From a virus: DNA of 64,000 nucleotides. How positions within the stretch are numbered: the first letter of the stretch is position 1; every line of letters begins with the position of its first letter. A program made the translations under genes and the position numbers. Shown one piece after another: positions 1 to 64,000 of the stretch. The notes under the pieces were generated by a model. It saw only the letters and a list, made by a program, of their open reading frames with translations. It was not told the origin of the DNA and did no database searches. The stretch covers positions 32,001 through 96,000 of IMG/VR virus record IMGVR_UViG_3300034152_000556. The stretch is one strand, 5' to 3'.

Positions 1-1265
1 ACTTGTGCCAAAGCAGCTCTGTCTAAATCAAGACTATCCACAATATTATCAAACACAGCTTCACCAGCTGATTGAATTGAACGAGTGGTCATGAATTCTT
101 GAATTTTACCAAATAGGGTATATGTTCCTTCCTCTTTTGGTTTCGCAATCTTTTCACCTGACATATACTCTAACTGTGCATTCAATATTTCAATCATATG
201 ATCAAATTTTGGAGACCATACACCATACATAAGCTGAAGCATATTGGCTGATTTCAAAAATACATTGCTTGTTCTTACAGCTCTTGCAGCTGCACCTCTA
301 TAACCACCACGGATACCAAACAGAAATGTTAGAGGTGTAGAAAACACAGCTCTTGCAATTTCAGCAAATTGCATCATACCTTTGATCATTGGATGTTCAA
401 GCAAGAATTTTTGAAATGCAATTCTAAACTGTGAAACTGTGCCCGCCATAGCTACTTTTAATTCAGATAGAGTCTTATTCATTTTGACGGCTTCTGCTTT
501 TGAAGCCATTCTCATTTTTTTCAGTTCGCCCGTTATTGCTGTAATCATTCTGTCTGTTTCTGGTTTTCTTGCTTCAGAAAATTCTCGCAAAACCTTTTCA
601 AGTGGCATAATAACTTCAGCAGCATGAACTTGGGCAAGACCACCTTGTTTTACATAACCACCGGCTTGCATTTTTGGAATTTCTGTTTCTTCTTCTTTCT
701 TAGGTCTTATAATACCACCTACAGCAGAAATTCCCTTTGATAAAGAATCTTTAACGCTCTCTTTAATTCTTGAAGCAGCCCCTTTGAATACATCCGTTTC
801 CATAAACTTAGACGCGAAATATCCAAATAGAGGTGTAGCAGTTGACAAAGCCATTGCCACTGTATTTTGCTTATTTATATTAATATCTTGACTGATGGCT
901 TGACCGTATTGCCCCACAAGATCGGTTGATGCTTTTGCTGTATCTTTTGTGATGTTACCAATACCTGTTGCAAAACTTCCCATAGCCTTGCCAAGACTAG
1001 AGATAACACCGTGCATTTCCTTTACAGTTTCAGCAGATAATTCATCCGATCCACCAAGCTCTCTAGCTGTCTCTCTTTGTTTTGCCGTAGCATCCTCAAG
1101 TTGACGTTCTAGCGCCCTTGTCCTTCTTTCGGCGTCAGATTGCATTCGACTCATGGTATTGTTTAAGGAGTTTATTCGGGCAGCTCTATCACCTGTAGGG
1201 GTCTTCTTTACGGTTCTCCCTGTTGAAGGGTTTCTTGTAGGTTTTTTATCCTTTCCTTTAGCCAT
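1..1265 (-). CDS. Tape-measure-like virion protein, N-terminal part (runs off the window's left edge)
   Basis: Not in the ORF track because it has no stop in the window. Starts MAKGKDKKPTRNPSTG at 1265 after a GGAG SD. Helical, Ala/Ser-rich, and contains MQAGGYVKQGGLAQVHAAEVIMPL, a GG..HxxE.V.P motif common in phage tape measure proteins. Confidence 0.65.
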   Translation of the reverse strand, partial: MAKGKDKKPTRNPSTGRTVKKTPTGDRAARINSLNNTMSRMQSDAERRTRALERQLEDATAKQRETARELGGSDELSAETVKEMHGVISSLGKAMGSFATGIGNITKDTAKASTDLVGQYGQAISQDININKQNTVAMALSTATPLFGYFASKFMETDVFKGAASRIKESVKDSLSKGISAVGGIIRPKKEEETEIPKMQAGGYVKQGGLAQVHAAEVIMPLEKVLREFSEARKPETDRMITAITGELKKMRMASKAEAVKMNKTLSELKVAMAGTVSQFRIAFQKFLLEHPMIKGMMQFAEIARAVFSTPLTFLFGIRGGYRGAAARAVRTSNVFLKSANMLQLMYGVWSPKFDHMIEILNAQLEYMSGEKIAKPKEEGTYTLFGKIQEFMTTRSIQSAGEAVFDNIVDSLDLDRAALAQ

Positions 1266-1280
1266 CTATGTTTGAACTCC

Positions 1281-2174
1281 TTAGAATTGCTTTATCATCG
1301 TATAGATTTTTGGTGTTGGTTTTGTTTCTGCCATAACGCAAATCACCTCACTAGGTATAAGCAATTCTTGCACCAGCATTAAATCAGAACTGGGTTTTAA
1401 AGAAAACATTTGTTTATAAGTATTCAAAAGTGGATTATATATAGTTTGCCACATTGGTTTGTTATAGTTATAACCAAATGCCATATGATCTTTTATAAAG
1501 ATATATAGTGTGGCAATATAGTAGTTTATAATTGTATCGAACTGTTCGCTTTTAAGACTACTTAGAGGTTTTAATTGTTTCAATAAAGCTTCATATTTTT
1601 TAAGCGACGACTCTTGCCAATTGGCTTTTCTTTCAAATGTATTTATCAAGAATGATAGTATCTTGTTTATATCACCATCTTTTAGATTTTCTTTATCTAA
1701 AGCAAACAGCGTTGTCCAATAAGATTTATAAAAATTAATTAGTTCTGGTTTGAAAGTTGAGAAAAATTGATTGCCTTTTTTATGCGCAATCATGTGCATC
1801 ATCTCATGAATAACAACTCTACCCAAAACAGAATTTGACGCATACCCAAACACATTTGTATGTGAGTCAACTAATAAAAAAACTTTGTTATGAGAAGGAC
1901 TCCAAAATCCAGAAATAAAATCTTCCTCCATTGGATTAAAAACTTTTCTTTTTAAAAAGCTAACAATACCTCTATTTGAGTAGACAGGCACAATGGTTCC
2001 TTCATAAATTAAATGATATATTTTGCTAGCTATTGGCTTTGTAACTGATGTTGATGCTAAACCATTAGCAATTTTTTCATTTAAAGCAGGAGAACCGTAT
2101 AGTTTTAATCCGCTGATATTTATTGAGTATCCACCTCTTTTAAAAACAAATACTTCTTGTAAATCTGGTTGCAT
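1281..2174 (-). CDS. Putative zincin metallopeptidase (HEXXH), probably virion-associated
   Basis: VIHEMMH motif; lies between terminase and tape measure. Confidence 0.5.
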   Translation of the reverse strand: MQPDLQEVFVFKRGGYSINISGLKLYGSPALNEKIANGLASTSVTKPIASKIYHLIYEGTIVPVYSNRGIVSFLKRKVFNPMEEDFISGFWSPSHNKVFLLVDSHTNVFGYASNSVLGRVVIHEMMHMIAHKKGNQFFSTFKPELINFYKSYWTTLFALDKENLKDGDINKILSFLINTFERKANWQESSLKKYEALLKQLKPLSSLKSEQFDTIINYYIATLYIFIKDHMAFGYNYNKPMWQTIYNPLLNTYKQMFSLKPSSDLMLVQELLIPSEVICVMAETKPTPKIYTMIKQF

Positions 2175-2185
2175 TTTGGTTCCCC

Positions 2186-3844
2186 TTATTGTGAATCATA
2201 AAGCGACATAATATCTACAAAGCCGCCCATCTCATCTAAGTTTTCTTTAACATGTTTAATGATACGTGAGTTTTCCATTTCAAAGTCTTTACCAGAATTA
2301 AGATTAATAAGATCAACCATTTCATTCATCAGCACCTCTTGTTGTGCGATGCTGATCATTAGTGGTGGATCATACTTTCTGACAAATGCACAACACGCTG
2401 TTGCTAGTGCTAGATCGTCATGACAATTTGAATCTGCTTCAACTCTACCATTTGGTTTTGTCACGAGACCAGCTAACTCTAGAGCAAGTCTCTCAGATTT
2501 AACAATCTCTGGAAACTGAGTTATGTAAGAATAAAGAGCATCAATCATCAGAGGTCTAGTTTTTGTGTTGGTTGACAAACCAGGATACATAGTTCTCTGG
2601 CCTCTTTTTTCCTGATACATAAAGTGTGAAAATTCGCTGTGCATCATTTGTTCAACTACTTGGTTACCATATGAGTTTGATTCGATAACGGCTATGCCCG
2701 GATACTGCGCTACAGCTACCTTTACAACTTTAACAAAGTCAAGAACTTTACACTTCCCTCTGTATTCCCAGACTTGTTCCATTGTTTCATAATCAAAAAT
2801 TGTGATCGCAGATTTATCCTCTCCGTGCTCTGGTGCGGTATCAACTCCTGTTATATAATATCTTTGTGGTATTGGTTCTGAAAATTTCCATATTTCGCCA
2901 TTGTACAATTTTAGTTTTTCGATTGGCTTGATCGCTGCATTCTGTACTTTTTCTATTGTATCTGATTCAAAGAATGAACCTTCCGCTGGTAAGAATTTAA
3001 GCTCAAGTTCTTGTGCAATTTTCTTTGGGTCGTTATCAAAAAGTCTACATTGAGTTTCATACCAAGCTGGGTCTTCAGCAAGTTCTTTAATTTTCTTCCA
3101 GTGAATAACAAATGGTTTAAAAATATCATCACCGGTCAGACATCTTTGATATCTATTAAAGTACCACTGACCAATACCAACAGTTTTGTTTGGCGTTGAT
3201 AGAATTACAGTACCATATGGAACACCAGCTTTTCTTGCTTGCATTTGGTTTGTTGAAAGAGTCGGGACCATAGCTGTCCACGCTTCATCAATCTTATCAA
3301 CAAAGGCTGCTTCGTCGATTACCAACAATGTTACAGCTTTACCACGAAGTGTGTTTTCTGGTCTGTTTGGGTTTACTGGTTCTGCGTAAACTTTAGCACC
3401 ATTTGTTAGAATAAATGATTGTTCTGTTCTTTTTGCAAATCCCCGGCCCAACAAACCTCTCGGTGGCTTCATCCAATCTGGCAGCTTCTCAATCATACCA
3501 CGAATGGTTCTAGCAAAGTGTGTAGCTTCTTTACCATTCTTTGATATAATACCTACAACAACATTTGGATAGAATGTTGCCAGCCAAGCAGCGTAAGCCT
3601 GAATGATTGTTGAAATACCAATCTGGCGGCTTTTCAATACCAGAATAAATTTATGTTTTTCTACAGCTCTGACAAGCTGTGTTTGTTTTTGATATGGTGT
3701 AAGTGGTAGATCGCCGCCGGGGGCTTCGATCTTTATATAATTCAAACAGAAATATTCAAAATCGGTTTTACACAGGAGATACTCATTAACAAATTCATCG
3801 GCTTGTGACTTTAACTTAATTGCTGCAACATTGTACTTAGCCAT
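2186..3844 (-). CDS. terL: Terminase large subunit (T4 gp17-like)
   Basis: KSRQIGIST Walker A, LLVIDEAAF Walker B, STPN motif III, RNase H-like GVDTA...D and HDDLALA. Confidence 0.95.
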   Translation of the reverse strand: MAKYNVAAIKLKSQADEFVNEYLLCKTDFEYFCLNYIKIEAPGGDLPLTPYQKQTQLVRAVEKHKFILVLKSRQIGISTIIQAYAAWLATFYPNVVVGIISKNGKEATHFARTIRGMIEKLPDWMKPPRGLLGRGFAKRTEQSFILTNGAKVYAEPVNPNRPENTLRGKAVTLLVIDEAAFVDKIDEAWTAMVPTLSTNQMQARKAGVPYGTVILSTPNKTVGIGQWYFNRYQRCLTGDDIFKPFVIHWKKIKELAEDPAWYETQCRLFDNDPKKIAQELELKFLPAEGSFFESDTIEKVQNAAIKPIEKLKLYNGEIWKFSEPIPQRYYITGVDTAPEHGEDKSAITIFDYETMEQVWEYRGKCKVLDFVKVVKVAVAQYPGIAVIESNSYGNQVVEQMMHSEFSHFMYQEKRGQRTMYPGLSTNTKTRPLMIDALYSYITQFPEIVKSERLALELAGLVTKPNGRVEADSNCHDDLALATACCAFVRKYDPPLMISIAQQEVLMNEMVDLINLNSGKDFEMENSRIIKHVKENLDEMGGFVDIMSLYDSQ

Positions 3845-3862
3845 CTATTATCCCCTTTTATT

Positions 3863-3871
3863 TTTGTTCTC
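3863..3871 (-). promoter_or_regulatory. Candidate late promoter core GAGAACAAA (upstream of terL)
   Basis: Identical 9-mer at 5155-5163 and 57389-57397, each shortly upstream of a late-gene start. Confidence 0.5.
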
Positions 3872-5132
3872 AACTTTTCTTGTTGGTCCTCATTAGGTTC
3901 AATGTTGCTACTGAAGACCAATCGCCCTTGCGTTCAAAAACCAAAGCTGAGCTATACAAAATGTATTTACCTTCAAAATCAGAGTATTCAACAGTTTGTG
4001 GTTTAAATTTAACTGCCTCCCCAACATTCAATAGATTTAAAATGGGTAAGCTGCGCTCAACCCTAAAGCTAATAGTGGACATATCAGACATAACTCTACC
4101 AAACCTTGAATTAAATAATGTCCTTGATGTATTATATCCAGTATCTCCCATAAAGTATGATTCTTTTGTGATTCCCGAATCATGTGATAAGTTGCTGTTT
4201 TTATAGACAAGTGAGTAATTTTGCGCAACCTCAATTAAATTTTGTTGAAGAATCCCAGCTAAAGAATCGTTTGGTTTTACAATATGATTAAGCGTTGTAC
4301 CAAGATTTGCCAATCTTGAATTTGCTGAGTAATCACTTTTTATTTTATCGTAGGTATAAAAGTTCTTTCCGTCTACACTCTTCTCCATAATCTCTTCATT
4401 ATTTTCACCGCCTTCTGTGGCTAGCTGATATACTGTAAATGTTTGATTTTTCTGAAGCTTTCTTGTGAGATTCTTTATATAAACCTTATTGTCATATTGA
4501 CAAAAAACACCTGGAACACCTTCGAACAATCCAAATCGTTGATCTAAAAATCCATCAAAAACATTTGACGCTGTTCTCATGTGTTCTTTAATTGCTCTAT
4601 AAAGTGTTATTGGAGGCACACAGACTTGATCAATTGTTTCCGTATTCCGCCCTTCTGAGTCATAATTAATTGTAGTGCCTGCTTGCGATGCCAGATCGCT
4701 GATTATTGTATCAAGTGTTTGACCAATGTAAACGCCATTAACAATGGTCATCATTGTATTATACGCTGGTCGAACAACAGTTGTAATAGTAAAGGGAACT
4801 CTGTCTTTCTGAGTACTTTTGGAGAGAGTCGATTTTTCTGTTATCGGTAGATCGGATTTCAAATAAACAAGCTCCATTTCAATACCATCGCTCGGTACGT
4901 TATCTTGTGATAATCGATTGATCGTCAGCTTAATAGGTTCATTGCCAAATACATCTTCGAGAACAACATCGTTTGGATCAATCAACATCGTAATAGTAAC
5001 TACTTGATAAGCTGTAGTTAGCGACGAGAAAACGGATACCCTTGTTACGTCTTGTGTATATTCTAAGTCTTTGATTTTCACGATTAACTCATAAGTTCGT
5101 GACTGTCGAAAATAAACCTCTCTTTCTGGCAT
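3870..5132 (-). CDS. Putative baseplate hub / contractile tail protein
   Basis: 420 aa, beta-rich. C-terminal GEAVKF...FEGKYILYSS pattern resembles gp27/GpD-like hubs. Late-block context. Confidence 0.4.
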   Translation of the reverse strand: MPEREVYFRQSRTYELIVKIKDLEYTQDVTRVSVFSSLTTAYQVVTITMLIDPNDVVLEDVFGNEPIKLTINRLSQDNVPSDGIEMELVYLKSDLPITEKSTLSKSTQKDRVPFTITTVVRPAYNTMMTIVNGVYIGQTLDTIISDLASQAGTTINYDSEGRNTETIDQVCVPPITLYRAIKEHMRTASNVFDGFLDQRFGLFEGVPGVFCQYDNKVYIKNLTRKLQKNQTFTVYQLATEGGENNEEIMEKSVDGKNFYTYDKIKSDYSANSRLANLGTTLNHIVKPNDSLAGILQQNLIEVAQNYSLVYKNSNLSHDSGITKESYFMGDTGYNTSRTLFNSRFGRVMSDMSTISFRVERSLPILNLLNVGEAVKFKPQTVEYSDFEGKYILYSSALVFERKGDWSSVATLNLMRTNKKS

Positions 5133-5154
5133 CGCATAATCCTCCTACTATATA

Positions 5155-5163
5155 TTTGTTCTC
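5155..5163 (-). promoter_or_regulatory. Candidate late promoter GAGAACAAA(TATATA)
   Basis: Directly after the early-block terminator. Reads AACA-N6-TA, then an AGGAGG SD. Confidence 0.55.
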
Positions 5164-5172
5164 AGTTTTTGG

Positions 5173-5208
5173 AAAAAAATAAAGGGGTGTTGGGCGACAC
5201 CCCTTTAT
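5173..5208 (-). terminator. Intrinsic terminator closing the early/middle block
   Basis: 12-bp stem ATAAAGGGGTGT/ACACCCCTTTAT running into a T-tract on the minus strand. Confidence 0.85.
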
Positions 5209-5214
5209 AAGGCT

Positions 5215-6126
5215 CTAGTATTCCCCACGTTGAAGCTTGGCTAAAGCTTCACGCATTTGCATAGGAACCACTAGAACGCTCTCAGCGGCACTTTCGAGGA
5301 GGCGTTTTGCATTGAGATTTCCTTCCAAGCTACTGAACTTAACAATTGCTAAGAACATATGCCATGCTGAAGGGAGCCGCTGACCTTCTGGTGTGATCTG
5401 TTCAATGATCTCTGAGATGGCTGCTCTCTTTCTTTTACCAAATGTTTCTATCAGGTCGAGAACACCAAGCAATTGATCTTCTGTAAACGTAGTTGCAAAG
5501 CTCTGTTTGATTACATCTGATATGCTTTCTTTAAAGATACGAGTATATTCACCAATTTCTGATGCTACAGTAGTTGTTGCACCAGCAACATGAATTTGTC
5601 GAATTTGACCCATATCAAAAGCAAACAGAAACTCATGTTTATCTGAGGTTATACCAAATTGCATACCCTGTGCCCACGTTCCGTTATAGCTGTTTCTTAC
5701 CATAATTATAGGTAGAATATCGCCAGCTTCAGTATCTACAGGATTGCTCAATACGATTTCATTTCGCATTTGTGTTAGTTGCTCTGATACCAGAATGTTC
5801 TCACGTACTACTGGCATGTTCGTTTCTTCGATTGATGCCCGAATCAGATCGTTGAGAACTTCATTGCCAATGAAGCGATATATACGGGAAACGATGCCTT
5901 GATAATTCCATTGTTCTTCATCTGGTAATTTTGTGAATACACCAACATAACCCGATGGAAATCCGTCTGTTGGATGTGGTTTGTGAACCGGCTCTTCTGG
6001 GTGTTGCGGTATTGTGATAAGGTCTCGATACAGAACTTCAGATAGTTTATCTTTGTAGTGATAGAGTCCTTTGTCAACATTTACACTTAACCCCATTTGA
6101 GCAGCTCTGGATGCAAATGTAATCAT
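5215..6126 (-). CDS. DUF932-like protein
   Basis: Likely start MITFAS (6126). IMVRNSYNGT resembles the NSHDG motif of DUF932. Confidence 0.45.
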   Translation of the reverse strand: MITFASRAAQMGLSVNVDKGLYHYKDKLSEVLYRDLITIPQHPEEPVHKPHPTDGFPSGYVGVFTKLPDEEQWNYQGIVSRIYRFIGNEVLNDLIRASIEETNMPVVRENILVSEQLTQMRNEIVLSNPVDTEAGDILPIIMVRNSYNGTWAQGMQFGITSDKHEFLFAFDMGQIRQIHVAGATTTVASEIGEYTRIFKESISDVIKQSFATTFTEDQLLGVLDLIETFGKRKRAAISEIIEQITPEGQRLPSAWHMFLAIVKFSSLEGNLNAKRLLESAAESVLVVPMQMREALAKLQRGEY

Positions 6127-6740
6127 TACTCTGTCCTTTCCACCATACAACGAAAGTATGTTTCACGACCGTCGATGGGGTATCCTTCTTTTAAGGTTTC
6201 TGGCATAAATCTGAAATACCCTTCAAGTTCAAAAAAGTATTCCACTCTATCCGGTGTCCATATTGAAGCATGGGGGTCATAGGTTTCGTTTAATAACTCT
6301 GTTGTAATAAAGATGTTATGCCCCTCAAATTGTTCGTATGCTCTTGGGTGTAATTCTTCAGCGAGAATCTTTCCCAACAGTTTGAAATTTGGGACGATAA
6401 TATCTATTTTAGCTTCTGGTTCAGTTACTTGTGATAGGAGGTATATAAAATAGGGAATCTTTGTAAACGGAACATGTTCTAGAAAACGATACATTGATAT
6501 GTGATCAAATTTTAGATATGTGCGTTCTAAAAATTCATACACATCACTATTGACATATGCTATACCGTTATCGACGCGATTAAGACCTCTCCAGCCTTCA
6601 TAGTTACTCTCAACTTCATTTGGTGTCAGGCCAGAGAAATAGTTTCGATCAAGATTTATTAAATAGTATGGTCTTCTTGTCGTTTTTAAAACAAGTGGTT
6701 TTGATTTACCAGCACCAATATTTAAAATTAAATCATGCAT
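6126..6740 (-). CDS. Class I SAM-dependent methyltransferase-like protein
   Basis: LNIGAG motif I, INLD, FLEHV, IIVPN. Confidence 0.7.
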   Translation of the reverse strand: MHDLILNIGAGKSKPLVLKTTRRPYYLINLDRNYFSGLTPNEVESNYEGWRGLNRVDNGIAYVNSDVYEFLERTYLKFDHISMYRFLEHVPFTKIPYFIYLLSQVTEPEAKIDIIVPNFKLLGKILAEELHPRAYEQFEGHNIFITTELLNETYDPHASIWTPDRVEYFFELEGYFRFMPETLKEGYPIDGRETYFRCMVERTE

Positions 6741-6742
6741 GT

Positions 6743-7474
6743 TTACCTCACATATTCTAGCACTACGCTTTTTGTAAACGGTGCTATATAGAAATCAAAA
6801 TATTTTTGTCTATCAATATCCTTTGGGTCCATAATTTTTAAAGTTGGTTTTGTTACTTCTATCTCTCCATACCCTTTTAGATATATTCTAAATCTCTCTT
6901 TTATAGGTATTGCAAAGAGAGATGTATCTTTGGTTGTCATTATTTCATCTTTGATTCTTTGCAGCCCTCTAAATACCGCTGTCTTTTTTGCGAAGTTTAT
7001 CAAACAAATCTTTTTGAAAATGGTATCCATTTTATCATAGCGATATGGCACACCTTTTATCTTTGATACATTTCTTGTAGCATCGTGTGCGATATAACTA
7101 TTTCTTTTTATTGAACAAACAAACACATCAAACGAATTTCTGTGTTCAACAAGATAGTTGCCAATCTCTGTCTTATGCACTGTTCTTTTCAAAAGAATAC
7201 CATCATATTGACGTATCACAATGTCATCGTCTTTGATATTGTTTTGAGTGATGAAATCGTCTATGATCAGAGTGGTTGTTTCTCGAAGAAGTTTTGTAAT
7301 GCGTGAATTTTCTCGCATCATTTTTCCAATAGCAATGTTTCTCTCTAGTTTATTTCCTTTGTCGAGATGAGAAACATCGAACCCATGATTTTTTAAAATG
7401 GTATAATGACAGGCGGGTATATCATACGATTGTATATCGTGAGAGACTAGTCGAACATTTTCATTTATTTTCAT
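6743..7474 (-). CDS. Short family-B DNA polymerase-like palm/thumb protein (split PolB fragment)
   Basis: SYDIPACHYTIL (motif A-like), IRQYDGILL (motif C-like), KIKG, and C-terminal IDRQKYFDFYI. No exonuclease domain. Confidence 0.55.
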   Translation of the reverse strand: MKINENVRLVSHDIQSYDIPACHYTILKNHGFDVSHLDKGNKLERNIAIGKMMRENSRITKLLRETTTLIIDDFITQNNIKDDDIVIRQYDGILLKRTVHKTEIGNYLVEHRNSFDVFVCSIKRNSYIAHDATRNVSKIKGVPYRYDKMDTIFKKICLINFAKKTAVFRGLQRIKDEIMTTKDTSLFAIPIKERFRIYLKGYGEIEVTKPTLKIMDPKDIDRQKYFDFYIAPFTKSVVLEYVR

Positions 7475-7484
7475 GATAAAGATC

Positions 7485-7504
7485 GGGGGAGCCGAAGCTC
7501 CCCC
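7485..7504 (-). terminator. cUUCGg-tetraloop hairpin (weak terminator or mRNA stabiliser)
   Basis: GGGGGAGC-TTCG-GCTCCCCC on the minus strand; poor U-tract. Confidence 0.6.
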
Positions 7505-7513
7505 TCCCCTTTC

Positions 7514-8347
7514 TTATCTGATCAAATTGATTAATACATTGTCAATTTGAAGCAGATGGTTAATGTCATACATTTCATCTTGTCTATTTGTCAACCAAGT
7601 TACGGCATCACTGACAGTGTTCAATTCGTCAATGACTTTTGTACTTTGTTTGTAAAGAAGTTGAAGAGCCTCGGGATCAACTTCTTCAGCAAGTTTGGAG
7701 CGAACACTTGTTTCATCGCCCGTATAGAGCGGAATGTCAATTTCTTCATCGCGCTTTTTGACTCGTTGAATATTGTATGGAATCAGAAGCCCGTCGATTA
7801 GCTGACATGCCACAACGATGAGCCCTGTTTTAACTCCATAGCATTTGTAAACAATTCCGTCACCAGCAAGATATCGAATCTCGAAAGTGCTATTGTTATA
7901 AGCTCTCATTTCGACTCCAGGTAGATTCAAGACAGGATATACATCGGCATTTTCGAAAACTTTAAGCTTTCTGCGTTCATTTCCTTCTGAATCTGTTTCT
8001 CCAGTTCCATCCGGTGTTGTGACAATAAGATATTTTGTTGGGTCAACACCTCGAATGGATGCTTTGACGTAATTGATGTTTTCAAATTTTTCATGGTTCT
8101 CTTCAAACCAATTTGCAAGAGGTGTAACTTCTACTCTTTGAACTGGCTCTGTAACTTCTTCTTCAGTTACACCACCCGTCTCTTCTTCGGCTTGAACTGG
8201 TTGTTCTTCTTGCTGTGGTGTTGAGAGGTCTAGTTCTGTTTCGTTGAAGATCGCGTCTTCTCCTCCTGTTTGTTGATCGCTGATCATGCTTGATAGGTTA
8301 TCATTCATTTCTTCTGAAACTCCTTTGTCTGATTTTTCTACTGCCAT
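7514..8347 (-). CDS. Hypothetical protein with acidic disordered N-terminus
   Basis: 277-aa ORF in operon, followed by a stable hairpin. Confidence 0.8.
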   Translation of the reverse strand: MAVEKSDKGVSEEMNDNLSSMISDQQTGGEDAIFNETELDLSTPQQEEQPVQAEEETGGVTEEEVTEPVQRVEVTPLANWFEENHEKFENINYVKASIRGVDPTKYLIVTTPDGTGETDSEGNERRKLKVFENADVYPVLNLPGVEMRAYNNSTFEIRYLAGDGIVYKCYGVKTGLIVVACQLIDGLLIPYNIQRVKKRDEEIDIPLYTGDETSVRSKLAEEVDPEALQLLYKQSTKVIDELNTVSDAVTWLTNRQDEMYDINHLLQIDNVLINLIR

Positions 8348-8688
8348 TTTATCATATCCTCTTCTGCATTAGCTCTCCACTTTTTGGGGTCTATCTGAGT
8401 GTAAGTTTCTAGTGCAGCCCCAGCTAATGCAAACAATTTTATGAGGTTTTCATAAGCCTCTGATGGTGCGTTTCCGTCATCATCTAGTTCTTTACACGTT
8501 AGTAACCAAGGTGGTAAATGTGGTGACCATCTCCCAACATAAGCTTTTCTCATTTTTGCAACGTATTCTTCAAGGAAAAGAATAAAGCTTGGAAAGCTCA
8601 ATTCTTGAGCGTCTGAATAGTCACCAAAAACTTTCTTTTCGTATTCACGCTCTTTTTGATATAGTTCAAATAGTTTTTCTTGATCCAT
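8338..8688 (-). CDS. MazG-like all-alpha nucleotide pyrophosphohydrolase-like protein
   Basis: ERxYExxxFG...LEEY...LIKLFALAGAALE pattern; adjacent to folE2. Confidence 0.35.
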   Translation of the reverse strand: MDQEKLFELYQKEREYEKKVFGDYSDAQELSFPSFILFLEEYVAKMRKAYVGRWSPHLPPWLLTCKELDDDGNAPSEAYENLIKLFALAGAALETYTQIDPKKWRANAEEDMIKWQ

Positions 8689-8697
8689 TCGTCCTCC

Positions 8698-9621
8698 CTA
8701 AATGAATCTTTCATCGCTCAAACCACCAGTTGGAAATTTTGAGTTTATTGCAATGGCATTTGATGTATGTATCGATTCTTCATGTGTGCATTTTACAATC
8801 CAATCATATACCGGAAGCTTATCGAGCGCTTCTGATATCAGACGAATAGCATCTTCAACAAAGAGTGGGTTCTCTGATGCGATTCGTGCTATCTCTTGCT
8901 CATCCACACGTTTGATGATTGGGTATGGAAGTGTTTTAATTTTTGCTTCCACCGCTTCTACAATATCCTCTATCCAGATGTACGGAAGCTCTTTGCCTTT
9001 CAGCATTTCGTAATCAGCATAGAAGAATTTTATATAATCTTTGTGAACAGCCTCTACAAGAATATCTGCGTATGACCGCTGAGCGTGAGGAAACCCACTG
9101 CTGCCGCATTCTTTTAAATCAGAACACAGTTCAGCTGAGCATGGGCAATATGATGCGTATTGTATTCTAATACCTTGAAAGAATCGAAATATCTCTTGTA
9201 CTTCTGAAAATTTAAAAACGTCTTTTCGATTATGAAGTTGACCTTCAAATCTACAATCATAATAAAGTGGAAACTCATAATCTGAGATTGGTGATTTTTT
9301 GATCATCGGTAGTTTGAACTTAAAGTTTATATAGCTTGAGTAACCACCGACTTTGCTCTGAAAGTCTTTTAGTATTTTTAATAACAGAACCTTTTTTAGA
9401 GGTTTGTTAAGATACTTCTGTAAGGTTCTGAGAAACCTAGACATTGAGATGCCTTTCGTTTTATCATCTAAATCTGTTCTCATTGATACCTTTGCAGTGA
9501 GTTCGTGAAACCCACCATATTTAGACTCTAAAAGAAATGGCAACTCAACATCTTCTACACCAACTTGCCGAATAGGTCTTTTGATGTTTGGTTCTGTTTG
9601 TTGGATATCTGGAAGATTCAT
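8698..9621 (-). CDS. folE2: GTP cyclohydrolase I type B (FolE2)
   Basis: LPDIQ, KGISMSRF, CPCS, PHAQRS, KRVDE, NPLFVEDAIR, HEESIH. Confidence 0.95.
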   Translation of the reverse strand: MNLPDIQQTEPNIKRPIRQVGVEDVELPFLLESKYGGFHELTAKVSMRTDLDDKTKGISMSRFLRTLQKYLNKPLKKVLLLKILKDFQSKVGGYSSYINFKFKLPMIKKSPISDYEFPLYYDCRFEGQLHNRKDVFKFSEVQEIFRFFQGIRIQYASYCPCSAELCSDLKECGSSGFPHAQRSYADILVEAVHKDYIKFFYADYEMLKGKELPYIWIEDIVEAVEAKIKTLPYPIIKRVDEQEIARIASENPLFVEDAIRLISEALDKLPVYDWIVKCTHEESIHTSNAIAINSKFPTGGLSDERFI

Positions 9622-9794
9622 TCTTTCTCCAATACTAGATCAGCTGGATTGAATAACACCTTTTCATATTTAGGTGGTGCTTTTGGTGGTTCTGCCACGT
9701 TAGTGTTTTTGATATATTTTTTTAAATATCTTCTGTCATAATCATAGTGATACCCTGATGATGATGATGTTCCGTGGGTGTTTGACCAGCTCAT
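9618..9794 (-). CDS. Small hypothetical protein (58 aa, below the ORF track cut-off)
   Basis: MSWSNTHG...VLFNPADLVLEKE*. ATGA-coupled to both neighbours. Confidence 0.6.
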   Translation of the reverse strand: MSWSNTHGTSSSSGYHYDYDRRYLKKYIKNTNVAEPPKAPPKYEKVLFNPADLVLEKE

Positions 9795-12784
9795 CGGTGA
9801 TCAGCTCCTATAACTGTTAAATATGCATTCAACAGCTTAACTGATTCTGGTGTTGTATCCAGATCATGTGATTCTTCTGGTAAGTTTGGTGAGATCACAT
9901 CTCGTATATATCTATTTTTCATATCAATACAATCTGATTTAGTTGTAAGAAATTCAAATAGATTACATGGTGCATCGTGACCAATTAGACATGCGGTTTC
10001 CATCTCACCACATCTCTGACCCCCTTTGTTCTTTCTACCTCCCAACGGTTGAAGCGTTCTTCTTGCATATGCTCCAATACCACGAGCCGCTAGTTTCTCT
10101 TCAGCGATGTGAACCATTCTGAAGAAATAGATATAACCAGTTGCTATTCGATTAAGAAGATGCTGTTTGGCAACAGGATCATAAATCTGTTGTTTGTATC
10201 TTGTTTTTGTATAAGCCAACGCTTGAGTTAGATCGTGTTCCTTAATCGAATTAAAAGGTGGTTGAATCAGAGTTAAGTTATTGATAAATTCTTCGTCAAT
10301 TGTCTCTGGTAGATTTTCTTTGAATTGTTTTAGATACCAACCGGATTTGGTTTTGTCAATAATCTTAATATAATCAAGAATATACTTTTTCAAATCTTTT
10401 TGATTATCAAGCATTGTCAATGCTTGTTTTTTAAGGTCTTCTAGAGAGAGTGTCAGATGCAACTCAAACAGTTGACCGGTATTCATTCTAGAGATAATAC
10501 CAAGAGGATTGATACAAATATCAACATGACGACCATCAGGCAACTGTGGCATCTTATCTTGTGGTAATATTCTTGAGATAACACCTTTATTACCATGACG
10601 ATTTGCCATCTTATCACCCACCTGAACTGGGCGGAAGTGAACACCGAACATCTCTATCTCAATTCCGTTTATGCGTTCCTTCTTAAACTTGTATTTACCA
10701 ACAAATGAAAATTTATCTAAGTCGTTTTCTCTGATAAATCGATTTGCTTCATTTTTTGGTAGCTTGTCTTTGATGATTTTACAAAGATATGTTTCTCGTT
10801 CTTTCTGAGCTTCGATCTTTTTTTGAACCCAATCATCAAACTCTGGAACATCGGTATTCCACTCATTTGCATAAATATTTACATCCGAAATGATCATGAA
10901 TTTTTTCGCTTCAAGTCTATTCTCTTCATTGAATACTGAATAGAAATCTTCATAGTTCATAGACTTGATAATTGCATATGGTGCGCCTTTTTGAATTTTT
11001 TCGAACAGGTCTGGTAATGGTTTATATGTGTTCTCATCAATTGACATGAGAACTTTTGAAGGTGGCAATGTAAAAGATAAATCCATAAAGTGAACTGATG
11101 TTAAAATTTGATCTTTCACCAAACGATCTGAAACAACAATGCCATCTTCGTAATTATCTCCATAGTATGACATAACGGCTGTAAGTAAATTACGCCCAAT
11201 GTTTATTTTACCATCTTTACAGAAGTTGCTCTCTGCAAGAATATCACCAGCTTTGAATTGATCACCTGTTCTCACATAGATGTTCATGAAGTCCATGTGT
11301 TCAACATATATTTTGCGATAAGCTATTATGAAGATGTCTACTTCACCATCATCATACTGAACAATTAAATATTCTTGATCTAGATGAATTACCTCGCCAT
11401 CCTTCTTTGCTCTTTTTACAAATTGCGTATAATCTGTATAGAGCCATTCGCAGCCTGATTGAATATAAGGCTGTTCTAGCTTTTTTAATAAGATTGCTTG
11501 TCTCATTTGAGACGAAGCCATCTGCAATCTTGTTGGATCATCGTGTTCGCAAAATGGTGTCATTGATACGGGTATTGATATTGGTTGTTCATCACATATT
11601 TCATTGGTGAATTTTAGATTTTCATCAATTGAAACATTAGGTATCATGTTCTGTAAGACACCACAGTTGTCTCGGTCTGGTGTGTCAACCGGACATATAC
11701 GACCAAACATTGTAGGGCATATATCGCGTAAGTGCTTTGGTATATTTTCTCTTTTAAACCCACCCGGACCTAATAAACTAACTCTCGAAAGTTTGGTTAG
11801 TTCTTCAATTGGGTTAATAGAGAAATCAAACTGAACAATATCAGACACGTTTGATTCGTTGATAATTTGAGTTGAGTTAATATTAAACTTAGGTTGTCTT
11901 GCCGTTCTATTTGAAAAACACAAATCAAACACATTCTTTGCAACTTTAGACAATACCATGTATTCAAAACAGCGTACTCGCTTGTTTGTTAAAAGCGTAT
12001 CGTCTATGTATTGAGTTCTTGCGGCTTCGATCAACTCATCAAGAATTGTCTCTTGTGTTAAGAACTTTGCAGTCATGACATCAATTTTTGGTATAATGTC
12101 AAGTGCATACATCACATCTTCGCCTTTCGAACGAGCGTTGTATTTTGAATATAGACGACCAATTTCTAGAATGAAATCATCTTGAGTATATCCTTTTGAC
12201 TCTTCGTAGTAGCTCACTAGATCAGCCACCATTTGCTCATACAAAGTTTCAGGTTTTGGTATTGAAGCGTTTTTAAGGTCAAAACGTTTTGCCATTTCCT
12301 CCATACCAAAATAACCAAGCAACATTAGAGAGAATGGTGCTTTGCGTCCAAGAAAGCTCATCTTCAGATATGGTGGTTCTTTATCTTTGAACAACATGAT
12401 TGTTGCCACATTTGTTCTAAGCTTGATTGATGTGCCTCTTGTTACAACTGGTATATCAAACATTTGAAACAGAGGTATCTTCCTACGACCATTAATGAGA
12501 ACGTAGTTGTCCTCGATAAGTTTTGGAATGAACATGCTTAGATCAATTTCTGATGATCCTTTCTTCAATCTTATGACAAGCGATTGTCGAATTGTTTTAG
12601 ACAATTCACCAGTAGAAAACCTTGAGTCTTTCAGATCAAGTTCTGTAACAGCAAACCCAAGGTCTTCTGCTGGTTTTAGAATTTCTCGAACGGTCGGAAG
12701 TATCTGTTTATAGTCGTCTTGTCGAAGAGTGAAGATGTTTCTTTCTGGGTTTTGAATCTTAAAGATTGGGTTTATAATCTTCAC
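9791..12784 (-). CDS. rpoB: Multisubunit RNA polymerase beta subunit, set 1 (probable non-virion RNAP)
   Basis: GRICPVDTPD, NYEDGIV, GDKMANRHGNKGV, SRMNTGQ, GGQRCGEME. Confidence 0.93.
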   Translation of the reverse strand: MKIINPIFKIQNPERNIFTLRQDDYKQILPTVREILKPAEDLGFAVTELDLKDSRFSTGELSKTIRQSLVIRLKKGSSEIDLSMFIPKLIEDNYVLINGRRKIPLFQMFDIPVVTRGTSIKLRTNVATIMLFKDKEPPYLKMSFLGRKAPFSLMLLGYFGMEEMAKRFDLKNASIPKPETLYEQMVADLVSYYEESKGYTQDDFILEIGRLYSKYNARSKGEDVMYALDIIPKIDVMTAKFLTQETILDELIEAARTQYIDDTLLTNKRVRCFEYMVLSKVAKNVFDLCFSNRTARQPKFNINSTQIINESNVSDIVQFDFSINPIEELTKLSRVSLLGPGGFKRENIPKHLRDICPTMFGRICPVDTPDRDNCGVLQNMIPNVSIDENLKFTNEICDEQPISIPVSMTPFCEHDDPTRLQMASSQMRQAILLKKLEQPYIQSGCEWLYTDYTQFVKRAKKDGEVIHLDQEYLIVQYDDGEVDIFIIAYRKIYVEHMDFMNIYVRTGDQFKAGDILAESNFCKDGKINIGRNLLTAVMSYYGDNYEDGIVVSDRLVKDQILTSVHFMDLSFTLPPSKVLMSIDENTYKPLPDLFEKIQKGAPYAIIKSMNYEDFYSVFNEENRLEAKKFMIISDVNIYANEWNTDVPEFDDWVQKKIEAQKERETYLCKIIKDKLPKNEANRFIRENDLDKFSFVGKYKFKKERINGIEIEMFGVHFRPVQVGDKMANRHGNKGVISRILPQDKMPQLPDGRHVDICINPLGIISRMNTGQLFELHLTLSLEDLKKQALTMLDNQKDLKKYILDYIKIIDKTKSGWYLKQFKENLPETIDEEFINNLTLIQPPFNSIKEHDLTQALAYTKTRYKQQIYDPVAKQHLLNRIATGYIYFFRMVHIAEEKLAARGIGAYARRTLQPLGGRKNKGGQRCGEMETACLIGHDAPCNLFEFLTTKSDCIDMKNRYIRDVISPNLPEESHDLDTTPESVKLLNAYLTVIGADHR

Positions 12785-15486
12785 TGAATTCTTTCTCCTT
12801 TTAGTATTTTATCAAGTACTCCTGAATAACGTCCTTCGTATAGTATTCCTTGCAAGATACTTCGCTTTGGATTAGAAAACGCCATTGATAGAATCCAACT
12901 TTCTTGATTTGGTACTGATTGAACACTGTAGTAATCTGGTTCAATCTCATTTCGGTTGTCTAGCAATCGCCATTTTCTGTAATTCTTCCACATTAGCTGA
13001 GCTACAACACATTCATAATGAACATGATGTATATCGTTGTCATAGACATCAAACAACTCGTCTACAATTTCAGTGTATGTTTTTCCTTTAAATTTATGTA
13101 GTAAGGAAGACACGGTTGCGAGATCACCGATGATGTCTTGCTGTCTCATATCTTCACTTTGTCTTTCGCCTTTAATAATTGCTGATCCTGAGGTATGAAA
13201 TGTTCTCAAAACCAATTGTGTTGATCTTTCACCCAGCGTTTGTGCAGCTAATATGCCGATAAATCTACTGTTTAAACTTTTATACAAATCACCATAACAT
13301 TTTGTACATATCTTTGGTGATTTGCATAGAATAGGACTTCGAATTTCGATAGTTTTTCCAATTAAGGTGTCAATGTCATCTTTTGTTATCATAGAAAGAG
13401 TGCCATCTGGGTTTTTCATCCATCGCTTCACTAACATAGAGGCTTTCTTTCTTGTGCTGACATTAACTTCTAAGAAATCGGTTGTGCCACAATCATCCAA
13501 CGCTTCATCAAGTTGAAGGTTTGCTCCTGTAAATATCAATTTTCTTGATAGATAGCCAGATGTTCCCGTATTAAGAGCAACATCAAGAAGCCCTTTTCTA
13601 CAACCATAGGTTGAGTAGAAAAATTCTTCTTCAGTCAATCCTTCAATTAGATTGTGTTTAATTGGGAGCGGCAAAATCTCACCATCGAAATTAGAGATGA
13701 AACCGCGTGTTACAATAAGCTGCTTAACTTGATCCCAACTACCTCTAGCCCCAGACTCTATCATATATGCATATTTAAAGTGTGATTTCATCTCTTTGGT
13801 TAGAGCTTTATCTGAAATCGCCTGTAACTGTTCTCTTACATTTGGTTTGTTATAGAGACTATCTCTATACTCTTTAACTCCATCGAATATACAATCTGGT
13901 AGAGACATGGTACACCCAAATAGGGTTGAATATTTAAATCCGATTTTCTTAACATTGTCAAGAATATCCCTTGTAACTTCTTTGTTATATGTGTCTTTGA
14001 TTTCATTCAGAATTCTCATTAGAGCCTTCTTATCAACGACACCTTTTACCAACCTGAAGTCTTCGGGGAGACACTGATTAAATTCGGCTTCTCCTTGCGT
14101 TACCTTCTCACCTTTTAATAATACCTTATCTTCAGATTGATGAAATTCGTTCTTTGTCAAGAAATAAACACCAAGAATAACATCTTGGCTTGGCGTGGTA
14201 GTTAGTTTTTCATTTGCTGGGCTACTCAGGTTATTTGTAACCAATATCTTTTCTCGTATTTCTGTTTTTGCTTCTTCAGTAATTGGTATGTAAACTGCCA
14301 TTTGATCTCCATCAAAGTCTGCATTGAATGGGGGGCATACTAATGGGTGAATCTTGATCACATGCTCTAGACCAACTTTTATTTTGAACCCAAGCATACC
14401 CAAGCGATGTAGAGATGGTTGTCTATTAAGAACACAAACTTCATCTCTTACAACGTCTTGACAGACTTTAAATAGAACGGGAGATTGCATATCAATACAT
14501 TGTTCAATAAAGTCAATTGCTTTATTTAAAAGTTTGAACTTACCAAGCTCGATGATTCGTTTTGCAACAGGCAGTTTATAGATTTCTAGAATCATCAAAT
14601 ATGGCAACACACATTCGTCTAAGTTTAATGTTGGGTCTGGCGTGATTACAGCACGACCAGAGAAATCAATTCTTTTACCAAGAATGTTTCCACGAATCAG
14701 ACCTTCTTTTTTTGCCATCTTATCAAGTATCTGATCGTATAACTCTTTGACATTTTTCTGAAGTTGTTTGAAATAAGTGTAGTACAATTGTTTTTCTTTT
14801 TTGATATCAATGATCGTATCTAACATGATATCGCGTTTTGTTAAAATCTGGACATAATATCTATTGATTTTATCCATCAATTGTTTTTGCCCACCAGTTT
14901 TTGATGCTGGTCTTAGGTCGGGTGGCAATACTATGACTTTATCAATCAGAAGATTGTCTAGATTGTCTTTGATCACTTGCCATTCTTCGATCTCTTCTTC
15001 TAGATATAAGTCAGCAATCGTTTCTACCAATTTGTAGATTGCTTCAGTTCTTTCAAACTTTTCTGTTCCTTTTGGTATGTTATCGTCTGAGAGAGTCACA
15101 ACTGGGAACCCTTCACTGTCTAGATACAGTATGCTTTTCTCGTTTTTCATAAGATCGTCAAGTGCTCTCTTGATTAGTTTACCACCAAGATCGACTAGCA
15201 GATCATAGAAAAGTGGGTTGACAACGGATATGGGCATAATGATTTTTGCAAATCTCTTTCTTCTTTCGTCGCTATTTTCAATTTCGACTTTACAATCTGC
15301 ACATACCGTTCCAGCTTTCGATACTCCGTGATATTTACCACACTGACATGTGTAGTTTTTTAATGGGCCAAATATCTGTTCTGAGAATAAGCCTTCGGCG
15401 TGAAACTTCTTTTTTCCGAAAACTTTTACTGAAGTAACCTCTGGTAGTTCTTCGCAAAATTGTTGATAGTTTAAGATTTTTGGCAT
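12781..15486 (-). CDS. rpoC: Multisubunit RNA polymerase beta' subunit, set 1 (probable non-virion RNAP)
   Basis: Zn ribbon CQC...CADC, GKRIDFSGRAVI, NRQPSLH, catalytic NADFDGD, T.TSGYLSRKL, LRTFH. Confidence 0.95.
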   Translation of the reverse strand: MPKILNYQQFCEELPEVTSVKVFGKKKFHAEGLFSEQIFGPLKNYTCQCGKYHGVSKAGTVCADCKVEIENSDERRKRFAKIIMPISVVNPLFYDLLVDLGGKLIKRALDDLMKNEKSILYLDSEGFPVVTLSDDNIPKGTEKFERTEAIYKLVETIADLYLEEEIEEWQVIKDNLDNLLIDKVIVLPPDLRPASKTGGQKQLMDKINRYYVQILTKRDIMLDTIIDIKKEKQLYYTYFKQLQKNVKELYDQILDKMAKKEGLIRGNILGKRIDFSGRAVITPDPTLNLDECVLPYLMILEIYKLPVAKRIIELGKFKLLNKAIDFIEQCIDMQSPVLFKVCQDVVRDEVCVLNRQPSLHRLGMLGFKIKVGLEHVIKIHPLVCPPFNADFDGDQMAVYIPITEEAKTEIREKILVTNNLSSPANEKLTTTPSQDVILGVYFLTKNEFHQSEDKVLLKGEKVTQGEAEFNQCLPEDFRLVKGVVDKKALMRILNEIKDTYNKEVTRDILDNVKKIGFKYSTLFGCTMSLPDCIFDGVKEYRDSLYNKPNVREQLQAISDKALTKEMKSHFKYAYMIESGARGSWDQVKQLIVTRGFISNFDGEILPLPIKHNLIEGLTEEEFFYSTYGCRKGLLDVALNTGTSGYLSRKLIFTGANLQLDEALDDCGTTDFLEVNVSTRKKASMLVKRWMKNPDGTLSMITKDDIDTLIGKTIEIRSPILCKSPKICTKCYGDLYKSLNSRFIGILAAQTLGERSTQLVLRTFHTSGSAIIKGERQSEDMRQQDIIGDLATVSSLLHKFKGKTYTEIVDELFDVYDNDIHHVHYECVVAQLMWKNYRKWRLLDNRNEIEPDYYSVQSVPNQESWILSMAFSNPKRSILQGILYEGRYSGVLDKILKGERIQ

Positions 15487-15492
15487 AGACCT

Positions 15493-15735
15493 TTACTCTC
15501 CCTCACTGAAAAATTCATACATCTTTTTTGCTAACATAGCCAAATGTTCTTTGACTCTATTTGATATGATTCTGTCTAAGTCTGGCATTAGTTCATTAAC
15601 AACATCTCTAATTTCATCTTGTGTTAGTTGTATTTCATTCTTCTTTATCGTTTCTTGAATCAGACTCGATAGATTCTCCTCTAGCATTTGTGCTAGAGTT
15701 TGCATTCTCTCGTCTTTCTCGTTCTTGTTCTGCAT
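15493..15735 (-). CDS. Small helical hypothetical protein
   Basis: 80-aa ORF directly upstream of beta'. Confidence 0.6.
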   Translation of the reverse strand: MQNKNEKDERMQTLAQMLEENLSSLIQETIKKNEIQLTQDEIRDVVNELMPDLDRIISNRVKEHLAMLAKKMYEFFSEGE

Positions 15736-15940
15736 CCCGTAAACCTTTCATGATTTTGTATTTAATTTCTGTTATCTTGTAATCCCAAGCTGCTGCTATA
15801 GCAGTTGCAACTTTTTCAACAACCTTATTTAGTAACTTAGAGCCACTTTCTCGTATCAGCTGATCTATTTCTTCTACTCCCTCCTCCACTGCTTCTTCAA
15901 GTGTTTTCTTTTTTGGTTCTTGTTTGTCTTCCATACTCAC
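15635..15940 (-). CDS. Hypothetical protein
   Basis: ORF with SD; its 3' end overlaps the next gene. Confidence 0.55.
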   Translation of the reverse strand: MSMEDKQEPKKKTLEEAVEEGVEEIDQLIRESGSKLLNKVVEKVATAIAAAWDYKITEIKYKIMKGLRDAEQERERRENANSSTNARGESIESDSRNDKEE

Positions 15941-15948
15941 GCTCCTGC

Positions 15949-16293
15949 CTATGTGATTTTTGCATATTCTTTTATTTCATGCCACGGTGTAAAGTAGCAA
16001 GCGTCTAGATTAAATGTATAGATGACATTTTCTATCATCTTTTTAGTTGTTTCATTCAGTGGTAAATTCTGTAGGTTTTCAGGTAAACAAAGTTCCCTTG
16101 TTCGTGGGTCTGCATTAGGATGATTACCCAACAATTTAACTTCGTGGATTTTGTCAAAAAGTGTCTCAACGATATATCCATCTATTATCATAAATTCATC
16201 TAGCTCTATAATTTTATAATACTCGTTTTTGTATTTCATTCGTCCTGGCTTGATTTTTTTCTTCACTTTGATTCTTTTTCTTACTTGCATCAA
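15949..16293 (-). CDS. Small E2/UBC-like protein
   Basis: HPNADPRTRELC matches the UBC HPN-x7/8-C catalytic signature. Directly downstream of a ThiF gene. Confidence 0.6.
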   Translation of the reverse strand: MMQVRKRIKVKKKIKPGRMKYKNEYYKIIELDEFMIIDGYIVETLFDKIHEVKLLGNHPNADPRTRELCLPENLQNLPLNETTKKMIENVIYTFNLDACYFTPWHEIKEYAKIT

Positions 16294-17138
16294 GCAGCTC
16301 CAGTTTCAGGTATTAAAACAATATACCCATGATTGTGTAACGATATCAGATATGATGGATATTCACATGGTAATGTTAATAGAGACGTTAGACTACTTAC
16401 CACATCATAACCAGTTTTCAAAGTGTTTTGTGGTATTTTTGTCTGTGATATCGGTTGTTCCTGACTCCCAACGAACACTTCAATATCACGTTTTCTATTT
16501 TCTTCAATGATTGGTATGATGTTAGTTGGTAAGTTTACGATCTGTTGCGCTTCAGCAGCGCATTCGTATACAACTTCACCATATTTCGGTTCGATTTTCT
16601 TTAGATAATCCAGTTCATATTTCTGAATGGATTGTGTTTTTATTAGCTGTCTGATGGTCTGATTAGAGACCAGCATTGATACAATAAAAGCAGCATTGCG
16701 AATGTCATCTTTTCTTAGATCAACAAGATATCTGCCGTCCTTCTGTTCTTTATATGATACATTCTTACGACAGTCAACGATAACATACCGAGAAGATATT
16801 GAAACTCTGACATCAATTATATCTTTTCGATCACAAATAATATCCCTGCAATCAAAAACGATATCGCCTTCTGGTATCTTAGTTTCACCTTCTATAAAAG
16901 TGTCATCAATAGATTTGACAACAACACCGGGATTTTGATGAATGATGATATCAGTTAAAGCTGTAACCTTTTTAACACCAACATCGATGGGTCGATATAT
17001 TGATGTTCCAAGGTTCTTCCACTCAACGGTATCAAAATCGATCAGGGTAAGTTCTTCAGTTTCGTCTAATCGAGATAAGCTATCCGCAAGAAAGCCACCA
17101 AGCGTTCCAAGTCCTGCAATTACAAAAGATTTGTACAC
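16290..17138 (-). CDS. ThiF/E1-like adenylation domain, apparently fused to a C-terminal ubiquitin-like domain
   Basis: GLGTLGG, LIDFDTVEWKNL, GVKKV, FDCRD. C-terminus ends IVLIPETGAA. Confidence 0.7.
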   Translation of the reverse strand: MYKSFVIAGLGTLGGFLADSLSRLDETEELTLIDFDTVEWKNLGTSIYRPIDVGVKKVTALTDIIIHQNPGVVVKSIDDTFIEGETKIPEGDIVFDCRDIICDRKDIIDVRVSISSRYVIVDCRKNVSYKEQKDGRYLVDLRKDDIRNAAFIVSMLVSNQTIRQLIKTQSIQKYELDYLKKIEPKYGEVVYECAAEAQQIVNLPTNIIPIIEENRKRDIEVFVGSQEQPISQTKIPQNTLKTGYDVVSSLTSLLTLPCEYPSYLISLHNHGYIVLIPETGAA

Positions 17139-17172
17139 TGTTCAAAGCTTCCTCCGATCTGTTTGATGTTTG

Positions 17173-17198
17173 GGGGGATTCCCCTAAGAGAATCCCCC
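17173..17198 (-). terminator. Strong hairpin after the Ubl gene
   Basis: GGGGGATTC/GAATCCCCC stem; no U-tract on the minus strand. Confidence 0.5.
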
Positions 17199-17217
17199 GT
17201 CCCGGTAATGACCGCTG

Positions 17218-17703
17218 TTAGCAGCCTTTCTTACCCGCTTTTTTCATGAATTCCAGTTTGTCCTGGTCTTGCAACGTATAGCTGTCGTTGACTTTGCTGC
17301 CATTGACAATGGCATCGGCTGCGGCGTCGATGTTCAGGACATCTCTCAGGAATGCTTTCACTTCACCAACAGGTTTTCCCACTACTGGGAAGTTTCCTGA
17401 AGAAGCACCACATGAAACTTGAATTGTGGTGCTGAAACCGGCTGGACCGGCGCTCTTGTCGGTTTGCACGGTTTTGAATCCTCCGTGCATTTCGCTGATG
17501 GGGCCTGAGCTTGGTGCCGCCACTGCGAAACCGGCTGGAGCGGCGCCCGGTTTGACCGGATTGGATGCTTGGTATTCCAGAATAGCGCTGATCACGACAT
17601 CCTTCGGTTTCTTGGTGATACCGGCGATGCCCATCTCGTGATAAGCCATTCTTTTCAGTTCTTTTGCTGACATGTCTTCTAGTTGTGCTCTTGAGTAACG
17701 CAT
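17218..17703 (-). CDS. Ubiquitin-like (beta-grasp) protein with N-terminal helical HEH/Rho-N-like domain
   Basis: C-terminal V.EVKAFLRDVLNI...AIVNG....DSYTLQDQDKLEFMKKAGKKGC. N-terminal LEDMSAKELKRMA...GI....K.KD.VI.AIL. Confidence 0.8.
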   Translation of the reverse strand: MRYSRAQLEDMSAKELKRMAYHEMGIAGITKKPKDVVISAILEYQASNPVKPGAAPAGFAVAAPSSGPISEMHGGFKTVQTDKSAGPAGFSTTIQVSCGASSGNFPVVGKPVGEVKAFLRDVLNIDAAADAIVNGSKVNDSYTLQDQDKLEFMKKAGKKGC

Positions 17704-18419
17704 ACGTTTTCTCCTTCACTTACTTGCGTAGTTGTGGTGGTTTTTGGTACTTCTCTGACCTTGGCATGGCAAGCCATTTTCTCAATGTCAAAGTAAATTT
17801 CGGAAACATTAGTTTCCGCACGAATAACAACGTTGTAGAAAGCCCAGCACATTAGCGTAGCTACTCCTAGATTTGTAAAATACAGCTGGGGTTCTGATAC
17901 AGATAGTTCTTCACATGACATCTCATGTGGAGACTTATCATCGGGTTCATCGATTTCTGGATGGTATGCACAGAGGTTTGGTGTTAGATCGCGACCCCCC
18001 TTTCGTAGATATATTTGCACATTACCATCTATATAATCGTTCCCCCCTGAGATAAGACTTATATTGTTTAGGGTTGAACAATAGTCTGAGACGAGCTTGC
18101 GTGTCTTATGATTATCGACACACATAAAAATCATACAATCCTCTTTGATAATATCTTCAACGTTTTCTTCTGTGATATATTCTGTAACTGTATCAAATTC
18201 GATATTGTCAAAAATGGCTGAAAGCTCTCTCGCCTTGATGGTGGCTTTTTTTCCAAGATCGAAGAAGTCTTGTCTTTCGAAATTCTTGGCTTCATATGAA
18301 TCACCATCAACAAAGATAAATCTCGCTTGTTCTATGTCATGATTAAAATTGACATAACGAGCGAGTCGTTCGACTAGAATGGTTCCTATACCACCGAGTC
18401 CGATTACCACTATTTCCAT
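17679..18419 (-). CDS. ThiF/E1-like activating enzyme
   Basis: GLGGIG, VDGD, NFERQ, KA, CVDNHKTR, SGGN; candidate catalytic Cys in MSCEE. Confidence 0.9.
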   Translation of the reverse strand: MEIVVIGLGGIGTILVERLARYVNFNHDIEQARFIFVDGDSYEAKNFERQDFFDLGKKATIKARELSAIFDNIEFDTVTEYITEENVEDIIKEDCMIFMCVDNHKTRKLVSDYCSTLNNISLISGGNDYIDGNVQIYLRKGGRDLTPNLCAYHPEIDEPDDKSPHEMSCEELSVSEPQLYFTNLGVATLMCWAFYNVVIRAETNVSEIYFDIEKMACHAKVREVPKTTTTTQVSEGENVCVTQEHN

Positions 18420-18431
18420 TCACATTTCTCC

Positions 18432-19925
18432 TTATAGCTTTTTCAGGAATCGATTGAGACCAGATTGTAATCTCGTTCTTAGAGTATTTCCTTGAGTGGT
18501 CTTATCTATGATAACTTGTGGTACTTCTAACTCATGTGAGTCCACACCCGATTTATCAGTTAGAAAATCGCCTGAGTTGAGATTTTCATGAATCAATGCA
18601 AGTGGATCGGTGTAGTCATCTGGGTGTCTTACTTGAACCTCACCTTCTTCTTCTGCGCTTGGGTCATATTCATATAGGTCTTGACCGCCCCTTTCATCTA
18701 GGTCTTCTTGTACATCTTCTTCTGTTGCGTCGAGACTCATCAACATCATTCCAAATTCTAATGCTGATTTTCTGTAGAAACACGTTGAACATGTGTAGTG
18801 GATGCGGTAAAAAGCATCATCCTCCTCGACGCTTCCGGCTGGGTCATCATCGACCGGTTCCGTGCAGACTTCCAATGTCCATTCAAAGGCTTCGTCCCGA
18901 CAAGAGCAATCGCTGCATACGAATTCTCCGGTCGCGTCTTCTGCTTTTGGGTCCTTTCCTTTTGTTGTATCTAGTGCTTTCACTGGTGCTTTCTGTGGAT
19001 GAACTTCATCAAACCTTCGACCCCATTTTGATTCATACCAATCGAATAACCCATCGGGGTCGATTATGGGGTCAGCGCCTGATGCTGGATACATGCCACC
19101 ATAGTGCCCACCATATCCATAACCATAGCCATATGAATATTTGTAGGTTTTCTTTGTGACAAACCCAAGCCAGTTTTCATTGAACTGAATTTGATCTTCG
19201 GGAACTGTAAGCTTGAAACGACAATCCCATTTCCATTCGGTTTTCGGTTTTTCTTGCTTGTTCACTTTTGGCACAAGAGCACCATCTTTCCACACATAGA
19301 CTTGTGCGCCCGCTGACGGGTATGTGGTTACTTTTGATTTCTCTCGTGTCTGTGTGATACCTTCCATATAGTCAAGCGGGTCAACCTTGAATCGCTTTTC
19401 ATTTGCAACAATCGATGCTGTAATACTCACCTCTTCATCTGCAACATTACCGATTGTTATGTGCAAGCCATCAAAGTGTTTTTCATCAGCGATATCAACA
19501 CCAGAGTGAAAGGCTGAGAAGTTAGCGTGACTGTGAATGGTGCCAACTTTCAAATAACCATCAACAGTCAACTGGCGGTCATAGTCAATGGCTGCTGATG
19601 ATACCTCTTGTGTTGGTGGTAGCAGAATGAATAGTTTTGTTTTTGGGTCGTATAGAATCAGAACCATTGATTCTGATTTGTGGGTTGCATATACCCGTCT
19701 GAAGAATGTAACTGTGGTGGCAGTTTTGTCAGCTGGTATCTTTGGTAGATGAACCTTAGCCATTTGTTCGACGGGTTGGAGTGTTGCCACTCCACCGTCG
19801 ATTTTTGTAAGACTTTCCATGATACCAAGCTTTTTCTTCAGATAGAGTCCATCTTTTCCAACGATGTATAGAATATCATCGTTTGGCATCTCTTGTGTGC
19901 CATCATTGATAAAAACTCTAAACAT
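18432..19925 (-). CDS. JAB/JAMM metallopeptidase with long C-terminal extension (PRTRC protein A-like)
   Basis: Upstream Glu, then GTIHSHANFSAFHSGVDIADE (HxH-x7-S-x2-D). Confidence 0.88.
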   Translation of the reverse strand: MFRVFINDGTQEMPNDDILYIVGKDGLYLKKKLGIMESLTKIDGGVATLQPVEQMAKVHLPKIPADKTATTVTFFRRVYATHKSESMVLILYDPKTKLFILLPPTQEVSSAAIDYDRQLTVDGYLKVGTIHSHANFSAFHSGVDIADEKHFDGLHITIGNVADEEVSITASIVANEKRFKVDPLDYMEGITQTREKSKVTTYPSAGAQVYVWKDGALVPKVNKQEKPKTEWKWDCRFKLTVPEDQIQFNENWLGFVTKKTYKYSYGYGYGYGGHYGGMYPASGADPIIDPDGLFDWYESKWGRRFDEVHPQKAPVKALDTTKGKDPKAEDATGEFVCSDCSCRDEAFEWTLEVCTEPVDDDPAGSVEEDDAFYRIHYTCSTCFYRKSALEFGMMLMSLDATEEDVQEDLDERGGQDLYEYDPSAEEEGEVQVRHPDDYTDPLALIHENLNSGDFLTDKSGVDSHELEVPQVIIDKTTQGNTLRTRLQSGLNRFLKKL

Positions 19926-22551
19926 TCATTATCCTCCGAGAATCTACCGGATAGAATTCACTCATTTTCTCGTTTTGGGTGAACATACCTCTGAAGTTTG
20001 GTAATCCGGGTTGTAGGTCAACAATCAATTCTTTCTCTGACATTCTTGGTGGAAGAATGCCATGCGGTAGCGCGTAACTCTTAAACGTCTCATCAAACAC
20101 AAAATAATCATGTGCAAGATTTAGAACTGAACCTAGAGATGCACAGCGCGAATCACCAAGCTTGTTCTGAAAATACATATAATCATAATCTGACTTATAT
20201 GGACCTCCAGTGATTTCAAAGACATCTCCTGGTTGTATTTTGATTTTGTTCATATCAAGTGGCACATGCTGCGTCTTTTGCCATGTCTTTGTACCCATTC
20301 GCATCTTTGTGAAGTTTGCAATCACATCTTCAGCCCAAAGAGTCAAACCATTTGAGCAAAGTACAAGGGGTTCGTCGCAGCCTGTATCTGTGATAAATCC
20401 AATGATGATATTAACATCAGTTTTCGGGAAGTTTTGAATATCATCAACTTTTGCTTTTATTTTCATGCCTGTTTGTAGGGTCTTGTATTTTGTTTTAACG
20501 TGTCTTACTGCCCCCACATCTATATAGCTTTTGTTGCCTTTGATATAGACTTTTTCTGATAACTTTCCGTCTTTGTCTTGCAGAATAAACGAAACAGTTT
20601 GCAATTCATCGTTGACTTTGAATCCCATGATAGTTTTTATCTTCAACATTTCAAGCGGCGTTTCCCAGTTTGCACAGACCACTCGATCACCAACTTCAAA
20701 TTTAATATCTCCATCGAAGCTTGGTATGTTGAGTTTGCTACCATCTATCCATTGTCGTGTAATGCTTGTGAAAGGCACATCTGCTAAACCAGCATTGTGA
20801 TTGATGTAAAAACCATCTGGTGAAGCATATGCAACAAGAACTTCTTTTTTGTGTGAATCTGTTACCGATTTAATAGCTCTTAGCTTATAGTATCGGTTGC
20901 CAACTCTGAATGGCATATTATCTATTTTTTTCAACTTGTTTAGTTGTAGATATGTCACGGTATCTTGATTTTTTGGATCTAGAATATCAATACCACCGTT
21001 TTCATTTTTGAAACGATAAATTAAATCACCAGATGGTGAAACATCTAAATCAACAAATTCTAGATTTTTGAAAGTGCTGACAATTGATGTTGATGTTAAA
21101 GTGTCGTAGTGTTTTCCAGCGTCAAATGAGAGGCAATACTTTTTTCCTGGTTTTATCAAGCGACCGAAAAGTTTTGGTTTTTCAACATTGTACTTCTCGA
21201 TCTCAAGACCATCAACAGCGGTAAAGTACTCATCACCTAAGCGAAACTCAGGTACGCCATTGAACTCTCGAATTGATATTAGCTTTTTAAATAGGGGTTT
21301 CTGGCTTACTGCGGTTTTGACAGTAACGATATCACCAATAGTTAGCTTCTTACCATTGTATTTGATATTTGCTTTTTCTTGCCTTGTCTTCATTTCTTCG
21401 AGAATTTTATCTTTGAGTTTCTTCGTAAGCTGTATCATGCGATATTCTCCATTTGGTTTTTCATATCGCATGTGAGATATATTGGGTGTTCTTGCAGATG
21501 ATAGAAATGATACCACTCTAACTTCTTGATTTTTATGAGTGAAGGTGTCTCCCGGATATAGAAGAAACATCCCATTGCTATCAAGATGTACAACTGCCGA
21601 TGCGTTTTCTTTCAATGGCTGTGGTTTTGTATCATCGGTGATTTCATCTGATGAGAAACTAGTTTTGAAGAATGTTGTAATTCTTGATATATCAGCAGAT
21701 ACGCTAGAATTTAGACTTATATTACGACCACTATTAAGCGTGTATTTGATAGCTGCACCGAGAGTTGCTTTTTTTGCCAACAGCCACCTGACTTTAAATA
21801 TAAACATTGGGTCGTTGATGGTTCGATGTGCCCACTCTATCGGATTTGAGACATACGGTGTCTTTGCTTGATGATATCGATTTGGGTTATACATATAGTC
21901 CGAGTTAAATTCGTTGTTCCAGAAAAAGTGCATATAATTTTGAATGAACACTGCAACGTTTGGATAGTTCGAACCCATACCATCACCTAGACAGCACCAT
22001 AGACCATCGTTTAGATTTGGAAGATTGGCATAAAACATCGGGTCACCCATGCCCATTACTGGCGCTGGTCTGAAATAAACGGTAGAACCACGATAACGGT
22101 TGTTTGAATCAACAATAACAATATGGATGATATATGGAAATGCAAAGTTGATTGTATGTAGTTCTCGTGAGCCGCCTTTGCTATCGAAGTGTTTATCAAT
22201 CACATCTTTCCACTCATCATACATTCCACGGTCTCGTGCGTCTTTAATTTCATTTGCAAAGTTTCTACGCATGTTGACTGTTCTAATTGCTGGTTGTTCT
22301 TCGATAACAACACACTTATTTCCGTGCATATCTTCATATATGTAGCGACAGTTCATGGGAAGGATACCATCGTAGGTAAACTCTCTTGTTGTTAGCCTCT
22401 TCTGTAATTGGTTCAGAAGAATATTTGTTGGAATTATACCTTTCGTAATTTTTGCTTTTGGGTCTTTCCAACTTTCATCTCTATATTTATCTGGAATTTC
22501 GCTGCCGTATAGAACGGCGTACTTCTTGTTCAGCCGAATCTCTTCGATCAT
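19918..22551 (-). CDS. Large protein with N-terminal prokaryotic E2-like domain (PRTRC protein B-like)
   Basis: FPY...YFR...ANLPNLNDGLWCCLG...FWNNEFNSD. First gene of the E2-JAB-E1-Ubl cluster. Confidence 0.65.
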   Translation of the reverse strand: MIEEIRLNKKYAVLYGSEIPDKYRDESWKDPKAKITKGIIPTNILLNQLQKRLTTREFTYDGILPMNCRYIYEDMHGNKCVVIEEQPAIRTVNMRRNFANEIKDARDRGMYDEWKDVIDKHFDSKGGSRELHTINFAFPYIIHIVIVDSNNRYRGSTVYFRPAPVMGMGDPMFYANLPNLNDGLWCCLGDGMGSNYPNVAVFIQNYMHFFWNNEFNSDYMYNPNRYHQAKTPYVSNPIEWAHRTINDPMFIFKVRWLLAKKATLGAAIKYTLNSGRNISLNSSVSADISRITTFFKTSFSSDEITDDTKPQPLKENASAVVHLDSNGMFLLYPGDTFTHKNQEVRVVSFLSSARTPNISHMRYEKPNGEYRMIQLTKKLKDKILEEMKTRQEKANIKYNGKKLTIGDIVTVKTAVSQKPLFKKLISIREFNGVPEFRLGDEYFTAVDGLEIEKYNVEKPKLFGRLIKPGKKYCLSFDAGKHYDTLTSTSIVSTFKNLEFVDLDVSPSGDLIYRFKNENGGIDILDPKNQDTVTYLQLNKLKKIDNMPFRVGNRYYKLRAIKSVTDSHKKEVLVAYASPDGFYINHNAGLADVPFTSITRQWIDGSKLNIPSFDGDIKFEVGDRVVCANWETPLEMLKIKTIMGFKVNDELQTVSFILQDKDGKLSEKVYIKGNKSYIDVGAVRHVKTKYKTLQTGMKIKAKVDDIQNFPKTDVNIIIGFITDTGCDEPLVLCSNGLTLWAEDVIANFTKMRMGTKTWQKTQHVPLDMNKIKIQPGDVFEITGGPYKSDYDYMYFQNKLGDSRCASLGSVLNLAHDYFVFDETFKSYALPHGILPPRMSEKELIVDLQPGLPNFRGMFTQNEKMSEFYPVDSRRIMNV

Positions 22552-22554
22552 TCT

Positions 22555-22929
22555 TTATTCTCCTCGAAAGTATTTCACAAGTTTCGCATACTCCGTTAGA
22601 ATGTTCTTTGCCTTTGCCTCTTTAATATCCCAAGATTTCTTCGGAAATTTTTGAGTTTCTCGTGGGTCAGATTTTATCGCAGCCTTTGGTATTGACCAAA
22701 GTCTTGCAACATAATGACCTATGCTTTCGCGTTCTAATGTTAGATAACACAGTTCGCTATCATAACGACCTGGAACTTCTAAAGTGAGAATGACATTTGG
22801 CCCTTGCGGGGCATATTTTATATTCATATGAGGATGTTCTTCTTTTTCAATTAGGTCGCACATCTCTCTTACTTTATCAAGTTCCTCATCGTATGGTGTT
22901 CCTGCAATGAGTTTTCCTAGTGTTTTCAT
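22555..22929 (-). CDS. Hypothetical protein
   Basis: Likely start MKTLGK, ATGA-coupled to the previous gene. Confidence 0.65.
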   Translation of the reverse strand: MKTLGKLIAGTPYDEELDKVREMCDLIEKEEHPHMNIKYAPQGPNVILTLEVPGRYDSELCYLTLERESIGHYVARLWSIPKAAIKSDPRETQKFPKKSWDIKEAKAKNILTEYAKLVKYFRGE

Positions 22930-23234
22930 GCTGGTTTCCTTATTCTGTATCTTACCTTGTCTAACTCTACCCAATCGGCTTGCTTAAATGGAATAGAACG
23001 CCATTCTTGTTTTTCCAAATCAAAGCAATGAATTATTCCATTTTTACGCATTAAATTGACGATTTTCTTAATATTTACAGATTTCGGATGTTGCTTTTTT
23101 GGAATTTGAGTAAAGTCTAAGGTGCATACCATTACTCGAATTGTTCCGTCCTTTTTCTTGAATTTGACAACAGCTTCTTTTGCTTTAGAAAGCTTTTCCC
23201 AAAAATCAAGAGCAGATGTGATTTCATCAGCCAT
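22926..23234 (-). CDS. WYL-like SH3 beta-barrel protein (DUF2693-like)
   Basis: VKFKKKDGTIR...CTL...FDLEKQEWRS. Confidence 0.7.
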   Translation of the reverse strand: MADEITSALDFWEKLSKAKEAVVKFKKKDGTIRVMVCTLDFTQIPKKQHPKSVNIKKIVNLMRKNGIIHCFDLEKQEWRSIPFKQADWVELDKVRYRIRKPA

Positions 23235-24267
23235 CTTTCTTACCCTCCCTTACATCTAGGTGTACTAACCCTGCAACATCATCAGTCATGCTCATAAGCT
23301 GGCATGTATGATTACAGAGTTGACAATAATTTCTTTTATCTCGTATCAGTGCTTCTCTCACTTGATATGATACCTCTCTCCTTTGAACAAACAGATTCAT
23401 TAGAGAGTTATACTTTGGAGTATGTACGCCTCTTATACGCAGACAAAGTCGAATTGAACCATCAGCATCTATGGTAATATTATGAATACCTTGCTCTAAG
23501 AAACAATCTAACTTTGCTGGTAAAATATCAAAAATCTTTTCTAATAGATAATGCTTCATATGAACATTACATTTTCGGTCATCTAGTATTTTTACAAGTT
23601 CACCAGCGAGTCGCAGACTTGGTCTTACCAACTGTTCTGTACCATAAACATTTGAAAAGTCATACCAGCTGTTTTTTGCGATATCGACAAATGTCAAATC
23701 GCTACAGATACCCAAGTCTGAAAGTTTCCTGATAAACCTATGTAGATCAGAAATATCATGTTTCATTACGGTTACTTCAGCAACAAGGTCTTTGATTTTC
23801 GTGTGTTCTTTCAAAACTACTAAATTTGCTAGACCTTCTCGACTCTTTTTTGCTCGATCTGAATTATCAGTTGCTAAAACAGGGTCGATGGATGCTGTGA
23901 AACCTTTTATCTCATCGACACTTCTTAATAGATTGGTGATTCTATCTTGAATGCCTCTTGAGTTGTTGCTTATAATTGTATAATGCATTCTGTTTTCATT
24001 GCAGAAGTTTATTATATCTGGTAAGTCATTTCTTAGTAATGGTTCGCCGCCATAGAAGATATGAAAACAATCTGGGTTGTGCATTTTAAATTGCAACAAA
24101 GCCATCTTGATATAATCCAGCGACATTTCATTTTTATGATAATAAGATGAGATTGGATAGTCACCTTGACCGCCTCCACCGGCTATGATAGCACAGTACT
24201 TGCAGTTTAAATTGCAACGGCGAGTTAGTATCCAATTCACAATTTTGATTCGTTCTTTATTTTCCAA
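23227..24267 (-). CDS. Radical SAM protein
   Basis: CNLNCKYC, GGEPLL, C-terminal Cys cluster (SPASM/twitch-like). Confidence 0.88.
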   Translation of the reverse strand: MENKERIKIVNWILTRRCNLNCKYCAIIAGGGGQGDYPISSYYHKNEMSLDYIKMALLQFKMHNPDCFHIFYGGEPLLRNDLPDIINFCNENRMHYTIISNNSRGIQDRITNLLRSVDEIKGFTASIDPVLATDNSDRAKKSREGLANLVVLKEHTKIKDLVAEVTVMKHDISDLHRFIRKLSDLGICSDLTFVDIAKNSWYDFSNVYGTEQLVRPSLRLAGELVKILDDRKCNVHMKHYLLEKIFDILPAKLDCFLEQGIHNITIDADGSIRLCLRIRGVHTPKYNSLMNLFVQRREVSYQVREALIRDKRNYCQLCNHTCQLMSMTDDVAGLVHLDVREGKKDG

Positions 24268-26446
24268 GTTCTAGTACCTCATCTGCTTCGAGTTGATCAA
24301 CATGTCTGTGTGATATAATTAAAATATGTTTATCTTTAACAACACTTCTAAGAACTTTAGAAACATAACCAATATTCTCGTCGTCAAGACTGTCGAATAT
24401 TTCATCAAACAACAAGATGTTATATCGAACATCTTGAACACGTTCTTGAAGATCACCAAGCGTTAAAATTGTTGCAATATCAACCAATCTAGTTTGCCCA
24501 CCTGAAAATTGAACTCTTGAGTTTGCTTTGGTTTCTGTGTCAAGAACATTTACAGAAATCTTGTCTCGAAATTCACCAGCCTTAGTTGCTGATAAAGTAT
24601 CAAATGAGACTACGTATCTCCCATCTGACATTCTATCAAGATATTCCATAACGCGCTCATTCATAAAAGGTATTGATTCATCAATGAGCATTGATGGTAT
24701 ACCTGTTGGTGAAAACCCAGTTTTCCAAACTTCTGCAATCTTTTGTTGTCTGACATATGTTTCAAGTTGTTCTTTAAAAGTTTTAACATTGTTTCTGTAA
24801 TTATCTTTTTGCATCTTTAATGTTTGTAGATTTGATTTATCAAATTCTCGATTTCGTTCTCTCTTGAGCCTTTCTTCAAGGTTTTCGATTTCGTTTTTGC
24901 ATCTTTCTATATAAAGAGTTTTTGTATTGATATCATCTTTGAGTTTTGTAAGCTCTTCTTTTTGTGCTAAAAACTCGTTATAAGATTTCTCAAGCTCTTC
25001 TTTTTCAGCTTGATATTTAGCCTTAATATCTTGTTCAGTTTTTGTTGCTATATCTGCAACCTGTGTAAGAGCTGTTTCCAAACGTTGTTTGTAAACGTTA
25101 ATCATTTGATTATATGATTCTTCAGCATGTGCAAGTTGTGATTCTTGGTGTCGTTTTTCAGAGTCGAGTTGTTTGAGGACTTCTTTTAACTTTTCTCTGA
25201 TTCCACTCACCATGTGCTCTTTCTGTTTCATTTGTTCAGTAAGATTTTGTATTTCGCTGTCACACGCTTGTATTTTTTCTTGTAGATGTGATATTGCGTC
25301 ATCGTCTATATCACGTTTACAAGTTGGACAGGTTTTAACATCTGAATTTAGAACTTTGGTGAGCTCCTCTTTCATATTGTTCAAAGATAAAACTTGTCCA
25401 TGCAGATATGATGCTTCTGATTCAATTTTGCCTTGCTTGCCTTCTGCAACATTTTTTTGTGTGAGAATTTCACGCTGAATAGAATTGATCATATCTAAGA
25501 ACTTGCTTTTTTCTTTTGAAAATTTTTCGTATTCCTCTCTTTCCTTAGCAGATGCCGCCGCTTTAAGTTCACTCTCTTTTTTGTCTCGATGCACTGCTAA
25601 AGAATCTAAAGCTTGTTTAGCTTTTTGTGACAACTCATTAAATGTGTTTTCAATATTTTTCAAATCGTCAACAAGCTTAGTAAGTATTTTTTCTTGAGCC
25701 AAAAGATTCTTCAGAGACTCTTCTCTTAGTTTCAAAGACTCTTTCTCATCGCTAATCTCATCTTCTAAAGTTTCTATCAACTTTGTCTGTTCTTGATAAA
25801 AAGTGGTTTCGCGAATTCGCTCTCTGGTAAGTTGATTTTCAATCTCTTCAATGCGACCTTCTGTTACTTTAATTTCAGAATTTTTGTCAGCTATAAGATT
25901 TTTAATATCTTTCAGAGCGTCTCGAACAAGATCATATCTTGCTTCCCATTTTTGGAATGAAAGAATCTTTCTGAAGATGTCCTTCTTCTCAGAGTCAATC
26001 AAGTCTGTAAAGAAATCTTTAACCTTTTGGCCGAACAATCTGGTGTTCATAAATAGATTCTTTGGACTTACCAAGGTTTCAATTTCAGGTACTACATCTT
26101 TGTGACCTTTTTTTATGTCTTTTCCGTTCTTCTTTAATATAACGGTGTTTCCAATGCGAGTGTATTTTACATAACGAGTGACATTGTATTGGTCTTCGTT
26201 GATGATAAAATCTAACTCAACCTTACAGTTTTTACCTATTACATTATTTACAACATCTTCGTTTCTAGCCCCTTTGCTCGTTATACCATATAGAGCAAAT
26301 GGTATGGCATCAAACATCATGGTTTTGCCGACACCATTGGGACCATTGATCATCGTCAGTTTTCCATTTTCAAACTGCAATTCCATCGGGTCAATATATG
26401 GCCCAAAATTCTCCATTCTAACCCGCTGAAAGGTTATGTCTTTCAT
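24257..26446 (-). CDS. sbcC: SbcC/Rad50-like ATPase (T4 gp46-like)
   Basis: GPNGVGKT, coiled coil with CPTC zinc hook, FSGGQ signature, LLFDEIFDSLD, ISH. Confidence 0.92.
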   Translation of the reverse strand: MKDITFQRVRMENFGPYIDPMELQFENGKLTMINGPNGVGKTMMFDAIPFALYGITSKGARNEDVVNNVIGKNCKVELDFIINEDQYNVTRYVKYTRIGNTVILKKNGKDIKKGHKDVVPEIETLVSPKNLFMNTRLFGQKVKDFFTDLIDSEKKDIFRKILSFQKWEARYDLVRDALKDIKNLIADKNSEIKVTEGRIEEIENQLTRERIRETTFYQEQTKLIETLEDEISDEKESLKLREESLKNLLAQEKILTKLVDDLKNIENTFNELSQKAKQALDSLAVHRDKKESELKAAASAKEREEYEKFSKEKSKFLDMINSIQREILTQKNVAEGKQGKIESEASYLHGQVLSLNNMKEELTKVLNSDVKTCPTCKRDIDDDAISHLQEKIQACDSEIQNLTEQMKQKEHMVSGIREKLKEVLKQLDSEKRHQESQLAHAEESYNQMINVYKQRLETALTQVADIATKTEQDIKAKYQAEKEELEKSYNEFLAQKEELTKLKDDINTKTLYIERCKNEIENLEERLKRERNREFDKSNLQTLKMQKDNYRNNVKTFKEQLETYVRQQKIAEVWKTGFSPTGIPSMLIDESIPFMNERVMEYLDRMSDGRYVVSFDTLSATKAGEFRDKISVNVLDTETKANSRVQFSGGQTRLVDIATILTLGDLQERVQDVRYNILLFDEIFDSLDDENIGYVSKVLRSVVKDKHILIISHRHVDQLEADEVLELGK

Positions 26447-27479
26447 TATCTTCTCCCTCCAGCTTTCTGATGAATTCAATATACTCATCATGCTCTTCTT
26501 CTGGTATTTCTTGACCAGCTAGATACCGTCTCAAGATTTCTTCGTCTGTCATCGAAGAGCTAAGACCGCGATCTGTTATATCTTTGTCTGTTCTATCTAC
26601 AATTATAAATTCTTTTTCCAGCTTGTCTGTGTCAATCGTTTCTTTCTTTATGATCTTAACAAGATGCCCCTCTTGTCGAAGCCTTTCTGCTTTCTGAATT
26701 GTTTCTTTTATATTCTTTTTTGTCAGATCAAGCTGTACGTGTTTACGATAACCAGATGTTGGTATGCTTTCTACCTCTAAGGTTTCAGAATCAACAACGA
26801 GAAATCTTTTTTCATCATCTTTTTCTCCCCAATCCAATTGAATTGGTGAACCAGCATAAAATATTCTGACATTTTCATTGCTGACTTCTTGTGGTTTATG
26901 GTAGTGACCAAGCAACACCAGATCATAATTGTTTTCTAGATGTCGAATGCTTATATCGGAAATAATACTTAAACCAGAATTTACAACGGCTTCGTTCAAA
27001 CCAAAGTGCGATATAAGAATATTAGCTTTAGCCTTTTTAATAGTAACTGCCATATCTGAGCTGTAAGGTACTATTAGAATAGACGGTCCTGCATCGATTT
27101 TGGCTATAGACCCACACATTCCGTGTGTTGCATTTATCTCAACAGAGTCATGATGATCTAGAAATTCAAGTGCTGAGATTGCATCTTTGCCTTTATGCGA
27201 AAGGTCATGATTACCAGTTACAACCCAAAACTTCAATTGACGGTAATCTTCTAAAAAGTCTAACAACAATTTCTGTGCAAGACTGTAGATTATTGACTTA
27301 TTGTGCATGATGTCGCCACCAATAACCATGACCCCTATATCATTTTTAACACAGTGATCTGCAATATTTCTCAATGCTTGCATAATACTATGTAATCTAT
27401 CTGGTAGACCCGTCATTTCATTTATGGGGTCTTGACCGTACCTAGAAAGGTGTAGATCAGCTGTAAAAGCAAATTTCAT
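26418..27479 (-). CDS. sbcD: SbcD/Mre11-like nuclease (T4 gp47-like)
   Basis: ADLH, GGD, GNHD, GHYH metallophosphoesterase motifs. Confidence 0.92.
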   Translation of the reverse strand: MKFAFTADLHLSRYGQDPINEMTGLPDRLHSIMQALRNIADHCVKNDIGVMVIGGDIMHNKSIIYSLAQKLLLDFLEDYRQLKFWVVTGNHDLSHKGKDAISALEFLDHHDSVEINATHGMCGSIAKIDAGPSILIVPYSSDMAVTIKKAKANILISHFGLNEAVVNSGLSIISDISIRHLENNYDLVLLGHYHKPQEVSNENVRIFYAGSPIQLDWGEKDDEKRFLVVDSETLEVESIPTSGYRKHVQLDLTKKNIKETIQKAERLRQEGHLVKIIKKETIDTDKLEKEFIIVDRTDKDITDRGLSSSMTDEEILRRYLAGQEIPEEEHDEYIEFIRKLEGEDNERHNLSAG

Positions 27480-27655
27480 AGTTGTTCTCCGTTTGAAGAT
27501 TTTTCGACGGTTTCTTCAATTTGAATTCTTTCTTTTTCTGAATCTGTTGAATCAACTACTTTCAGGAAGATGTTAAGCGCCAATACTGCTAGAAGAGCAG
27601 TAATTGCGATAGAAACCATTAATTCGATCAGAGTAAATCCTTTACTTTTTTTCAT
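27476..27655 (-). CDS. Small type IV prepilin-like protein
   Basis: MKKSKG|FTLIELMVSIAITALLAVLAL, a class III signal peptide with G-1/F+1/E+5. Confidence 0.8.
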   Translation of the reverse strand: MKKSKGFTLIELMVSIAITALLAVLALNIFLKVVDSTDSEKERIQIEETVEKSSNGEQL

Positions 27656-28091
27656 TTTCATTCTCCTCAAAATGTAAACATCTATCGATTGTTCGTAAGT
27701 GAGTTTTTATATAAATTTCTGATAACTTATCTGTGTTGACACCAATCATTTCACCTGATTTGTCATATTGCCCAAATTCATTAATTGTGAAACCTTCTTT
27801 TTCAATTAGATTGTATGCAGCATAGTATGCCATCTCCTCAAGATGATCACCTTCTAGTTGCCACACTCTTTCGCATTTCTTTAGTCTTGCTAAAATTTTA
27901 AATACCATATTTGTGAATGCTCGGGTGTCTATGTCATTATTCAAAACTTTTTCAATTTCGTTTTCTTCAAGCATATCACTTGATTTAAGAGCATTTATCA
28001 TTTCTTCATCTGTTGGTTCAAACCAATCTGGTATGAACACTAAATATGATGTTGATGAGCTGTTGGTCACAAAATCTCCTTTAATTTTCAT
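27642..28091 (-). CDS. Hypothetical protein, MKIK.DFVTNSSS family
   Basis: Starts MKIKGDFVTNSSSTSY; paralogue of the adjacent gene. Confidence 0.75.
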   Translation of the reverse strand: MKIKGDFVTNSSSTSYLVFIPDWFEPTDEEMINALKSSDMLEENEIEKVLNNDIDTRAFTNMVFKILARLKKCERVWQLEGDHLEEMAYYAAYNLIEKEGFTINEFGQYDKSGEMIGVNTDKLSEIYIKTHLRTIDRCLHFEENENEKK

Positions 28092-28474
28092 AACTCTATT
28101 TTTTTCAGATTTAATTGAGTATACCAATCATCAACCATTGATTTTGGTATTACATGAATTACACCTTCATAGTCTGGTGCGTATGTATCAAGTAATATGA
28201 CAGCATCACTACCTAGTGATTCAATAATGCTATAGTAAATGCTTTCATTTTCAGTTTGTGTAAAGGTCACATAATCTTTTGCTTCTTTTATCTCCTCTAA
28301 TGCATCCCTTACAGATTCAACTAACTTATCTATTTCGGTGTAACCAAGGTCTTGTTCGACATATTCGCAAGCCTTCATGATATCTTCATCACTTGGTACT
28401 TGCCAGTTGTCGGGAACACATATGAGATATGATGTTGATGAACTGTTCGTGACAAAGTCTAATTTTATTTTCAT
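28088..28474 (-). CDS. Hypothetical protein, MKIK.DFVTNSSS family
   Basis: Starts MKIKLDFVTNSSSTSY. Confidence 0.75.
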   Translation of the reverse strand: MKIKLDFVTNSSSTSYLICVPDNWQVPSDEDIMKACEYVEQDLGYTEIDKLVESVRDALEEIKEAKDYVTFTQTENESIYYSIIESLGSDAVILLDTYAPDYEGVIHVIPKSMVDDWYTQLNLKKIEL

Positions 28475-29874
28475 GCTCCACTCAATATTTGCATGGCTTG
28501 ATCTCTTTCAACGTTTGTGACCTTACCTTTGTAGTACAAGAGAAAACGTATAGACCACTCTTTTGCATCATAGAAATCAAGTCTGCTATAGAAGGTTCGA
28601 GATATTTTCTGACAACCAAAGTCAACCATGTCAATGATAATCGGTGTTTTCTTTCCTGGTTTATTTCTAACAATTCTACCAGTTAACTGCTCAACATTTG
28701 AAATCGGTGAGGTCATAATTACACAATCTTTCCAAGGTGCGTCGATGCCGTCTCGACACTTACCGGGAGTTGCGAACGAGACTTTGCTCTTTAATGCATC
28801 AAGCGATGCTGATGCATAAAACTTTGATTTACTCTTGACGTTGAGTTTACTATATAAATCATCAATTATCTTTTTTCTTTCGACCACTACAAGCATTTCT
28901 CGTTCGTTACATAATCTATTAAGCAAGTCAGTGGTAGCAGCAATAAACGGTTTTGATTTTCTCATCATTGTTAGGTATCTGCTTTTTTGAAACTCACCGC
29001 CCCAATACAGATAGTAGCGGCTTTTTGGTTGATCAATATCGTAGTGTACCAACAGAACCGTGACTTTTGGTATCATTGTACCTTCGATATCATTATCAGA
29101 AAATATCTTGCCAAGGTGATACTCAATTATATCACCATTTCCATCGTAACGATATGGTGTAGCACTCAGACCATACGTGTATTTTGCAGGGACATGAATT
29201 GAACACTCAGAGAAAGATGGTGCGCCAACCGATGTATGAACTTCATCAGCGATCATGATACCAATCTTTGCATCATTGAGTGCAAACAGAAAATCAGCCC
29301 TCTGTCTTTTTAAACACGATTTAAAGGTCTGAACTGTTGAAATAATTATTGGTTTTTGAAAATCATCTTTGAAAGTTGTTGAACTTAACAATGCGATGTC
29401 ATCATCTTCAAGATTTGTGAATTGAATGAACCGCTCTCTCCATTGCTTTGCAAGATTCTCTAGATGCACAAGCACTAAAGTTTTGCGTTTGCGCTCACCA
29501 ACCACATAGATTGAAATAACAGTTTTGCCTACACCGGGAGCTAGCTGTAATAGAGCACGGTCGTTCTCAAGTATATGTGCTATTGTTTTTTCTTGTAATT
29601 CGCTTCTTGGAGTGATGTTGTGTTGAATGTTAATTTGCTCACCCTCTTGTTGATGATTATCAATAACAGGGTTTGGTACGAATTTGTTAATCGGAAAATA
29701 TCTTGGTAAGAGAAGAAATTTCTCAGACTCAATATAAAACCGACTAACTTCAAATTCAGACGATTGGTATGCGCGGCTTCGTCGTGTTAAATGTTTTTTT
29801 ATTTCTTTGTAGAACTCCTCGTTTTCATGTTCACGAGATATTAATAGACCCGACCTTTGTATGACTTTTATCAT
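28471..29874 (-). CDS. SF2 DExH helicase (UvsW-like)
   Basis: APGVGKT, DEVH, GLSATP, QLTGRIVR. Confidence 0.9.
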   Translation of the reverse strand: MIKVIQRSGLLISREHENEEFYKEIKKHLTRRSRAYQSSEFEVSRFYIESEKFLLLPRYFPINKFVPNPVIDNHQQEGEQINIQHNITPRSELQEKTIAHILENDRALLQLAPGVGKTVISIYVVGERKRKTLVLVHLENLAKQWRERFIQFTNLEDDDIALLSSTTFKDDFQKPIIISTVQTFKSCLKRQRADFLFALNDAKIGIMIADEVHTSVGAPSFSECSIHVPAKYTYGLSATPYRYDGNGDIIEYHLGKIFSDNDIEGTMIPKVTVLLVHYDIDQPKSRYYLYWGGEFQKSRYLTMMRKSKPFIAATTDLLNRLCNEREMLVVVERKKIIDDLYSKLNVKSKSKFYASASLDALKSKVSFATPGKCRDGIDAPWKDCVIMTSPISNVEQLTGRIVRNKPGKKTPIIIDMVDFGCQKISRTFYSRLDFYDAKEWSIRFLLYYKGKVTNVERDQAMQILSGA

Positions 29875-30302
29875 TGTGTATATTCAGCTTTTGCTGTCTC
29901 GCTTTCCCACACAGTTATCTTTTCTAGAACTAAAAGGTTTTGTGCGTCATCTTTTAGACTATCTATGATTCTGATTAGTCTTGTGAAGAAATATGATGCA
30001 AGGGCTTCAGCTGTCGGGTCAAATGGAAACAAATGTGCTCGACCGAATACATCTTCGTAATCTTCAACCAATTTTTTATCTTTCTCGTTTGCAAGAAATG
30101 AATGATCAAATTCTCCCATGAACTTCATAACTTCTTTCTTTAGCACACCAAAGTCAATAACCATATGGTCATCATTCAATTCATCACTTGAGACTGTGAT
30201 CTCAACTTTCATTGTGTGACCATGTATGAACTTGCAATAACCTTCATGCTTTGATAAGCGATGAGCAACGGGAAATTTCAATATTTTTGTTACTCGGTAC
30301 AT
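29871..30302 (-). CDS. queD: 6-carboxy-tetrahydropterin synthase / PTPS
   Basis: AHRL...C..IHGH, IDFG, DH, PTAE, VWES. Confidence 0.9.
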   Translation of the reverse strand: MYRVTKILKFPVAHRLSKHEGYCKFIHGHTMKVEITVSSDELNDDHMVIDFGVLKKEVMKFMGEFDHSFLANEKDKKLVEDYEDVFGRAHLFPFDPTAEALASYFFTRLIRIIDSLKDDAQNLLVLEKITVWESETAKAEYTQ

Positions 30303-30312
30303 ATTCCCTCCG

Positions 30313-31611
30313 TTAAATCACCTTATCATATTGTTCAATGATATAAGGTTCGATATTCTGTAAGATTTCATTTATCTGTTTTACCTCTTTTTCGATTTGC
30401 TTTGTATCTGTGCTCATTGTTAAAAGTTTTCGTATTTTATATTTTGAAAGCAACTCATTTATTCGTGGTTTGCTTAATTTTGTCTTTTTCGATATAAAGT
30501 CTACAGAATCAAATAAATTCATGTTCTTAGACATACAGTGCTGCAACGGCTCTCTCATTATCCCCAAACTTATCAGCTCTTTTCGAGCATCAATAAGCTC
30601 TTCTGCTTTTGCCAATAACATCTTTTCATTTGTGTCTTTGAACATTTCGTATGTGGCATCAAGCATTTCATCGATTGGTTTTGTTGTAACTCTATCCACA
30701 TCGATGACATTGTTTTCAAATGTGATAAAACCTCTTACAGCATTTTTAAGAATAGGTTCAAATTCTCTTAATATCTTATCTCGATTGCGATCTTTTAATA
30801 CTTGAAAAACAATCTCTGTTTGATCAGTTGATAGATCAGTGAAACCAATTGAATTTGAATCTAACTCTTTAGCAAAATTTTTCAATATTGTTTCAAACTT
30901 TTTACCGGGAGGCCAAGAATATAGAGTTATTCTATGTGTTCGATAATCAATATCAAATCTCCCCTCGACCTCAATTCTTGCTTTACCTTTTGTTAGCAAG
31001 TTTTCTAACTGACGCTTTTCAGACAAAATATTGCAGTCTGTTAAAGGTGCTATTGTTGGTTTTGTTTTTCTAAGACCTTTCAACCATTGTAATCTTCGGT
31101 ATAGGTCTTTCATCGAATAGCAAGGTATATAAGTTTTGTAGCCAAATCCAATACCTTGAGTATACTCTCGACCAATGAGACACATTGGTAGCATCACCGG
31201 TAGAGAGAATGGTTCTTTTTGTTCAAGTTCGTTTTCAAACCAATCAACGTATTTGACATACTTAAATGCAAAATCTATCATCTGTTTTGACAGTTTGATT
31301 TCAGTATATCTCATCGCTGCCGGTCCTACTGGCTCAACCCCAACATTGCAGCCAAAGTTTCCTTGACCTTCAAGAAATCCCTGACGTACTAGCTGAACAA
31401 TTGTGCCATAGATCGATCCGTGCGGATGGTAGTTACCAGTAACATGACCGTCTACTCTTGCTGATTTTATAAACCTTTCTCTCGCTATTTGATACGCCAC
31501 CAACAGAACTCGTCGTTCAACTGGCTTTAGACCGTCAGCAGAGAGTGGAAAACTTCGCCAGTTCGAGTATTGACCATATTCTTTATACAGCTTCGGTAAC
31601 AATCCGTCCAC
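30313..31611 (-). CDS. Type IIA topoisomerase A subunit (no CTD, gp52-like)
   Basis: DGLKPVERR, YHPHG, GQGNFG, AAMRYT (catalytic Tyr). Confidence 0.92.
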   Translation of the reverse strand: MDGLLPKLYKEYGQYSNWRSFPLSADGLKPVERRVLLVAYQIARERFIKSARVDGHVTGNYHPHGSIYGTIVQLVRQGFLEGQGNFGCNVGVEPVGPAAMRYTEIKLSKQMIDFAFKYVKYVDWFENELEQKEPFSLPVMLPMCLIGREYTQGIGFGYKTYIPCYSMKDLYRRLQWLKGLRKTKPTIAPLTDCNILSEKRQLENLLTKGKARIEVEGRFDIDYRTHRITLYSWPPGKKFETILKNFAKELDSNSIGFTDLSTDQTEIVFQVLKDRNRDKILREFEPILKNAVRGFITFENNVIDVDRVTTKPIDEMLDATYEMFKDTNEKMLLAKAEELIDARKELISLGIMREPLQHCMSKNMNLFDSVDFISKKTKLSKPRINELLSKYKIRKLLTMSTDTKQIEKEVKQINEILQNIEPYIIEQYDKVI

Positions 31612-31981
31612 TAGTTTTTCCTCCTATTATGGGGAATTCAGGTTTTGTGCCATGCTTTGTTGCTTTTTTCAAATCGTGACCTTGTTTGATCATAAGAGGG
31701 TCAAAGTATGGGCCACCATTCATGGTGCAGAACACTTTTCCATTGATAAAGAAATAGGTAAAGTCAGTTGCACCACTGTGATTGTAGGGCCAGAGCCATT
31801 CATATAATACTCCATACCTACTTTCTTTCAGATGTTCCTCAACGAGATGTTCATACATTCGCCAATTAATTTGAATTAGAATGTCTGTTGGCACTGATAC
31901 AGGATCGCCATATCTTGTTAGACTACCTATATAGTACGCACCTAGTCCGGTTCCAGTATAAAAATCTGCTCTTTCATCCAT
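31583..31981 (-). CDS. Hypothetical protein
   Basis: RADFY.G...G.P...W.WPY..S..TDF.Y pattern; operonic. Confidence 0.65.
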   Translation of the reverse strand: MDERADFYTGTGLGAYYIGSLTRYGDPVSVPTDILIQINWRMYEHLVEEHLKESRYGVLYEWLWPYNHSGATDFTYFFINGKVFCTMNGGPYFDPLMIKQGHDLKKATKHGTKPEFPIIGGKTSGRIVTEAV

Positions 31982-31984
31982 GTC

Positions 31985-32476
31985 TTACCTACAGTAAAGT
32001 TTAATGAAGGTTTGTATTGCTTGAATTTCGTTTTCGACCCATGTGTGAACTGTTTTCCACGGAAACGGATGCCGACAATTAAAATCATTCTCTGGGTCTG
32101 AATGAATACCCACCACAGGTTTCCACGGTGTCAGATAGTACCATGACAACTCGTAAATCGTTCCGAGCAGTGGCCTTTCTGGTGTCCAATGGTTGAAATT
32201 TGCAATACAAGCATTTGAATACATTACAAAACCACAATCTTGTGATGGCAATAAATCGCCACATTTGTCATTGATAGCATTGCTTGTAAATTCTTTTTCA
32301 TCTCCAGAAGACTCCAAAACACCTTTGCTGAAATTATTTCCGCATGGGTTAATTATTTCAAACTCATTTTGAATGTCTTGCGGTTGTTCTTTCAAATATA
32401 ATTCAATGTTTTCTCTCCATTGATATGAACGTGGGTCATTTGATATCTGACCGATCAGATATATCTTTCTCTTCAA
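31985..32476 (-). CDS. Nucleoside 2-deoxyribosyltransferase-like protein
   Basis: IYLIG, WRE, INP, GTIYEL, KPVV. Confidence 0.6.
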   Translation of the reverse strand: MKRKIYLIGQISNDPRSYQWRENIELYLKEQPQDIQNEFEIINPCGNNFSKGVLESSGDEKEFTSNAINDKCGDLLPSQDCGFVMYSNACIANFNHWTPERPLLGTIYELSWYYLTPWKPVVGIHSDPENDFNCRHPFPWKTVHTWVENEIQAIQTFIKLYCR

Positions 32477-32906
32477 ATTCCGAGTACCTCCTATCTTTTG
32501 TCACAGGCCAAAAGTATTCGACTCCTGGTTGTTCTTTCCACCCATACAATTTGTAAAACGCTGGGTTTTTGCTGAGCAAACTTGCTCGATGAGATGCATG
32601 TAATCTTTCATCACCTAACCAAGGAGGTATAATAATTTGTTTTACTGGCATCTCTTGCATGGTATTTTTATAACCACGCGATTTCCATAGTTGAATTGCT
32701 GTATTCATATAATGCTTTAGGGCGTTTTCATAACCTTCCCACATCAGTACAGCGGGGTGGTTTCCCCATGCTGCATATATGTTCATTTTTTTGCGTTCCA
32801 TGATACGTAAAATCTGAAACGCTTCAACGCGTTGCTTCCCTAACCTCTTATAATCCAAACAATCGAGGGCTTGCTCGAAATCAGGATACGGGAGAAATGT
32901 TTGCAT
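32436..32906 (-). CDS. Pyrimidine-dimer DNA glycosylase-like protein (MSMEG_6728 family)
   Basis: MQTFLPY...LDYKRLGKQRVE...HPAVLMW...PPWLG...SHR..L. Confidence 0.8.
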   Translation of the reverse strand: MQTFLPYPDFEQALDCLDYKRLGKQRVEAFQILRIMERKKMNIYAAWGNHPAVLMWEGYENALKHYMNTAIQLWKSRGYKNTMQEMPVKQIIIPPWLGDERLHASHRASLLSKNPAFYKLYGWKEQPGVEYFWPVTKDRRYSEFEEKDISDRSDIK

Positions 32907-33192
32907 GATGCTCTTCATCCTTTTTTTGTTTATATCGATAAGGAGGAATGTCGCCATTTTCTTCAATTTTTAAGTTCTCATATGGGTGCAGAACGCGTCT
33001 CTCAAGCTCGCCAGCAGCGTCCTTGAGAGCATTTACTGCGTCACTAATGGTCTGGTATGACTTTTTATTATTCGCCAGAAATTCGACCGCTAAGCGCGTC
33101 ACGCAGTAATTTAATTCCCCTTTATTAGATGGAATTACATGTATCAGATATTTATCGAATTTTTTTCGATCTTTCTGTTTGATATAGGGCAT
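32881..33192 (-). CDS. Conserved phage hypothetical protein
   Basis: MPYIKQ.DR...GELNY...RR...PYE..KI.ENGD. Confidence 0.7.
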   Translation of the reverse strand: MPYIKQKDRKKFDKYLIHVIPSNKGELNYCVTRLAVEFLANNKKSYQTISDAVNALKDAAGELERRVLHPYENLKIEENGDIPPYRYKQKKDEEHHANISPVS

Positions 33193-33377
33193 TATGTGCC
33201 TCCGATTAACTTACAACTTCTTGGTCTTTTACCTTTATGTGGTAATAGAATTTTCTTAACTTTTGGTTTGTCTTTGCATTTTGAATTCCAATTACAAGTG
33301 AAGTCGTTGTTGTCATCGATTTCTAGATCGTCACACGATGGACAATCAATGGTTAAAACTTTCTTTCTTACTCCCAT
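33192..33377 (-). CDS. Small Cys-rich protein
   Basis: CPSC...C...C; operonic. Confidence 0.55.
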   Translation of the reverse strand: MGVRKKVLTIDCPSCDDLEIDDNNDFTCNWNSKCKDKPKVKKILLPHKGKRPRSCKLIGGT

Positions 33378-33703
33378 ACAATTTCCTCAATCTTAATGGA
33401 ATCTGCAAGAAATACATTCTTGCGACTTTGCATTTTGGGCCATACATCTTTGGCTTTGCACCTAACAATCTTTTTATTATGTTTGTGCTTAAATATTTTC
33501 AAATAATCTATACATTCTTCAAGCGTTGGTAAAATATGCCAACCAGACATGTAATGATTTACGCTCGAACCGTCTCGAACCAATTTATATTCTGATTTTA
33601 ACCACTCACCAACACTTAGTACACGGCTTCCATTAACCCCATGAAATAATGTTTTTATATTACCTTTATCATCAGCTTCAACGATTTTAAACCAATTGCG
33701 CAT
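33368..33703 (-). CDS. Hypothetical protein
   Basis: TLFHG..GSR...SGWH pattern; operonic. Confidence 0.65.
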   Translation of the reverse strand: MRNWFKIVEADDKGNIKTLFHGVNGSRVLSVGEWLKSEYKLVRDGSSVNHYMSGWHILPTLEECIDYLKIFKHKHNKKIVRCKAKDVWPKMQSRKNVFLADSIKIEEIVWE

Positions 33704-33715
33704 CGGCTGTCCTCT

Positions 33716-34297
33716 CTAATGAATATGAAACCATAAATCATTCGGTGGGTTATCCCAGCATATCTTGCATATCGAACAATCATTTTTACATTCGACAGCG
33801 GTTGTGGGGATGCGCTTTTCAGTACCATCTTGTACCCAAGCTCTAGCTCCTGCTGGTGCTGTGTCTTCACAACCAGGCCACATAGACCAGCCTATAATAA
33901 GGTTATCTGGTTTTCCTCGATAATCCAAATCCCATCTCTTTGTAAATGCTCTGAATTTAGTTTCTGGGCAAGCTCTGGCTATTTCAATCCATCCATCCAA
34001 ATGATTCTGGTTTATAAAGTCGCCAGCAACATTAATGCGAAAATACCTATATGGCACTCGTTTGTTTTTGAGCTGACGTATGATAGAATTTGCTGCCTGC
34101 ATAGGGCTATGTTTCCATATGGTAGAGTTATGTGTCCAAGCTTTTCTTACATTCGGGTATTGTATCCATGCTTTTAAAGCATAGCACTGACCCGTACAAG
34201 GTGCGTCCTTCTTACAGTCAGCTACAGGAACCACAGAAGTGTTAGGAATTCTTCCCAGTTTTGTGTTTCCCGTGCTGAGTTTTATGGTTTGTTTCAA
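33716..34297 (-). CDS. Gp88-like (degenerate radical-SAM-like) protein
   Basis: GNTKLG, C...C...CYA, FRINVAGDF, FTK, C-terminal C..C..C..C. Confidence 0.65.
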   Translation of the reverse strand: MKQTIKLSTGNTKLGRIPNTSVVPVADCKKDAPCTGQCYALKAWIQYPNVRKAWTHNSTIWKHSPMQAANSIIRQLKNKRVPYRYFRINVAGDFINQNHLDGWIEIARACPETKFRAFTKRWDLDYRGKPDNLIIGWSMWPGCEDTAPAGARAWVQDGTEKRIPTTAVECKNDCSICKICWDNPPNDLWFHIH

Positions 34298-36092
34298 AGT
34301 TATCCTCCAACAGGGTTCTTTTCGCCTCTACATCTGAGAATAATTTAGAAATATGATCGATGTCTGTTGTATATGACACCGGTATTAGATTTCGGGTCTT
34401 TTCATTAAGCAAACAGATTTTCATTTGAGCGGGGGTCAGTTCACCTAACCCTTTGAAACGACTGATAGTTCTTTTGTTCTTTCTTGCTTGTTGTAGCTCT
34501 TTCTCATTCCACAAAGGTATAAACTTTTTGCCTTCGTTTATTGCAAATAATGGTGTTTGAGCAATATAATAATGACCTTCTTTAATAAGGTCTGGTAATA
34601 ATACAGCTATTACCATTGTGAGCAAACAAGCAATGTGAGCGCCGTCATAATCAGCATCAGTTGTACATACGATCTTTGAATATCGAAGTTTTCTTATATC
34701 AAAGTGTGGCCCAATCCCTGTACCAATTGCCCTAACCAACTCACCAACCTCTTTGTTTTTCAGTATGTCTTTTTTCGACACCACGTTTGGTATCGATTTA
34801 CCTTTGAGTGGTAAGATTGCGTGTATTTTTGGGTCACGAGATTGAATGATGCTACCACCAGCCGAATCACCTTCAACTATAAATAGTTCTCCGCTTCTAT
34901 TTGTACAGTCACGTAACTTTGTAAATTGTGTTGAGAGACGCTTGCCTTTTGTACCGTCTTTCGTTAAATTTTTTGAATCGAGTTTCTTTCGATAGTTATC
35001 GAAGCGTTTCAAATATTCATCAATGACTTCAGTGTGGTGTTCATATATAGAGTCAAGTTGATTTCTGAAGACTTTTATAAATTTATCAAAATATGTTTTT
35101 CTATTCGTAAGTCTTTCTTTGGTTTGACCAGCAAACTTCGGTTCTTTCAAGTTCAACATGAGATATGCTCTTAAACCAACTAAACAATCATTTGGTCTAA
35201 ACTTATAACCAAACTTTTTAGCTTTGGCTGCAAAGAAGTCTTTAAGCACATCATGAAATGCGTTCACATGAGTTCCACCACCACCAACAGGTAACAAATT
35301 AATTGATGAAAACACCTTTGGTGTGTTTGGCCCATTCTCTTCAAATGTGAACATCACAGAAAAGTCTTCTGGCTTTTTCTCAGCTTTCAAGTTGAAGATT
35401 ACAGTTTCTTCATCTGTTGTTAAACAGTTCTCTTTGAAATGTTCACCAAGAGATAGATTAATGACTTCTTTATGATAATCTCCGTTTTCAACGTTCAGAA
35501 CAAACTTAACTTTTGGCATCTGCGCTGAAGCCGTGGTCAAACGTCTTCTTATACGATCAATATCTGGTACCAATGTTTCAAATATTTTCTTACTTGGTTT
35601 GAATTCTATCTTTGTTGCAAATGGTCGATCACCAGAAGATTTGGTAATCTTTTTTCTAACGAGTTTGGTGTCTTTAAAATGACATGTTGCGTATTGACCA
35701 TTTCTATATATTTCAACATTATAGAATTCGCTCAACGCGTTTACAGCCACGAGACCAACTCCATGAAGACCAGAGCTGATCTCGTAAGCTGTCTTTTTGT
35801 CTTGAAACTTTGCACCAGAAAATAACTTAGATGATACAGTTATTGGTGTGTCGTTTTCAATGGGTATGCCACGACCATTATCAATAACCGCAAATGTAGC
35901 ATTTGGGATATCAATGTTAACTGCAATGATACTAGCATACCCAGCCAACGCCTCATCGAGTGCATTATCTAAAGCTTCTTCGATTAAGTGTGCTGGATTA
36001 CTTGTATCTCCAATATACATTGACGGGTTAAGACGTATATGTTCGACCTCGTTAAGAACACGAACGTCTTTGGCATCATATGTTTTTGCCAT
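34242..36092 (-). CDS. Type IIA topoisomerase B subunit (GHKL + TOPRIM)
   Basis: EALDNALDE, DNGRGIP, GLHGVG, VEGDSAGG, PLKGK, TDADYDG, RFKGLGE. Confidence 0.93.
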   Translation of the reverse strand: MAKTYDAKDVRVLNEVEHIRLNPSMYIGDTSNPAHLIEEALDNALDEALAGYASIIAVNIDIPNATFAVIDNGRGIPIENDTPITVSSKLFSGAKFQDKKTAYEISSGLHGVGLVAVNALSEFYNVEIYRNGQYATCHFKDTKLVRKKITKSSGDRPFATKIEFKPSKKIFETLVPDIDRIRRRLTTASAQMPKVKFVLNVENGDYHKEVINLSLGEHFKENCLTTDEETVIFNLKAEKKPEDFSVMFTFEENGPNTPKVFSSINLLPVGGGGTHVNAFHDVLKDFFAAKAKKFGYKFRPNDCLVGLRAYLMLNLKEPKFAGQTKERLTNRKTYFDKFIKVFRNQLDSIYEHHTEVIDEYLKRFDNYRKKLDSKNLTKDGTKGKRLSTQFTKLRDCTNRSGELFIVEGDSAGGSIIQSRDPKIHAILPLKGKSIPNVVSKKDILKNKEVGELVRAIGTGIGPHFDIRKLRYSKIVCTTDADYDGAHIACLLTMVIAVLLPDLIKEGHYYIAQTPLFAINEGKKFIPLWNEKELQQARKNKRTISRFKGLGELTPAQMKICLLNEKTRNLIPVSYTTDIDHISKLFSDVEAKRTLLEDNFETNHKTQHGKHKTGKNS

Positions 36093-36264
36093 CGTCTCCT
36101 CCGCCTTTTTCATTTTCTTCGTACCGGTAATATTCCGGTAACACTACTAGGCTCCAAAACACTAAAAAAATGCTTATTCCAAGCATTATCCACGAACTCC
36201 ATTTGCCAGCAAAGGGTATCATAATCCCTGAAATGACTAATAACACTTTCTGTTCTTTTTTCAT
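36076..36264 (-). CDS. Small membrane protein
   Basis: Likely start MKKEQKV, ATGA-coupled; two hydrophobic segments. Confidence 0.5.
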   Translation of the reverse strand: MKKEQKVLLVISGIMIPFAGKWSSWIMLGISIFLVFWSLVVLPEYYRYEENEKGGGDDGKNI

Positions 36265-37526
36265 ACATGTACAACATACCCTGTTTTGTTTACCATATCT
36301 GCTGAGCCAGAGACGACCCAAATGATTTTCTTGGGCATCTTTTTTCTGGGGTGTGCATTGATGTCTTCGCAACCACCATCCGTGAAGAATAAGGTTACAT
36401 CAGGGTTGCCTTTTTTAGATTCTTCAAGCGCTGGAAAAAGCACGGTTCCACCACCGCCTTTCGGCTTGAAGTTGATGTCTTTAACTTTCTTACAGTCATA
36501 AACATTATTAACTTCTGCATCACATTCAATTACTCGTGTTTTTGTGTAACGATCTTTCTCGATAATATGTTTTATACCAGACAGACCTTCACGAACTTCT
36601 TCTGGTGTCATACTACCAGATGTATCAATACACACATCAATTTTGAATGTGAAGTCTCTAGATTTACCGGGAAATGGTGAAATGAGCGGTAAGTTTTCAA
36701 TCGGTGTACATGTGAAAGCATACATTCTTTTACGATTGATTCTTACGTGTGCTCTTTTCCATTTTGCATATCTTGTTCCTTTTACAAGCTTTTTTATCAA
36801 TTGATAGTATGGCACTTTCGGCGGCCCGAGTGCTTCCTCAATCAATCTTGCAATATGAGCTGGTAAGTTACCTCGGTCTTTATTGAATCTTTTGACAGAC
36901 TCTTTAACAAGAGATTTGATGTGGCTGTCAACCTTTCTTGCTAAAGAACTGGTGTCTGAAACACCAGCTGTATTTTTCCAGCCTTCGTGACTATCAAAAC
37001 CACCATCTAAAGGTATTGGAACTTTCTTTGCTTTTTTCAGAAGTTCCCAATAATACCATTCTGTCACTTTTTCCGGTGGTAGCTCATATTGTTCTGGAAG
37101 TTGTGGGGGCCATTCTTTACCATTTATCATTAATGGGTTCTTTAATCCTATTTGTTGATTCACGGCGCAATCAGCGGCAATGTTAAATATGTCAATACGA
37201 CTTTGTGTTTCTAGAGGGTGTCTACCTATAGATTCGTTTGCAATGATTCTTATACATCTTGGCAAATGCTTATTAAGCAAATGCATACCTTCATGCTCGA
37301 TTACTTTAATGAGATTGTTATCATCAGTTCCCGCCACCAATGTTGGTTCGTAACATAATGTGATAGACCCATCAGAAGGTTCTACTTGAACACCCATAAT
37401 TGATTTGTAGCCGGGAACCGCTCTACGTCTTACTTGGGAGAATAAGTACCCCCAATAATTGTATTTCAACACAAATCGAGCAACGAGCTTTTTTATTCTT
37501 TCTGGGTCATGCAGTGGCGTTATCAT
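36261..37526 (-). CDS. HEXXH metallopeptidase-like + vWA protein (DUF2201-like)
   Basis: HEGMH, NIAADCAVN, DTSGSM, GGGGT, FTDG. Confidence 0.85.
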   Translation of the reverse strand: MITPLHDPERIKKLVARFVLKYNYWGYLFSQVRRRAVPGYKSIMGVQVEPSDGSITLCYEPTLVAGTDDNNLIKVIEHEGMHLLNKHLPRCIRIIANESIGRHPLETQSRIDIFNIAADCAVNQQIGLKNPLMINGKEWPPQLPEQYELPPEKVTEWYYWELLKKAKKVPIPLDGGFDSHEGWKNTAGVSDTSSLARKVDSHIKSLVKESVKRFNKDRGNLPAHIARLIEEALGPPKVPYYQLIKKLVKGTRYAKWKRAHVRINRKRMYAFTCTPIENLPLISPFPGKSRDFTFKIDVCIDTSGSMTPEEVREGLSGIKHIIEKDRYTKTRVIECDAEVNNVYDCKKVKDINFKPKGGGGTVLFPALEESKKGNPDVTLFFTDGGCEDINAHPRKKMPKKIIWVVSGSADMVNKTGYVVHV

Positions 37527-38755
37527 CTATTTCTTCCTACAGCAACAAGTGGCTCATAGAACAATTTTTTCCACTTGTCAGATTTCTTCATCATGATAAC
37601 GTGAATGTCAGTCATATACTTGAACTCTTCTGATGTTCGTGAGTATCCATCGATCATGGTCACGAACAAGGCCGTTGTATCAACAGGCATCATCAGCATA
37701 AAGTCTTCAATGTTTTTAAGATGACGATCTTCATATTTTGGTCTGGAAGTCAACATGAACATTGTAAACCCTGTCATCAGCTGAGCTACTCTGTCCATTT
37801 CTTTCGCTTTCAGAATTGCTTCGATCTTTGGTTTGACCTCATCAAATTTATAGAACACATCTTTTGGATTGATGTCTTTTTTATCTTTTGCGAATGAGAT
37901 AAACATTCTTGTCATATGAGTGTTGATGAGACCAGCAGCGATTGTTTCAATGTCGTCAAAATGATTTTCAACACCGCCATTCGCTTCGAATTTTTTCAAA
38001 TGATCAGACAGCTTTTCATAACTGGCTGGGTTGGCAAATACAGAACCAACTCGTTGAGCATCGAAGTCATAGATATATTCTGGGTGTGTTTGAATAAACT
38101 CAACAACAAATGGGTGAAAGTTTTGCTCTACGGCATACTTTAAGAAGTCTAGAGCACTCACTTCAGTAAAGATATGCAAATGACGACGAAGACCAGCAGC
38201 GTCTTCCATTGTATCCATCTGATACTCTGCATCATCTGGATTGTCAGTTGATACAACAAACCAACCTTCAGGAAATGCATAGTTGTGAACGGCATATTCA
38301 TTCTGAACTTGCCAAAGCAATTGCTGAAGATTGTGATCTGCTCTTGAAAATTCGTCAATGACAAAGAGACCATACTTTGAATCTCTTCGGGGTACAAAGT
38401 CCGAATAGAGCATATTGAATCGACCTGTCATTTGAAACTTATCGGTTAGAACTGGGTAAGGTGTTAGAAAATCATCTCTGGATAGAACCGGACCTTTGAT
38501 CATGATCATTTCAAATGGCAATTTTAACTCTTCTGCAAGTTCAGCCGTTAGTTGCCCACATATTTGTGTTTTACCAACACCAGCAGGTCCGATGATGTGG
38601 AAAGCCTGTCGCTGCACAGGAATTCGCTTTTGCCAAGCATTAATCGTATTTCGGAAGTCTGTTTTGATTAACTCTTTAATCTTTCCTATTGAAAGTGTGG
38701 GTATGTCAAGTCTTTCATGGTATTTTAATTCTTCTTGTTTTGTTCCTTCGGTCAT
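37523..38755 (-). CDS. MoxR-like AAA+ ATPase
   Basis: GPAGVGKT, IDEFSR, NP; partner of the adjacent vWA gene. Likely start MTEGT. Confidence 0.85.
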   Translation of the reverse strand: MTEGTKQEELKYHERLDIPTLSIGKIKELIKTDFRNTINAWQKRIPVQRQAFHIIGPAGVGKTQICGQLTAELAEELKLPFEMIMIKGPVLSRDDFLTPYPVLTDKFQMTGRFNMLYSDFVPRRDSKYGLFVIDEFSRADHNLQQLLWQVQNEYAVHNYAFPEGWFVVSTDNPDDAEYQMDTMEDAAGLRRHLHIFTEVSALDFLKYAVEQNFHPFVVEFIQTHPEYIYDFDAQRVGSVFANPASYEKLSDHLKKFEANGGVENHFDDIETIAAGLINTHMTRMFISFAKDKKDINPKDVFYKFDEVKPKIEAILKAKEMDRVAQLMTGFTMFMLTSRPKYEDRHLKNIEDFMLMMPVDTTALFVTMIDGYSRTSEEFKYMTDIHVIMMKKSDKWKKLFYEPLVAVGRNR

Positions 38756-38780
38756 TGAAACTCTCCTGGTAAATTGGTTG

Positions 38781-38805
38781 AGGCTCGGGTTTCCCACCCG
38801 AGCCT
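38781..38805 (-). terminator. Hairpin downstream of the SSB-like gene
   Basis: AGGCTCGGGT/ACCCGAGCCT perfect 10-bp stem; weak U-tract. Confidence 0.55.
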
Positions 38806-38831
38806 TTCCGATTACGAGAACATCTTTAACA

Positions 38832-39797
38832 TTAGTCAAAACTTACGTCATCAAAACTGAAAGGTTTCGATTCGGGTTTTTGTGCAGGAGGCTCTTTCTT
38901 TGCTTCTTGTTGTGGTTCTGGATCGTCTTTCTTTTTCATATCGCTACCGTCTGCTGGTAGCATACCTTCTGTTCTTTTATCATCTCCGTAACCGCTTGTT
39001 GCTTGTTTTCTTTGAGACCAATCGAATTTTTCATTGAATTTGGAAAGAGTCTTTTTAGAAACTTGAAGAACATCTTTCACGAAGTCTGTACTTAACTCAT
39101 TTCCCCTTGTCATAATGAAAACTTTCTTTGGTCCGAATTGTGAGCCTTCTTCACCAATTGTTATATTTGTAACAAATCTCTTGTTATTTACAACTTTCTT
39201 TTCAAACTCAAGGGATTGTTCTGTGGGTGGTGTGAATATTGGATCTAACTCAAGTCGATACATCTCACCAAGATAATCAGACACATTTTTATATTTCATG
39301 CCTTTTCCACGAATAAATACAAAGAGTGGTTTTCTTTCTTCGGTGAGGATGGGGTTACCGGCTTTGTCACAATAAATACCAGCAACCAGCAAGTGATTAC
39401 GACAGGGAGAACAGAAATCGTTTGCTGCACGTTCTACGGAGTTTGCGGGGCATTCTCTTTGTTTGCCACTATCCAGTTTTGTTGTTCCGTAGAATGGGGG
39501 CGAACCGGCCTTGTAAGAAAAGCATTCGATGCTCTCTCTCTGTCCTTTTGCTGCTGGTTTGACTTTTACATTGACATCTTTAACGTGAATAATGATCATA
39601 TTCACTTGTTGAAGATTGTACTCGACGCCACGAATCTGAAGGTTTCCAGCTTGCTCTTGTACGCCAGCCTGATTTGTTCGTGTTATACCAGCAATATAGA
39701 CGCTGTGAAAAAACTCATCTTCTGGTGACATCGGTTCTGGTGCTGAGTGGCTGGTCTGTGCAAGATCAGCATACTCATCAAGGTTAAAATCATTCAT
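38832..39797 (-). CDS. Putative ssDNA-binding/annealing protein
   Basis: Beta-rich core with Cys residues, low-complexity linker, acidic-aromatic tail FSFDDVSFD. Confidence 0.45.
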   Translation of the reverse strand: MNDFNLDEYADLAQTSHSAPEPMSPEDEFFHSVYIAGITRTNQAGVQEQAGNLQIRGVEYNLQQVNMIIIHVKDVNVKVKPAAKGQRESIECFSYKAGSPPFYGTTKLDSGKQRECPANSVERAANDFCSPCRNHLLVAGIYCDKAGNPILTEERKPLFVFIRGKGMKYKNVSDYLGEMYRLELDPIFTPPTEQSLEFEKKVVNNKRFVTNITIGEEGSQFGPKKVFIMTRGNELSTDFVKDVLQVSKKTLSKFNEKFDWSQRKQATSGYGDDKRTEGMLPADGSDMKKKDDPEPQQEAKKEPPAQKPESKPFSFDDVSFD

Positions 39798-39812
39798 AAA
39801 TACTCTTGCCTC

Positions 39813-40046
39813 CTAATGATATATTAGCATGTAATAAAACACGCCACCAGCAATAGCTGCTATACCAATATATTCTAAAAATGCGGGTATAGCATCTAAT
39901 GTGGCATTTGCAAAATCTAGTAACTTAATAGTATTTGAAATAAATGCATCTCTCTCATAGCAATCTTCTGAGCATGAGGGTTGTAATAAACATCTTCGGC
40001 ATGGATTTCTAAATGCCTTTCTTATCGATTTGAAATAAGACACCAA
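39813..40046 (-). CDS. Small Cys-motif membrane protein
   Basis: PCRRCLLQPSCSEDC plus a C-terminal TM segment. Confidence 0.55.
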   Translation of the reverse strand: MVSYFKSIRKAFRNPCRRCLLQPSCSEDCYERDAFISNTIKLLDFANATLDAIPAFLEYIGIAAIAGGVFYYMLIYH

Positions 40047-40603
40047 TTGCTTGCGTTCCCGTCTTCTGGTAATGTTACCAGCGTGAATTCATTATTAAAC
40101 CAACACGCCATGTTACGGTTTAGCAAATCTGTTGATAGAAATTCTTTTATTGATGGATAGTCTGGTAATGCTGTTAGCGTTTCATCTTCTAATGTGATTG
40201 GATTGATTTTTCGAACCTTCGAGTCTGTAATTTCTCCGGTAATCAATTTTGGGTGTGGGCAATACACAATAACCAAACGATTTCCGACCATACGAAAAAT
40301 CTCGTTTCGAAAAAAGTAGGTTTGTGTATCAAAGTCGTATGCAACGTTTTCTGCTTTCAACACACGATCAATAGATGTATGTTGTCTGCATAGAATACCT
40401 TCATCGGCTTTCGACTGACATTGTTCACAGTCGCTATGATCGACCTTGTATTTAATTCTTAATTCAAAATCTTTATCTGCGGCTTTTGAAAAATAGGTTA
40501 AAATTCTTCTTTTGTTCAATAGAAATTTAACTAGTGTAATGGGGTAAACCTCTACACCAAGCTTTTCTATGAACTTTTCAGTTTGAGTGTATCTGAGCAT
40601 CAA
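40022..40603 (-). CDS. Hypothetical protein (CxxC...C..H)
   Basis: 193-aa ORF with AGGAG SD. Confidence 0.75.
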   Translation of the reverse strand: MMLRYTQTEKFIEKLGVEVYPITLVKFLLNKRRILTYFSKAADKDFELRIKYKVDHSDCEQCQSKADEGILCRQHTSIDRVLKAENVAYDFDTQTYFFRNEIFRMVGNRLVIVYCPHPKLITGEITDSKVRKINPITLEDETLTALPDYPSIKEFLSTDLLNRNMACWFNNEFTLVTLPEDGNASNWCLISNR

Positions 40604-40645
40604 ATAACTCCTTCAATTACTTAAATTTTGTGCCAAAAAACGACA

Positions 40646-40746
40646 AAAAGCTGGCACTATATGTTTCACCCAGCTCGGTACTAACACAACTGTATTCACA
40701 AAGGAATAGAGCCGTGCTAGTAACCACGCTGGGTGATTAGAGCTTT
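40646..40746 (-). ncRNA. Unassigned structured RNA element (long G-U-rich hairpin)
   Basis: Nested helices AAAGCT/AGCTTT, TCACCCAGC/GCTGGGTGA, ACTAGCACGGCT/AGTTGTGTTAGT (fully paired only on the minus strand, via G-U) and TATTC/GAATA. Confidence 0.5.
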
Positions 40747-40757
40747 GCTTTAGACCG

Positions 40758-40943
40758 TTATTCAGTGCCACAGCTGTCATGATCGGAGTCATGTTGCTGT
40801 GACACGTATTGTTTCCTAATGTAGTCGGAAACTTTAACACCTAAAAAGTCAGCGACTTTGATGAGGGTACTGGGAGATGATTTTCTCAGGTGATCTTCGA
40901 TTCGCCGTCTCAACTTTTTTAGACTATTCGATTTATCTCCCAT
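40758..40943 (-). CDS. Small basic hypothetical protein
   Basis: 61 aa with AAGGAG SD; follows the ARPP-like gene. Confidence 0.6.
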   Translation of the reverse strand: MGDKSNSLKKLRRRIEDHLRKSSPSTLIKVADFLGVKVSDYIRKQYVSQQHDSDHDSCGTE

Positions 40944-40955
40944 TGTTACAACTCC

Positions 40956-41921
40956 TTACAGAACAATTGACATATAGACAGGTTCACCGTCTTGTTCGAT
41001 GAGGTCACCGCCCCCACCAGGAGTCTTAATCATCTTGACCGACACATTTCCATCTCTGTCAAGCTGGCTTACGTTGCTGACATCGATAGAGTTAAGCATT
41101 GGCAAGATGCTTTCTTGAACCGTAGTTGAGAAGTCTTCAAGAATTTCTTTGACCTCTTCTGGTGTAGCGTCTGATGGAATGCTCGGAAGCACCAGAGCAG
41201 ACTCTTGTAGACGACCCGATTTCTTCAAACGAATCATCTCAGCACCATAACAACCACGAATCAATAGTTGCCAATAACGCTGCCAATGCTCTTGCGATGG
41301 CATGATCTCCAAACCAACCGGTACGCCGCCGAACATAATCAGCGCACCAATCTGGCCCGGTACTGGCTCGAATTCAGCCGCAAACTCTTCAAGAGCTTCA
41401 CGAATTTCTGGTCTGTCGTAGAAGTCACGTAGGTGTCCACGCGCACGACCACGAAAACCTGGAATTGAACCGATCCAGCGTGTGATACGATCCCAAAGCT
41501 TGCCATAGTCACTCTTTTGACGGAATTGACGATTCAGAAAAGCCTTTCTCAGTTCAACCGGTAGGATATCGTACTCGTTATCCTCACCTCTCAGATAGCC
41601 ACCCTGAGACGCTTCGATACAACATGCATTGTCGAAACGTTTGGTTTTCTTTGCTGAAACAACACCGCTTCCGCTCATAGCATGGTCTTGTGCGCCTTTT
41701 CCACGCACCATGATGTTTGTAGGGATAATGGCAGGACGCTCAGGATCTTCGTTCTTGAACTCCATCGTACCGTAGTTTGTCGTTCTTTCGAACTTCAAAG
41801 AGGATGGCGATGCTACATTACCCCTCGCATCACCAACAATCGGTACAACAGTCATCTCGTTGACGATCTGAGCTTCGCCAACACCGATGTTATTGAATCT
41901 GAATTTCTCGAAGATTTTCAT
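40956..41921 (-). CDS. ARPP/DUF6569-like protein
   Basis: GEAQ....MTVVPI, N....PAIIP, AQDHA, CIEASQGG, Y..LW..I, FE.V.GQIGA...GG..VGLE, W...L...Y pattern recalled for this family. Confidence 0.55.
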   Translation of the reverse strand: MKIFEKFRFNNIGVGEAQIVNEMTVVPIVGDARGNVASPSSLKFERTTNYGTMEFKNEDPERPAIIPTNIMVRGKGAQDHAMSGSGVVSAKKTKRFDNACCIEASQGGYLRGEDNEYDILPVELRKAFLNRQFRQKSDYGKLWDRITRWIGSIPGFRGRARGHLRDFYDRPEIREALEEFAAEFEPVPGQIGALIMFGGVPVGLEIMPSQEHWQRYWQLLIRGCYGAEMIRLKKSGRLQESALVLPSIPSDATPEEVKEILEDFSTTVQESILPMLNSIDVSNVSQLDRDGNVSVKMIKTPGGGGDLIEQDGEPVYMSIVL

Positions 41922-41925
41922 AAGT

Positions 41926-43464
41926 TTATCCTCCTATAAGCTTTCGATATTTACTGACCAAAAGTTTTCTGACCATACCTGTATTTTCAATCATACGATT
42001 GAAGATCAGCTCGGTCTCCAAGTACTTGTAGTTTTCGACAGGCATTGGGTCTACACCTTCAGCCAGCTTTCTGCCAGTTCCCTTTTTCGCATCAGCGGAA
42101 AACACAGGGTTAATATGGAGAAGTTCAAACTCGTACCCTGTGTCTTGGAAATGTTGATAAGCTTTGTCAAACATTCCCTTTACGGCGTTTTCGTAACCGT
42201 CTGAAAATACGACGATCTTTTTGGCTCCTGTTAGAACAGCGTCTACCAAGCCTCTCCATAGAGGTGAACCACCAGCAGGGTAAACCACTTGATGTGACCC
42301 TTCTTTAATCACCGCTCCACCAACATAGATTATGTCTTTCACGTTATCCAATGTTGATATAATTGAAAGCGATGTCAAAAATGGGTGCAGTGGTCTTTCC
42401 TTACTACCTTGCATCGAGTGCGAAGCATCGAGAATACATACACATTCACCAATGTCGATCTTATCGATCTTTGCACCTTGCTTGTCGATTGCATCAGAGA
42501 CTTTGTCGAGGTCTTTCTTTCCACCGTTTGCAATCTGATGGTAGAAGTACTTCCACAAATCGTACAAGTCCTGTTTTTCATAATCGACTTTCACTTTGGC
42601 TCCGGCCTTCTTGCTTGCTGTTTGCATTTGCAGCTTTTCACGATCACTCATTTTTGATTTTTCGTATACATCTTTCAAAGGTATGTTCACTTTGTAAAGG
42701 TTACGAAAACCAACAACGGTTCTCATAGGCATACCCTTCATAAGGGTTCGAAATGCATCGACATCGTTGGCGATTGCTGCCTGTTTAAGCTTTTGGTATT
42801 GATCTATTTTTGGATAGTGGTAGGTGATATCACTAGCAACCGTATCCACGCCAAACAGATGCCACATGACAGGCTGTGCGCCACTTTGATAACGACCGAT
42901 GTACTTTCTGAACAAGGCTTCGTCTCCATTCAGAACTTTGAACAGTGTTTGTTTGCCAAGGGCATGTCTCACGAGACGTTTCATTTTACCCTTGTAGTTC
43001 ACTGCCAGTGCATCGGTTTCTTTTGGCGGACGGTTGAAAATGTACTCAAGAATCAACTTACGTGTACGAGCGTTGTTGACTCTCTTTGCGTTTGAGTCCG
43101 CACCAGCCAGAATCAGAAGGTTTTTCATAGCGTCTGGCACTTTTTCTTTGGCAAGATTGTGGTAGATGACCCTGCGTTCAAAATCAGAATCGAGCAGTGT
43201 GTCTTCAACAACCAAATCTTTACCGGAACCCGTTGGCGCAGGGTTCGACAAGAGCATATGTGTCATCATACCCTTGCTGAATCGCGTTCCGTTCAACAGC
43301 ATGGTCAGAGCGAACAGCACACGGTCATACTGAAACAACCCGTTCCACATCTCAAAAACACGATTGAATTGCGCGTCTTTTCCTTCGTAATAGGCTCCCT
43401 TCGGTACGTATTGAAGGATTCCACTGTCAATCTTTGTAACTGATTTTGTCACTGATTTCGCCAT
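41926..43464 (-). CDS. Divergent Ro60/TROVE-like RNA-binding protein (helical domain + C-terminal vWA)
   Basis: 512 aa. C-terminal vWA with LDASHSM MIDAS and FSDGYEN. LMKGMPMRTVVGFRNL resembles Ro60 MPLTALLRNL. ncRNA array directly upstream. Confidence 0.65.
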   Translation of the reverse strand: MAKSVTKSVTKIDSGILQYVPKGAYYEGKDAQFNRVFEMWNGLFQYDRVLFALTMLLNGTRFSKGMMTHMLLSNPAPTGSGKDLVVEDTLLDSDFERRVIYHNLAKEKVPDAMKNLLILAGADSNAKRVNNARTRKLILEYIFNRPPKETDALAVNYKGKMKRLVRHALGKQTLFKVLNGDEALFRKYIGRYQSGAQPVMWHLFGVDTVASDITYHYPKIDQYQKLKQAAIANDVDAFRTLMKGMPMRTVVGFRNLYKVNIPLKDVYEKSKMSDREKLQMQTASKKAGAKVKVDYEKQDLYDLWKYFYHQIANGGKKDLDKVSDAIDKQGAKIDKIDIGECVCILDASHSMQGSKERPLHPFLTSLSIISTLDNVKDIIYVGGAVIKEGSHQVVYPAGGSPLWRGLVDAVLTGAKKIVVFSDGYENAVKGMFDKAYQHFQDTGYEFELLHINPVFSADAKKGTGRKLAEGVDPMPVENYKYLETELIFNRMIENTGMVRKLLVSKYRKLIGG

Positions 43465-43543
43465 CTTACAATCCTCCTCTTAAAATTTCGACGTAGGACC
43501 CTGATAGCCAATTTTTTCGGATGAAACAAAAATTAGCCATTCA

Positions 43544-43625
43544 GTCTTAGTCGAGTGAATGGTGGTAGGTGTGGCTCATTGATTATTAGTAAATCTGAAG
43601 CCACACCAAGTCCATAAACTAAGAC
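43544..43625 (-). ncRNA. Array unit 6: handle with minimal cargo, embedded in the leader of the vWA gene
   Basis: ATGG-ACTT-GGTGTGGC-TTCAG...GCCACACC-TACCA-CCAT, inside outer stem GTCTTAGT/ACTAAGAC. Confidence 0.75.
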
Positions 43626-43710
43626 GACATCAATTCGTGATAGAAGGTCGCGGAGACGCTTAGCGACTCCCCACCATCTTCACGGTCAACGCCGCCGTGC
43701 ATACTGGTGT

Positions 43711-43801
43711 GGGGTGAGGTGAGTGTACCTCACAGGACGCCGTGCTAATCTAGCGTTGGCGCCCAGTGCAAACCTGAGCGGAAGATACACTCAGTCACCC
43801 C
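43711..43801 (-). ncRNA. Array unit 5: handle with GC-rich hairpin cargo
   Basis: GGGGTG-ACTG-AGTGTATC-TTCCG...GGTACACT-CACCT-CACCCC; internal stem GGGCGCC/GGCGTCC. Confidence 0.75.
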
Positions 43802-43810
43802 GAGAAGTAA

Positions 43811-43937
43811 GCGAGAGTAGCAATGTAGCGTGTTGTGTTTGACCATCCCCCCGTAGGTGGGGGGAGTAGGACTCGAACCTACAGTGTCATGCTCCCAATG
43901 CATGTGTCTTTTCCTGAAACCACATTAAGTCTCTCGC
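43811..43937 (-). ncRNA. Array unit 4: handle carrying a circularly permuted tRNA-Pro(UGG)-like domain
   Basis: GCGAGAG-ACTT-AATGTGGT-TTCAG, CATGC-ATTGGGA-GCATG, GTAGG-TTCGAGT-CCTAC, TCCCCCC-ACCTAC-GGGGGGA, TGGTC, ...GCTACATT-GCTA-CTCTCGC. Confidence 0.85.
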
Positions 43938-43979
43938 AAATTGTGAATACGGGGTGATCAGGCCCCGGGGCTTTAATAA

Positions 43980-44075
43980 GGGAGATAGAATATGTAGCTT
44001 GTGTGATACTTGTACCTGTCAATGGTAGGTACGAGAGTTACAGTCTCGTTATCTGAAACTACATAAAGTTCTCCC
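43980..44075 (-). ncRNA. Array unit 3: handle carrying a Tyr(GUA)-like anticodon stem-loop
   Basis: GGGAGA-ACTT-TATGTAGT-TTCAG...ACGAGA-CTGTAAC-TCTCGT...GCTACATA-TTCTA-TCTCCC. Confidence 0.78.
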
Positions 44076-44085
44076 GAAAAAACAA

Positions 44086-44189
44086 AGTGGAGTAGCAATG
44101 TACTAAGATGGGACTTGAACCCACAACATACTGTTTATAAGACAGTTGCTCTACCAGTTGAGCTACGGAAAGCACATTTAGTCTCCACT
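44086..44189 (-). ncRNA. Array unit 2: handle replacing the acceptor stem of a tRNA-Ile(UAU)-like body
   Basis: AGTGGAG-ACTA-AATGTGCT-TTCCG-TA-GCTC-AACTGGTA-GAGC-A-ACTGT-CTTATAA-ACAGT-ATGTT-GTGGG-TTCAAGT-CCCAT-CTT-AGTACATT-GCTA-CTCCACT. Confidence 0.88.
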
Positions 44190-44197
44190 GAAAAAAG

Positions 44198-44308
44198 AAA
44201 GGTAGTGAGAAATGTAGCTGTAAGGCGGATTTGAACCGCGTCTCTCCTTGGGCATAGGAGTGATGTACCAAACATCACTGAAACAGAAACTACATTAAGT
44301 CTACCTTT
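44198..44308 (-). ncRNA. Array unit 1: handle replacing the acceptor stem of a tRNA-Gly(GCC)-like body
   Basis: AAAGGTAG-ACTT-AATGTAGT-TTCTG...GATG-TTTGGTA-CATC-A-CTCCT-ATGCCCA-AGGAG-AGAC-GCGG-TTCAAAT-CCGC...GCTACATT-TCTCA-CTACCTTT. Confidence 0.83.
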
Positions 44309-44353
44309 ATAATTGTAAAAAATTAAGCGTCAGAAATTATTACTATTTGTAAT

Positions 44354-44368
44354 TAATATATATAGATG
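44354..44368 (-). promoter_or_regulatory. Candidate early promoter CATCTATATATATTA driving the ncRNA array and early block
   Basis: 15/15 identical to 58912-58926; 46 nt upstream of array unit 1. Confidence 0.65.
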
Positions 44369-44384
44369 TGTGTTTTATAAATGA

Positions 44385-44642
44385 TTAGGTCAAATCGAGT
44401 TTGACAGGTGTTCGATAGTCATCTAGGTCCAATAATAGCTTTTTTCCCTCGTAGCTGTCAAGAGCATTTTTAATTAAATTTTTCGCACTAGATGGCATCA
44501 TGGGGTCAGTCTTTAAAAGCTGAATCCCACCCTTGAAAGAAATCGAAACACCATCTGCTGTTTCACTTACATCAAGCATTTCTGATCTGTCAACAGTTAA
44601 ATTAAAACTGCCATTTTTTCTTGTAATCACTAAATCAGCCAT
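44385..44642 (-). CDS. Hypothetical protein
   Basis: 85-aa ORF, last gene of the late block. Confidence 0.7.
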   Translation of the reverse strand: MADLVITRKNGSFNLTVDRSEMLDVSETADGVSISFKGGIQLLKTDPMMPSSAKNLIKNALDSYEGKKLLLDLDDYRTPVKLDLT

Positions 44643-44646
44643 TCGT

Positions 44647-45249
44647 TCATTCCTCTCCTAAATGATATTTAATGGTAGGTATGATTCTTTTTGATTTTTC
44701 ACGAAACCACTGAATCATATTTGTACGTGTATTTGTTCCAAGAAATTGTGTTATCATCCCGTTATAGTTGAACGAATCAATCTGATCTTCAATTTCTAGT
44801 ATAATATTGTTCTCACTTTTTTCGATGAAAGTGTCCAAATCTTTCGGGAAACGATCCGTAACAAATTTCCAAACTCTCACTAAAAAATCCTCGTGATCAT
44901 ATTCGTAGAATTTTACAAATTCATAAAACTCTTCAATTTCTTGTTCACTAGTAAAATCTATGTTTTCATTAAACTCAAAATCATAAATTTCATTTACTTT
45001 TTCCATCATTGCAATGCAAAGCATCTTTTGTTTTTCATAATCATTTTCTCTTTGCATTATATCAAAAACGCTAAGAAATTCATTTTTGAAATCGTCTTTA
45101 CCCATAGCACTAACAATAATTTGAAAATAATATTGCCTTAGCGCATCTTCCTCAGCGAGTTCATCCTCTTGATAATCATCTAAATCCTCTTCTGGTAGTG
45201 GGAGTGAATTCCCAAGAAGAATCTTAGTTTGTGCGTCAATCTCGAACAT
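44647..45249 (-). CDS. Acidic hypothetical protein
   Basis: 200-aa operonic ORF. Confidence 0.75.
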   Translation of the reverse strand: MFEIDAQTKILLGNSLPLPEEDLDDYQEDELAEEDALRQYYFQIIVSAMGKDDFKNEFLSVFDIMQRENDYEKQKMLCIAMMEKVNEIYDFEFNENIDFTSEQEIEEFYEFVKFYEYDHEDFLVRVWKFVTDRFPKDLDTFIEKSENNIILEIEDQIDSFNYNGMITQFLGTNTRTNMIQWFREKSKRIIPTIKYHLGEE

Positions 45250-47132
45250 TAGTTCAATACCTTTTGTAGTCGTTTGAATTGAGGTTTGGTCAATCTTCGT
45301 TTATCCATAACCTTAATCATCTGTTTCACATCTTTCAGCTCTTCTTCAGCATATTGTCTTAATTTAGATGTAACTTGATAGCATTTTTCTTTATGTTTAT
45401 TATATTTGCAGAATTCTTCATCTCCGGTTTTCTTGATAAGCTTAATTGTATTGACCAAAAATCTTTCTCGTGCTTCATAGACACATCTTGTTAATTTTGG
45501 TCGATCAACATATTCTTGATATTCAATTTTGTCTTGAATACGACCATAATTATCTTGTGTTCTTGATCGCGTTGCCACCTCTCCACTGAAAGTTCTCTGA
45601 CACAAGTCGATTTCATGATCAAATTTATTAATTAGCTTTGCGAACTCTGGGTGCTTAGATATACCGCTTTCATATGTAGATGCTAGCCAAGCCAATGCAC
45701 CAAAGATTAGAAAATATGCACCCATGATAATAAAGAATGGATCAATCTCACTGATAAGCTCTTGGTGCTCTAAATAATTTTTAATTGTCTCGTTTTCTTT
45801 CACAACTCCTCCTGTATAACCCACAATAACATGAACCATCTCACGCCAACCAATCGGATTACCGATTCGGGCATCAACAGCAGATTTGAAGCCTCTAAAT
45901 GTTACATTTATGCTTGGATCATTTCTATATAAAAGTTTAATATAATTAAATACTTCTTCTTTGATTTTATTGTCAACTTTTGGATTTACAAACTTGTAAA
46001 GATTATCAAGAGATATCAGAATTTGTTTAGAATCAAATTTAACTTCGTATGCTGGTGCTCTACTTAGAAGTGCATAATCTATATCTCTTTTATTTAAATT
46101 TGTTATAATGATCACTTGACCTTTGAATTCGAATTTTTCAGGTAAACCAGATTCAGGTGGGCCACCATCTCCATAGGTCTGAATCATCTTCTCTCTTGGT
46201 AAAGAAACGATTCGCTTTTCGTAAGTATCGGTCACAGATTTTAGCAAGTTGATTGTATCTGGGTTTTGTAAAGGTGTATCGAAGTCATCTAATACTAAAA
46301 TCTTATTTCTGTGTCTATAAAGAAGAGCAAAAGTGCCAGGCAGACCAAGCGTTGCGCCCTTCTCAATAACATATTGTCTTTTTGGAAGCAATCCTTTAAA
46401 ATGAAATGTTCGTCTAAGAGTATATGTCTTTGACATTCCCGGTGGCCCACAGATAATAAGAGCGTTAGCGCGACCATCTATGATGTGTTCAATATATTGA
46501 ACAAGACCATCGAACATTGCAAATCCCGGTTCGTTGCTAGCTTGACCATAGAATAATTCTTGATTTATTTTATGTTCAGCTGCGCTTTCAATATAATATT
46601 CAGAAACGAAATTAATTAACTTTTTCATCAGAATGTAAAATTTCATGATAAATGGTAAAGCAATCAATATACCATAAAAAACCATGAGGACTTTCACAAA
46701 AGGATCAGCCTCTTTCCAAGTATCAATAAAAATTTGAATTCCTGGAATTTCTGTTATGACTTCTCTTCGTTGAAGTTCTTTTAGAGCATATCTCATCTCT
46801 GATTCTTTCATCATACGAGGAAGTTTATATTTAGTTGTTCTAAGATACTCGCTAACGAATTCAACAAACTTCTCTTTATCCATATCCTTGAATTGTATCT
46901 GAAAGGCTAGACGTAATCTCAAGTCGTACACATCCATAGAGTGAAGTGTATTAAATGCTGCTGTCTTTGAAGAAAACCCTAACATTCTCGGTCCTTTTGC
47001 TGTATGAAAGAAATAACGAACCTGAAAGAGCTTTCCAGACTTCTTAGTTTGATATGTATCTATTCCAGGTATACGAATGATCTTCTTTACACCAGGAAAT
47101 CTAATTGATTGTAAATTTAATATGAATTTCAT
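45249..47132 (-). CDS. P-loop AAA-like ATPase with TM segments, fused to a Cys-rich virion-family domain
   Basis: GPPGMSKT, VLDDFD, IIITN, ALLSR. Two hydrophobic helices. C-terminus similar to 60464-61021. Confidence 0.75.
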   Translation of the reverse strand: MKFILNLQSIRFPGVKKIIRIPGIDTYQTKKSGKLFQVRYFFHTAKGPRMLGFSSKTAAFNTLHSMDVYDLRLRLAFQIQFKDMDKEKFVEFVSEYLRTTKYKLPRMMKESEMRYALKELQRREVITEIPGIQIFIDTWKEADPFVKVLMVFYGILIALPFIMKFYILMKKLINFVSEYYIESAAEHKINQELFYGQASNEPGFAMFDGLVQYIEHIIDGRANALIICGPPGMSKTYTLRRTFHFKGLLPKRQYVIEKGATLGLPGTFALLYRHRNKILVLDDFDTPLQNPDTINLLKSVTDTYEKRIVSLPREKMIQTYGDGGPPESGLPEKFEFKGQVIIITNLNKRDIDYALLSRAPAYEVKFDSKQILISLDNLYKFVNPKVDNKIKEEVFNYIKLLYRNDPSINVTFRGFKSAVDARIGNPIGWREMVHVIVGYTGGVVKENETIKNYLEHQELISEIDPFFIIMGAYFLIFGALAWLASTYESGISKHPEFAKLINKFDHEIDLCQRTFSGEVATRSRTQDNYGRIQDKIEYQEYVDRPKLTRCVYEARERFLVNTIKLIKKTGDEEFCKYNKHKEKCYQVTSKLRQYAEEELKDVKQMIKVMDKRRLTKPQFKRLQKVLN

Positions 47133-47142
47133 CGTCTCTCCT

Positions 47143-50100
47143 TTATCTTGTTAACATAAGTGAAACAAAATATGAATTCAATAAATCTTTAGCTGGTGAT
47201 ATTTTTGCTTCACGATATTTTGCTGACCCTTTCTCGATGATTTCAGAAATGATTTCATCTCTTGTTATGTAATCATCGCTTAATGGCCCCATCATTTCAG
47301 CTAATGTGTTTACACAGTTGTATGAAATAAATGCATAAGTGTCAGCTTCACCGACTCTCTGACCTCCACCTCTTCTTTTTCCAGCTGTTGGTTGTGCGGT
47401 TTTACCAGCTGTTGGTCCTGTGCTTCTACCATAAATCTTGGATTCACCAAGATGTTCAAGTTTACCAATATACATATAACCAATTGGTATCTCTCTAAAT
47501 GTTGTTGTATTAAATTCAGGCAATCGAAGCTTATACCCTGTTTTTAAACCAACAACCGACAGAGCTTTCTTAATATCATTGTGGTTTGGTGCTTTAAAAG
47601 GTGGGATAATAATAGGAAAAAACCCACTCTTCTTTGTTCTCTCAACGAACTCATTAAATTTCACCCCTGATAATTTTTCTATGTTTGCCAGCATAGATAG
47701 AGTCGTTTTTTTGTTCTTACTTTTATCGAGATACTGATAAACTTTTTTCAATAAATCAATGATTTTAGCTTTTGTTAAATTTGGTAACATTAAACCAAGC
47801 TGTCTTGCAATTAACCCACAGTACGTCTCGTATACTTGCCCCATGTTCATTCTACCAATAATTCCAAGTGGATTCATCACCATATCAAGGGTTCCGAACG
47901 GTGTTCGCGGCATCAAGTTGTCTTTCTCAAGTAGCGAAATAATACCTTTGTTACCATGACGATTACAAAGTTTATCACCAAGACCAATTCTTAGCTCTTG
48001 TTCAATTTTAAATTTGACCAGAACACCTTTTATGCTTTCGCCCATGATTTTAAATTTCTCTTTTGGTGGCTTATCATGTCTTTTATTGGTACGTTTGATT
48101 AGGCTTTCGATTTCTGGAAAAGTGTTTTCTGGCATATTGGAGAAAACCTCAATGTCAACAATTGTACCGCCAGGACTTTTCTTTATAAATTGACCAGATT
48201 GAATATCTGTATCATCGTCTTCTTCAAATCCAATGAGTTGTTCAATCTCACCAACAGTCTTCCTCAATAGTGGTTCACCCTTTTCTAGTTTGTCACCAAT
48301 CTTTGCAATAAAAACTAATCGATCATTTTCTGATATTAAAACCTCTTCTTCAATGCCGTGGAGTGATGTCAAACTATCACTTTCAACTAATCTCTCATTG
48401 ATAACAATGCCATCTTCAAAGTTATATCCCTTATATGGCATGAACCCAACTAACAAAGGTCTACCCAAAGCGATAGAACCAGATGCCATACACGCACCCT
48501 CTGCAACAATATCACCTTTCTTTACAGATTGGCCGGTTTTAACAGTTGGTTTAAAAACACTCAGAGTGTTTTTTCCTGACCCTGATCTAAGATGCATGGG
48601 TGTTATATCGACAACATCTTTCTTACCAGCAGCGCATTTCATTGTTATTTTATCAATAGTTATTTTATCAATCTTACCGGTGCAAGGTGCTCTTTTGATA
48701 AAGTTGTCTGAAAGAACGTTTGTCAAAATAGATTCATATCCAGATTGAACAACAGGGGGTTGTGGGTTTTTCAACGGAAGCATTTGTTTTGCTTGATTTG
48801 TTATCATAATAACACGAGCACCATCATTGTTTTCAAGAAATGGTGTCATAACAGAACTGGTTGATAACATACCAGTACCCTCATCGTCACTTATTTTTTT
48901 AGCTTGAAACATACCACGAGATGATGTGATCAATGCATCAACCGTAAGCTGTTGCACAATACCAATATTGCCGCTTTCAGGTGTGTCTAATGGGTCAATA
49001 TTTCCAAAGTATGTATCATGTATATTACGACTTGCATTATCAATAGACCTCTTATCAGGTATGCCACCAACTTGCTTTCCAACGGGTGAGATTCTTGTGA
49101 TCGATGACATCTCTTCAATCGGATTTGCATATTCCATGCTCATTGAAAGCTCGGTCATTTGAAAGTCTTTCATTACCTTGGTCGGTACAATTGCTAGCTG
49201 AGCTTCATCATTTCCACCTAATATTTGCTCACGATATGTAGTATATGCTGCTAGAATTTGTTTCTGTGCTAAATGAACAAGAATTTCAGAGTTTCGTATT
49301 CTCTGATTTGTTAGATCGTTTCGAGGAATATAAGTTTTCTTAACAGCCTTATCAGCCATATAAAACATAATATCCTCAAGTTCTGTTGGTTGTTGTTTAT
49401 TCAGAAGAACCTGTCTTGCAACGGGGTCAACAATATTTTGAATCTTCAATTCAATTTGATATGTTGAATTAACACGCCCTGTATGTGCAATGATCAGGTT
49501 TTCAAAATATTGCTTCGATGGAAAGTCTCCTTCGATGTGATATTTATCTGGCGTACCATACTGAAAAGAATTAACAATGTATTCTTTTAATTCAGTATTG
49601 ACATTGTCAAAAATGACATACTCCTTTCCTCTAATTCTTGCCCAATGCTTTTCACCTTTTGGTCTCTCTGTTGCCATACGATATTTTATACCGTATTTTT
49701 TCAATGATTGTTCAAAACCAAATGCGAAAAACACCAGAAATGAAAATGGCATTTTATATGTCATGAAAGAATCAAGAAAAGTAACCTTTCTTAGACTCTT
49801 AACATTAAATCTGAAAGTTGAATATGAACTTTCAAATCTAGCTTCTCCTGGTTTTGGAAATGTAATTGGGTTGCGTATGATCTGATTGATCAAAACCTTT
49901 TTCTGACCGTTAATTCTGAATGTTCCCGTATTTAAATCAATCTTTGGTATTTCAATAGCTACTTGTTGTAATTTTCCAAATTTATCTTTTAAAGTAACTG
50001 TTACAATGCTGATGTCAGATTTTAAGATTTCACCAGCTCTTTGTGGTTTATCACCAATAGATATTGAGTGAAATTTAAGTGGTGGGTCTCGTTTTTCTAA

Positions 50101-51219
50101 GACTTTAAATGCGTTTGTCAGATCATTTCTGATGTTGGTTTCAAAATCAATTTTTCTTTTTTGAAAAATATGTTCTGGAGATTTATTACCAACCGCAGCT
50201 GTTGGATTATAAACAGCAACACGCGGGTCTGTCGTAAGACTTATAGTTTTCTCAGGCTTTAATAACTCATCAGAAAAATTCTTACTGATAGCTTTTAGAG
50301 CTTTTGTTGAATTTTTGGACGTAATGCCTTTTGCAATATTTTTTGCACCATCAAGATCGCCGCTTACTCTATAAAGAATTGCTGTTGCGGTGATTTTTTC
50401 GATATCACTTTTTGTTACATCTCCGCTTGCAACCTTGTTTCTTGTCTCTTCATCGTCTTCTAGAAAATCTGATACCGCACCCTTAACGGCCTCGTCGTTG
50501 TCAATATTTGCTTTAACTGAAGAAACAATTTTGCTACTTGACACTTGTGCTTCAGCTTCGATCTCATCTTCAGTATCCACAGTTTTTATGTTCCTGATAT
50601 ATTGAAGCACTCTCCTAAAGGCATAATCCCCGTCTTTAACCATTAAACGATACTTTGCACCATCTGAAGATACTGTTGATAACAACATTGTTTCAAAGAA
50701 AAGGTCTTCTTCTTTTTTCATATCATGAATAATAGGAAACACTTTTCTGTTGATGAAAGTGTTTAAATCTTTCTCAATATCGACGGAATATACCAAAATT
50801 TTGTTATATTCGTCTGGAAAAAACCTAAAAGCTGACTCCAACGCATTTTTAATCAAATAGCCAGCTCTTTGTCTATATGTTGTTGGTTTCATTCGAGCAT
50901 CAACAGCTTGCACATAATTTGATACATCAAAGATTACGTTTCGACCAGTTGGTATTCTTTGTCTGCTTGTGTAAGCTGTTAGCTTATAAGCTTTATAGAG
51001 CTTTCTTAAATCTGATGTTAAAAGAGTGCGTGGTATTTTCGTAAAAGGCACAACAACAATTTGAAAGTCTGCTGGTCTCAAATTAAGCTTTGGTAGATCG
51101 TCAATAAGAGTCGAGTTTTCAGAAAAATAGATTAACGCCGTTGGATTCTTAGGGTCGCGTCGAAAAATCACACCATCAACTACATGTGTGTACTGTCTTA
51201 AATTTTTAAATGGTATCAT
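47143..51219 (-). CDS. rpoB: Multisubunit RNA polymerase beta subunit, set 2 (probable virion RNAP), long N-terminal extension
   Basis: GTFRING, DPLDTPESGNIG, GYNFEDG, GDKLCNRHGNKG, GRMNMGQ, GGQRVGE. Confidence 0.93.
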   Translation of the reverse strand: MIPFKNLRQYTHVVDGVIFRRDPKNPTALIYFSENSTLIDDLPKLNLRPADFQIVVVPFTKIPRTLLTSDLRKLYKAYKLTAYTSRQRIPTGRNVIFDVSNYVQAVDARMKPTTYRQRAGYLIKNALESAFRFFPDEYNKILVYSVDIEKDLNTFINRKVFPIIHDMKKEEDLFFETMLLSTVSSDGAKYRLMVKDGDYAFRRVLQYIRNIKTVDTEDEIEAEAQVSSSKIVSSVKANIDNDEAVKGAVSDFLEDDEETRNKVASGDVTKSDIEKITATAILYRVSGDLDGAKNIAKGITSKNSTKALKAISKNFSDELLKPEKTISLTTDPRVAVYNPTAAVGNKSPEHIFQKRKIDFETNIRNDLTNAFKVLEKRDPPLKFHSISIGDKPQRAGEILKSDISIVTVTLKDKFGKLQQVAIEIPKIDLNTGTFRINGQKKVLINQIIRNPITFPKPGEARFESSYSTFRFNVKSLRKVTFLDSFMTYKMPFSFLVFFAFGFEQSLKKYGIKYRMATERPKGEKHWARIRGKEYVIFDNVNTELKEYIVNSFQYGTPDKYHIEGDFPSKQYFENLIIAHTGRVNSTYQIELKIQNIVDPVARQVLLNKQQPTELEDIMFYMADKAVKKTYIPRNDLTNQRIRNSEILVHLAQKQILAAYTTYREQILGGNDEAQLAIVPTKVMKDFQMTELSMSMEYANPIEEMSSITRISPVGKQVGGIPDKRSIDNASRNIHDTYFGNIDPLDTPESGNIGIVQQLTVDALITSSRGMFQAKKISDDEGTGMLSTSSVMTPFLENNDGARVIMITNQAKQMLPLKNPQPPVVQSGYESILTNVLSDNFIKRAPCTGKIDKITIDKITMKCAAGKKDVVDITPMHLRSGSGKNTLSVFKPTVKTGQSVKKGDIVAEGACMASGSIALGRPLLVGFMPYKGYNFEDGIVINERLVESDSLTSLHGIEEEVLISENDRLVFIAKIGDKLEKGEPLLRKTVGEIEQLIGFEEDDDTDIQSGQFIKKSPGGTIVDIEVFSNMPENTFPEIESLIKRTNKRHDKPPKEKFKIMGESIKGVLVKFKIEQELRIGLGDKLCNRHGNKGIISLLEKDNLMPRTPFGTLDMVMNPLGIIGRMNMGQVYETYCGLIARQLGLMLPNLTKAKIIDLLKKVYQYLDKSKNKKTTLSMLANIEKLSGVKFNEFVERTKKSGFFPIIIPPFKAPNHNDIKKALSVVGLKTGYKLRLPEFNTTTFREIPIGYMYIGKLEHLGESKIYGRSTGPTAGKTAQPTAGKRRGGGQRVGEADTYAFISYNCVNTLAEMMGPLSDDYITRDEIISEIIEKGSAKYREAKISPAKDLLNSYFVSLMLTR

Positions 51220-53174
51220 CTCATAAGCCTTTTTGCTATTGGTTTTAGCTCTTTTTTATAGTCTTCCTTACCAACAATTCCCTCAAACATTTTCTGTGAC
51301 CAATCAATAATATCTTCCATTCTGGTCGAGAGATTCGGTTTACCGCCCGTGTCTAAAACTAAATTGTAAATAAAAACATCTGTATCCTGACCGATTCTAT
51401 GAACTCTATCTTCAGCTTGCGATCTGTCTGTTGATCTCCACGGTTGATTTAGAAATATAACTGTGTTTGCTTCAACAAGAGTCACACCGGTTGATAAAGT
51501 CTGTATTGTTGCTATCAATGGGTTTCTTGTTGTGTCCTCTTTAAAGAGTTTTAGTAAACTTGTGACAGCACTTGATGTTTCGCCAAAAATAAGTATTGGA
51601 TCTTTTTTATTACATGAACTTGTTACATAGTCTGCTGTGCTCTTGACAACATCAACATATGTTGAAAAACATACTGTTTTCTTTGCACTTTTTTCTATAA
51701 TTTCACAAATAGGGCTTTTTTGAACCATCTTAGCAAACATTTCAGCTCTTAGTTTGTTAAGTAACCCTCCAAGAACCTCACCCATAATTTTCAGTTGTAC
51801 ATATTTTACAACAGATTTTGATCGGTCAAATTTCTTTTTTTGTTCGTTTGTTAATAATGGTCTCAATACATCTTTTTCATACTTGTTCGCTCTTGCTACT
51901 TCTTCAACTTGATATTTATCCATCGTATTGTAACCAAATTCTTGAAGCCGTCTAACAACGTCTAAATACCATTCAAAAGTTGCATCATCTTTTAATTGTT
52001 CTTTTAATGCATCTATAACCTCCCAATATTCTTTATGATAAAATTTCTTGTTTTTTTCGTAAAACTTCTGACGTTTCTTCATGTAAGCCAATACTTGGTC
52101 TTTAACTGAAACAAGTGTATATTTATCACTTCCTGGTACTTTGACTTTTATTTCTTTATGTGTTTTGCTAGGTAATTTCAAAACCTCAGATTTCATTTTG
52201 CGATGCATAACCATGCCTAAACGATTTTTTAATATGTCAAGTGCAACTGAAGTTTTTACACCAAATGCATTTAGAAAAATCTTTTGAGCCATGTCATCAA
52301 AGAATGGATCAATTAGCTGAAGGGAAGGCACCATTTCTGAGCCAAGAGCTTTGATTGGTGTACCACTCATGAGCAAAGTATCTTGACATTTGACAGCCTT
52401 TGCAAAAGCTAGCAGTCTTATTACTCTCTGAGCACCAACGTTTTTAAAATTATGGGATTCATCAACAATAATACCAACGTTCTTACTCTGAACCACATAC
52501 TTCAAAACAAGTTTTAATTTATCTATTGATTCATAATTTGTAATGTAAAATCTTGCTTTTTTTGGTTTTTCCCCAACAACCCATATATCTTGATTTTGTT
52601 TGAAAACTGTTTCAATTTCATTTTTCCAAACTGTTCTTATTGTACTCTTTGGGGCTATTACAATAATAGCATCTTTTTCTAGACCATGCATTAACGCTAT
52701 TGATGTAAATGTTTTTCCCAATCCCTGTTCAAATGATAATATATATCCATTCAAATTATACTTCTGCTTTTTTTCATCATATATTTGTATAAATTCTTTC
52801 TGATAAGGCTTTAAAGTATAATTAAATTCAGAAAATTTTCCAGATTTTACACGATTTGAAAAGTTCTGATTTATTCTTTTCATCCATGTTTTTTCAAGAA
52901 TAAGGTTTATCAATTCAGCATACTTTGTTTTAGTTTGAAAGCCAAATTTATGTCTTCCTGGTAGAAGACCTAAAATGTAAACTAATTCTGGTAGGAAAAA
53001 CCTATGTACTTTAATCGTACCACGCCCAAACATTCTAAATGAAACTTTAAAAAATTTTAGTAGTCTTTTTGATTTGTATATACGATATACATGACGAATA
53101 AATGAATCGGTCGGAAAGCCTGTGAATTCAGCTATATTTCCAGATTCGGTAACATTTGTATTAAAATATGACAT
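51216..53174 (-). CDS. SNF2-family helicase/ATPase
   Basis: EQGLGKT, VDESH, SGTPI, GVTL..A, QAEDRVHRIGQ. Confidence 0.92.
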   Translation of the reverse strand: MSYFNTNVTESGNIAEFTGFPTDSFIRHVYRIYKSKRLLKFFKVSFRMFGRGTIKVHRFFLPELVYILGLLPGRHKFGFQTKTKYAELINLILEKTWMKRINQNFSNRVKSGKFSEFNYTLKPYQKEFIQIYDEKKQKYNLNGYILSFEQGLGKTFTSIALMHGLEKDAIIVIAPKSTIRTVWKNEIETVFKQNQDIWVVGEKPKKARFYITNYESIDKLKLVLKYVVQSKNVGIIVDESHNFKNVGAQRVIRLLAFAKAVKCQDTLLMSGTPIKALGSEMVPSLQLIDPFFDDMAQKIFLNAFGVKTSVALDILKNRLGMVMHRKMKSEVLKLPSKTHKEIKVKVPGSDKYTLVSVKDQVLAYMKKRQKFYEKNKKFYHKEYWEVIDALKEQLKDDATFEWYLDVVRRLQEFGYNTMDKYQVEEVARANKYEKDVLRPLLTNEQKKKFDRSKSVVKYVQLKIMGEVLGGLLNKLRAEMFAKMVQKSPICEIIEKSAKKTVCFSTYVDVVKSTADYVTSSCNKKDPILIFGETSSAVTSLLKLFKEDTTRNPLIATIQTLSTGVTLVEANTVIFLNQPWRSTDRSQAEDRVHRIGQDTDVFIYNLVLDTGGKPNLSTRMEDIIDWSQKMFEGIVGKEDYKKELKPIAKRLMR

Positions 53175-53176
53175 GA

Positions 53177-53869
53177 TTAGACCTCGTATTCATCATATGG
53201 ATTATCTTTTGGCTCGTATGCTGCTACATCTTCTTCTTTTTTTTCTTTTATTGTTACATATTTATATAGCAAAAACCCAATTAGCATCATGATCAACCCA
53301 GCCACGATTACGATCCACATGTATGGATTTATCATGGTAACCATTGAGTATATTCCATACAGCTCTGGGTAATGAATTAAAATATGTGAAAAATAATTAC
53401 CCACTAAAGCTAAAATTTTTACAACAATGCCCCATTTAAGAGCAAATTTGCCAACGTCATATAGAAAAATTGCCAGTTTTCTTAATAAGTTATCAATAAA
53501 TTTAATTCGTTTTAAAAGCTCCGTGTTTCCCTTTGCTGCGTTTTTAACCTTGTCGTTGATAAAATTAGTGACTGTTAAAATAAGAGCAGCGATACTTTTT
53601 GTTTCGACGTTATTCCCTTTTACCTTTCTAAAATGAAATTGATATTTATTCTTAAAACCATCAATGTGTTTCTTTGAATATAACACGACATCGCGGAACT
53701 GAAATATCGGTAAGTTGAGACTCTGATATAATTTTGCTGCTCCATTAACATTCTTAGATGATATCATTGATATAAGTTTCTCAACATTTTTTGTTGTTAG
53801 TCTTTTTATCAATGATTGAACATCTTCTTGTAGATAAATATAATCAATATGTTCATCAAGATAAATCAT
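53177..53869 (-). CDS. Membrane-segment-containing probable virion protein
   Basis: N-terminal YIYLQE; two hydrophobic helices near the C-terminus. Confidence 0.65.
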   Translation of the reverse strand: MIYLDEHIDYIYLQEDVQSLIKRLTTKNVEKLISMISSKNVNGAAKLYQSLNLPIFQFRDVVLYSKKHIDGFKNKYQFHFRKVKGNNVETKSIAALILTVTNFINDKVKNAAKGNTELLKRIKFIDNLLRKLAIFLYDVGKFALKWGIVVKILALVGNYFSHILIHYPELYGIYSMVTMINPYMWIVIVAGLIMMLIGFLLYKYVTIKEKKEEDVAAYEPKDNPYDEYEV

Positions 53870-56800
53870 TACCGCCTCTCCTTTAATTCCGACAACTCAC
53901 TTGTTAATACTCTTTCTAGAATGCTTGGTTCTTCTGGTTCTTCTGTTATCAATCCATTACGAATAGCTTCATTGATATTTTCAAACGCCAACCCCTGAAT
54001 AAAACTTGTTTTAAAAACAATATTTTTGATGTTCATCATAGATGGGTTCCATTTTTTCCCCAATCTTGCTGGAAGTGATGGGTTATCAGCATCTCTCAAA
54101 ACTTGACTTAACAAAATTTCAAAATGTACAGAATCGGTGTCTCTCAATGAAGAATATATTTTATAAAATTTTCTAAATAAATGATCTGCGTCTTTAATAA
54201 TCTCGCGACCACCAACAAGACGTTTTACGTATTGAATCTGCTCCTTTGTCACATCGGTTTGTAATGTTGTCTCTAAAATATTTTCACCTTTTTCAAATTC
54301 TAGAAAAATATATTTTCTACCAATTCTTGTTAGACGTTCGCTATGAAACATAACTGGATAATCTAGAACAAGATTAAACATAGCATCTTCAGATTCTAAT
54401 CTACATACAACACCTTTTGCATAAAGTTCAGAATCATCATCATTAAAATATAAATCTTTTGCAACCGGATAGTCATCAACATCAATAGTAATTTTACAAT
54501 CTTGTAATGCCATCAATGTATTTTCTGATTGTTTTATATGTTTCTTGACCACATTTGGACTTGTTAATGGGTCATTTGACAAAATATCATTGATCATATC
54601 TTTTATAACAATCTTTACTGCACCACCTGTATGAAACGTTCTCATGATTGTTTGCGTACCAGCCTCACCAATTGCTTGTGAGGCAATAATACCAGCATAT
54701 GGGCTTCTGTGTCTTTCTAGAATGCGACCATAACAAGTATGACAAATCTTTTTTGACTGACAATATATTGGTGTTCTAAGCTTAATGACATCACCAGCTT
54801 TGTGTTCTGACGCTTCAAACTCAACTATTTTTCCATTTTTTAAAATATACCTACCCCACATTCTTTCAATCAAATCATTCGTCAATCTAGCATTAAGATA
54901 TTTTGTAACCTTACAATCTTTTAAGGTTCTGTCAATTTCGACACTGTTCAAAACATACGCAAGCTGTCTTGAAAAGTATCCAGTATCAGCTGTATTCAAA
55001 ACTCTATCGATAATACCAGTTCTAGAACCAGCTGAAGCTTCAAAATATTCTGTGTTTGTCAGACCTTCTGTATAAGAACCAGCAACAGGCGGCTGGACCT
55101 TACCTTGTGGGTCAGCGATCAAACCTTTTGCAAACAAAATTTGCCTTGGTTGCCCCCACCCCTTTCCGGCTCCAGATTCAACAAGATCATAAATCCCTGT
55201 ATTTTTTAGATGCTCTTTCAATCTTTTTTCAGCTTGTTTGATAATAGCATCTGCTTCTTCAGTTGTTGCATTTTTTAACCTTTCTTTTAAATCTTTTAGA
55301 TCATCTGGAATTTCAACGTCATCAATTGTAAAGGTTGGTGACATTAGAGTTGCAAACTTAAAACCAATGTCTTTGAGTTTTGAATACGTTTCGATGGCTT
55401 GCTCTTCTCCATACTTACTGATAATTTTAGGTATCATAAGATTGAGGTCTTTTTTAGTCATCGGTTTTTCAATAAATGGAAAGTCTGGTGGAAATGCGCT
55501 ATTTATAATCGCCCTTCCCATTGTTGTTCTTCTCTTTCGATAAACAACCGGGATATAGGGATCGTTTGCAGTGTCTAAACTTTTATCTGTAACTGAAATA
55601 GGAGAGTCTGGTCTTGCTACGTCTTTCATTATAATATAGATTCCAGCACACATTTCTTTTGATATTTCATATGTAACAGAATTTGAATCTTCACCCGTAA
55701 CGGTTCTCATCATTTTTGTTTTTAATTCAGCTTGTGATTCATCTGTAATTGGGTGATAGACCGCCATCGTATCACCATCAAAATCTGCATTAAAACCACC
55801 AACTTGAAGGGTTGATAGTTTCAATGTGTTCCCTGTGACAATCTTTGGTTTGAATGCGCGAACAGATTTAGCGTGAAGAACGGGATCTCTTTTTGCAATA
55901 ACCGCTCTGTTCATAGATACAACTTCTGCTGCCTCGAATATCATTTTTTCAAGCGAGGGTGGTATCTTATCACCATTGTGAATTGCTTTGAATACATTTC
56001 TTAGAGAATCTACAGATAACTCAACTTTCAAAAATTTGTTTATTTCATCATTGAGTTTTTGTTTATCAACTTTGCCGGAATAAAAAAGTCTATGTAATAA
56101 AAAAGGCTCGAACAAAACCACTGCCAATTTAAGTGGAATACCAATTTCGTTGACTTTTAACTCTGGACCCGGAGTGATAACTGATCGACCGGAAAAGTCG
56201 GTTCTTTTACCTAGAAGTTGAGAACGAATCAGCCCTCTTTTTTTCTGAATGATAGTTCTAACAAAGTTATCGTGGTCAACAACAGCCTTCTGAACTTCAT
56301 AATTTAAAAGATCAAACAACGGACCAGATTTTGGTGCGCTTTTCATCTGAATAGATTTTCTTAAAATTGACACATAATATTCGTTAATTGGGTCGATAAT
56401 CCATCTGCCATTTGACCCTTCGAAGGCTGGTCTCTGTTCTGGTGGTATTACTGGCACAATATCCACAAACAGTGTCTTTTGAGCAATCGCTTGTTCTATT
56501 TTTTTAATGAACTTCTCTCTTGCATCAGTACCAGCGTTAAACTTAATTTTTGGTAAGAGTTTGATGAGGGATGCGATACCAGTAACACCGTCTGGGTCGG
56601 GTGTTAGCTTACCATCTTTATCAAGAGAATATGACTCTTCTGTGCTCAAAATTTTTGGTATGTTTTTGCTATCAAGTCTACGAAGAATCTGAAGAGCTGC
56701 TGGGTGAATAACGGTTGTGTTCAAGTCCACATAAGAGAATGTTGTTTTTCTTTCTGTTGATTCTTCTGGCCCGAATATTATTTCAGAAAATAAACCTTCT

Positions 56801-56892
56801 GGATGCCATTCTCCCGGTTTTGACCAAATATCAGCTGATTTGACCGGCTTCAAATTCTTCTTGAACGTTGATAGGTCAAGAAAGTTAATCAT
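53869..56892 (-). CDS. rpoC: Multisubunit RNA polymerase beta' subunit, set 2 (probable virion RNAP)
   Basis: GLFSE.IFGP, GKRTDFSGRSVI, RDPVLH, NADFDGD, TADTGY, MRTFHTGG. Confidence 0.95.
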   Translation of the reverse strand: MINFLDLSTFKKNLKPVKSADIWSKPGEWHPEGLFSEIIFGPEESTERKTTFSYVDLNTTVIHPAALQILRRLDSKNIPKILSTEESYSLDKDGKLTPDPDGVTGIASLIKLLPKIKFNAGTDAREKFIKKIEQAIAQKTLFVDIVPVIPPEQRPAFEGSNGRWIIDPINEYYVSILRKSIQMKSAPKSGPLFDLLNYEVQKAVVDHDNFVRTIIQKKRGLIRSQLLGKRTDFSGRSVITPGPELKVNEIGIPLKLAVVLFEPFLLHRLFYSGKVDKQKLNDEINKFLKVELSVDSLRNVFKAIHNGDKIPPSLEKMIFEAAEVVSMNRAVIAKRDPVLHAKSVRAFKPKIVTGNTLKLSTLQVGGFNADFDGDTMAVYHPITDESQAELKTKMMRTVTGEDSNSVTYEISKEMCAGIYIIMKDVARPDSPISVTDKSLDTANDPYIPVVYRKRRTTMGRAIINSAFPPDFPFIEKPMTKKDLNLMIPKIISKYGEEQAIETYSKLKDIGFKFATLMSPTFTIDDVEIPDDLKDLKERLKNATTEEADAIIKQAEKRLKEHLKNTGIYDLVESGAGKGWGQPRQILFAKGLIADPQGKVQPPVAGSYTEGLTNTEYFEASAGSRTGIIDRVLNTADTGYFSRQLAYVLNSVEIDRTLKDCKVTKYLNARLTNDLIERMWGRYILKNGKIVEFEASEHKAGDVIKLRTPIYCQSKKICHTCYGRILERHRSPYAGIIASQAIGEAGTQTIMRTFHTGGAVKIVIKDMINDILSNDPLTSPNVVKKHIKQSENTLMALQDCKITIDVDDYPVAKDLYFNDDDSELYAKGVVCRLESEDAMFNLVLDYPVMFHSERLTRIGRKYIFLEFEKGENILETTLQTDVTKEQIQYVKRLVGGREIIKDADHLFRKFYKIYSSLRDTDSVHFEILLSQVLRDADNPSLPARLGKKWNPSMMNIKNIVFKTSFIQGLAFENINEAIRNGLITEEPEEPSILERVLTSELSELKERR

Positions 56893-57353
56893 TATCTATT
56901 ATCCAAGTATCCTTTTATTTTTTTCATCATTCTTGTAGCCATTGCTTTTTTTGCAGCGGTTACAGGGGGTTTTGGTACGTCTTTTGAAAAAATATTGTAT
57001 CGATGTTGCAATTGACCCAAAGCTTTATTTAGATCATTGACATCATACATTCCTTTGTCATCATCCATCATCTTTTGAACTATTTTTAAAGAAATTCCGA
57101 TGACCTTTGCATCTTCATGCCCTGCTCTATTGCAGATCGGCAGCATATATGGGGTTACGTCTCGACCCATATCTCCACCACCTTTTCTTTTAAGACAGAT
57201 GAAGCATGAAGGTTTTTCGCCATATAATCTGTCTCGAATATCTTTATGATACAAATAGTGATAGTCTGAACCTTGTGGATAAATAGTTTTTGAAACTTGT
57301 CTAATTAGCTCGGTAAGTGTTTCCATTTTTTGTTCGTCAAGCCTTTTTTTCAT
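56892..57353 (-). CDS. Hypothetical protein translationally coupled to beta' set 2
   Basis: Likely start MKKRLDEQ after GGAGG. Confidence 0.7.
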   Translation of the reverse strand: MKKRLDEQKMETLTELIRQVSKTIYPQGSDYHYLYHKDIRDRLYGEKPSCFICLKRKGGGDMGRDVTPYMLPICNRAGHEDAKVIGISLKIVQKMMDDDKGMYDVNDLNKALGQLQHRYNIFSKDVPKPPVTAAKKAMATRMMKKIKGYLDNR

Positions 57354-57388
57354 GTTATTATGCCTCCGTACTCGGAACCTATTTGTAA

Positions 57389-57397
57389 TTTGTTCTC
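57389..57397 (-). promoter_or_regulatory. Candidate late promoter GAGAACAAA
   Basis: Directly after the terminator and before the RNAP set 2 operon. Confidence 0.55.
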
Positions 57398-57408
57398 TAT
57401 TTTTTGAC

Positions 57409-57440
57409 AAAAAAATAGCGGGGTTCTGAACCCCGCTATT
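57409..57440 (-). terminator. Intrinsic terminator
   Basis: AATAGCGGGGT/ACCCCGCTATT stem followed by a T-tract. Confidence 0.85.
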
Positions 57441-57444
57441 CTTT

Positions 57445-58863
57445 TTAGAAGTCAGCATTCATTAGCTGAGTCATATATTTGATCTTGTCTTTGAATTCAC
57501 CCGCAAAATAGTGCGTATAAAATATGATCATTTCACGTTCAACCTTCGATAGAGGAATACCAGCAAGGTCTCGTCCTGTTAAAATGCTCCGAAGATTGAC
57601 CCTTGCAATTCTTCCCACAAAATGACACAGAATATCATGTGGCAAGATTTTTGCCTTAAAACCATAGAAGTTCTGTGTGTCATCTTGAACATCAAGATAG
57701 TCATGAACAGATTTGATCTTGTAAGTTGTTGAAATAGATGGGCTTTTGGTTGGATAATACTCTAAGAGAGTGAATGTTTCTCGGTATTGGGCCGGAAACG
57801 TTTTCTTGAGAATCTCTTGAATGTATACAGATAAAAGTGCTGCATGTTCTGGTGATAATGTTCTCAAGTGATTAAATGGGATGCTTGTCATCTCTGATAG
57901 TATTGGATACACCAAAGTTTCACATAAGGGTGAAATAAATTCAATCTCTTCTAACCTTGTGCTAAATTCAACAAGATAATTCTCTGTTGCTTCGTCTGAT
58001 TCAGTCTTCATAATATTCTTACTTTCAAGTATATCTTTGACTCTTTCATAAGCAATCTTTTTCAATCTTCCGAGTGTATCATTATATGAATACGTTTTCA
58101 GGTTATCTGTATTGATTCCCTGAATGTCCTCGGTTGCGATACTATCATCATATATGATAGCATCTTTGTACACTGAGTGGAGAAACCACTTTACTGACTC
58201 ATCAATGACACCAACAAAGTATGTAATGGGGTTCTTATCATCTTCACAAAGTACTAAAATATTATTCATAATAAAATTAAATATTTCAATCACATGCGCT
58301 CCTAGGTCTTTACCTCGAACGCTCTTGATGTACTCCCACATGAATTTGTCAGTCATGCTATATCTGTAGGTCTTTGTTTTAATCACATCGTATATCTTTG
58401 TGACTACCTCAGATTTGAGTGCATCGATTGCTATCTTGTTGTAAACCTCCCTGTGGATTGAGGCTGTCAATTTGAGATTTTCAGAGTTTGATATGGTTGA
58501 ATAAATCTTCAAATAACAAGATAGCCGAATGACCTTTTCGATTTCGTCATCTCTAAAAAGAATTGAATTTTTCTTGGCTTTTGACTCGTCAACAAAAATA
58601 CTATAATCAAAGTTCTGCGATGTTAGATAAGCATCAGAAAACTCTTTTAGTTTGTCAACGTTGTCTACAATGGTTTTTGGTGCTTTTAATATGCCAATAA
58701 ACCATTCGTCGAACTCTTTTCCACAGAATTTAGAAACATTTTCAATGTACTTTGTGACAATAAAAAATTTGTTGGTGATTGATGATGGTGATAGTTGAAG
58801 TGTAACACGTTCGCCATCATGTGATACACTCCATCGTTTTGGACCTTCTTGATTGATGTTCAA
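57445..58863 (-). CDS. Monocistronic ~472-aa helical protein; candidate sigma-like promoter-specificity subunit
   Basis: TTG start after AAAGGAGG. Has its own early-type motif and terminator. The function is an inference only. Confidence 0.4.
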   Translation of the reverse strand: MNINQEGPKRWSVSHDGERVTLQLSPSSITNKFFIVTKYIENVSKFCGKEFDEWFIGILKAPKTIVDNVDKLKEFSDAYLTSQNFDYSIFVDESKAKKNSILFRDDEIEKVIRLSCYLKIYSTISNSENLKLTASIHREVYNKIAIDALKSEVVTKIYDVIKTKTYRYSMTDKFMWEYIKSVRGKDLGAHVIEIFNFIMNNILVLCEDDKNPITYFVGVIDESVKWFLHSVYKDAIIYDDSIATEDIQGINTDNLKTYSYNDTLGRLKKIAYERVKDILESKNIMKTESDEATENYLVEFSTRLEEIEFISPLCETLVYPILSEMTSIPFNHLRTLSPEHAALLSVYIQEILKKTFPAQYRETFTLLEYYPTKSPSISTTYKIKSVHDYLDVQDDTQNFYGFKAKILPHDILCHFVGRIARVNLRSILTGRDLAGIPLSKVEREMIIFYTHYFAGEFKDKIKYMTQLMNADF

Positions 58864-58911
58864 ATACAAACCTCCTTTGTGAATTTGGCGATAAAGCAAC
58901 CCATCAATAAG

Positions 58912-58926
58912 TAATATATATAGATG
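58912..58926 (-). promoter_or_regulatory. Candidate early promoter CATCTATATATATTA(C)
   Basis: Identical to 44354-44368; includes TATATTAC. Confidence 0.65.
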
Positions 58927-58944
58927 ATTGCTTAAATAGGAAGG

Positions 58945-59190
58945 TTATACTTTTTTAAGGGGGGTATTGTGTTTCATTCGCCTGTTCAACATTTCCTTCA
59001 CAAATCCATCGTGTAAATCAACGATAGAGTTTATAAAATCTTTGGGTAGCTTTCTTTTCACCGCAGAACCATATAACATATGAGTCTTGCGATGTCTATC
59101 ATTTAATGATTTATTTGAAAGTTTCGCAGGAACCTCATTCTTCATCCTTGCAAAACGTGCGTGGTATGTTATTTCATGTATCTGAATCAT
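58945..59190 (-). CDS. Small basic hypothetical protein
   Basis: L...HR..H.......H.....EM..R...H.TPL pattern. Confidence 0.65.
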   Translation of the reverse strand: MIQIHEITYHARFARMKNEVPAKLSNKSLNDRHRKTHMLYGSAVKRKLPKDFINSIVDLHDGFVKEMLNRRMKHNTPLKKV

Positions 59191-59558
59191 TATTCTTGTT
59201 CTTCATCAAACGTACTATCATCAGCATCATTGTCAGGATATAGATTATCGTCTTCTTCATTACTATCCATATCTACATTTTCTTTTGCAACACCAGTTTC
59301 TTTTTTCCAACCCTGCTTTGCTCTGAGTGCAAATAGAAGCTCACCCATTTTTTCTTTATTTCCTGGCTTTCCTCTTAGAGCTTCGATCTCTTTTTTAAGT
59401 TGTGCAATGCTTTTATCGGCATGTTCGCCGGTTTGTTTAATTTCCACATCATCTTTCCATTTCTCTGACAGAAGAGATAATCTAGCCTCTTTTCGAATTT
59501 TGATATTTTGTTTTAGAATTGAAAGATAATCACTCTCAGACAAATTTTTAATGTCCAT
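59190..59558 (-). CDS. Hypothetical protein, probably virion
   Basis: Operonic; acidic tail. Confidence 0.65.
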   Translation of the reverse strand: MDIKNLSESDYLSILKQNIKIRKEARLSLLSEKWKDDVEIKQTGEHADKSIAQLKKEIEALRGKPGNKEKMGELLFALRAKQGWKKETGVAKENVDMDSNEEDDNLYPDNDADDSTFDEEQE

Positions 59559-60462
59559 CTTTTAAATACCTCCAAAGCGCACTTTGAAATCTTTCTGCGC
59601 TTACAACTGATGTGCCTGGTTCTGTAACAACAGCACTAGCACACATATTTGAAATTTTTGCTGATTCAATTGGTTTTATACCCATTGCCAAACAAACAGC
59701 CATTGATGCGACAACTGTATCACCAGCGCCAGAGACGTTAAACACGTTATGAACTTCTTCTGCTGGTATATCGATGTTGTCTTTAAAATCAAAGAGTGTC
59801 ATGCCGTTCTTACCTCTTGTGATAAGAGCATATTTTACATCTTTTAAATTATATGCAGAGCTTAGCATCATACTACTCCACTCTTTTTCATTCGGTGTGA
59901 TCATATACACACCTGTATAAAACTGACCGTTTTGTGGTTTTGGGTCTACAATAATTCTTGCTCTTTGCTCACGAAGATACACCATGAGTTCCCATGTGAT
60001 CATTCCTTTTGCATAATCTGAAACAACAATTATATCTGGTGAATATAGTGCAAAATATTCTTGAAGTTTCTTCTTAGCATAATCAGCTTTAATTTTTTTG
60101 ATGTGTTCTCGATCAACTCTGATCATCTGAATCTTTCTGCTATTTGCAACAATTCTTTCCTTAACAGTTGTTTCGTTTGATTGTTCTATCAAAAAATTAC
60201 CAATGAAAGAGTTGTCAAAAATATCAGAAATTTCTCTACCAGCTTTATCTTTACCGACTGACGCAAGACAATCTACATTAGCACCAATAGAAAGAATATT
60301 TCTTGCTACGTTACCACATCCACCGAGTGTAGCATATTCATCTGTGACCTTAACTATTGGTACTGGTGCTTCTGGTGAAATTCTTTCAACATCACCCACA
60401 ATATATCTGTCTAACATCACATCACCAATTACCAAAATTCGAACGTTCTCAATGTTTTTCAT
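59548..60462 (-). CDS. hldA: D-glycero-beta-D-manno-heptose-7-phosphate kinase (HldA/RfaE domain I, PfkB family)
   Basis: VIGDVMLDRYIVGDVERISPEAPVP, SDYAKG, VDPK, TPN..E, VSGAGDTV. Confidence 0.88.
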   Translation of the reverse strand: MKNIENVRILVIGDVMLDRYIVGDVERISPEAPVPIVKVTDEYATLGGCGNVARNILSIGANVDCLASVGKDKAGREISDIFDNSFIGNFLIEQSNETTVKERIVANSRKIQMIRVDREHIKKIKADYAKKKLQEYFALYSPDIIVVSDYAKGMITWELMVYLREQRARIIVDPKPQNGQFYTGVYMITPNEKEWSSMMLSSAYNLKDVKYALITRGKNGMTLFDFKDNIDIPAEEVHNVFNVSGAGDTVVASMAVCLAMGIKPIESAKISNMCASAVVTEPGTSVVSAERFQSALWRYLKDGH

Positions 60463-60463
60463 T

Positions 60464-61021
60464 TTACAACACCTTTTTTAATCTATTTGCTACAGATTTT
60501 GGATACTTAGCTCCTTTTCTGTAAACCTTCACAACATTCTGTACATAGTTAAGTTCAATTTCAAGAGATGGTAAGTTTTTATTAATCCAAGCTAAACATA
60601 GGTTTTTGTTGATGTTTTTTGAACACAGTTGCTCTGGTTTTTTCTTCATCAAATGAACCATACTCTTTAACATCTCAAATTTACAAGTTAGTTCACAATA
60701 ACCCAGACTTGGTAATCTTTCTGCTCGTTCTTTTGCCTCTTCATCATCACCTTGAATCAATCCATCCATTCTCATCATATCATCAACCAATTCATCTTCT
60801 GCTTTGTTGATTTCATCTCGATATATTTTTGCACACATATCAAGACATTTTTCGTAATGAGTCTGAAGAAGTTTATAAGGAGTTGTGCCACTTAAAAAAG
60901 TCCAGTTGCGCGGTTTACCCATACCAACAGCTGCAAATATTTTGTTTAGCGTTTTTGTTACACCTTCTGTAACAACTATGTCATTCTGCAACTGATTTAA
61001 ATATTCTGAAATAATTTTCAT
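60464..61021 (-). CDS. Cys-rich probable virion protein
   Basis: Starts IISEYLNQLQ; C..NxxKxxC motif shared with the 45249-47132 C-terminus. Confidence 0.65.
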   Translation of the reverse strand: MKIISEYLNQLQNDIVVTEGVTKTLNKIFAAVGMGKPRNWTFLSGTTPYKLLQTHYEKCLDMCAKIYRDEINKAEDELVDDMMRMDGLIQGDDEEAKERAERLPSLGYCELTCKFEMLKSMVHLMKKKPEQLCSKNINKNLCLAWINKNLPSLEIELNYVQNVVKVYRKGAKYPKSVANRLKKVL

Positions 61022-61030
61022 AGCAACTCC

Positions 61031-61552
61031 TTATTTGACAACGTAACGTCTGGTCATAGCAATAATGACATCTTTATTAATAAAGTCTCCGGGGCATGAC
61101 AGGTCTTTGTCTTTTGTTACCTCGTAATGCATTTTTATCCTGTTTGGTGATATCCCGAAAAGCTTGATCATTGGGTTCAAAAGTCTAAATGCTAAAATCT
61201 CATACATTCTTTTCTCTGGTACTTTATAATCGTATGAACCCATCAATGCGACATGAACAGCTCTTTTGTTTATGTCAGCAGGGATATCAGGCCAATCACA
61301 TAGATACACAATAGGTCTACAGGCAATACAATTATATTCGCCTTTAATCTTATCCAACACATAATGATAGTTTACATCTCCTTGTTTTTTTTCTAGTACA
61401 CCAGCGTAGATACCGGGCATTTGATATTTGTTATTATCAATGCGTGACTCTGGAAACTCATATATTTCTGCTGTGTGATGCACGATAATCCACTTAACGC
61501 TCTTTCTACGTATATCAAGTAATGATGGTCGTAAGTGTATTCTTTTTGCCAT
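61031..61552 (-). CDS. N-acetylmuramoyl-L-alanine amidase (Amidase_2 / T7 lysozyme-like)
   Basis: IIVHHTA, YHYV, H....., CPG Zn-ligand motifs. Confidence 0.75.
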   Translation of the reverse strand: MAKRIHLRPSLLDIRRKSVKWIIVHHTAEIYEFPESRIDNNKYQMPGIYAGVLEKKQGDVNYHYVLDKIKGEYNCIACRPIVYLCDWPDIPADINKRAVHVALMGSYDYKVPEKRMYEILAFRLLNPMIKLFGISPNRIKMHYEVTKDKDLSCPGDFINKDVIIAMTRRYVVK

Positions 61553-61562
61553 TATCTACCTC

Positions 61563-61865
61563 TTATGTTGTTATATGAGTTGTATCACCTGTAACAATAG
61601 TACCTGATACACATCCAACAACAGCATCACCAACACGAGCTTTACCCAACCCATCTGTCTTATTAACAACGCTGCTGCTTACAATATTTCCTGGGTGACC
61701 ACACGCACCAATAACCATATCACCCAATCTCGCTACACCCAATCCACTTGTACTATGAGTCACGCTCGAAGTTACAATTGGCCCAGACATACCGATACAT
61801 GGTATTGGGGGGTGGCAGCAACAAATACCAACCCAAATATCTCCTAATCTTGCTATCGATGGCAT
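61563..61865 (-). CDS. PAAR-repeat spike tip protein
   Basis: Three ARLGD/ARVGD repeats with Cys/His. Confidence 0.85.
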   Translation of the reverse strand: MPSIARLGDIWVGICCCHPPIPCIGMSGPIVTSSVTHSTSGLGVARLGDMVIGACGHPGNIVSSSVVNKTDGLGKARVGDAVVGCVSGTIVTGDTTHITT

Positions 61866-62419
61866 TATACATAATCCTCAAATACATCACCAGAGTCTTC
61901 AACTTTTTGTTTTGAGTATTCTAGTTGATCAATAGCGATACCTAAATTTGAAATGTTAGCAAGAATACCATAGTTTCCTTGAAGATCGGTCAACGGTTTT
62001 GTCAAATAATCTTGACAGAAATTCCATTGTTGAATCAGCAAAACAACAGTCGTGTCTGCATCCCAACCAACGCCGCCATATTCATATAATGTTTCAGCAT
62101 TTGTTGCATCCACAATAACCCAATCTGTTAGTGTTGCTGTATAAATGTTTGAATCTGGTGTTGTATTGTTGTATGTTGAACCAAAATTTACATTAACATC
62201 ACCACCCCAAATAGCACCAACTTCTTGTGCTTTTGTTGTTTGAAGGTAGTTTTTTAACTGATTTGCAGCTGGTGTCATAACAGCATCACGAAGAGCTTCT
62301 TTCTCTGCAATGAATTCATCTCTAAGACCTTCAACTTGAGCTATTTGCGCTTCATATTGTTCCACTTGCCCATCAATAGCATCATACATTTGCTCAAGTG
62401 TTTCTTGTGGTGTAGCCAT
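61865..62419 (-). CDS. Probable baseplate/tail protein
   Basis: Lies between the spike and PAAR genes. Confidence 0.55.
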   Translation of the reverse strand: MATPQETLEQMYDAIDGQVEQYEAQIAQVEGLRDEFIAEKEALRDAVMTPAANQLKNYLQTTKAQEVGAIWGGDVNVNFGSTYNNTTPDSNIYTATLTDWVIVDATNAETLYEYGGVGWDADTTVVLLIQQWNFCQDYLTKPLTDLQGNYGILANISNLGIAIDQLEYSKQKVEDSGDVFEDYV

Positions 62420-62420
62420 A

Positions 62421-63215
62421 TTATAGAATCCTCAGTGCTGATTTTCTAAGACTTTTCGTAGTGTCAACCGCTGATGAGATGCTACTGCTAGCATTACTCT
62501 TTATATTTTGAACAGAATCAACAACGCTGTTCATTTTTACTTTTTCGGTAACTGATAAACTAACATCATCATAAAGTTTATCGATGTCAAACTTTCCATA
62601 ATTGGGGCTTGCAGGATCACCAACTATATTTAATTGGTCATATAAATCTTCAACCTGATCTGCGTAACTTTGTGCTGTTGTAGCAAAGTCGCTTCCACAT
62701 AATGATGTAAGACAATCTATAAGCTGATCAGCTTTTTGCAAAGATGTTGAAATGCCAAGATCAGCTGGGTTATCCGGTATTTGATTTGCAATTTTGTTTA
62801 TTAAACTATCTATGAGTTTTCCAGACTCAAAATCTGGCAATGGCACAGCCTCTATAAGCTCATCCATTTTATCAAATGCCGATTTTGACATGCTTTTTAA
62901 AATAGCTGTTGGGTTTTTTAATAATTCGTCCTCACCAAAATAAGCACAGTTACTAACAATATCATTTATTTCATCGATTGCCTCTTCATCCGCTTGTGGT
63001 ATATTCTCATTTACATCTGATTCTAAATCGTTTGCTGCATTTGTTATATCTTCAGACGGCGAAAAACCAATTCCCTTGAGACTATTTAGAGCAGATTTGG
63101 CTGCTTGAATTTCAGACTTCACAGTAGAAAGAGCTGAAGTGGCTGGTCCTATAACACTTTCAAAATCGCTTACAAGCTTATTGCATAGACTCGTTTGTGT
63201 TGATGTTAATGCCAT
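62421..63215 (-). CDS. Probable baseplate/tail helical protein
   Basis: Likely start MALTSTQ; directly downstream of gp5. Confidence 0.55.
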   Translation of the reverse strand: MALTSTQTSLCNKLVSDFESVIGPATSALSTVKSEIQAAKSALNSLKGIGFSPSEDITNAANDLESDVNENIPQADEEAIDEINDIVSNCAYFGEDELLKNPTAILKSMSKSAFDKMDELIEAVPLPDFESGKLIDSLINKIANQIPDNPADLGISTSLQKADQLIDCLTSLCGSDFATTAQSYADQVEDLYDQLNIVGDPASPNYGKFDIDKLYDDVSLSVTEKVKMNSVVDSVQNIKSNASSSISSAVDTTKSLRKSALRIL

Positions 63216-63216
63216 C

Positions 63217-64000
63217 TTATGTATCCCTTTCACCCTTCGGGTCTGCGGAGGTCGCATCGCCAGCATCACCAGCTGGTCCTGCGGCTCCACCCTGATCATT
63301 TATAATAGCAGCATCATGATTGATTGCTGAACCGCCTTTCACATTTACAGTAGCCGCTCCCTGAATATTAGCATTCGCTCCGGCTTTCATGTTACAGTCA
63401 GCACCACCTTGTTCATTAACGTTACCACCCGCTTTCAGATTTATATCATCTGAAGATGCTTGAATGTTAACCTTACCAGCTTCAGATTTTATATCAATAT
63501 CATCAGCTGCTAATATTCTGAAGTTTGCATTTGTCTTGATTAAAATATCACTTTCAAAAAGAGCTTGCAGTTTTTGTTCATCGACGTCTATATGAAAGAA
63601 GTCACCCTTATGTGTTCTTATTAAAATCTTTTCTTTTCCGCTTCTCTCATCAAATAAAATCGTTGTTTGATTGTCATCAATAGTATAGACCGAATCTGTA
63701 TTACCCGTTGGTGGTTCAGATAACTGTCTTTTTTTACCTGTTATTTCAACTCGTGCGTCATCAGTATCATCAGATATTACAATCGTTCTACCATCATGAC
63801 TCTTAAAAATAGTCCACTTATCTTGATAGTTCGTACCAACTTGATTTTCTGGTAAAACTTTCGTGTTTTCTAGGTCTAATGCGCCAAAATAATAAGGTCT
63901 GTTAATATTACCAGCTTCAAAGAAAACCCATACCCAAGCACCTTTTCTTGGTATATATGAAGTTCCCATATAATGATGATCTTCAGTTCCCTCTAGATTT
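63217..64000 (-). CDS. Baseplate central spike gp5/VgrG-like (5' end outside the window)
   Basis: IP..G.WVWVFFEAGNINRPYY.G OB-fold end, followed by beta-helix repeats. Frame is open to the window edge. Confidence 0.85.
   Translation of the reverse strand, partial: NLEGTEDHHYMGTSYIPRKGAWVWVFFEAGNINRPYYFGALDLENTKVLPENQVGTNYQDKWTIFKSHDGRTIVISDDTDDARVEITGKKRQLSEPPTGNTDSVYTIDDNQTTILFDERSGKEKILIRTHKGDFFHIDVDEQKLQALFESDILIKTNANFRILAADDIDIKSEAGKVNIQASSDDINLKAGGNVNEQGGADCNMKAGANANIQGAATVNVKGGSAINHDAAIINDQGGAAGPAGDAGDATSADPKGERDT

Follow-up and report, generated by a model that had tools for sequence, protein, structure and literature searches.

Two unsplit multisubunit RNA polymerases and a predicted sigma-like factor in an uncultured mReC phage: candidate undivided counterparts of the phiKZ/AR9 virion and non-virion enzymes

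Results

Two RNA polymerase gene pairs

The window, that is, the whole stretch of DNA analysed, comprises 64,000 nt of IMG/VR record IMGVR_UViG_3300034152_000556 (record positions 32,001-96,000), the source contig being rated by CheckV at ~35% of a genome. It derives from an uncultured myophage of about 300 kb that belongs to the mReC clade (multi-subunit-RNAP-encoding Caudovirales; Weinheimer & Aylward 2020, Nat Commun 11:4506, PMC7481178), with a T4-type terminase and a contractile tail. Two RNA polymerase (RNAP) gene pairs, called here set 1 and set 2, lie in it with the following neighbours.

9791-12784, minus strand: set 1 beta, 997 aa, unsplit
12781-15486, minus strand: set 1 beta', 901 aa, unsplit, NADFDGD present, N-terminal Zn ribbon (CxC...CxxC) kept
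44647-45249, minus strand: 200-aa ORF; homologues in seven related loci, in relatives downstream of set 2 beta
47143-51219, minus strand: set 2 beta, 1358 aa, unsplit
51216-53174, minus strand: SNF2/ResIII helicase (Pfam), 652 aa, between set 2 beta' and beta
53177-53869, minus strand: 230-aa ORF, between set 2 beta' and the helicase gene
53869-56892, minus strand: set 2 beta', 1007 aa, unsplit, NADFDGD present, without N-terminal Zn ribbon
56892-57458, minus strand: conserved 188-aa ORF, following the sigma-like gene and preceding set 2 beta'
57445-58899, minus strand: predicted sigma-like factor of the AR9 gp226 / phiKZ gp68 family (by fold), 484 aa, upstream of set 2

The two cores are old paralogues without alpha. 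Each consists of an undivided beta' and an undivided beta; between the cores, identity is 29% for beta' and 26% for beta. Pfam recognizes Rpb1 domains 1-5 in set 1 beta' and domains 2, 3 and 5 in set 2 beta', and Rpb2 domains 3, 6 and 7 in both betas (domain 6, E 1e-49 in set 1 and 4e-48 in set 2); the ~330-aa N-terminal extension of set 2 beta gave no family match. In pairwise alignments both betas carry RHGNKG and GGQR.GE, and each beta' shows NADFDGD along with bridge-helix and trigger-loop stretches. Among PDB entries, each beta' is matched best by a bacterial beta' (3e-101 for set 1, 2e-66 for set 2), at 25-29% identity between window and bacterial beta'. These enzymes share with the bacterial core the catalytic motifs, the bridge helix, the trigger loop and the order of the Rpb1/Rpb2 domains. 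They differ from it in that beta' is shorter (901 and 1007 aa, against 1198-1407 aa in three bacterial beta' compared), no alpha was found, the order is beta'-beta as opposed to rpoB-rpoC in the bacterial loci examined, and the proteins fall outside the bacterial clade in trees. Searches that matched the control genomes detected neither alpha (PF01000) nor Sigma70_r2 (PF04542) in the ~35%-complete contig, nor in 10 relatives that include one with a completeness rating of 100%. The first-pass annotation had described two unsplit pairs transcribed beta' first, with compact beta', intact NADFDGD, many cellular-like motifs and no visible alpha, and in all these respects its description is borne out.

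Surroundings of the two pairs

The last 4 nt of set 1 beta' are shared with the start of beta, and the pair belongs to a conserved block that runs into TerL (2186-3844), a gene resembling T4-type terminases (PHROG; tblastn) and not those of phiKZ-like phages; a major capsid gene was not located in the ~35%-complete contig. Set 2 is surrounded by genes without recognizable function, upstream of replication genes and with no recognizable structural genes around it. These positions do not support the earlier assignment of set 1 to an early block and set 2 to a late block.

Gene order around each pair is kept across relatives, and around set 2 it forms a conserved cassette, 484aa-188aa-beta'-beta-200aa, with the sigma-like gene first. 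Homologues of the 188-aa ORF hold the same position in L002, L063, L064, L065, L066, L067 and L070, and no family was found for it; the 200-aa ORF has no PHROG family either, and in the window a 627-aa ORF (45249-47132) sits between it and set 2 beta. In relative G001 set 2 beta follows beta' directly. The 230-aa ORF between the two genes in the window has no Pfam or PHROG family and no homologue flanking set 2 in relatives. The helicase is 32% identical (4e-103) to the product of phiKZ ORF 210842-212731; its homologue is absent from AR9, Madawaska, LPJP1 and SPN3US and its gene is present in just 3 of 11 relatives. The gene is an accessory one and no fixed partner of set 2.

Both pairs occur together, at similar spacing, in 13 related IMG/VR contigs (G001-G012, G014), and all relatives rated 59-100% complete carry both, with the exception of G017. 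Set 1 beta' itself is found at 68-73% identity to more than 100 metagenomic clusters. In some relatives set 2 beta' is split into two or three pieces, and the reading of these loci as a series of fragmentation states is supported, though only at marginal significance.

The lineage is not new. The mReC were defined by a viral contig with beta and beta' as separate ORFs, each at least 800 aa long and the latter containing NADxDGD; they are metagenomic tailed phages with T4-type TerL and MCP (PF03237/VOG01069; PF07068) (PMC7481178). The window, with 997 + 901 aa, 1358 + 1007 aa and NADFDGD twice, agrees with this definition, and relatives G007 and G009, whose set 1 beta' are 60-61% identical to that of the window, correspond to published mReC contigs. 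Supplementary Data 2 of the same paper lists pairs of beta ~1000 + beta' ~900 aa and of beta ~1360 + beta' ~1005 aa, both together in three contigs (149,482, 308,335 and 277,139 bp); its text is silent on two polymerases per genome, on virion packaging and on phiKZ, and a passage in PMC7598289 states that jumbo-phage RNAPs were omitted from its tree. What is added here is the co-occurrence in 13 contigs, the Zn-ribbon deletion, the groupings with virion and non-virion enzymes, and the gp226/gp68-type fold.

A predicted sigma-like factor beside set 2

An AF2 model of the 484-aa protein (mean pLDDT 79) was compared with known structures. The sole Foldseek matches at E<=1e-3 were 7s01_A (E 2.3e-5), 8que_B and 7um0_A; VIA-align scored AR9 chain A at Z 18.7 and 17.9 and phiKZ chain B at 9.0, followed by bacterial sigma region 2 at Z 5.4-6.4. 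An hhalign comparison with AR9 gp226 was collinear and weak (E 0.01). By predicted fold, with weak support from sequence, the product is a putative sigma-like factor of the AR9 gp226 / phiKZ gp68 family. In AR9 and phiKZ this factor belongs to the non-virion enzyme, whereas here its gene adjoins the virion-type pair. The gene had been overlooked in the first-pass annotation.

Relationship to virion and non-virion RNAPs

Labels of virion (vRNAP) and non-virion (nvRNAP) subunits were taken from the AR9 record. The best AR9 matches of set 1 beta' are nvRNAP beta'C gp153 and beta'N gp269, and set 1 beta matches nvRNAP betaC gp088 (1e-33) and betaN gp104. Set 2 beta' is best matched by AR9 vRNAP beta'N gp144 and phiKZ ORF 188494-189198, and set 2 beta, unlike set 1 beta, matches three large vRNAP-type beta ORFs (AR9 gp188 exon 1; LPJP1, 1444 aa; Madawaska, 1031 aa). 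Both betas match the phiKZ 1474-aa beta ORF, set 2 somewhat better (48 vs 40 bits). Against vRNAP beta'N, set 2 scored 78 bits vs 20 for set 1 with AR9, 85 vs 31 with LPJP1 and 60 vs 21 with Madawaska, and the phiKZ protein was matched by set 2 only.

In trees, set 1, set 2 and the phiKZ/AR9-type RNAPs form one clade that excludes bacteria and the RNAPs of RHph_Y65 and Va2 (SH-aLRT 100 for beta'N, 99 for beta'C, 98-100 for beta' N+C); the beta tree likewise leaves bacteria outside, and the 18 nearest bacterial representatives form a clade of their own (support 99-100) that contains neither set. Within the phage clade, set 2 groups with vRNAP at SH-aLRT 96 (beta'N), 97 (beta), 98 and 92 (beta' N+C) and 99.2 (concatenation of beta and beta'). 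Set 1 groups with nvRNAP at 91 (beta'N) and 93 (beta); nvRNAP is nested in set 1 in the concatenated tree and outside it, at the base, in the beta' N+C trees, so that this grouping is unstable, and the beta'C tree gives no resolution of the set, virion and non-virion groupings. All sequences in the trees are very divergent, and introns or further splits leave several phiKZ-like alignment rows incomplete. The N-terminal Zn-ribbon deletion is common to set 2-like beta' and all five phiKZ-like vRNAP beta'N sampled; its loss is recurrent, since the ribbon is also missing in three of four nvRNAP beta'N sampled.

In AU tests on the concatenation under LG+C20+F+G4, three alternative groupings were rejected, only marginally: virion and non-virion enzymes as one clade (p 0.038), set 1 and set 2 as one clade (p 0.041) and vRNAP with set 1 (p 0.047). 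Because the constrained trees came from fast searches under a model simpler than C20, this test may be somewhat liberal; under LG+F+G4 the alternatives gave p 0.061, 0.049 and 0.064, and on single genes they were not rejected (beta'N, p 0.238; beta, p 0.166, 0.061 and 0.055). Orthology of set 2 with the virion RNAP, as predicted from sequence, is thus supported at only marginal significance, and that of set 1 with the non-virion RNAP is supported at the same level and more weakly than the pairing of set 2 with the virion enzyme. The trees, the shared Zn-ribbon deletion and the AU tests make 'virion-type' a reasonable name for set 2, so that homology supports the guess made for this set in the first-pass annotation.

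Discussion

The carrier phage encodes a complete transcription apparatus of its own, and this apparatus resembles that of phiKZ-like phages, AR9 and PBS1 in its two paralogous beta/beta' sets (PMC7598289; PDB 7S01, 7UM0, 7OGR, 8QUE), in the lack of alpha and sigma70 in the window and 10 relatives searched, and, by fold, in a gp226/gp68-type sigma-like factor. It differs from theirs in that beta and beta' are one polypeptide each, as against at least five pieces in the phiKZ/AR9 virion core and at least four in the non-virion core, and in being carried by a phage with a T4-like virion module. Systems of the phiKZ/AR9 type lack omega as well as alpha and sigma70. The T4-like and not phiKZ-like TerL indicates that polymerase and virion genes do not share one simple common history. 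Among 11 records, no match to tubulin (PhuZ, PF00091) rose above the cut-off (13 of 14 controls were matched), PhuZ being present in many Chimalliviridae and not all; the chimallin model PF25677, which detects phiKZ only and misses even SPN3US, likewise found nothing. Rhizobium phage RHph_Y65 (Kleczkowskaviridae) and Vibrio phage Va2 also have an unsplit beta' with the Zn ribbon kept, 25-28% identical to both window beta', but just one beta' was found per genome and they branch outside the clade that unites both window sets with the phiKZ-type enzymes.

We consider it probable that the two unsplit cores of the window, which also encodes the predicted sigma-like factor, are orthologous to the virion and non-virion enzymes, and that the duplication preceded splitting: there would have been one acquisition and one duplication before the subunits were divided in phiKZ and AR9. 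The first-pass annotation had seen here a two-RNAP lineage in an unsplit, possibly more ancestral state; the lineage was already published as mReC, and an unsplit ancestor remains the parsimonious reading, as the RNAPs of bacteria and of RHph_Y65 and Va2 are unsplit. By analogy with phiKZ and AR9, set 2 would be produced late, packaged into virions and injected together with the DNA, allowing early genes to be transcribed without host polymerase, after which set 1, probably with the 484-aa factor, would transcribe middle and late genes.

One possible alternative, which we regard as unlikely though worth serious attention, is a duplication within mReC that was independent of a separate duplication in phiKZ/AR9, the resemblance of set 2 to vRNAP being due to convergence or a shared fast rate. 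The single-gene AU tests, which reject neither grouping predicted by it, the unresolved beta'C tree, the recurrent loss of the Zn ribbon and the T4-like structural genes all accord with such a history. However, long-branch attraction should unite virion and non-virion enzymes, which fall apart from each other in the trees of beta'N, of beta and of the concatenation; both groupings are rejected on the concatenation under LG+C20; and set 2 scores three- to four-fold above set 1 against vRNAP beta'N. Moreover, bacterial beta' scores better against AR9 nvRNAP beta'N than against vRNAP beta'N, so general conservation alone fails to explain the preference of set 2 for virion subunits.

It is less likely still that both enzymes are non-virion and divide the infection programme between them (early/middle versus late, or template states), with host RNAP responsible for early transcription. 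Packaging of set 2 is proposed by homology, the pair does not lie among recognizable structural genes, and the adjoining sigma-like gene encodes what is a non-virion component in AR9 and phiKZ; against this stand the signals of orthology to experimentally defined virion RNAP subunits, and the contig and 10 relatives yielded no sigma70-type factor able to redirect host RNAP. Finally, recent capture of one or both pairs from bacterial rpoBC, or a chimera of two one-polymerase phages, is refuted by the trees and the co-occurrence data, in spite of bacterial beta' being the best PDB and contaminant matches of both beta': identity to bacterial beta' is just 25-29%, both sets are ancient and lie outside the separate clade of the 18 nearest bacterial representatives, the beta'-beta order reverses rpoB-rpoC, and the pairs recur with similar spacing and conserved gene order in 13 related contigs, as misassembly would not predict.

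Returning to orthology with the phiKZ/AR9 enzymes, we lean, somewhat less firmly than towards the account of the locus itself, to a wider hypothesis: that mReC carry the undivided form of the phiKZ/AR9 two-polymerase system (virion core, non-virion core and gp68/gp226-type factor), which would have had a single origin by one acquisition and one duplication before fragmentation. The fragmented enzymes would then be derived and not pre-LUCA relics, the polymerase genes would have passed as a module between phages whose virion modules are unrelated, and the splits of set 2 beta' would be snapshots of the process. Reviews of 2020 and 2026 (PMC7598289, PMC13282480) treat as unknown how the virion and non-virion RNAPs of jumbo phages originated, whether through duplication or through two acquisitions, and one published analysis treats the split subunits as remnants of pre-LUCA replicons. 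A large and diverse environmental clade with both enzymes unsplit, and with members that split set 2 beta', offers an outgroup-like series for testing the origin of these RNAPs and bears on how the fragmented phiKZ/AR9 enzymes arose. No virion RNAP had been purified as of the 2020 review (PMC7598289), and the unsplit pairs, two genes and one factor, may be simpler targets than five-piece complexes for expression, structure and promoter studies.

Results

Two undivided RNA polymerase cores

Two RNAP cores, each complete and undivided and neither with an alpha subunit, are encoded in the window, which belongs to a member of the mReC clade (multi-subunit-RNAP-encoding Caudovirales; Weinheimer & Aylward, 2020; PMC7481178). 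All four subunit genes lie at exactly the coordinates proposed for them in the first-pass annotation.

RNAP genes of the window
12781-15486, minus strand: set 1 beta', 901 aa
9791-12784, minus strand: set 1 beta, 997 aa (4-nt overlap with beta')
53869-56892, minus strand: set 2 beta', 1007 aa
47143-51219, minus strand: set 2 beta, 1358 aa

In both sets the Rpb1 and Rpb2 domain series are in the correct order (Pfam), and the intact NADFDGD motif initially claimed for both beta' chains was seen in set 1 and set 2, along with bridge-helix and trigger-loop stretches; both beta chains carry RHGNKG and GGQR.GE motifs. The top solved-structure match of each beta' is a bacterial beta' chain (3e-101 and 2e-66). 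The two sets share only 29 % identity in beta' and 26 % in beta. The N-terminal zinc ribbon (CxC...CxxC) is kept in set 1 beta' and missing from set 2 beta', and the N-terminal extension of set 2 beta (approximately 330 residues) matched no family. The earlier impression that no alpha subunit is visible was borne out: alpha (PF01000), sigma70 region 2 and tubulin (the check for PhuZ) all went without a match in the contig and 10 relatives, and control genomes were matched by each. The chimallin model (PF25677) gave no match either, but it is too narrow to be informative, as it misses SPN3US too.

The IMG/VR viral contig bearing the window (its bases 32001-96000) is 108,708 bp long (37 % G+C, no terminal repeat), with a CheckV completeness of approximately 35 %, and nearly all genes of the window are on the minus strand. 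PHROG scans identified a T4-type large terminase (TerL) at window 2186-3844. They also recognised SbcCD, topoisomerase II, helicases, a UvsX-like recombinase and ribonucleotide reductase and, beyond the window, a tail sheath, baseplate wedge, prohead protease and tape-measure-like protein. By TerL, the closest isolates are Flavobacterium phage immuto, Microcystis phage Mel-JY01 and cyanomyoviruses, joined by two uncultured huge phages; no phiKZ-like phage is among these neighbours. From the TerL neighbours and the PHROG gene content, we infer that the contig is a piece of a myophage genome of approximately 300 kb. A crude gene call makes it about 96 % coding, leaving hardly any intergenic space, and a promoter search of the gaps in the window revealed no shared motif, most of these 'gaps' appearing to be coding. 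Two G+C-rich hairpins on the minus strand resemble intrinsic terminators, one (5133-5214) past a 420-aa gene and followed by a T run, the other (17139-17217) past a 161-aa Ubl-like gene.

Gene neighbourhoods

Beta' precedes beta in both sets in the loci examined. Set 1 recurs in the order ThiF-Ubl-282aa-beta'-beta-FolE2-...-TerL, with single flanking genes present in 24-45 of 59 loci and TerL, within the reach of the 10-kb flanks, in 8; set 2 recurs in a cassette of the order 484aa-188aa-beta'-beta-200aa. Gene context lends no support to the 'late block/early block' argument by which roles had first been assigned to the two sets. Between set 2 beta' and beta are an ORF of 230 aa and an SNF2 helicase of 652 aa (51216-53174, minus strand); in the closest relative (G001) beta directly follows beta', the helicase is present in only 3 of 11 relatives, and the two genes are an insertion peculiar to this window. 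Over its full length the helicase shares 32 % identity (4e-103) with a phiKZ ORF (210842-212731), making it far closer to its phiKZ counterpart than the polymerases are. AR9, Madawaska, LPJP1, SPN3US and most relatives lack it, a pattern suggestive of a mobile accessory gene common to distant jumbo phages. No match in PDB or Pfam was obtained for the 627-aa ORF at 45249-47132. Immediately downstream of set 1 beta, and so placed in 45 of the 59 related loci, is a FolE2-type GTP cyclohydrolase I (8698-9621, minus strand; Pfam 9e-56). A radical-SAM protein (23227-24267, minus strand) faintly resembles QueE in PHROG (E about 1e-3) and, with FolE2, might be a hint of a 7-deazaguanine pathway, perhaps one of DNA modification.

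Distribution and integrity in relatives

A profile search of 25 IMG/VR records (G001-G025) found set 1-type and set 2-type beta' together in 13 (G001-G012 and G014); every record rated 59-100 % complete carries both, G017 excepted. Metagenomic relatives of set 1 beta' form more than 100 clusters at 90 % identity (68-73 % identical to it; longest contig 309 kb), and the set 2 beta' family is very diverse, with full-length identities between 57 % and about 29 %. Set 2 beta' is whole (999-1015 aa) in six relatives, divided into approximately 781 aa and 240 aa in four, and in three pieces in G014; in G008 (356 kb, rated complete) both beta' are in pieces. Relatives with whole or variously split set 2-type beta' include G002, G003, G006, G010, G014 and G008, and metagenomic pieces also span residues 1-376 and 291/371-1000. 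A separate phage group (G018-G025; 178-210 kb, 91-100 % complete) has a single RNAP, the beta' region of which lies within a 1834-2399-aa ORF. On other contigs, where the beta' match is similarly weak, ORFs of 2021-2200 aa match beta as well, which suggests that the single-ORF RNAPs are fused beta-beta' genes. Escherichia phage EP_H11, seemingly the best-covering isolate match, was rejected because its beta' is split over several genes, a different architecture. NCBI also has set 1-type beta' (68-70 % identity) assigned to MAGs of Candidatus Thorarchaeota and Heimdallarchaeaceae (P0095, P0103 and P0117), in one case on a 255-kb contig; phage contigs were probably placed in the Asgard MAGs during binning.

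Relationship to the phiKZ/AR9 polymerases

Trees were inferred under LG+C20+F+G4 (PMSF) with bacteria as the outgroup. The two phiKZ-type enzymes form one clade with the set 1-like and set 2-like ones (SH-aLRT 100, 99 and 98-100), outside which lie the RNAPs of phages RHph_Y65 and Va2 and those of bacteria. The phylogeny with cellular and phage RNAPs that the first-pass annotation called for thus places neither set within bacteria, at a clade support of 98-100. Set 2 grouped with the virion enzymes (vRNAP) with support of 96 for beta'N, 98 and 92 for beta' N+C and 97 for beta, and set 1 with the non-virion enzymes (nvRNAP) with 91 for beta'N and 93 for beta; in the beta' N+C trees the non-virion enzymes are at the base of the clade, and the tree of beta'C only failed to resolve the groupings. 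The virion and non-virion enzymes separate in the beta'N, beta and concatenated beta+beta' trees, which argues against a long-branch attraction artefact, as this would be expected to join the two. The alternative topologies fared as follows.

AU p-values of constrained topologies, to be read as marginal support and not proof because the constrained trees came from fast searches under a simpler model
beta'N alone: v+nv as one clade 0.238
beta alone, LG+F+G4: v+nv 0.166; set 1+set 2 0.061; v with set 1 0.055
beta+beta' (42 x 1961), LG+F+G4: v+nv 0.061; set 1+set 2 0.049; v with set 1 0.064
beta+beta' (42 x 1961), LG+C20+F+G4: v+nv 0.038; set 1+set 2 0.041; v with set 1 0.047

Subunit labels follow the RefSeq annotation of AR9. 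For the LPJP1, Madawaska and phiKZ subunits, whose records do not state whether they are virion or non-virion, the type was assigned by likeness to AR9 subunits and ORF size; Madawaska's own record labels one copy 'non-viral'. Virion-type beta'N scored higher with set 2 beta' than with set 1 for AR9 (78 versus 20 bits), LPJP1 (85 versus 31) and Madawaska (60 versus 21), and that of phiKZ was matched by set 2 beta' alone. Likewise, the virion-type beta ORFs of AR9 (gp188), LPJP1 (1444 aa) and Madawaska (1031 aa) were matched by set 2 beta only, and the 1474-aa beta ORF of phiKZ gave 48 bits with set 2 beta and 40 with set 1 beta. Set 1 beta matched AR9 non-virion gp088 (1e-33) and gp104, but bacterial beta' too scores higher against the non-virion copy, which leaves the set 2 preference for the virion enzyme as the only informative one. 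When aligned with MAFFT, set 2-like beta' and all five virion beta'N sampled have their zinc-ribbon deletion at the same position; phiKZ non-virion beta'N retains the ribbon. In phiKZ (L222, 44000-51500) the non-virion beta' DFDGD is on an ORF of its own, downstream of a 429-aa beta'N ORF and a 334-aa ORF, and the AR9 annotation joins the RNAP genes (L028, L029 and L251) from two to six exons, with homing endonucleases. Several of the reference sequences used for the trees are therefore partial.

A sigma-like factor in the set 2 cassette

The conserved set 2 cassette begins with the following gene.
57445-58899, minus strand: 484-aa ORF, candidate sigma-like gene

Neither phmmer nor a profile search matched it to the PDB, AR9 gp226 (the sigma-like factor of the nvRNAP) matched nothing as a query against 12 records, and hhalign of the two gave an E value of only 0.01 over 145 collinear columns. 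As sequence searches are nearly blind to this ORF, the fold search alone is informative. An AlphaFold2 model built from 10 homologues (mean pLDDT 79) retrieved only three PDB chains with Foldseek at E ≤1e-3: chain A of 7S01 and of 7UM0 (463 and 459 residues), both AR9 non-virion holoenzyme entries, and chain B of 8QUE, the phiKZ non-virion RNAP. VIA-align gave Z scores of 18.7 and 17.9 for the AR9 chains and 9.0 for the phiKZ chain, the next best being bacterial sigma region 2 (5.4-6.4, residues ~110-245). The length of chain A agrees with the 464-aa AR9 gene for a 'non-virion RNAP subunit'. The predicted fold thus identifies the 484-aa ORF as a factor of the gp226/gp68 type (gp68 being that of phiKZ), a third component common to the window and the phiKZ/AR9 system.

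Discussion

The mReC are Caudovirales from metagenomes whose beta and beta' are full-length and whose TerL and major capsid protein are of the T4 type (PMC7481178). Supplementary Data 2 of that study lists one class of pairs with beta of about 1000 aa and beta' of about 900 aa, and a second with about 1360 and 1005 aa, both being found on contigs of 149,482, 308,335 and 277,139 bp; by sample number, relatives G007 and G009 correspond to two mReC contigs. The text of that paper never uses 'copies', 'two RNAP', 'phiKZ' or 'virion', and its tree omitted jumbo-phage RNAPs, as a review has pointed out (PMC7598289). Hwang et al. (2023) remarked in passing that one viral MAG has a second fragment of beta, the moraphage paper reports no RNAP genes (PMC12619734), and a marine jumbo-phage paper mentions multisubunit RNAP only for phiKZ-like bins (PMC9123017). 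The lineage and the bare fact of its two pairs are already on record, and their meaning is undiscussed in the literature searched.

The two cores of the window and its gp226/gp68-type factor have a common ancestry with the phiKZ/AR9 system and not with any bacterial rpoBC. There is support, albeit marginal, for set 2 as the putative virion-type orthologue and, similarly, for set 1 as the putative non-virion-type orthologue. Our working hypothesis, by analogy with the phiKZ/AR9 phages, is that the set 2 enzyme would be packaged and injected, and that set 1, together with the sigma-like factor, would transcribe later genes.

What the first reader, a model, noticed from the sequence alone, without database searches (positions are those of the whole stretch)
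43811..43937. Circularly permuted tRNA-Pro(UGG) opened in the D-loop, with a sealed acceptor stem
Seen, in minus-strand order: handle 5' - GG AAAA GAC A (3' half of the D-arm) - anticodon arm CATGC/ATTGGGA/GCATG - variable ACACT - T-arm GTAGG/TTCGAGT/CCTAC - TCCCCCC-ACC-TAC-GGGGGGA (acceptor 3' strand, discriminator/CC remnant, looped into the acceptor 5' strand) - TG GTC AA (5' half of the D-arm) - handle 3'. All four tRNA arms are present but permuted, with the handle grafted at the D-loop. This graft point differs from units 1-2 (acceptor stem) and from YrlA (anticodon stem). Inference: the handle captured tRNA modules independently more than once. Cleavage of the ACCTAC loop could in principle expose an acceptor end.
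Basis: seen in the sequence. Interest (0 to 1): 0.8.

Follow-up and report, generated by a model that had tools for sequence, protein, structure and literature searches.

The report
Re-ordered tRNA-Pro mimic on Ro60 handle
A giant uncultured phage encodes a small RNA shaped like a proline tRNA whose amino-acid end is closed by a loop and whose chain is opened elsewhere. It sits on a shared "handle" next to a Ro60-like protein gene, so it is most likely a tRNA look-alike of the Y-RNA kind and not a working tRNA.

Summary
The described sequence is exactly there. Unit 4 (43811-43937, minus strand) has a closing stem, the array's conserved handle, a complete anticodon arm (UGG), a T arm, and a 7-bp acceptor stem closed by the loop ACCUAC. 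U8-G9-GUC-AA follows, and its GUC can pair with GAC upstream of the anticodon arm.

ARAGORN calls the re-ordered sequence tRNA-Pro(UGG). The gene downstream folds like Ro60.

The sealed acceptor stem is not unique. About 24 units in related metagenomic phage loci have it, with covarying stems and usually CCA at positions 74-76. A covariance model built only from those units finds unit 4 as the best hit in the window (39.7 bits, E 3e-7).

What is unique among 92 loci is the position of the break. The other units are opened at nt 7/8, while unit 4 appears opened in the D-loop. That part rests on 3 base pairs in a single sequence, with pair probability 0.49 and canonical core features at p about 8e-5. 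It is probable but not proven.

"Independent capture" is not supported. The nearest bodies are ordinary-order Pro-like units of related phages.

This scan has met sealed tRNA mimics on Ro60-type handles in other genomes before.

Verdict: a new variant of a known kind (YrlA-like Y RNAs).

The parts
43931..43937 (-). closing (outer) stem, 5' strand GCGAGAG
   Evidence: Pairs with 43811-43817 in the MFE and centroid structures. A unit-specific closing stem is present in all units found.
43919..43930 (-). ACU internal loop plus handle helix 5' strand (UAAUGUGGU)
   Evidence: The motif ACU-N8-UUUC(A/C/U)G is shared by six units here and by about 209 units in 70 related loci. The helix changes on both strands together.
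43914..43919 (-). conserved handle motif UUUCAG; its last G doubles as 'G18'
   Evidence: Conserved in window units and in L001-L092.
43906..43914 (-). D-arm 3' half: G18 G19 AAAA G23 A24 C25
   Evidence: GAC pairs with GUC at 43841-43843 in the MFE, pair probability 0.49.
43888..43905 (-). A26 plus anticodon arm CAUGC/AUUGGGA/GCAUG; anticodon UGG at 43895-43897, G37 at 43894
   Evidence: Rfam tRNA model partial hit, ARAGORN Pro(tgg), model R2 alignment. The same 7-nt loop is in the L057 unit.
43883..43887 (-). variable region ACACU (U48 opposite A15)
   Evidence: Read from the sequence; 5 nt as in class I tRNAs.
43866..43882 (-). T arm GUAGG/UUCGAGU/CCUAC
43846..43865 (-). sealed acceptor stem: 3' strand UCCCCCC, loop A73-C74-C75-U-A-C, 5' strand GGGGGGA
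   Evidence: A 7-bp hairpin directly after the T stem. The homologous hairpin in about 24 units of other loci has 6 of 7 pairs changed on both sides. R2 hit 39.7 bits, E 3e-7.
43839..43845 (-). U8 G9, D-stem 5' strand GUC (10-12), A13 A14
   Evidence: These 7 nt are extra relative to the 7-13 nt (median 10) linker of the other sealed units.
43830..43838 (-). A/C-rich 3' linker, first base readable as A15
   Evidence: Resembles the class linker (..CAACAUAA-type) in length and composition.
43811..43829 (-). handle helix 3' strand GCUACAUUG, CUA loop, closing stem 3' strand CUCUCGC
43544..44308 (-). the array of six handle units to which unit 4 belongs
   Evidence: Handle motifs start at 44300, 44182, 44069, 43930, 43795 and 43611, and occur nowhere else in the 108.7-kb record in this form.
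41926..43464 (-). 512-aa Ro60/TROVE-like protein gene directly downstream of the array
   Evidence: No Pfam or PHROG hit. At least 281 metagenomic homologues. The AF2 model (pLDDT 80.7) matches Ro60/TROVE structures over its full length (9kop, 9nf8, 1yvp, 2i91, phage phiLo 9l5y; Foldseek probability 1.00, TM about 0.5).
44354..44368 (-). AT-rich promoter-like motif upstream of the array
   Evidence: The same motif lies 60-100 nt before the first handle in L001, L002, L005, L026 and L057. It is present on the array strand in 48 of 93 loci.

Best explanation
Unit 4 is a small non-coding RNA gene. It is one of six units transcribed ahead of a very diverged Ro60-like protein gene of an uncultured giant phage.

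Each unit has a private closing stem and a conserved handle. By inference, the handle is the binding site of the Ro60-like ring, as in Y RNAs. Each unit also carries a variable cargo.

The cargo of unit 4 folds as a proline tRNA (anticodon UGG, G37). It has intact anticodon and T arms and a full 7-bp acceptor stem whose two strands are joined by the loop A73-C74-C75-U-A-C.

The chain most likely leaves and re-enters the tRNA body in the variable part of the D-loop, between about nt 15 and nt 18. The RNA is then a circular permutation of a tRNA with canonical junction lengths: 2 nt between acceptor and D stems, 1 nt between D and anticodon stems, a 5-nt variable region, and 0 nt between T and acceptor stems.

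As transcribed it has no free 3' end, so it cannot be charged. It most likely works as a tRNA mimic held on the Ro60-like protein. It would display a Pro-type anticodon loop and a tRNA elbow to a tRNA-binding enzyme or nuclease, acting as a tether or a decoy.

Shown: the sequence, the arms, membership of the sealed-acceptor class, and the Ro60-like fold of the neighbouring protein.

Inferred: binding to that protein, formation of the D stem, and the function.
For: Sequence and fold
- The segments are exact.
- The fold has z = -4.1 and forms all arms.
- The re-ordered form is called tRNA-Pro(tgg) by ARAGORN.

D-stem models
- With the GAC/GUC helix the energy is -47.0 kcal/mol. Without any D stem it is -45.7. 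With the collinear Rfam-type D arm it is -42.1.
- Pair probabilities are 0.49 for GAC/GUC and 0.001 for the collinear arm.
- U8, G9, C12-G23, A14, A15:U48, G18G19 and A21 are all in place, p = 7.6e-5 in linker shuffles.
- The 3' linker is 17 nt, against 7-13 (median 10) in the other sealed units. The surplus of 7 equals nt 8-14.
- The 5' side is about 10 nt shorter than in the other sealed units.

Sealed acceptor as a family trait
- About 24 non-redundant units in other loci carry it.
- The acceptor helix has 6 of 7 pairs with changes on both sides and 91.7% of cells paired, against 44-49% when the partner is slid.
- CCA lies exactly 8 nt after the T stem in 45 of 110 T-arm units.
- Model R2, built without any window sequence, scores unit 4 at 39.7 bits, E 3e-7, the best hit in 64 kb.

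Context
- The neighbouring protein folds like Ro60.
- Arrays with the same handle lie upstream of its homologues in 70 of 81 loci.

Published precedent
- They bind Ro60 (PMC4201824).
Against: - The D stem is 3 bp in one sequence, and no homologue with the same wiring was found in 92 loci, so it has no covariation support.
- It is absent from the centroid structure.
- ARAGORN's call hardly depends on it.
- The Rfam tRNA model prefers a collinear alignment that borrows GUUU from the handle, at 25.9 bits, below the gathering score of 29.
- G18 is part of a conserved handle motif and may not be free.
- No RNA data exist, so expression, ends and processing are unknown.
- Binding of the handle to the Ro60-like protein is inferred from gene neighbourhood and analogy only.
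- The handle lacks the GNCGAA motif of YrlA stems, and Rfam's YrlA model does not match.
Confidence: 0.6

Rival explanations
1. Unit 4 is a D-armless member of the sealed-acceptor class. It lost its D arm. The handle hangs from the acceptor/anticodon junction by two long single strands, and the GAC/GUC complementarity is incidental.
For: All other sealed units have the D arm 5' of the anticodon arm. One related unit (L039/L040) carries only a T arm plus the sealed hairpin, so arms can be lost in this family. The D stem is only 3 bp, pair probability 0.49, and is absent from the centroid. Three pairs at that fixed place arise in 0.9% of linker shuffles.
Against: The full set of core features at exact positions is rare, p = 7.6e-5. 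The linker surplus of exactly 7 nt matches nt 8-14. All G and U of the linker are concentrated in UGGUC, and the rest is pure A/C.
Confidence: 0.25
2. Unit 4 has ordinary gene order. The D arm is GUUU/AGAC, built with the handle's UUUC, as the Rfam tRNA model aligns it. The GC hairpin after the T arm is an extra 3' appendage.
For: Rfam RF00005 aligns 43922-43866 to model positions 8-63 with four standard D-stem pairs, at 25.9 bits.
Against: The score is below the gathering score of 29. This structure is 4.9 kcal/mol worse than the permuted one and has pair probability 0.001. It needs the conserved handle motif and the last handle base pair. It puts C, not A, at position 14. It leaves the exact 7-bp stem plus ACC directly after the T stem unexplained.
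Confidence: 0.03
3. Unit 4 is a true permuted pre-tRNA gene. The handle is cut out, the ends are ligated and the acceptor loop is opened, giving a translating tRNA-Pro. This is how the permuted tRNA genes of Cyanidioschyzon merolae mature, and one of those is opened at 20/21 in the D-loop.
For: All tRNA parts are present, and the re-ordered form passes ARAGORN. No ordinary tRNA gene lies in the 108.7-kb record. The record encodes a CCA-adding-type enzyme. D-loop-opened permuted tRNA genes exist in a red alga (PMC3978253).
Against: No bulge-helix-bulge motif is seen at the joint; the MFE shows a 3x3 internal loop and a 9-bp helix. No RtcB or Rnl2-type ligase was found in the record, which is only about 35% complete. 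The same handle carries cargoes that are not tRNAs at all (units 3, 5, 6) and always sits beside a Ro60-like gene. No bacterial splicing endonuclease is reported (10.1101/312249).
Confidence: 0.05
4. Unit 4 is a decaying or neutral copy, debris from a rearrangement inside the array, with no function of its own.
For: The wiring is unique among 92 loci. CCA is degraded to CCU.
Against: All helices are perfect (7+9+5+5+7 bp) and the fold has z = -4.1. The closing stem and handle are intact. Strain contigs from the same study keep the unit with only a G37A difference, although a 33-nt spacer beside it is deleted.
Confidence: 0.07

Closest known systems
YrlA (Y RNA-like A, Rfam RF02553) of bacteria and mycobacteriophages, bound by Ro60/Rsr (Chen et al. 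2014, PMC4201824; Wang et al. 2018, 10.1101/312249)
   Same: Encoded next to a Ro60-type gene. Modular: a stem formed by the 5' and 3' ends plus a tRNA-like module. The acceptor stem is closed by a loop, and T and D elements are present. It has been described in print as resembling a circularly permuted tRNA.
   Different: In YrlA the scaffold enters through the anticodon stem, so there is no anticodon loop. Unit 4 keeps a complete anticodon arm and is opened in the D-loop. The handle sequence differs (no GNCGAA motif). The Rfam model does not match. The protein partner has no detectable TROVE sequence signature and is Ro60-like only by fold. Six units stand in tandem rather than one or two.
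Mycobacterium smegmatis YrlA
   Same: [quoted passage not shown] It is cut by RNase P at the tRNA +1 site in vitro. In vivo its two halves stay on Rsr and the 5' half gains CA to complete CCA (PMC4201824). Unit 4 also has 7 bp, G+1, A73 and C74 C75.
   Different: Processing of unit 4 is untested. Its graft point is different, and it has an anticodon arm.
Deinococcus radiodurans Yrn1
   Same: A Y RNA whose tRNA-like part keeps an anticodon-arm-like hairpin and is wired differently from YrlA. The authors took this as a sign of separate evolution from tRNA (PMC4201824).
   Different: Yrn1 has a 6-nt 'anticodon loop', no clear D arm and no sealed 7-bp acceptor stem.
Circularly permuted tRNA genes of Cyanidioschyzon merolae, type I (tRNA-Leu(UAA), joint 20/21 in the D-loop) (Soma 2014, PMC3978253)
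   Same: The 3' part of the tRNA is encoded upstream of the 5' part. The acceptor ends are joined by a short intervening sequence, and the termini lie in the D-loop.
   Different: Those are real pre-tRNAs of a eukaryote. They are processed at a bulge-helix-bulge motif through a circular intermediate into working tRNAs. Unit 4 has no such motif, is in a phage, and sits on a Y-RNA-like handle.
Sealed-acceptor handle units of related phage Ro60-like loci
   Same: Same handle. Same order anticodon arm, T arm, acceptor 3' strand, (N)CC(A) loop, acceptor 5' strand, A/C-rich linker. Recognised by model R2.
   Different: In the others the D arm lies 5' of the anticodon arm, so the break is at nt 7/8. 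In unit 4, nt 8-14 follow the acceptor 5' strand, so the break is in the D-loop. Its loop has CCU, not CCA.

Membership tests
Canonical tRNA gene | Collinear cloverleaf found by tRNA finders at or above their thresholds | tested here: not met
   ARAGORN finds 0 genes in the window and in the whole 108.7-kb record. Rfam RF00005 gives 25.9 bits against a gathering score of 29, for positions 8-63 only.
Canonical tRNA gene | Free 5' end at +1 and 3' end at N73(CCA) | tested here: not met
   The acceptor strands are joined by the 6-nt loop ACCUAC. Whether processing frees them is not testable here.
Canonical tRNA gene | All four arms and the core invariants present, in any order | tested here: met
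   The re-ordered sequence is called tRNA-Pro(tgg). U8, A14, A15:U48, G18G19, A21 and the T loop UUCGAGU are in place. The D stem has only 3 bp.
YrlA (Rfam RF02553) | Match to the family covariance model at the gathering score (69 bits) | tested here: not met
   No match on unit 4. The only YrlA row is 17.6 bits across units 2-3.
YrlA (Rfam RF02553) | Encoded beside a Ro60/TROVE gene | tested here: met
   The 512-aa gene lies 350 nt downstream and has a Ro60 fold by Foldseek. There is no TROVE Pfam hit.
YrlA (Rfam RF02553) | Scaffold stem takes the place of the anticodon stem (no anticodon loop) | tested here: not met
   A complete 5-bp/7-nt anticodon arm is present.
YrlA (Rfam RF02553) | GNCGAAN0-1G motif in the Ro60-binding stem (PMC4201824) | tested here: not met
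   The handle strands UAAUGUGGU and GCUACAUUG and the loops ACU, UUUCAG and CUA hold no such motif.
YrlA (Rfam RF02553) | Bound by Ro60 in vivo; T and D loops modified by TruB and DusA | not testable with these tools
   No RNA or biochemical data. No RNA run is listed.
   R2 gives 39.7 bits, E 3.2e-7, a full-length alignment and the best hit in the window.
   Only GAAAAGAC lies between UUUCAG and A26, against 18-19 nt in the others.
   Unit 4 has CCU. 45 of 110 T-arm units in the loci have CCA at that exact offset.
Permuted pre-tRNA genes (algae, archaea) | Bulge-helix-bulge motif at the joined termini | tested here: not met
   By inspection of the MFE: a 3x3 internal loop between a 7-bp and a 9-bp helix, with no 3-nt bulges around a 4-bp helix.
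Permuted pre-tRNA genes (algae, archaea) | Matured to a ligated, chargeable tRNA | not testable with these tools
   No RNA data. No RtcB or Rnl2 hit in the record, which is about 35% complete.

The most novel reading that the evidence does not exclude
Unit 4 is opened in its acceptor loop by host RNase P at G+1, trimmed to ACC, and completed by the phage's own CCA-adding enzyme. The result would be a nicked, two-piece proline tRNA that stays clamped by the handle on the Ro60-like ring. It could then be charged or be recognised as a real tRNA-Pro 3' end. This would be a protein-tethered tRNA used to sense, titrate or repair damage by host tRNA-targeting defences.
Probability: 0.12. Interest if true: 0.85.

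Novelty: new variant of a known kind. Interest (0 to 1): 0.55.

Why it matters
Known bacterial Y RNAs (YrlA) imitate only the top half and elbow of tRNA, and their partner is unknown. This phage family mounts whole tRNA shapes with specific anticodons on a Ro60-type handle. It does so in several different wirings, and unit 4 adds a D-loop opening.

This points to two things. The tRNA fold, not the chain order, is under selection. The anticodon loop also matters: Pro-type loops recur in at least four phages. Both point to anticodon-specific partners such as anticodon nucleases, modification enzymes or synthetases.

The conserved NCCA inside the sealed loops, the exact 7-bp stems, and a phage CCA-adding enzyme make the RNase P and CCA-addition route seen in M. 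smegmatis directly testable.

Tried and rejected
The contigs of the closest protein relatives (about 61% identity) could not be fetched to look for an orthologue of unit 4.
- An exact-pattern scan of viral contigs for the T arm plus acceptor strand found nothing.
- Two scans of genome contigs looked for the anticodon arm, with and without the T arm. The first found nothing. The second found two chance matches inside coding regions that are not tRNAs. No donor tRNA was identified. The test needs exact matches, so it is weak.
- blastn against phage records gave only generic T-arm similarity to phage tRNAs.
- Sequencing runs: no RNA holder is listed. Four DNA contig sets from one study hold the stretch, so nothing can be said about expression or RNA ends.
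- The first covariance model R1 (6 seeds) was too narrow. It scored unit 4 at only 16 bits, E 0.1. It was replaced by R2, built from 36 units.
- The ARAGORN shuffle of the 3' linker does not discriminate the D arm.
- Infernal or tRNAscan-SE on the re-ordered sequence could not be run. The RNA tools take only stored sources, and Infernal is not in the script box.
- The profile search of the Ro60-like family against PDB sequences found nothing. Only the fold search did.
- No RtcB or Rnl2-type ligase was found in the record, which is about 35% complete.

Full report
WHAT IS THERE

In order it holds:
- the closing stem GCGAGAG
- ACU
- the handle strand UAAUGUGGU
- the motif UUUCAG
- G-AAAA-GAC
- A
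- the anticodon arm CAUGC/AUUGGGA/GCAUG
- ACACU
- the T arm GUAGG/UUCGAGU/CCUAC
- UCCCCCC, then ACCUAC, then GGGGGGA
- UG, GUC, AA
- a 9-nt A/C-rich stretch
- the handle strand GCUACAUUG
- CUA
- the closing stem CUCUCGC

RNAfold gives -47.0 kcal/mol (z = -4.1; none of 200 shuffles folds as well). Its MFE contains every one of these helices, including the 3-bp GAC/GUC helix. No ORF of 60 aa or more overlaps the unit.

CONTEXT

The window is part of a 108.7-kb IMG/VR virus record that CheckV rates about 35% complete. All genes run on the minus strand. Multisubunit RNA polymerase and topoisomerase II genes mark it as a giant phage.

Unit 4 is the fourth of six units that share the motif ACU-N8-UUUC(A/C/U)G. 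In this form the motif occurs only in this array.

The gene 350 nt downstream (41926-43464, 512 aa) has no Pfam or PHROG hit. It has at least 281 metagenomic homologues. Its AlphaFold model (pLDDT 80.7) matches Ro60/TROVE structures over the full length: the top nine Foldseek hits, probability 1.00, TM about 0.5, including a Thermus phage Ro60.

I fetched 91 related loci. A simple helix finder located about 209 handle units in 70 of the 81 loci held at that point. The handle helix and closing stems change on both strands together.

An AT-rich motif precedes the arrays here and in 48 of 93 loci.

The setting is that of Y RNAs next to Ro60 (PMC4201824), although the Rfam YrlA model does not match.

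IS IT A PERMUTED tRNA?

ARAGORN finds no tRNA in the window or in the whole record. It calls the re-ordered sequence tRNA-Pro(tgg) in 17 of 20 joint variants.

I circularised every cargo of 55 nt or more from the 209 units and trimmed the joint in 112 ways. Only unit 4 gave calls whose joint falls at tRNA positions 16-19. Other units gave calls with the joint at positions 1-9 and a few scattered ones, meaning ordinary order with a short pseudo-acceptor stem.

ARAGORN is lenient about the D arm. After shuffling the 17-nt 3' linker, 80% of shuffles still gave some call, and 82 of 2000 did as well as the real sequence. The strong part of that evidence therefore concerns the acceptor, anticodon and T arms.

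THE SEALED ACCEPTOR STEM IS A FAMILY TRAIT

Independently of the handle, I searched all loci for a T arm followed at once by a hairpin.
- About 24 non-redundant units in other loci have a 6-8 bp hairpin starting 0-2 nt after the T stem. The stems are unrelated in sequence.
- Most of their loops begin with CCA or NCCA.
- Over all 110 non-redundant T arms in the loci, CCA lies exactly 8 nt after the T stem (tRNA positions 74-76) in 45 cases. No other offset up to 24 nt has more than 7.
- A covariance model seeded on six of these units recovered 36 units.
- On that alignment the acceptor helix has 6 of 7 pairs with changes on both sides and 91.7% of cells paired. With the partner slid by 1-3 columns, 44-49% are paired. 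The alignment is fitted to the model, which favours the structure somewhat.
- A second model built from those 36 units, none from this window, scores unit 4 at 39.7 bits, E 3.2e-7. The alignment is full-length and is the best hit in the 64-kb window.

Unit 4 is therefore a member of a recurrent sealed-acceptor class. Its perfect 5-bp T stem plus 7-bp acceptor stem is the most tRNA-like of them.

WHERE THE CHAIN IS OPENED

In all other sealed units a complete D arm follows the handle (UUUCUG-AUC-GCUG-loop-CAGC-A or similar). After the acceptor 5' strand, a 7-13 nt (median 10) A/C/U-rich linker leads to the handle. Those units are opened at nt 7/8.

Unit 4 has only GAAAAGAC between UUUCAG and A26. 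Its 3' linker is 17 nt. The surplus, UGGUCAA, is what a tRNA has at positions 8-14.

With that reading the junction lengths are canonical (2, 1, 5 and 0 nt). U8, G9 with C12-G23, A14, A15 opposite U48, G18G19 and A21 are all in place. This combination at exact positions occurs in 7.6e-5 of composition-preserving shuffles of the linker. Three pairs alone occur in 0.9%. The criteria are the textbook invariants, but I chose them after seeing the sequence.

Energies are as follows:
- permuted D stem: -47.0 kcal/mol, pair probability 0.49
- no D stem: -45.7 kcal/mol
- collinear D arm that the Rfam tRNA model builds from the handle's GUUU (25.9 bits): -42.1 kcal/mol, pair probability 0.001

From general tRNA knowledge, the stretch between R15 and G18 is the variable, outward-facing part of the D-loop, so a stem inserted there is sterically plausible.

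No unit with the same wiring was found in 92 loci, so there is no covariation test. I put the D-loop graft at about 0.6. The main rival is a D-armless unit.

ORIGIN

Over nt 26-65, unit 4 is closest (75-80%, against a median of 62.5%) to ordinary-order units with the same T arm in other phages: L043, L014, L038, L057 and L086.
- L057 has the identical anticodon loop AUUGGGA.
- L038 has AUCGGGA (Pro CGG).
- L008 also carries a Pro(UGG)-type unit.

No GTDB species representative holds a tRNA with this anticodon arm.

The CCA, linker and T-arm features are shared across topologies. Together with the points above, this favours rearrangement within an old family. One route is a duplicated tRNA module trimmed at new points, which is the dimeric-tRNA route proposed for YrlA (10.1101/312249). 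Repeated fresh capture is less likely, but the data do not exclude it.

HOW IT MAY WORK

As transcribed the RNA has no acceptor end. The most likely reading is a Y-RNA-type tRNA mimic on the Ro60-like ring that displays a Pro-type anticodon loop (G36-G37 present) and a tRNA elbow.

The cargoes in this family carry many different anticodons. The window's own array holds the UAU body of unit 2, the UGG body of unit 4, a further tRNA-like body in unit 1, and three cargoes that show no tRNA signature (units 3, 5, 6). This argues for anticodon-specific partners, so tether and decoy functions are both open.

A second step is possible. M. smegmatis YrlA is the one YrlA with a 7-bp acceptor stem. It is cut by RNase P, receives CA in vivo, and both halves stay on Rsr (PMC4201824). 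Unit 4 has the same determinants: a 12-bp acceptor/T stack, G+1, A73 and C74 C75.

The phage record encodes a class II CCA-adding-type nucleotidyltransferase outside the window. This is circumstantial. The record is incomplete and may hold ordinary tRNAs elsewhere.

OTHER DATA

Strain contigs from one study keep the unit with a single G37A difference, while a 33-nt spacer beside it is deleted. No RNA runs were listed.

COMPARISON AND NOVELTY

The idea that a Y RNA is a circularly permuted tRNA with a closed acceptor stem is published for YrlA, which is opened at the anticodon. Yrn1 shows that other wirings exist. D-loop-opened permuted tRNA genes are known only as true pre-tRNAs of a red alga.

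Notes from this scan report sealed tRNA mimics on Ro60-type handles in other phage genomes, opened at other points. I did not use them as evidence.

Unit 4 is thus a new variant of a known kind: a full tRNA-Pro shape with its anticodon arm kept, its acceptor end sealed, and the chain probably opened in the D-loop.

Noticed in passing
L003, L005, L010, L014, L026, L032, L048, L049, L051, L062, L076, L077, L084 and others (upstream of the Ro60-like gene): CCA lies exactly at tRNA positions 74-76 in 45 of 110 non-redundant T-arm units. This holds both inside sealed acceptor loops and in ordinary-order units, where it is followed by an A-rich linker. A U follows the acceptor 5' strand in about 17 of 23 sealed units, although their D arm is on the other side.
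   Followed up: partly
L039:1781-1848 (same in L040): A handle unit whose cargo is only a T arm plus a sealed 7-9 bp hairpin. This is an acceptor/T minihelix with no D or anticodon arm.
   Followed up: no
L010:2012-2140, L014:2194-2328, L018:1730-1855, L042:2268-2392: Ordinary-order handle units that ARAGORN reads as tRNAs with anticodon UUA (reads the UAA stop codon), with GCCA or CCA after the acceptor strand. Units in L008 (Pro), L032 (Gln), L034 and L036 (Ser) are called as complete collinear tRNAs inside the handle.
   Followed up: no
outside the window: G000:C1:18201-19568, minus strand (L095:562-1929): A 455-aa class II CCA-adding-type nucleotidyltransferase with PolyA_pol head, RNA-binding, HD and tRNA_NucTran2_2 domains. 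It lies in a record with no ordinary tRNA gene in its 108.7 kb.
   Followed up: partly
window 43944-43976 and 43894: Strain contigs from the same study lack 33 nt of the spacer between units 3 and 4. One short contig has G37A in the anticodon loop of unit 4.
   Followed up: no
window 44354-44368; L001:3166 and 3334; L002:1265; L005:1740; L026:1765; L057:1830: An AT-rich motif (TCTATATATATTA-type) lies 60-100 nt upstream of the first handle unit in many loci (48 of 93). It is probably the phage promoter of the array.
   Followed up: partly
window 36261-41921, minus strand: Downstream of the Ro60-like gene lie an ARPP-1 domain protein (40956-41921, starting 4 nt after it), a MoxR-like AAA ATPase (37523-38839) and a DUF2201 VWA/metallopeptidase protein (36261-37526). 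Whether they belong to one system with the RNAs was not examined.
   Followed up: no
window 44107-44166, minus strand: Unit 2 is the only Rfam tRNA hit above the gathering score (52.3 bits, model positions 7-64, anticodon UAU). Many contigs of other organisms in the same metagenomes match it at 85% or more, so its body is close to ordinary tRNAs.
   Followed up: no
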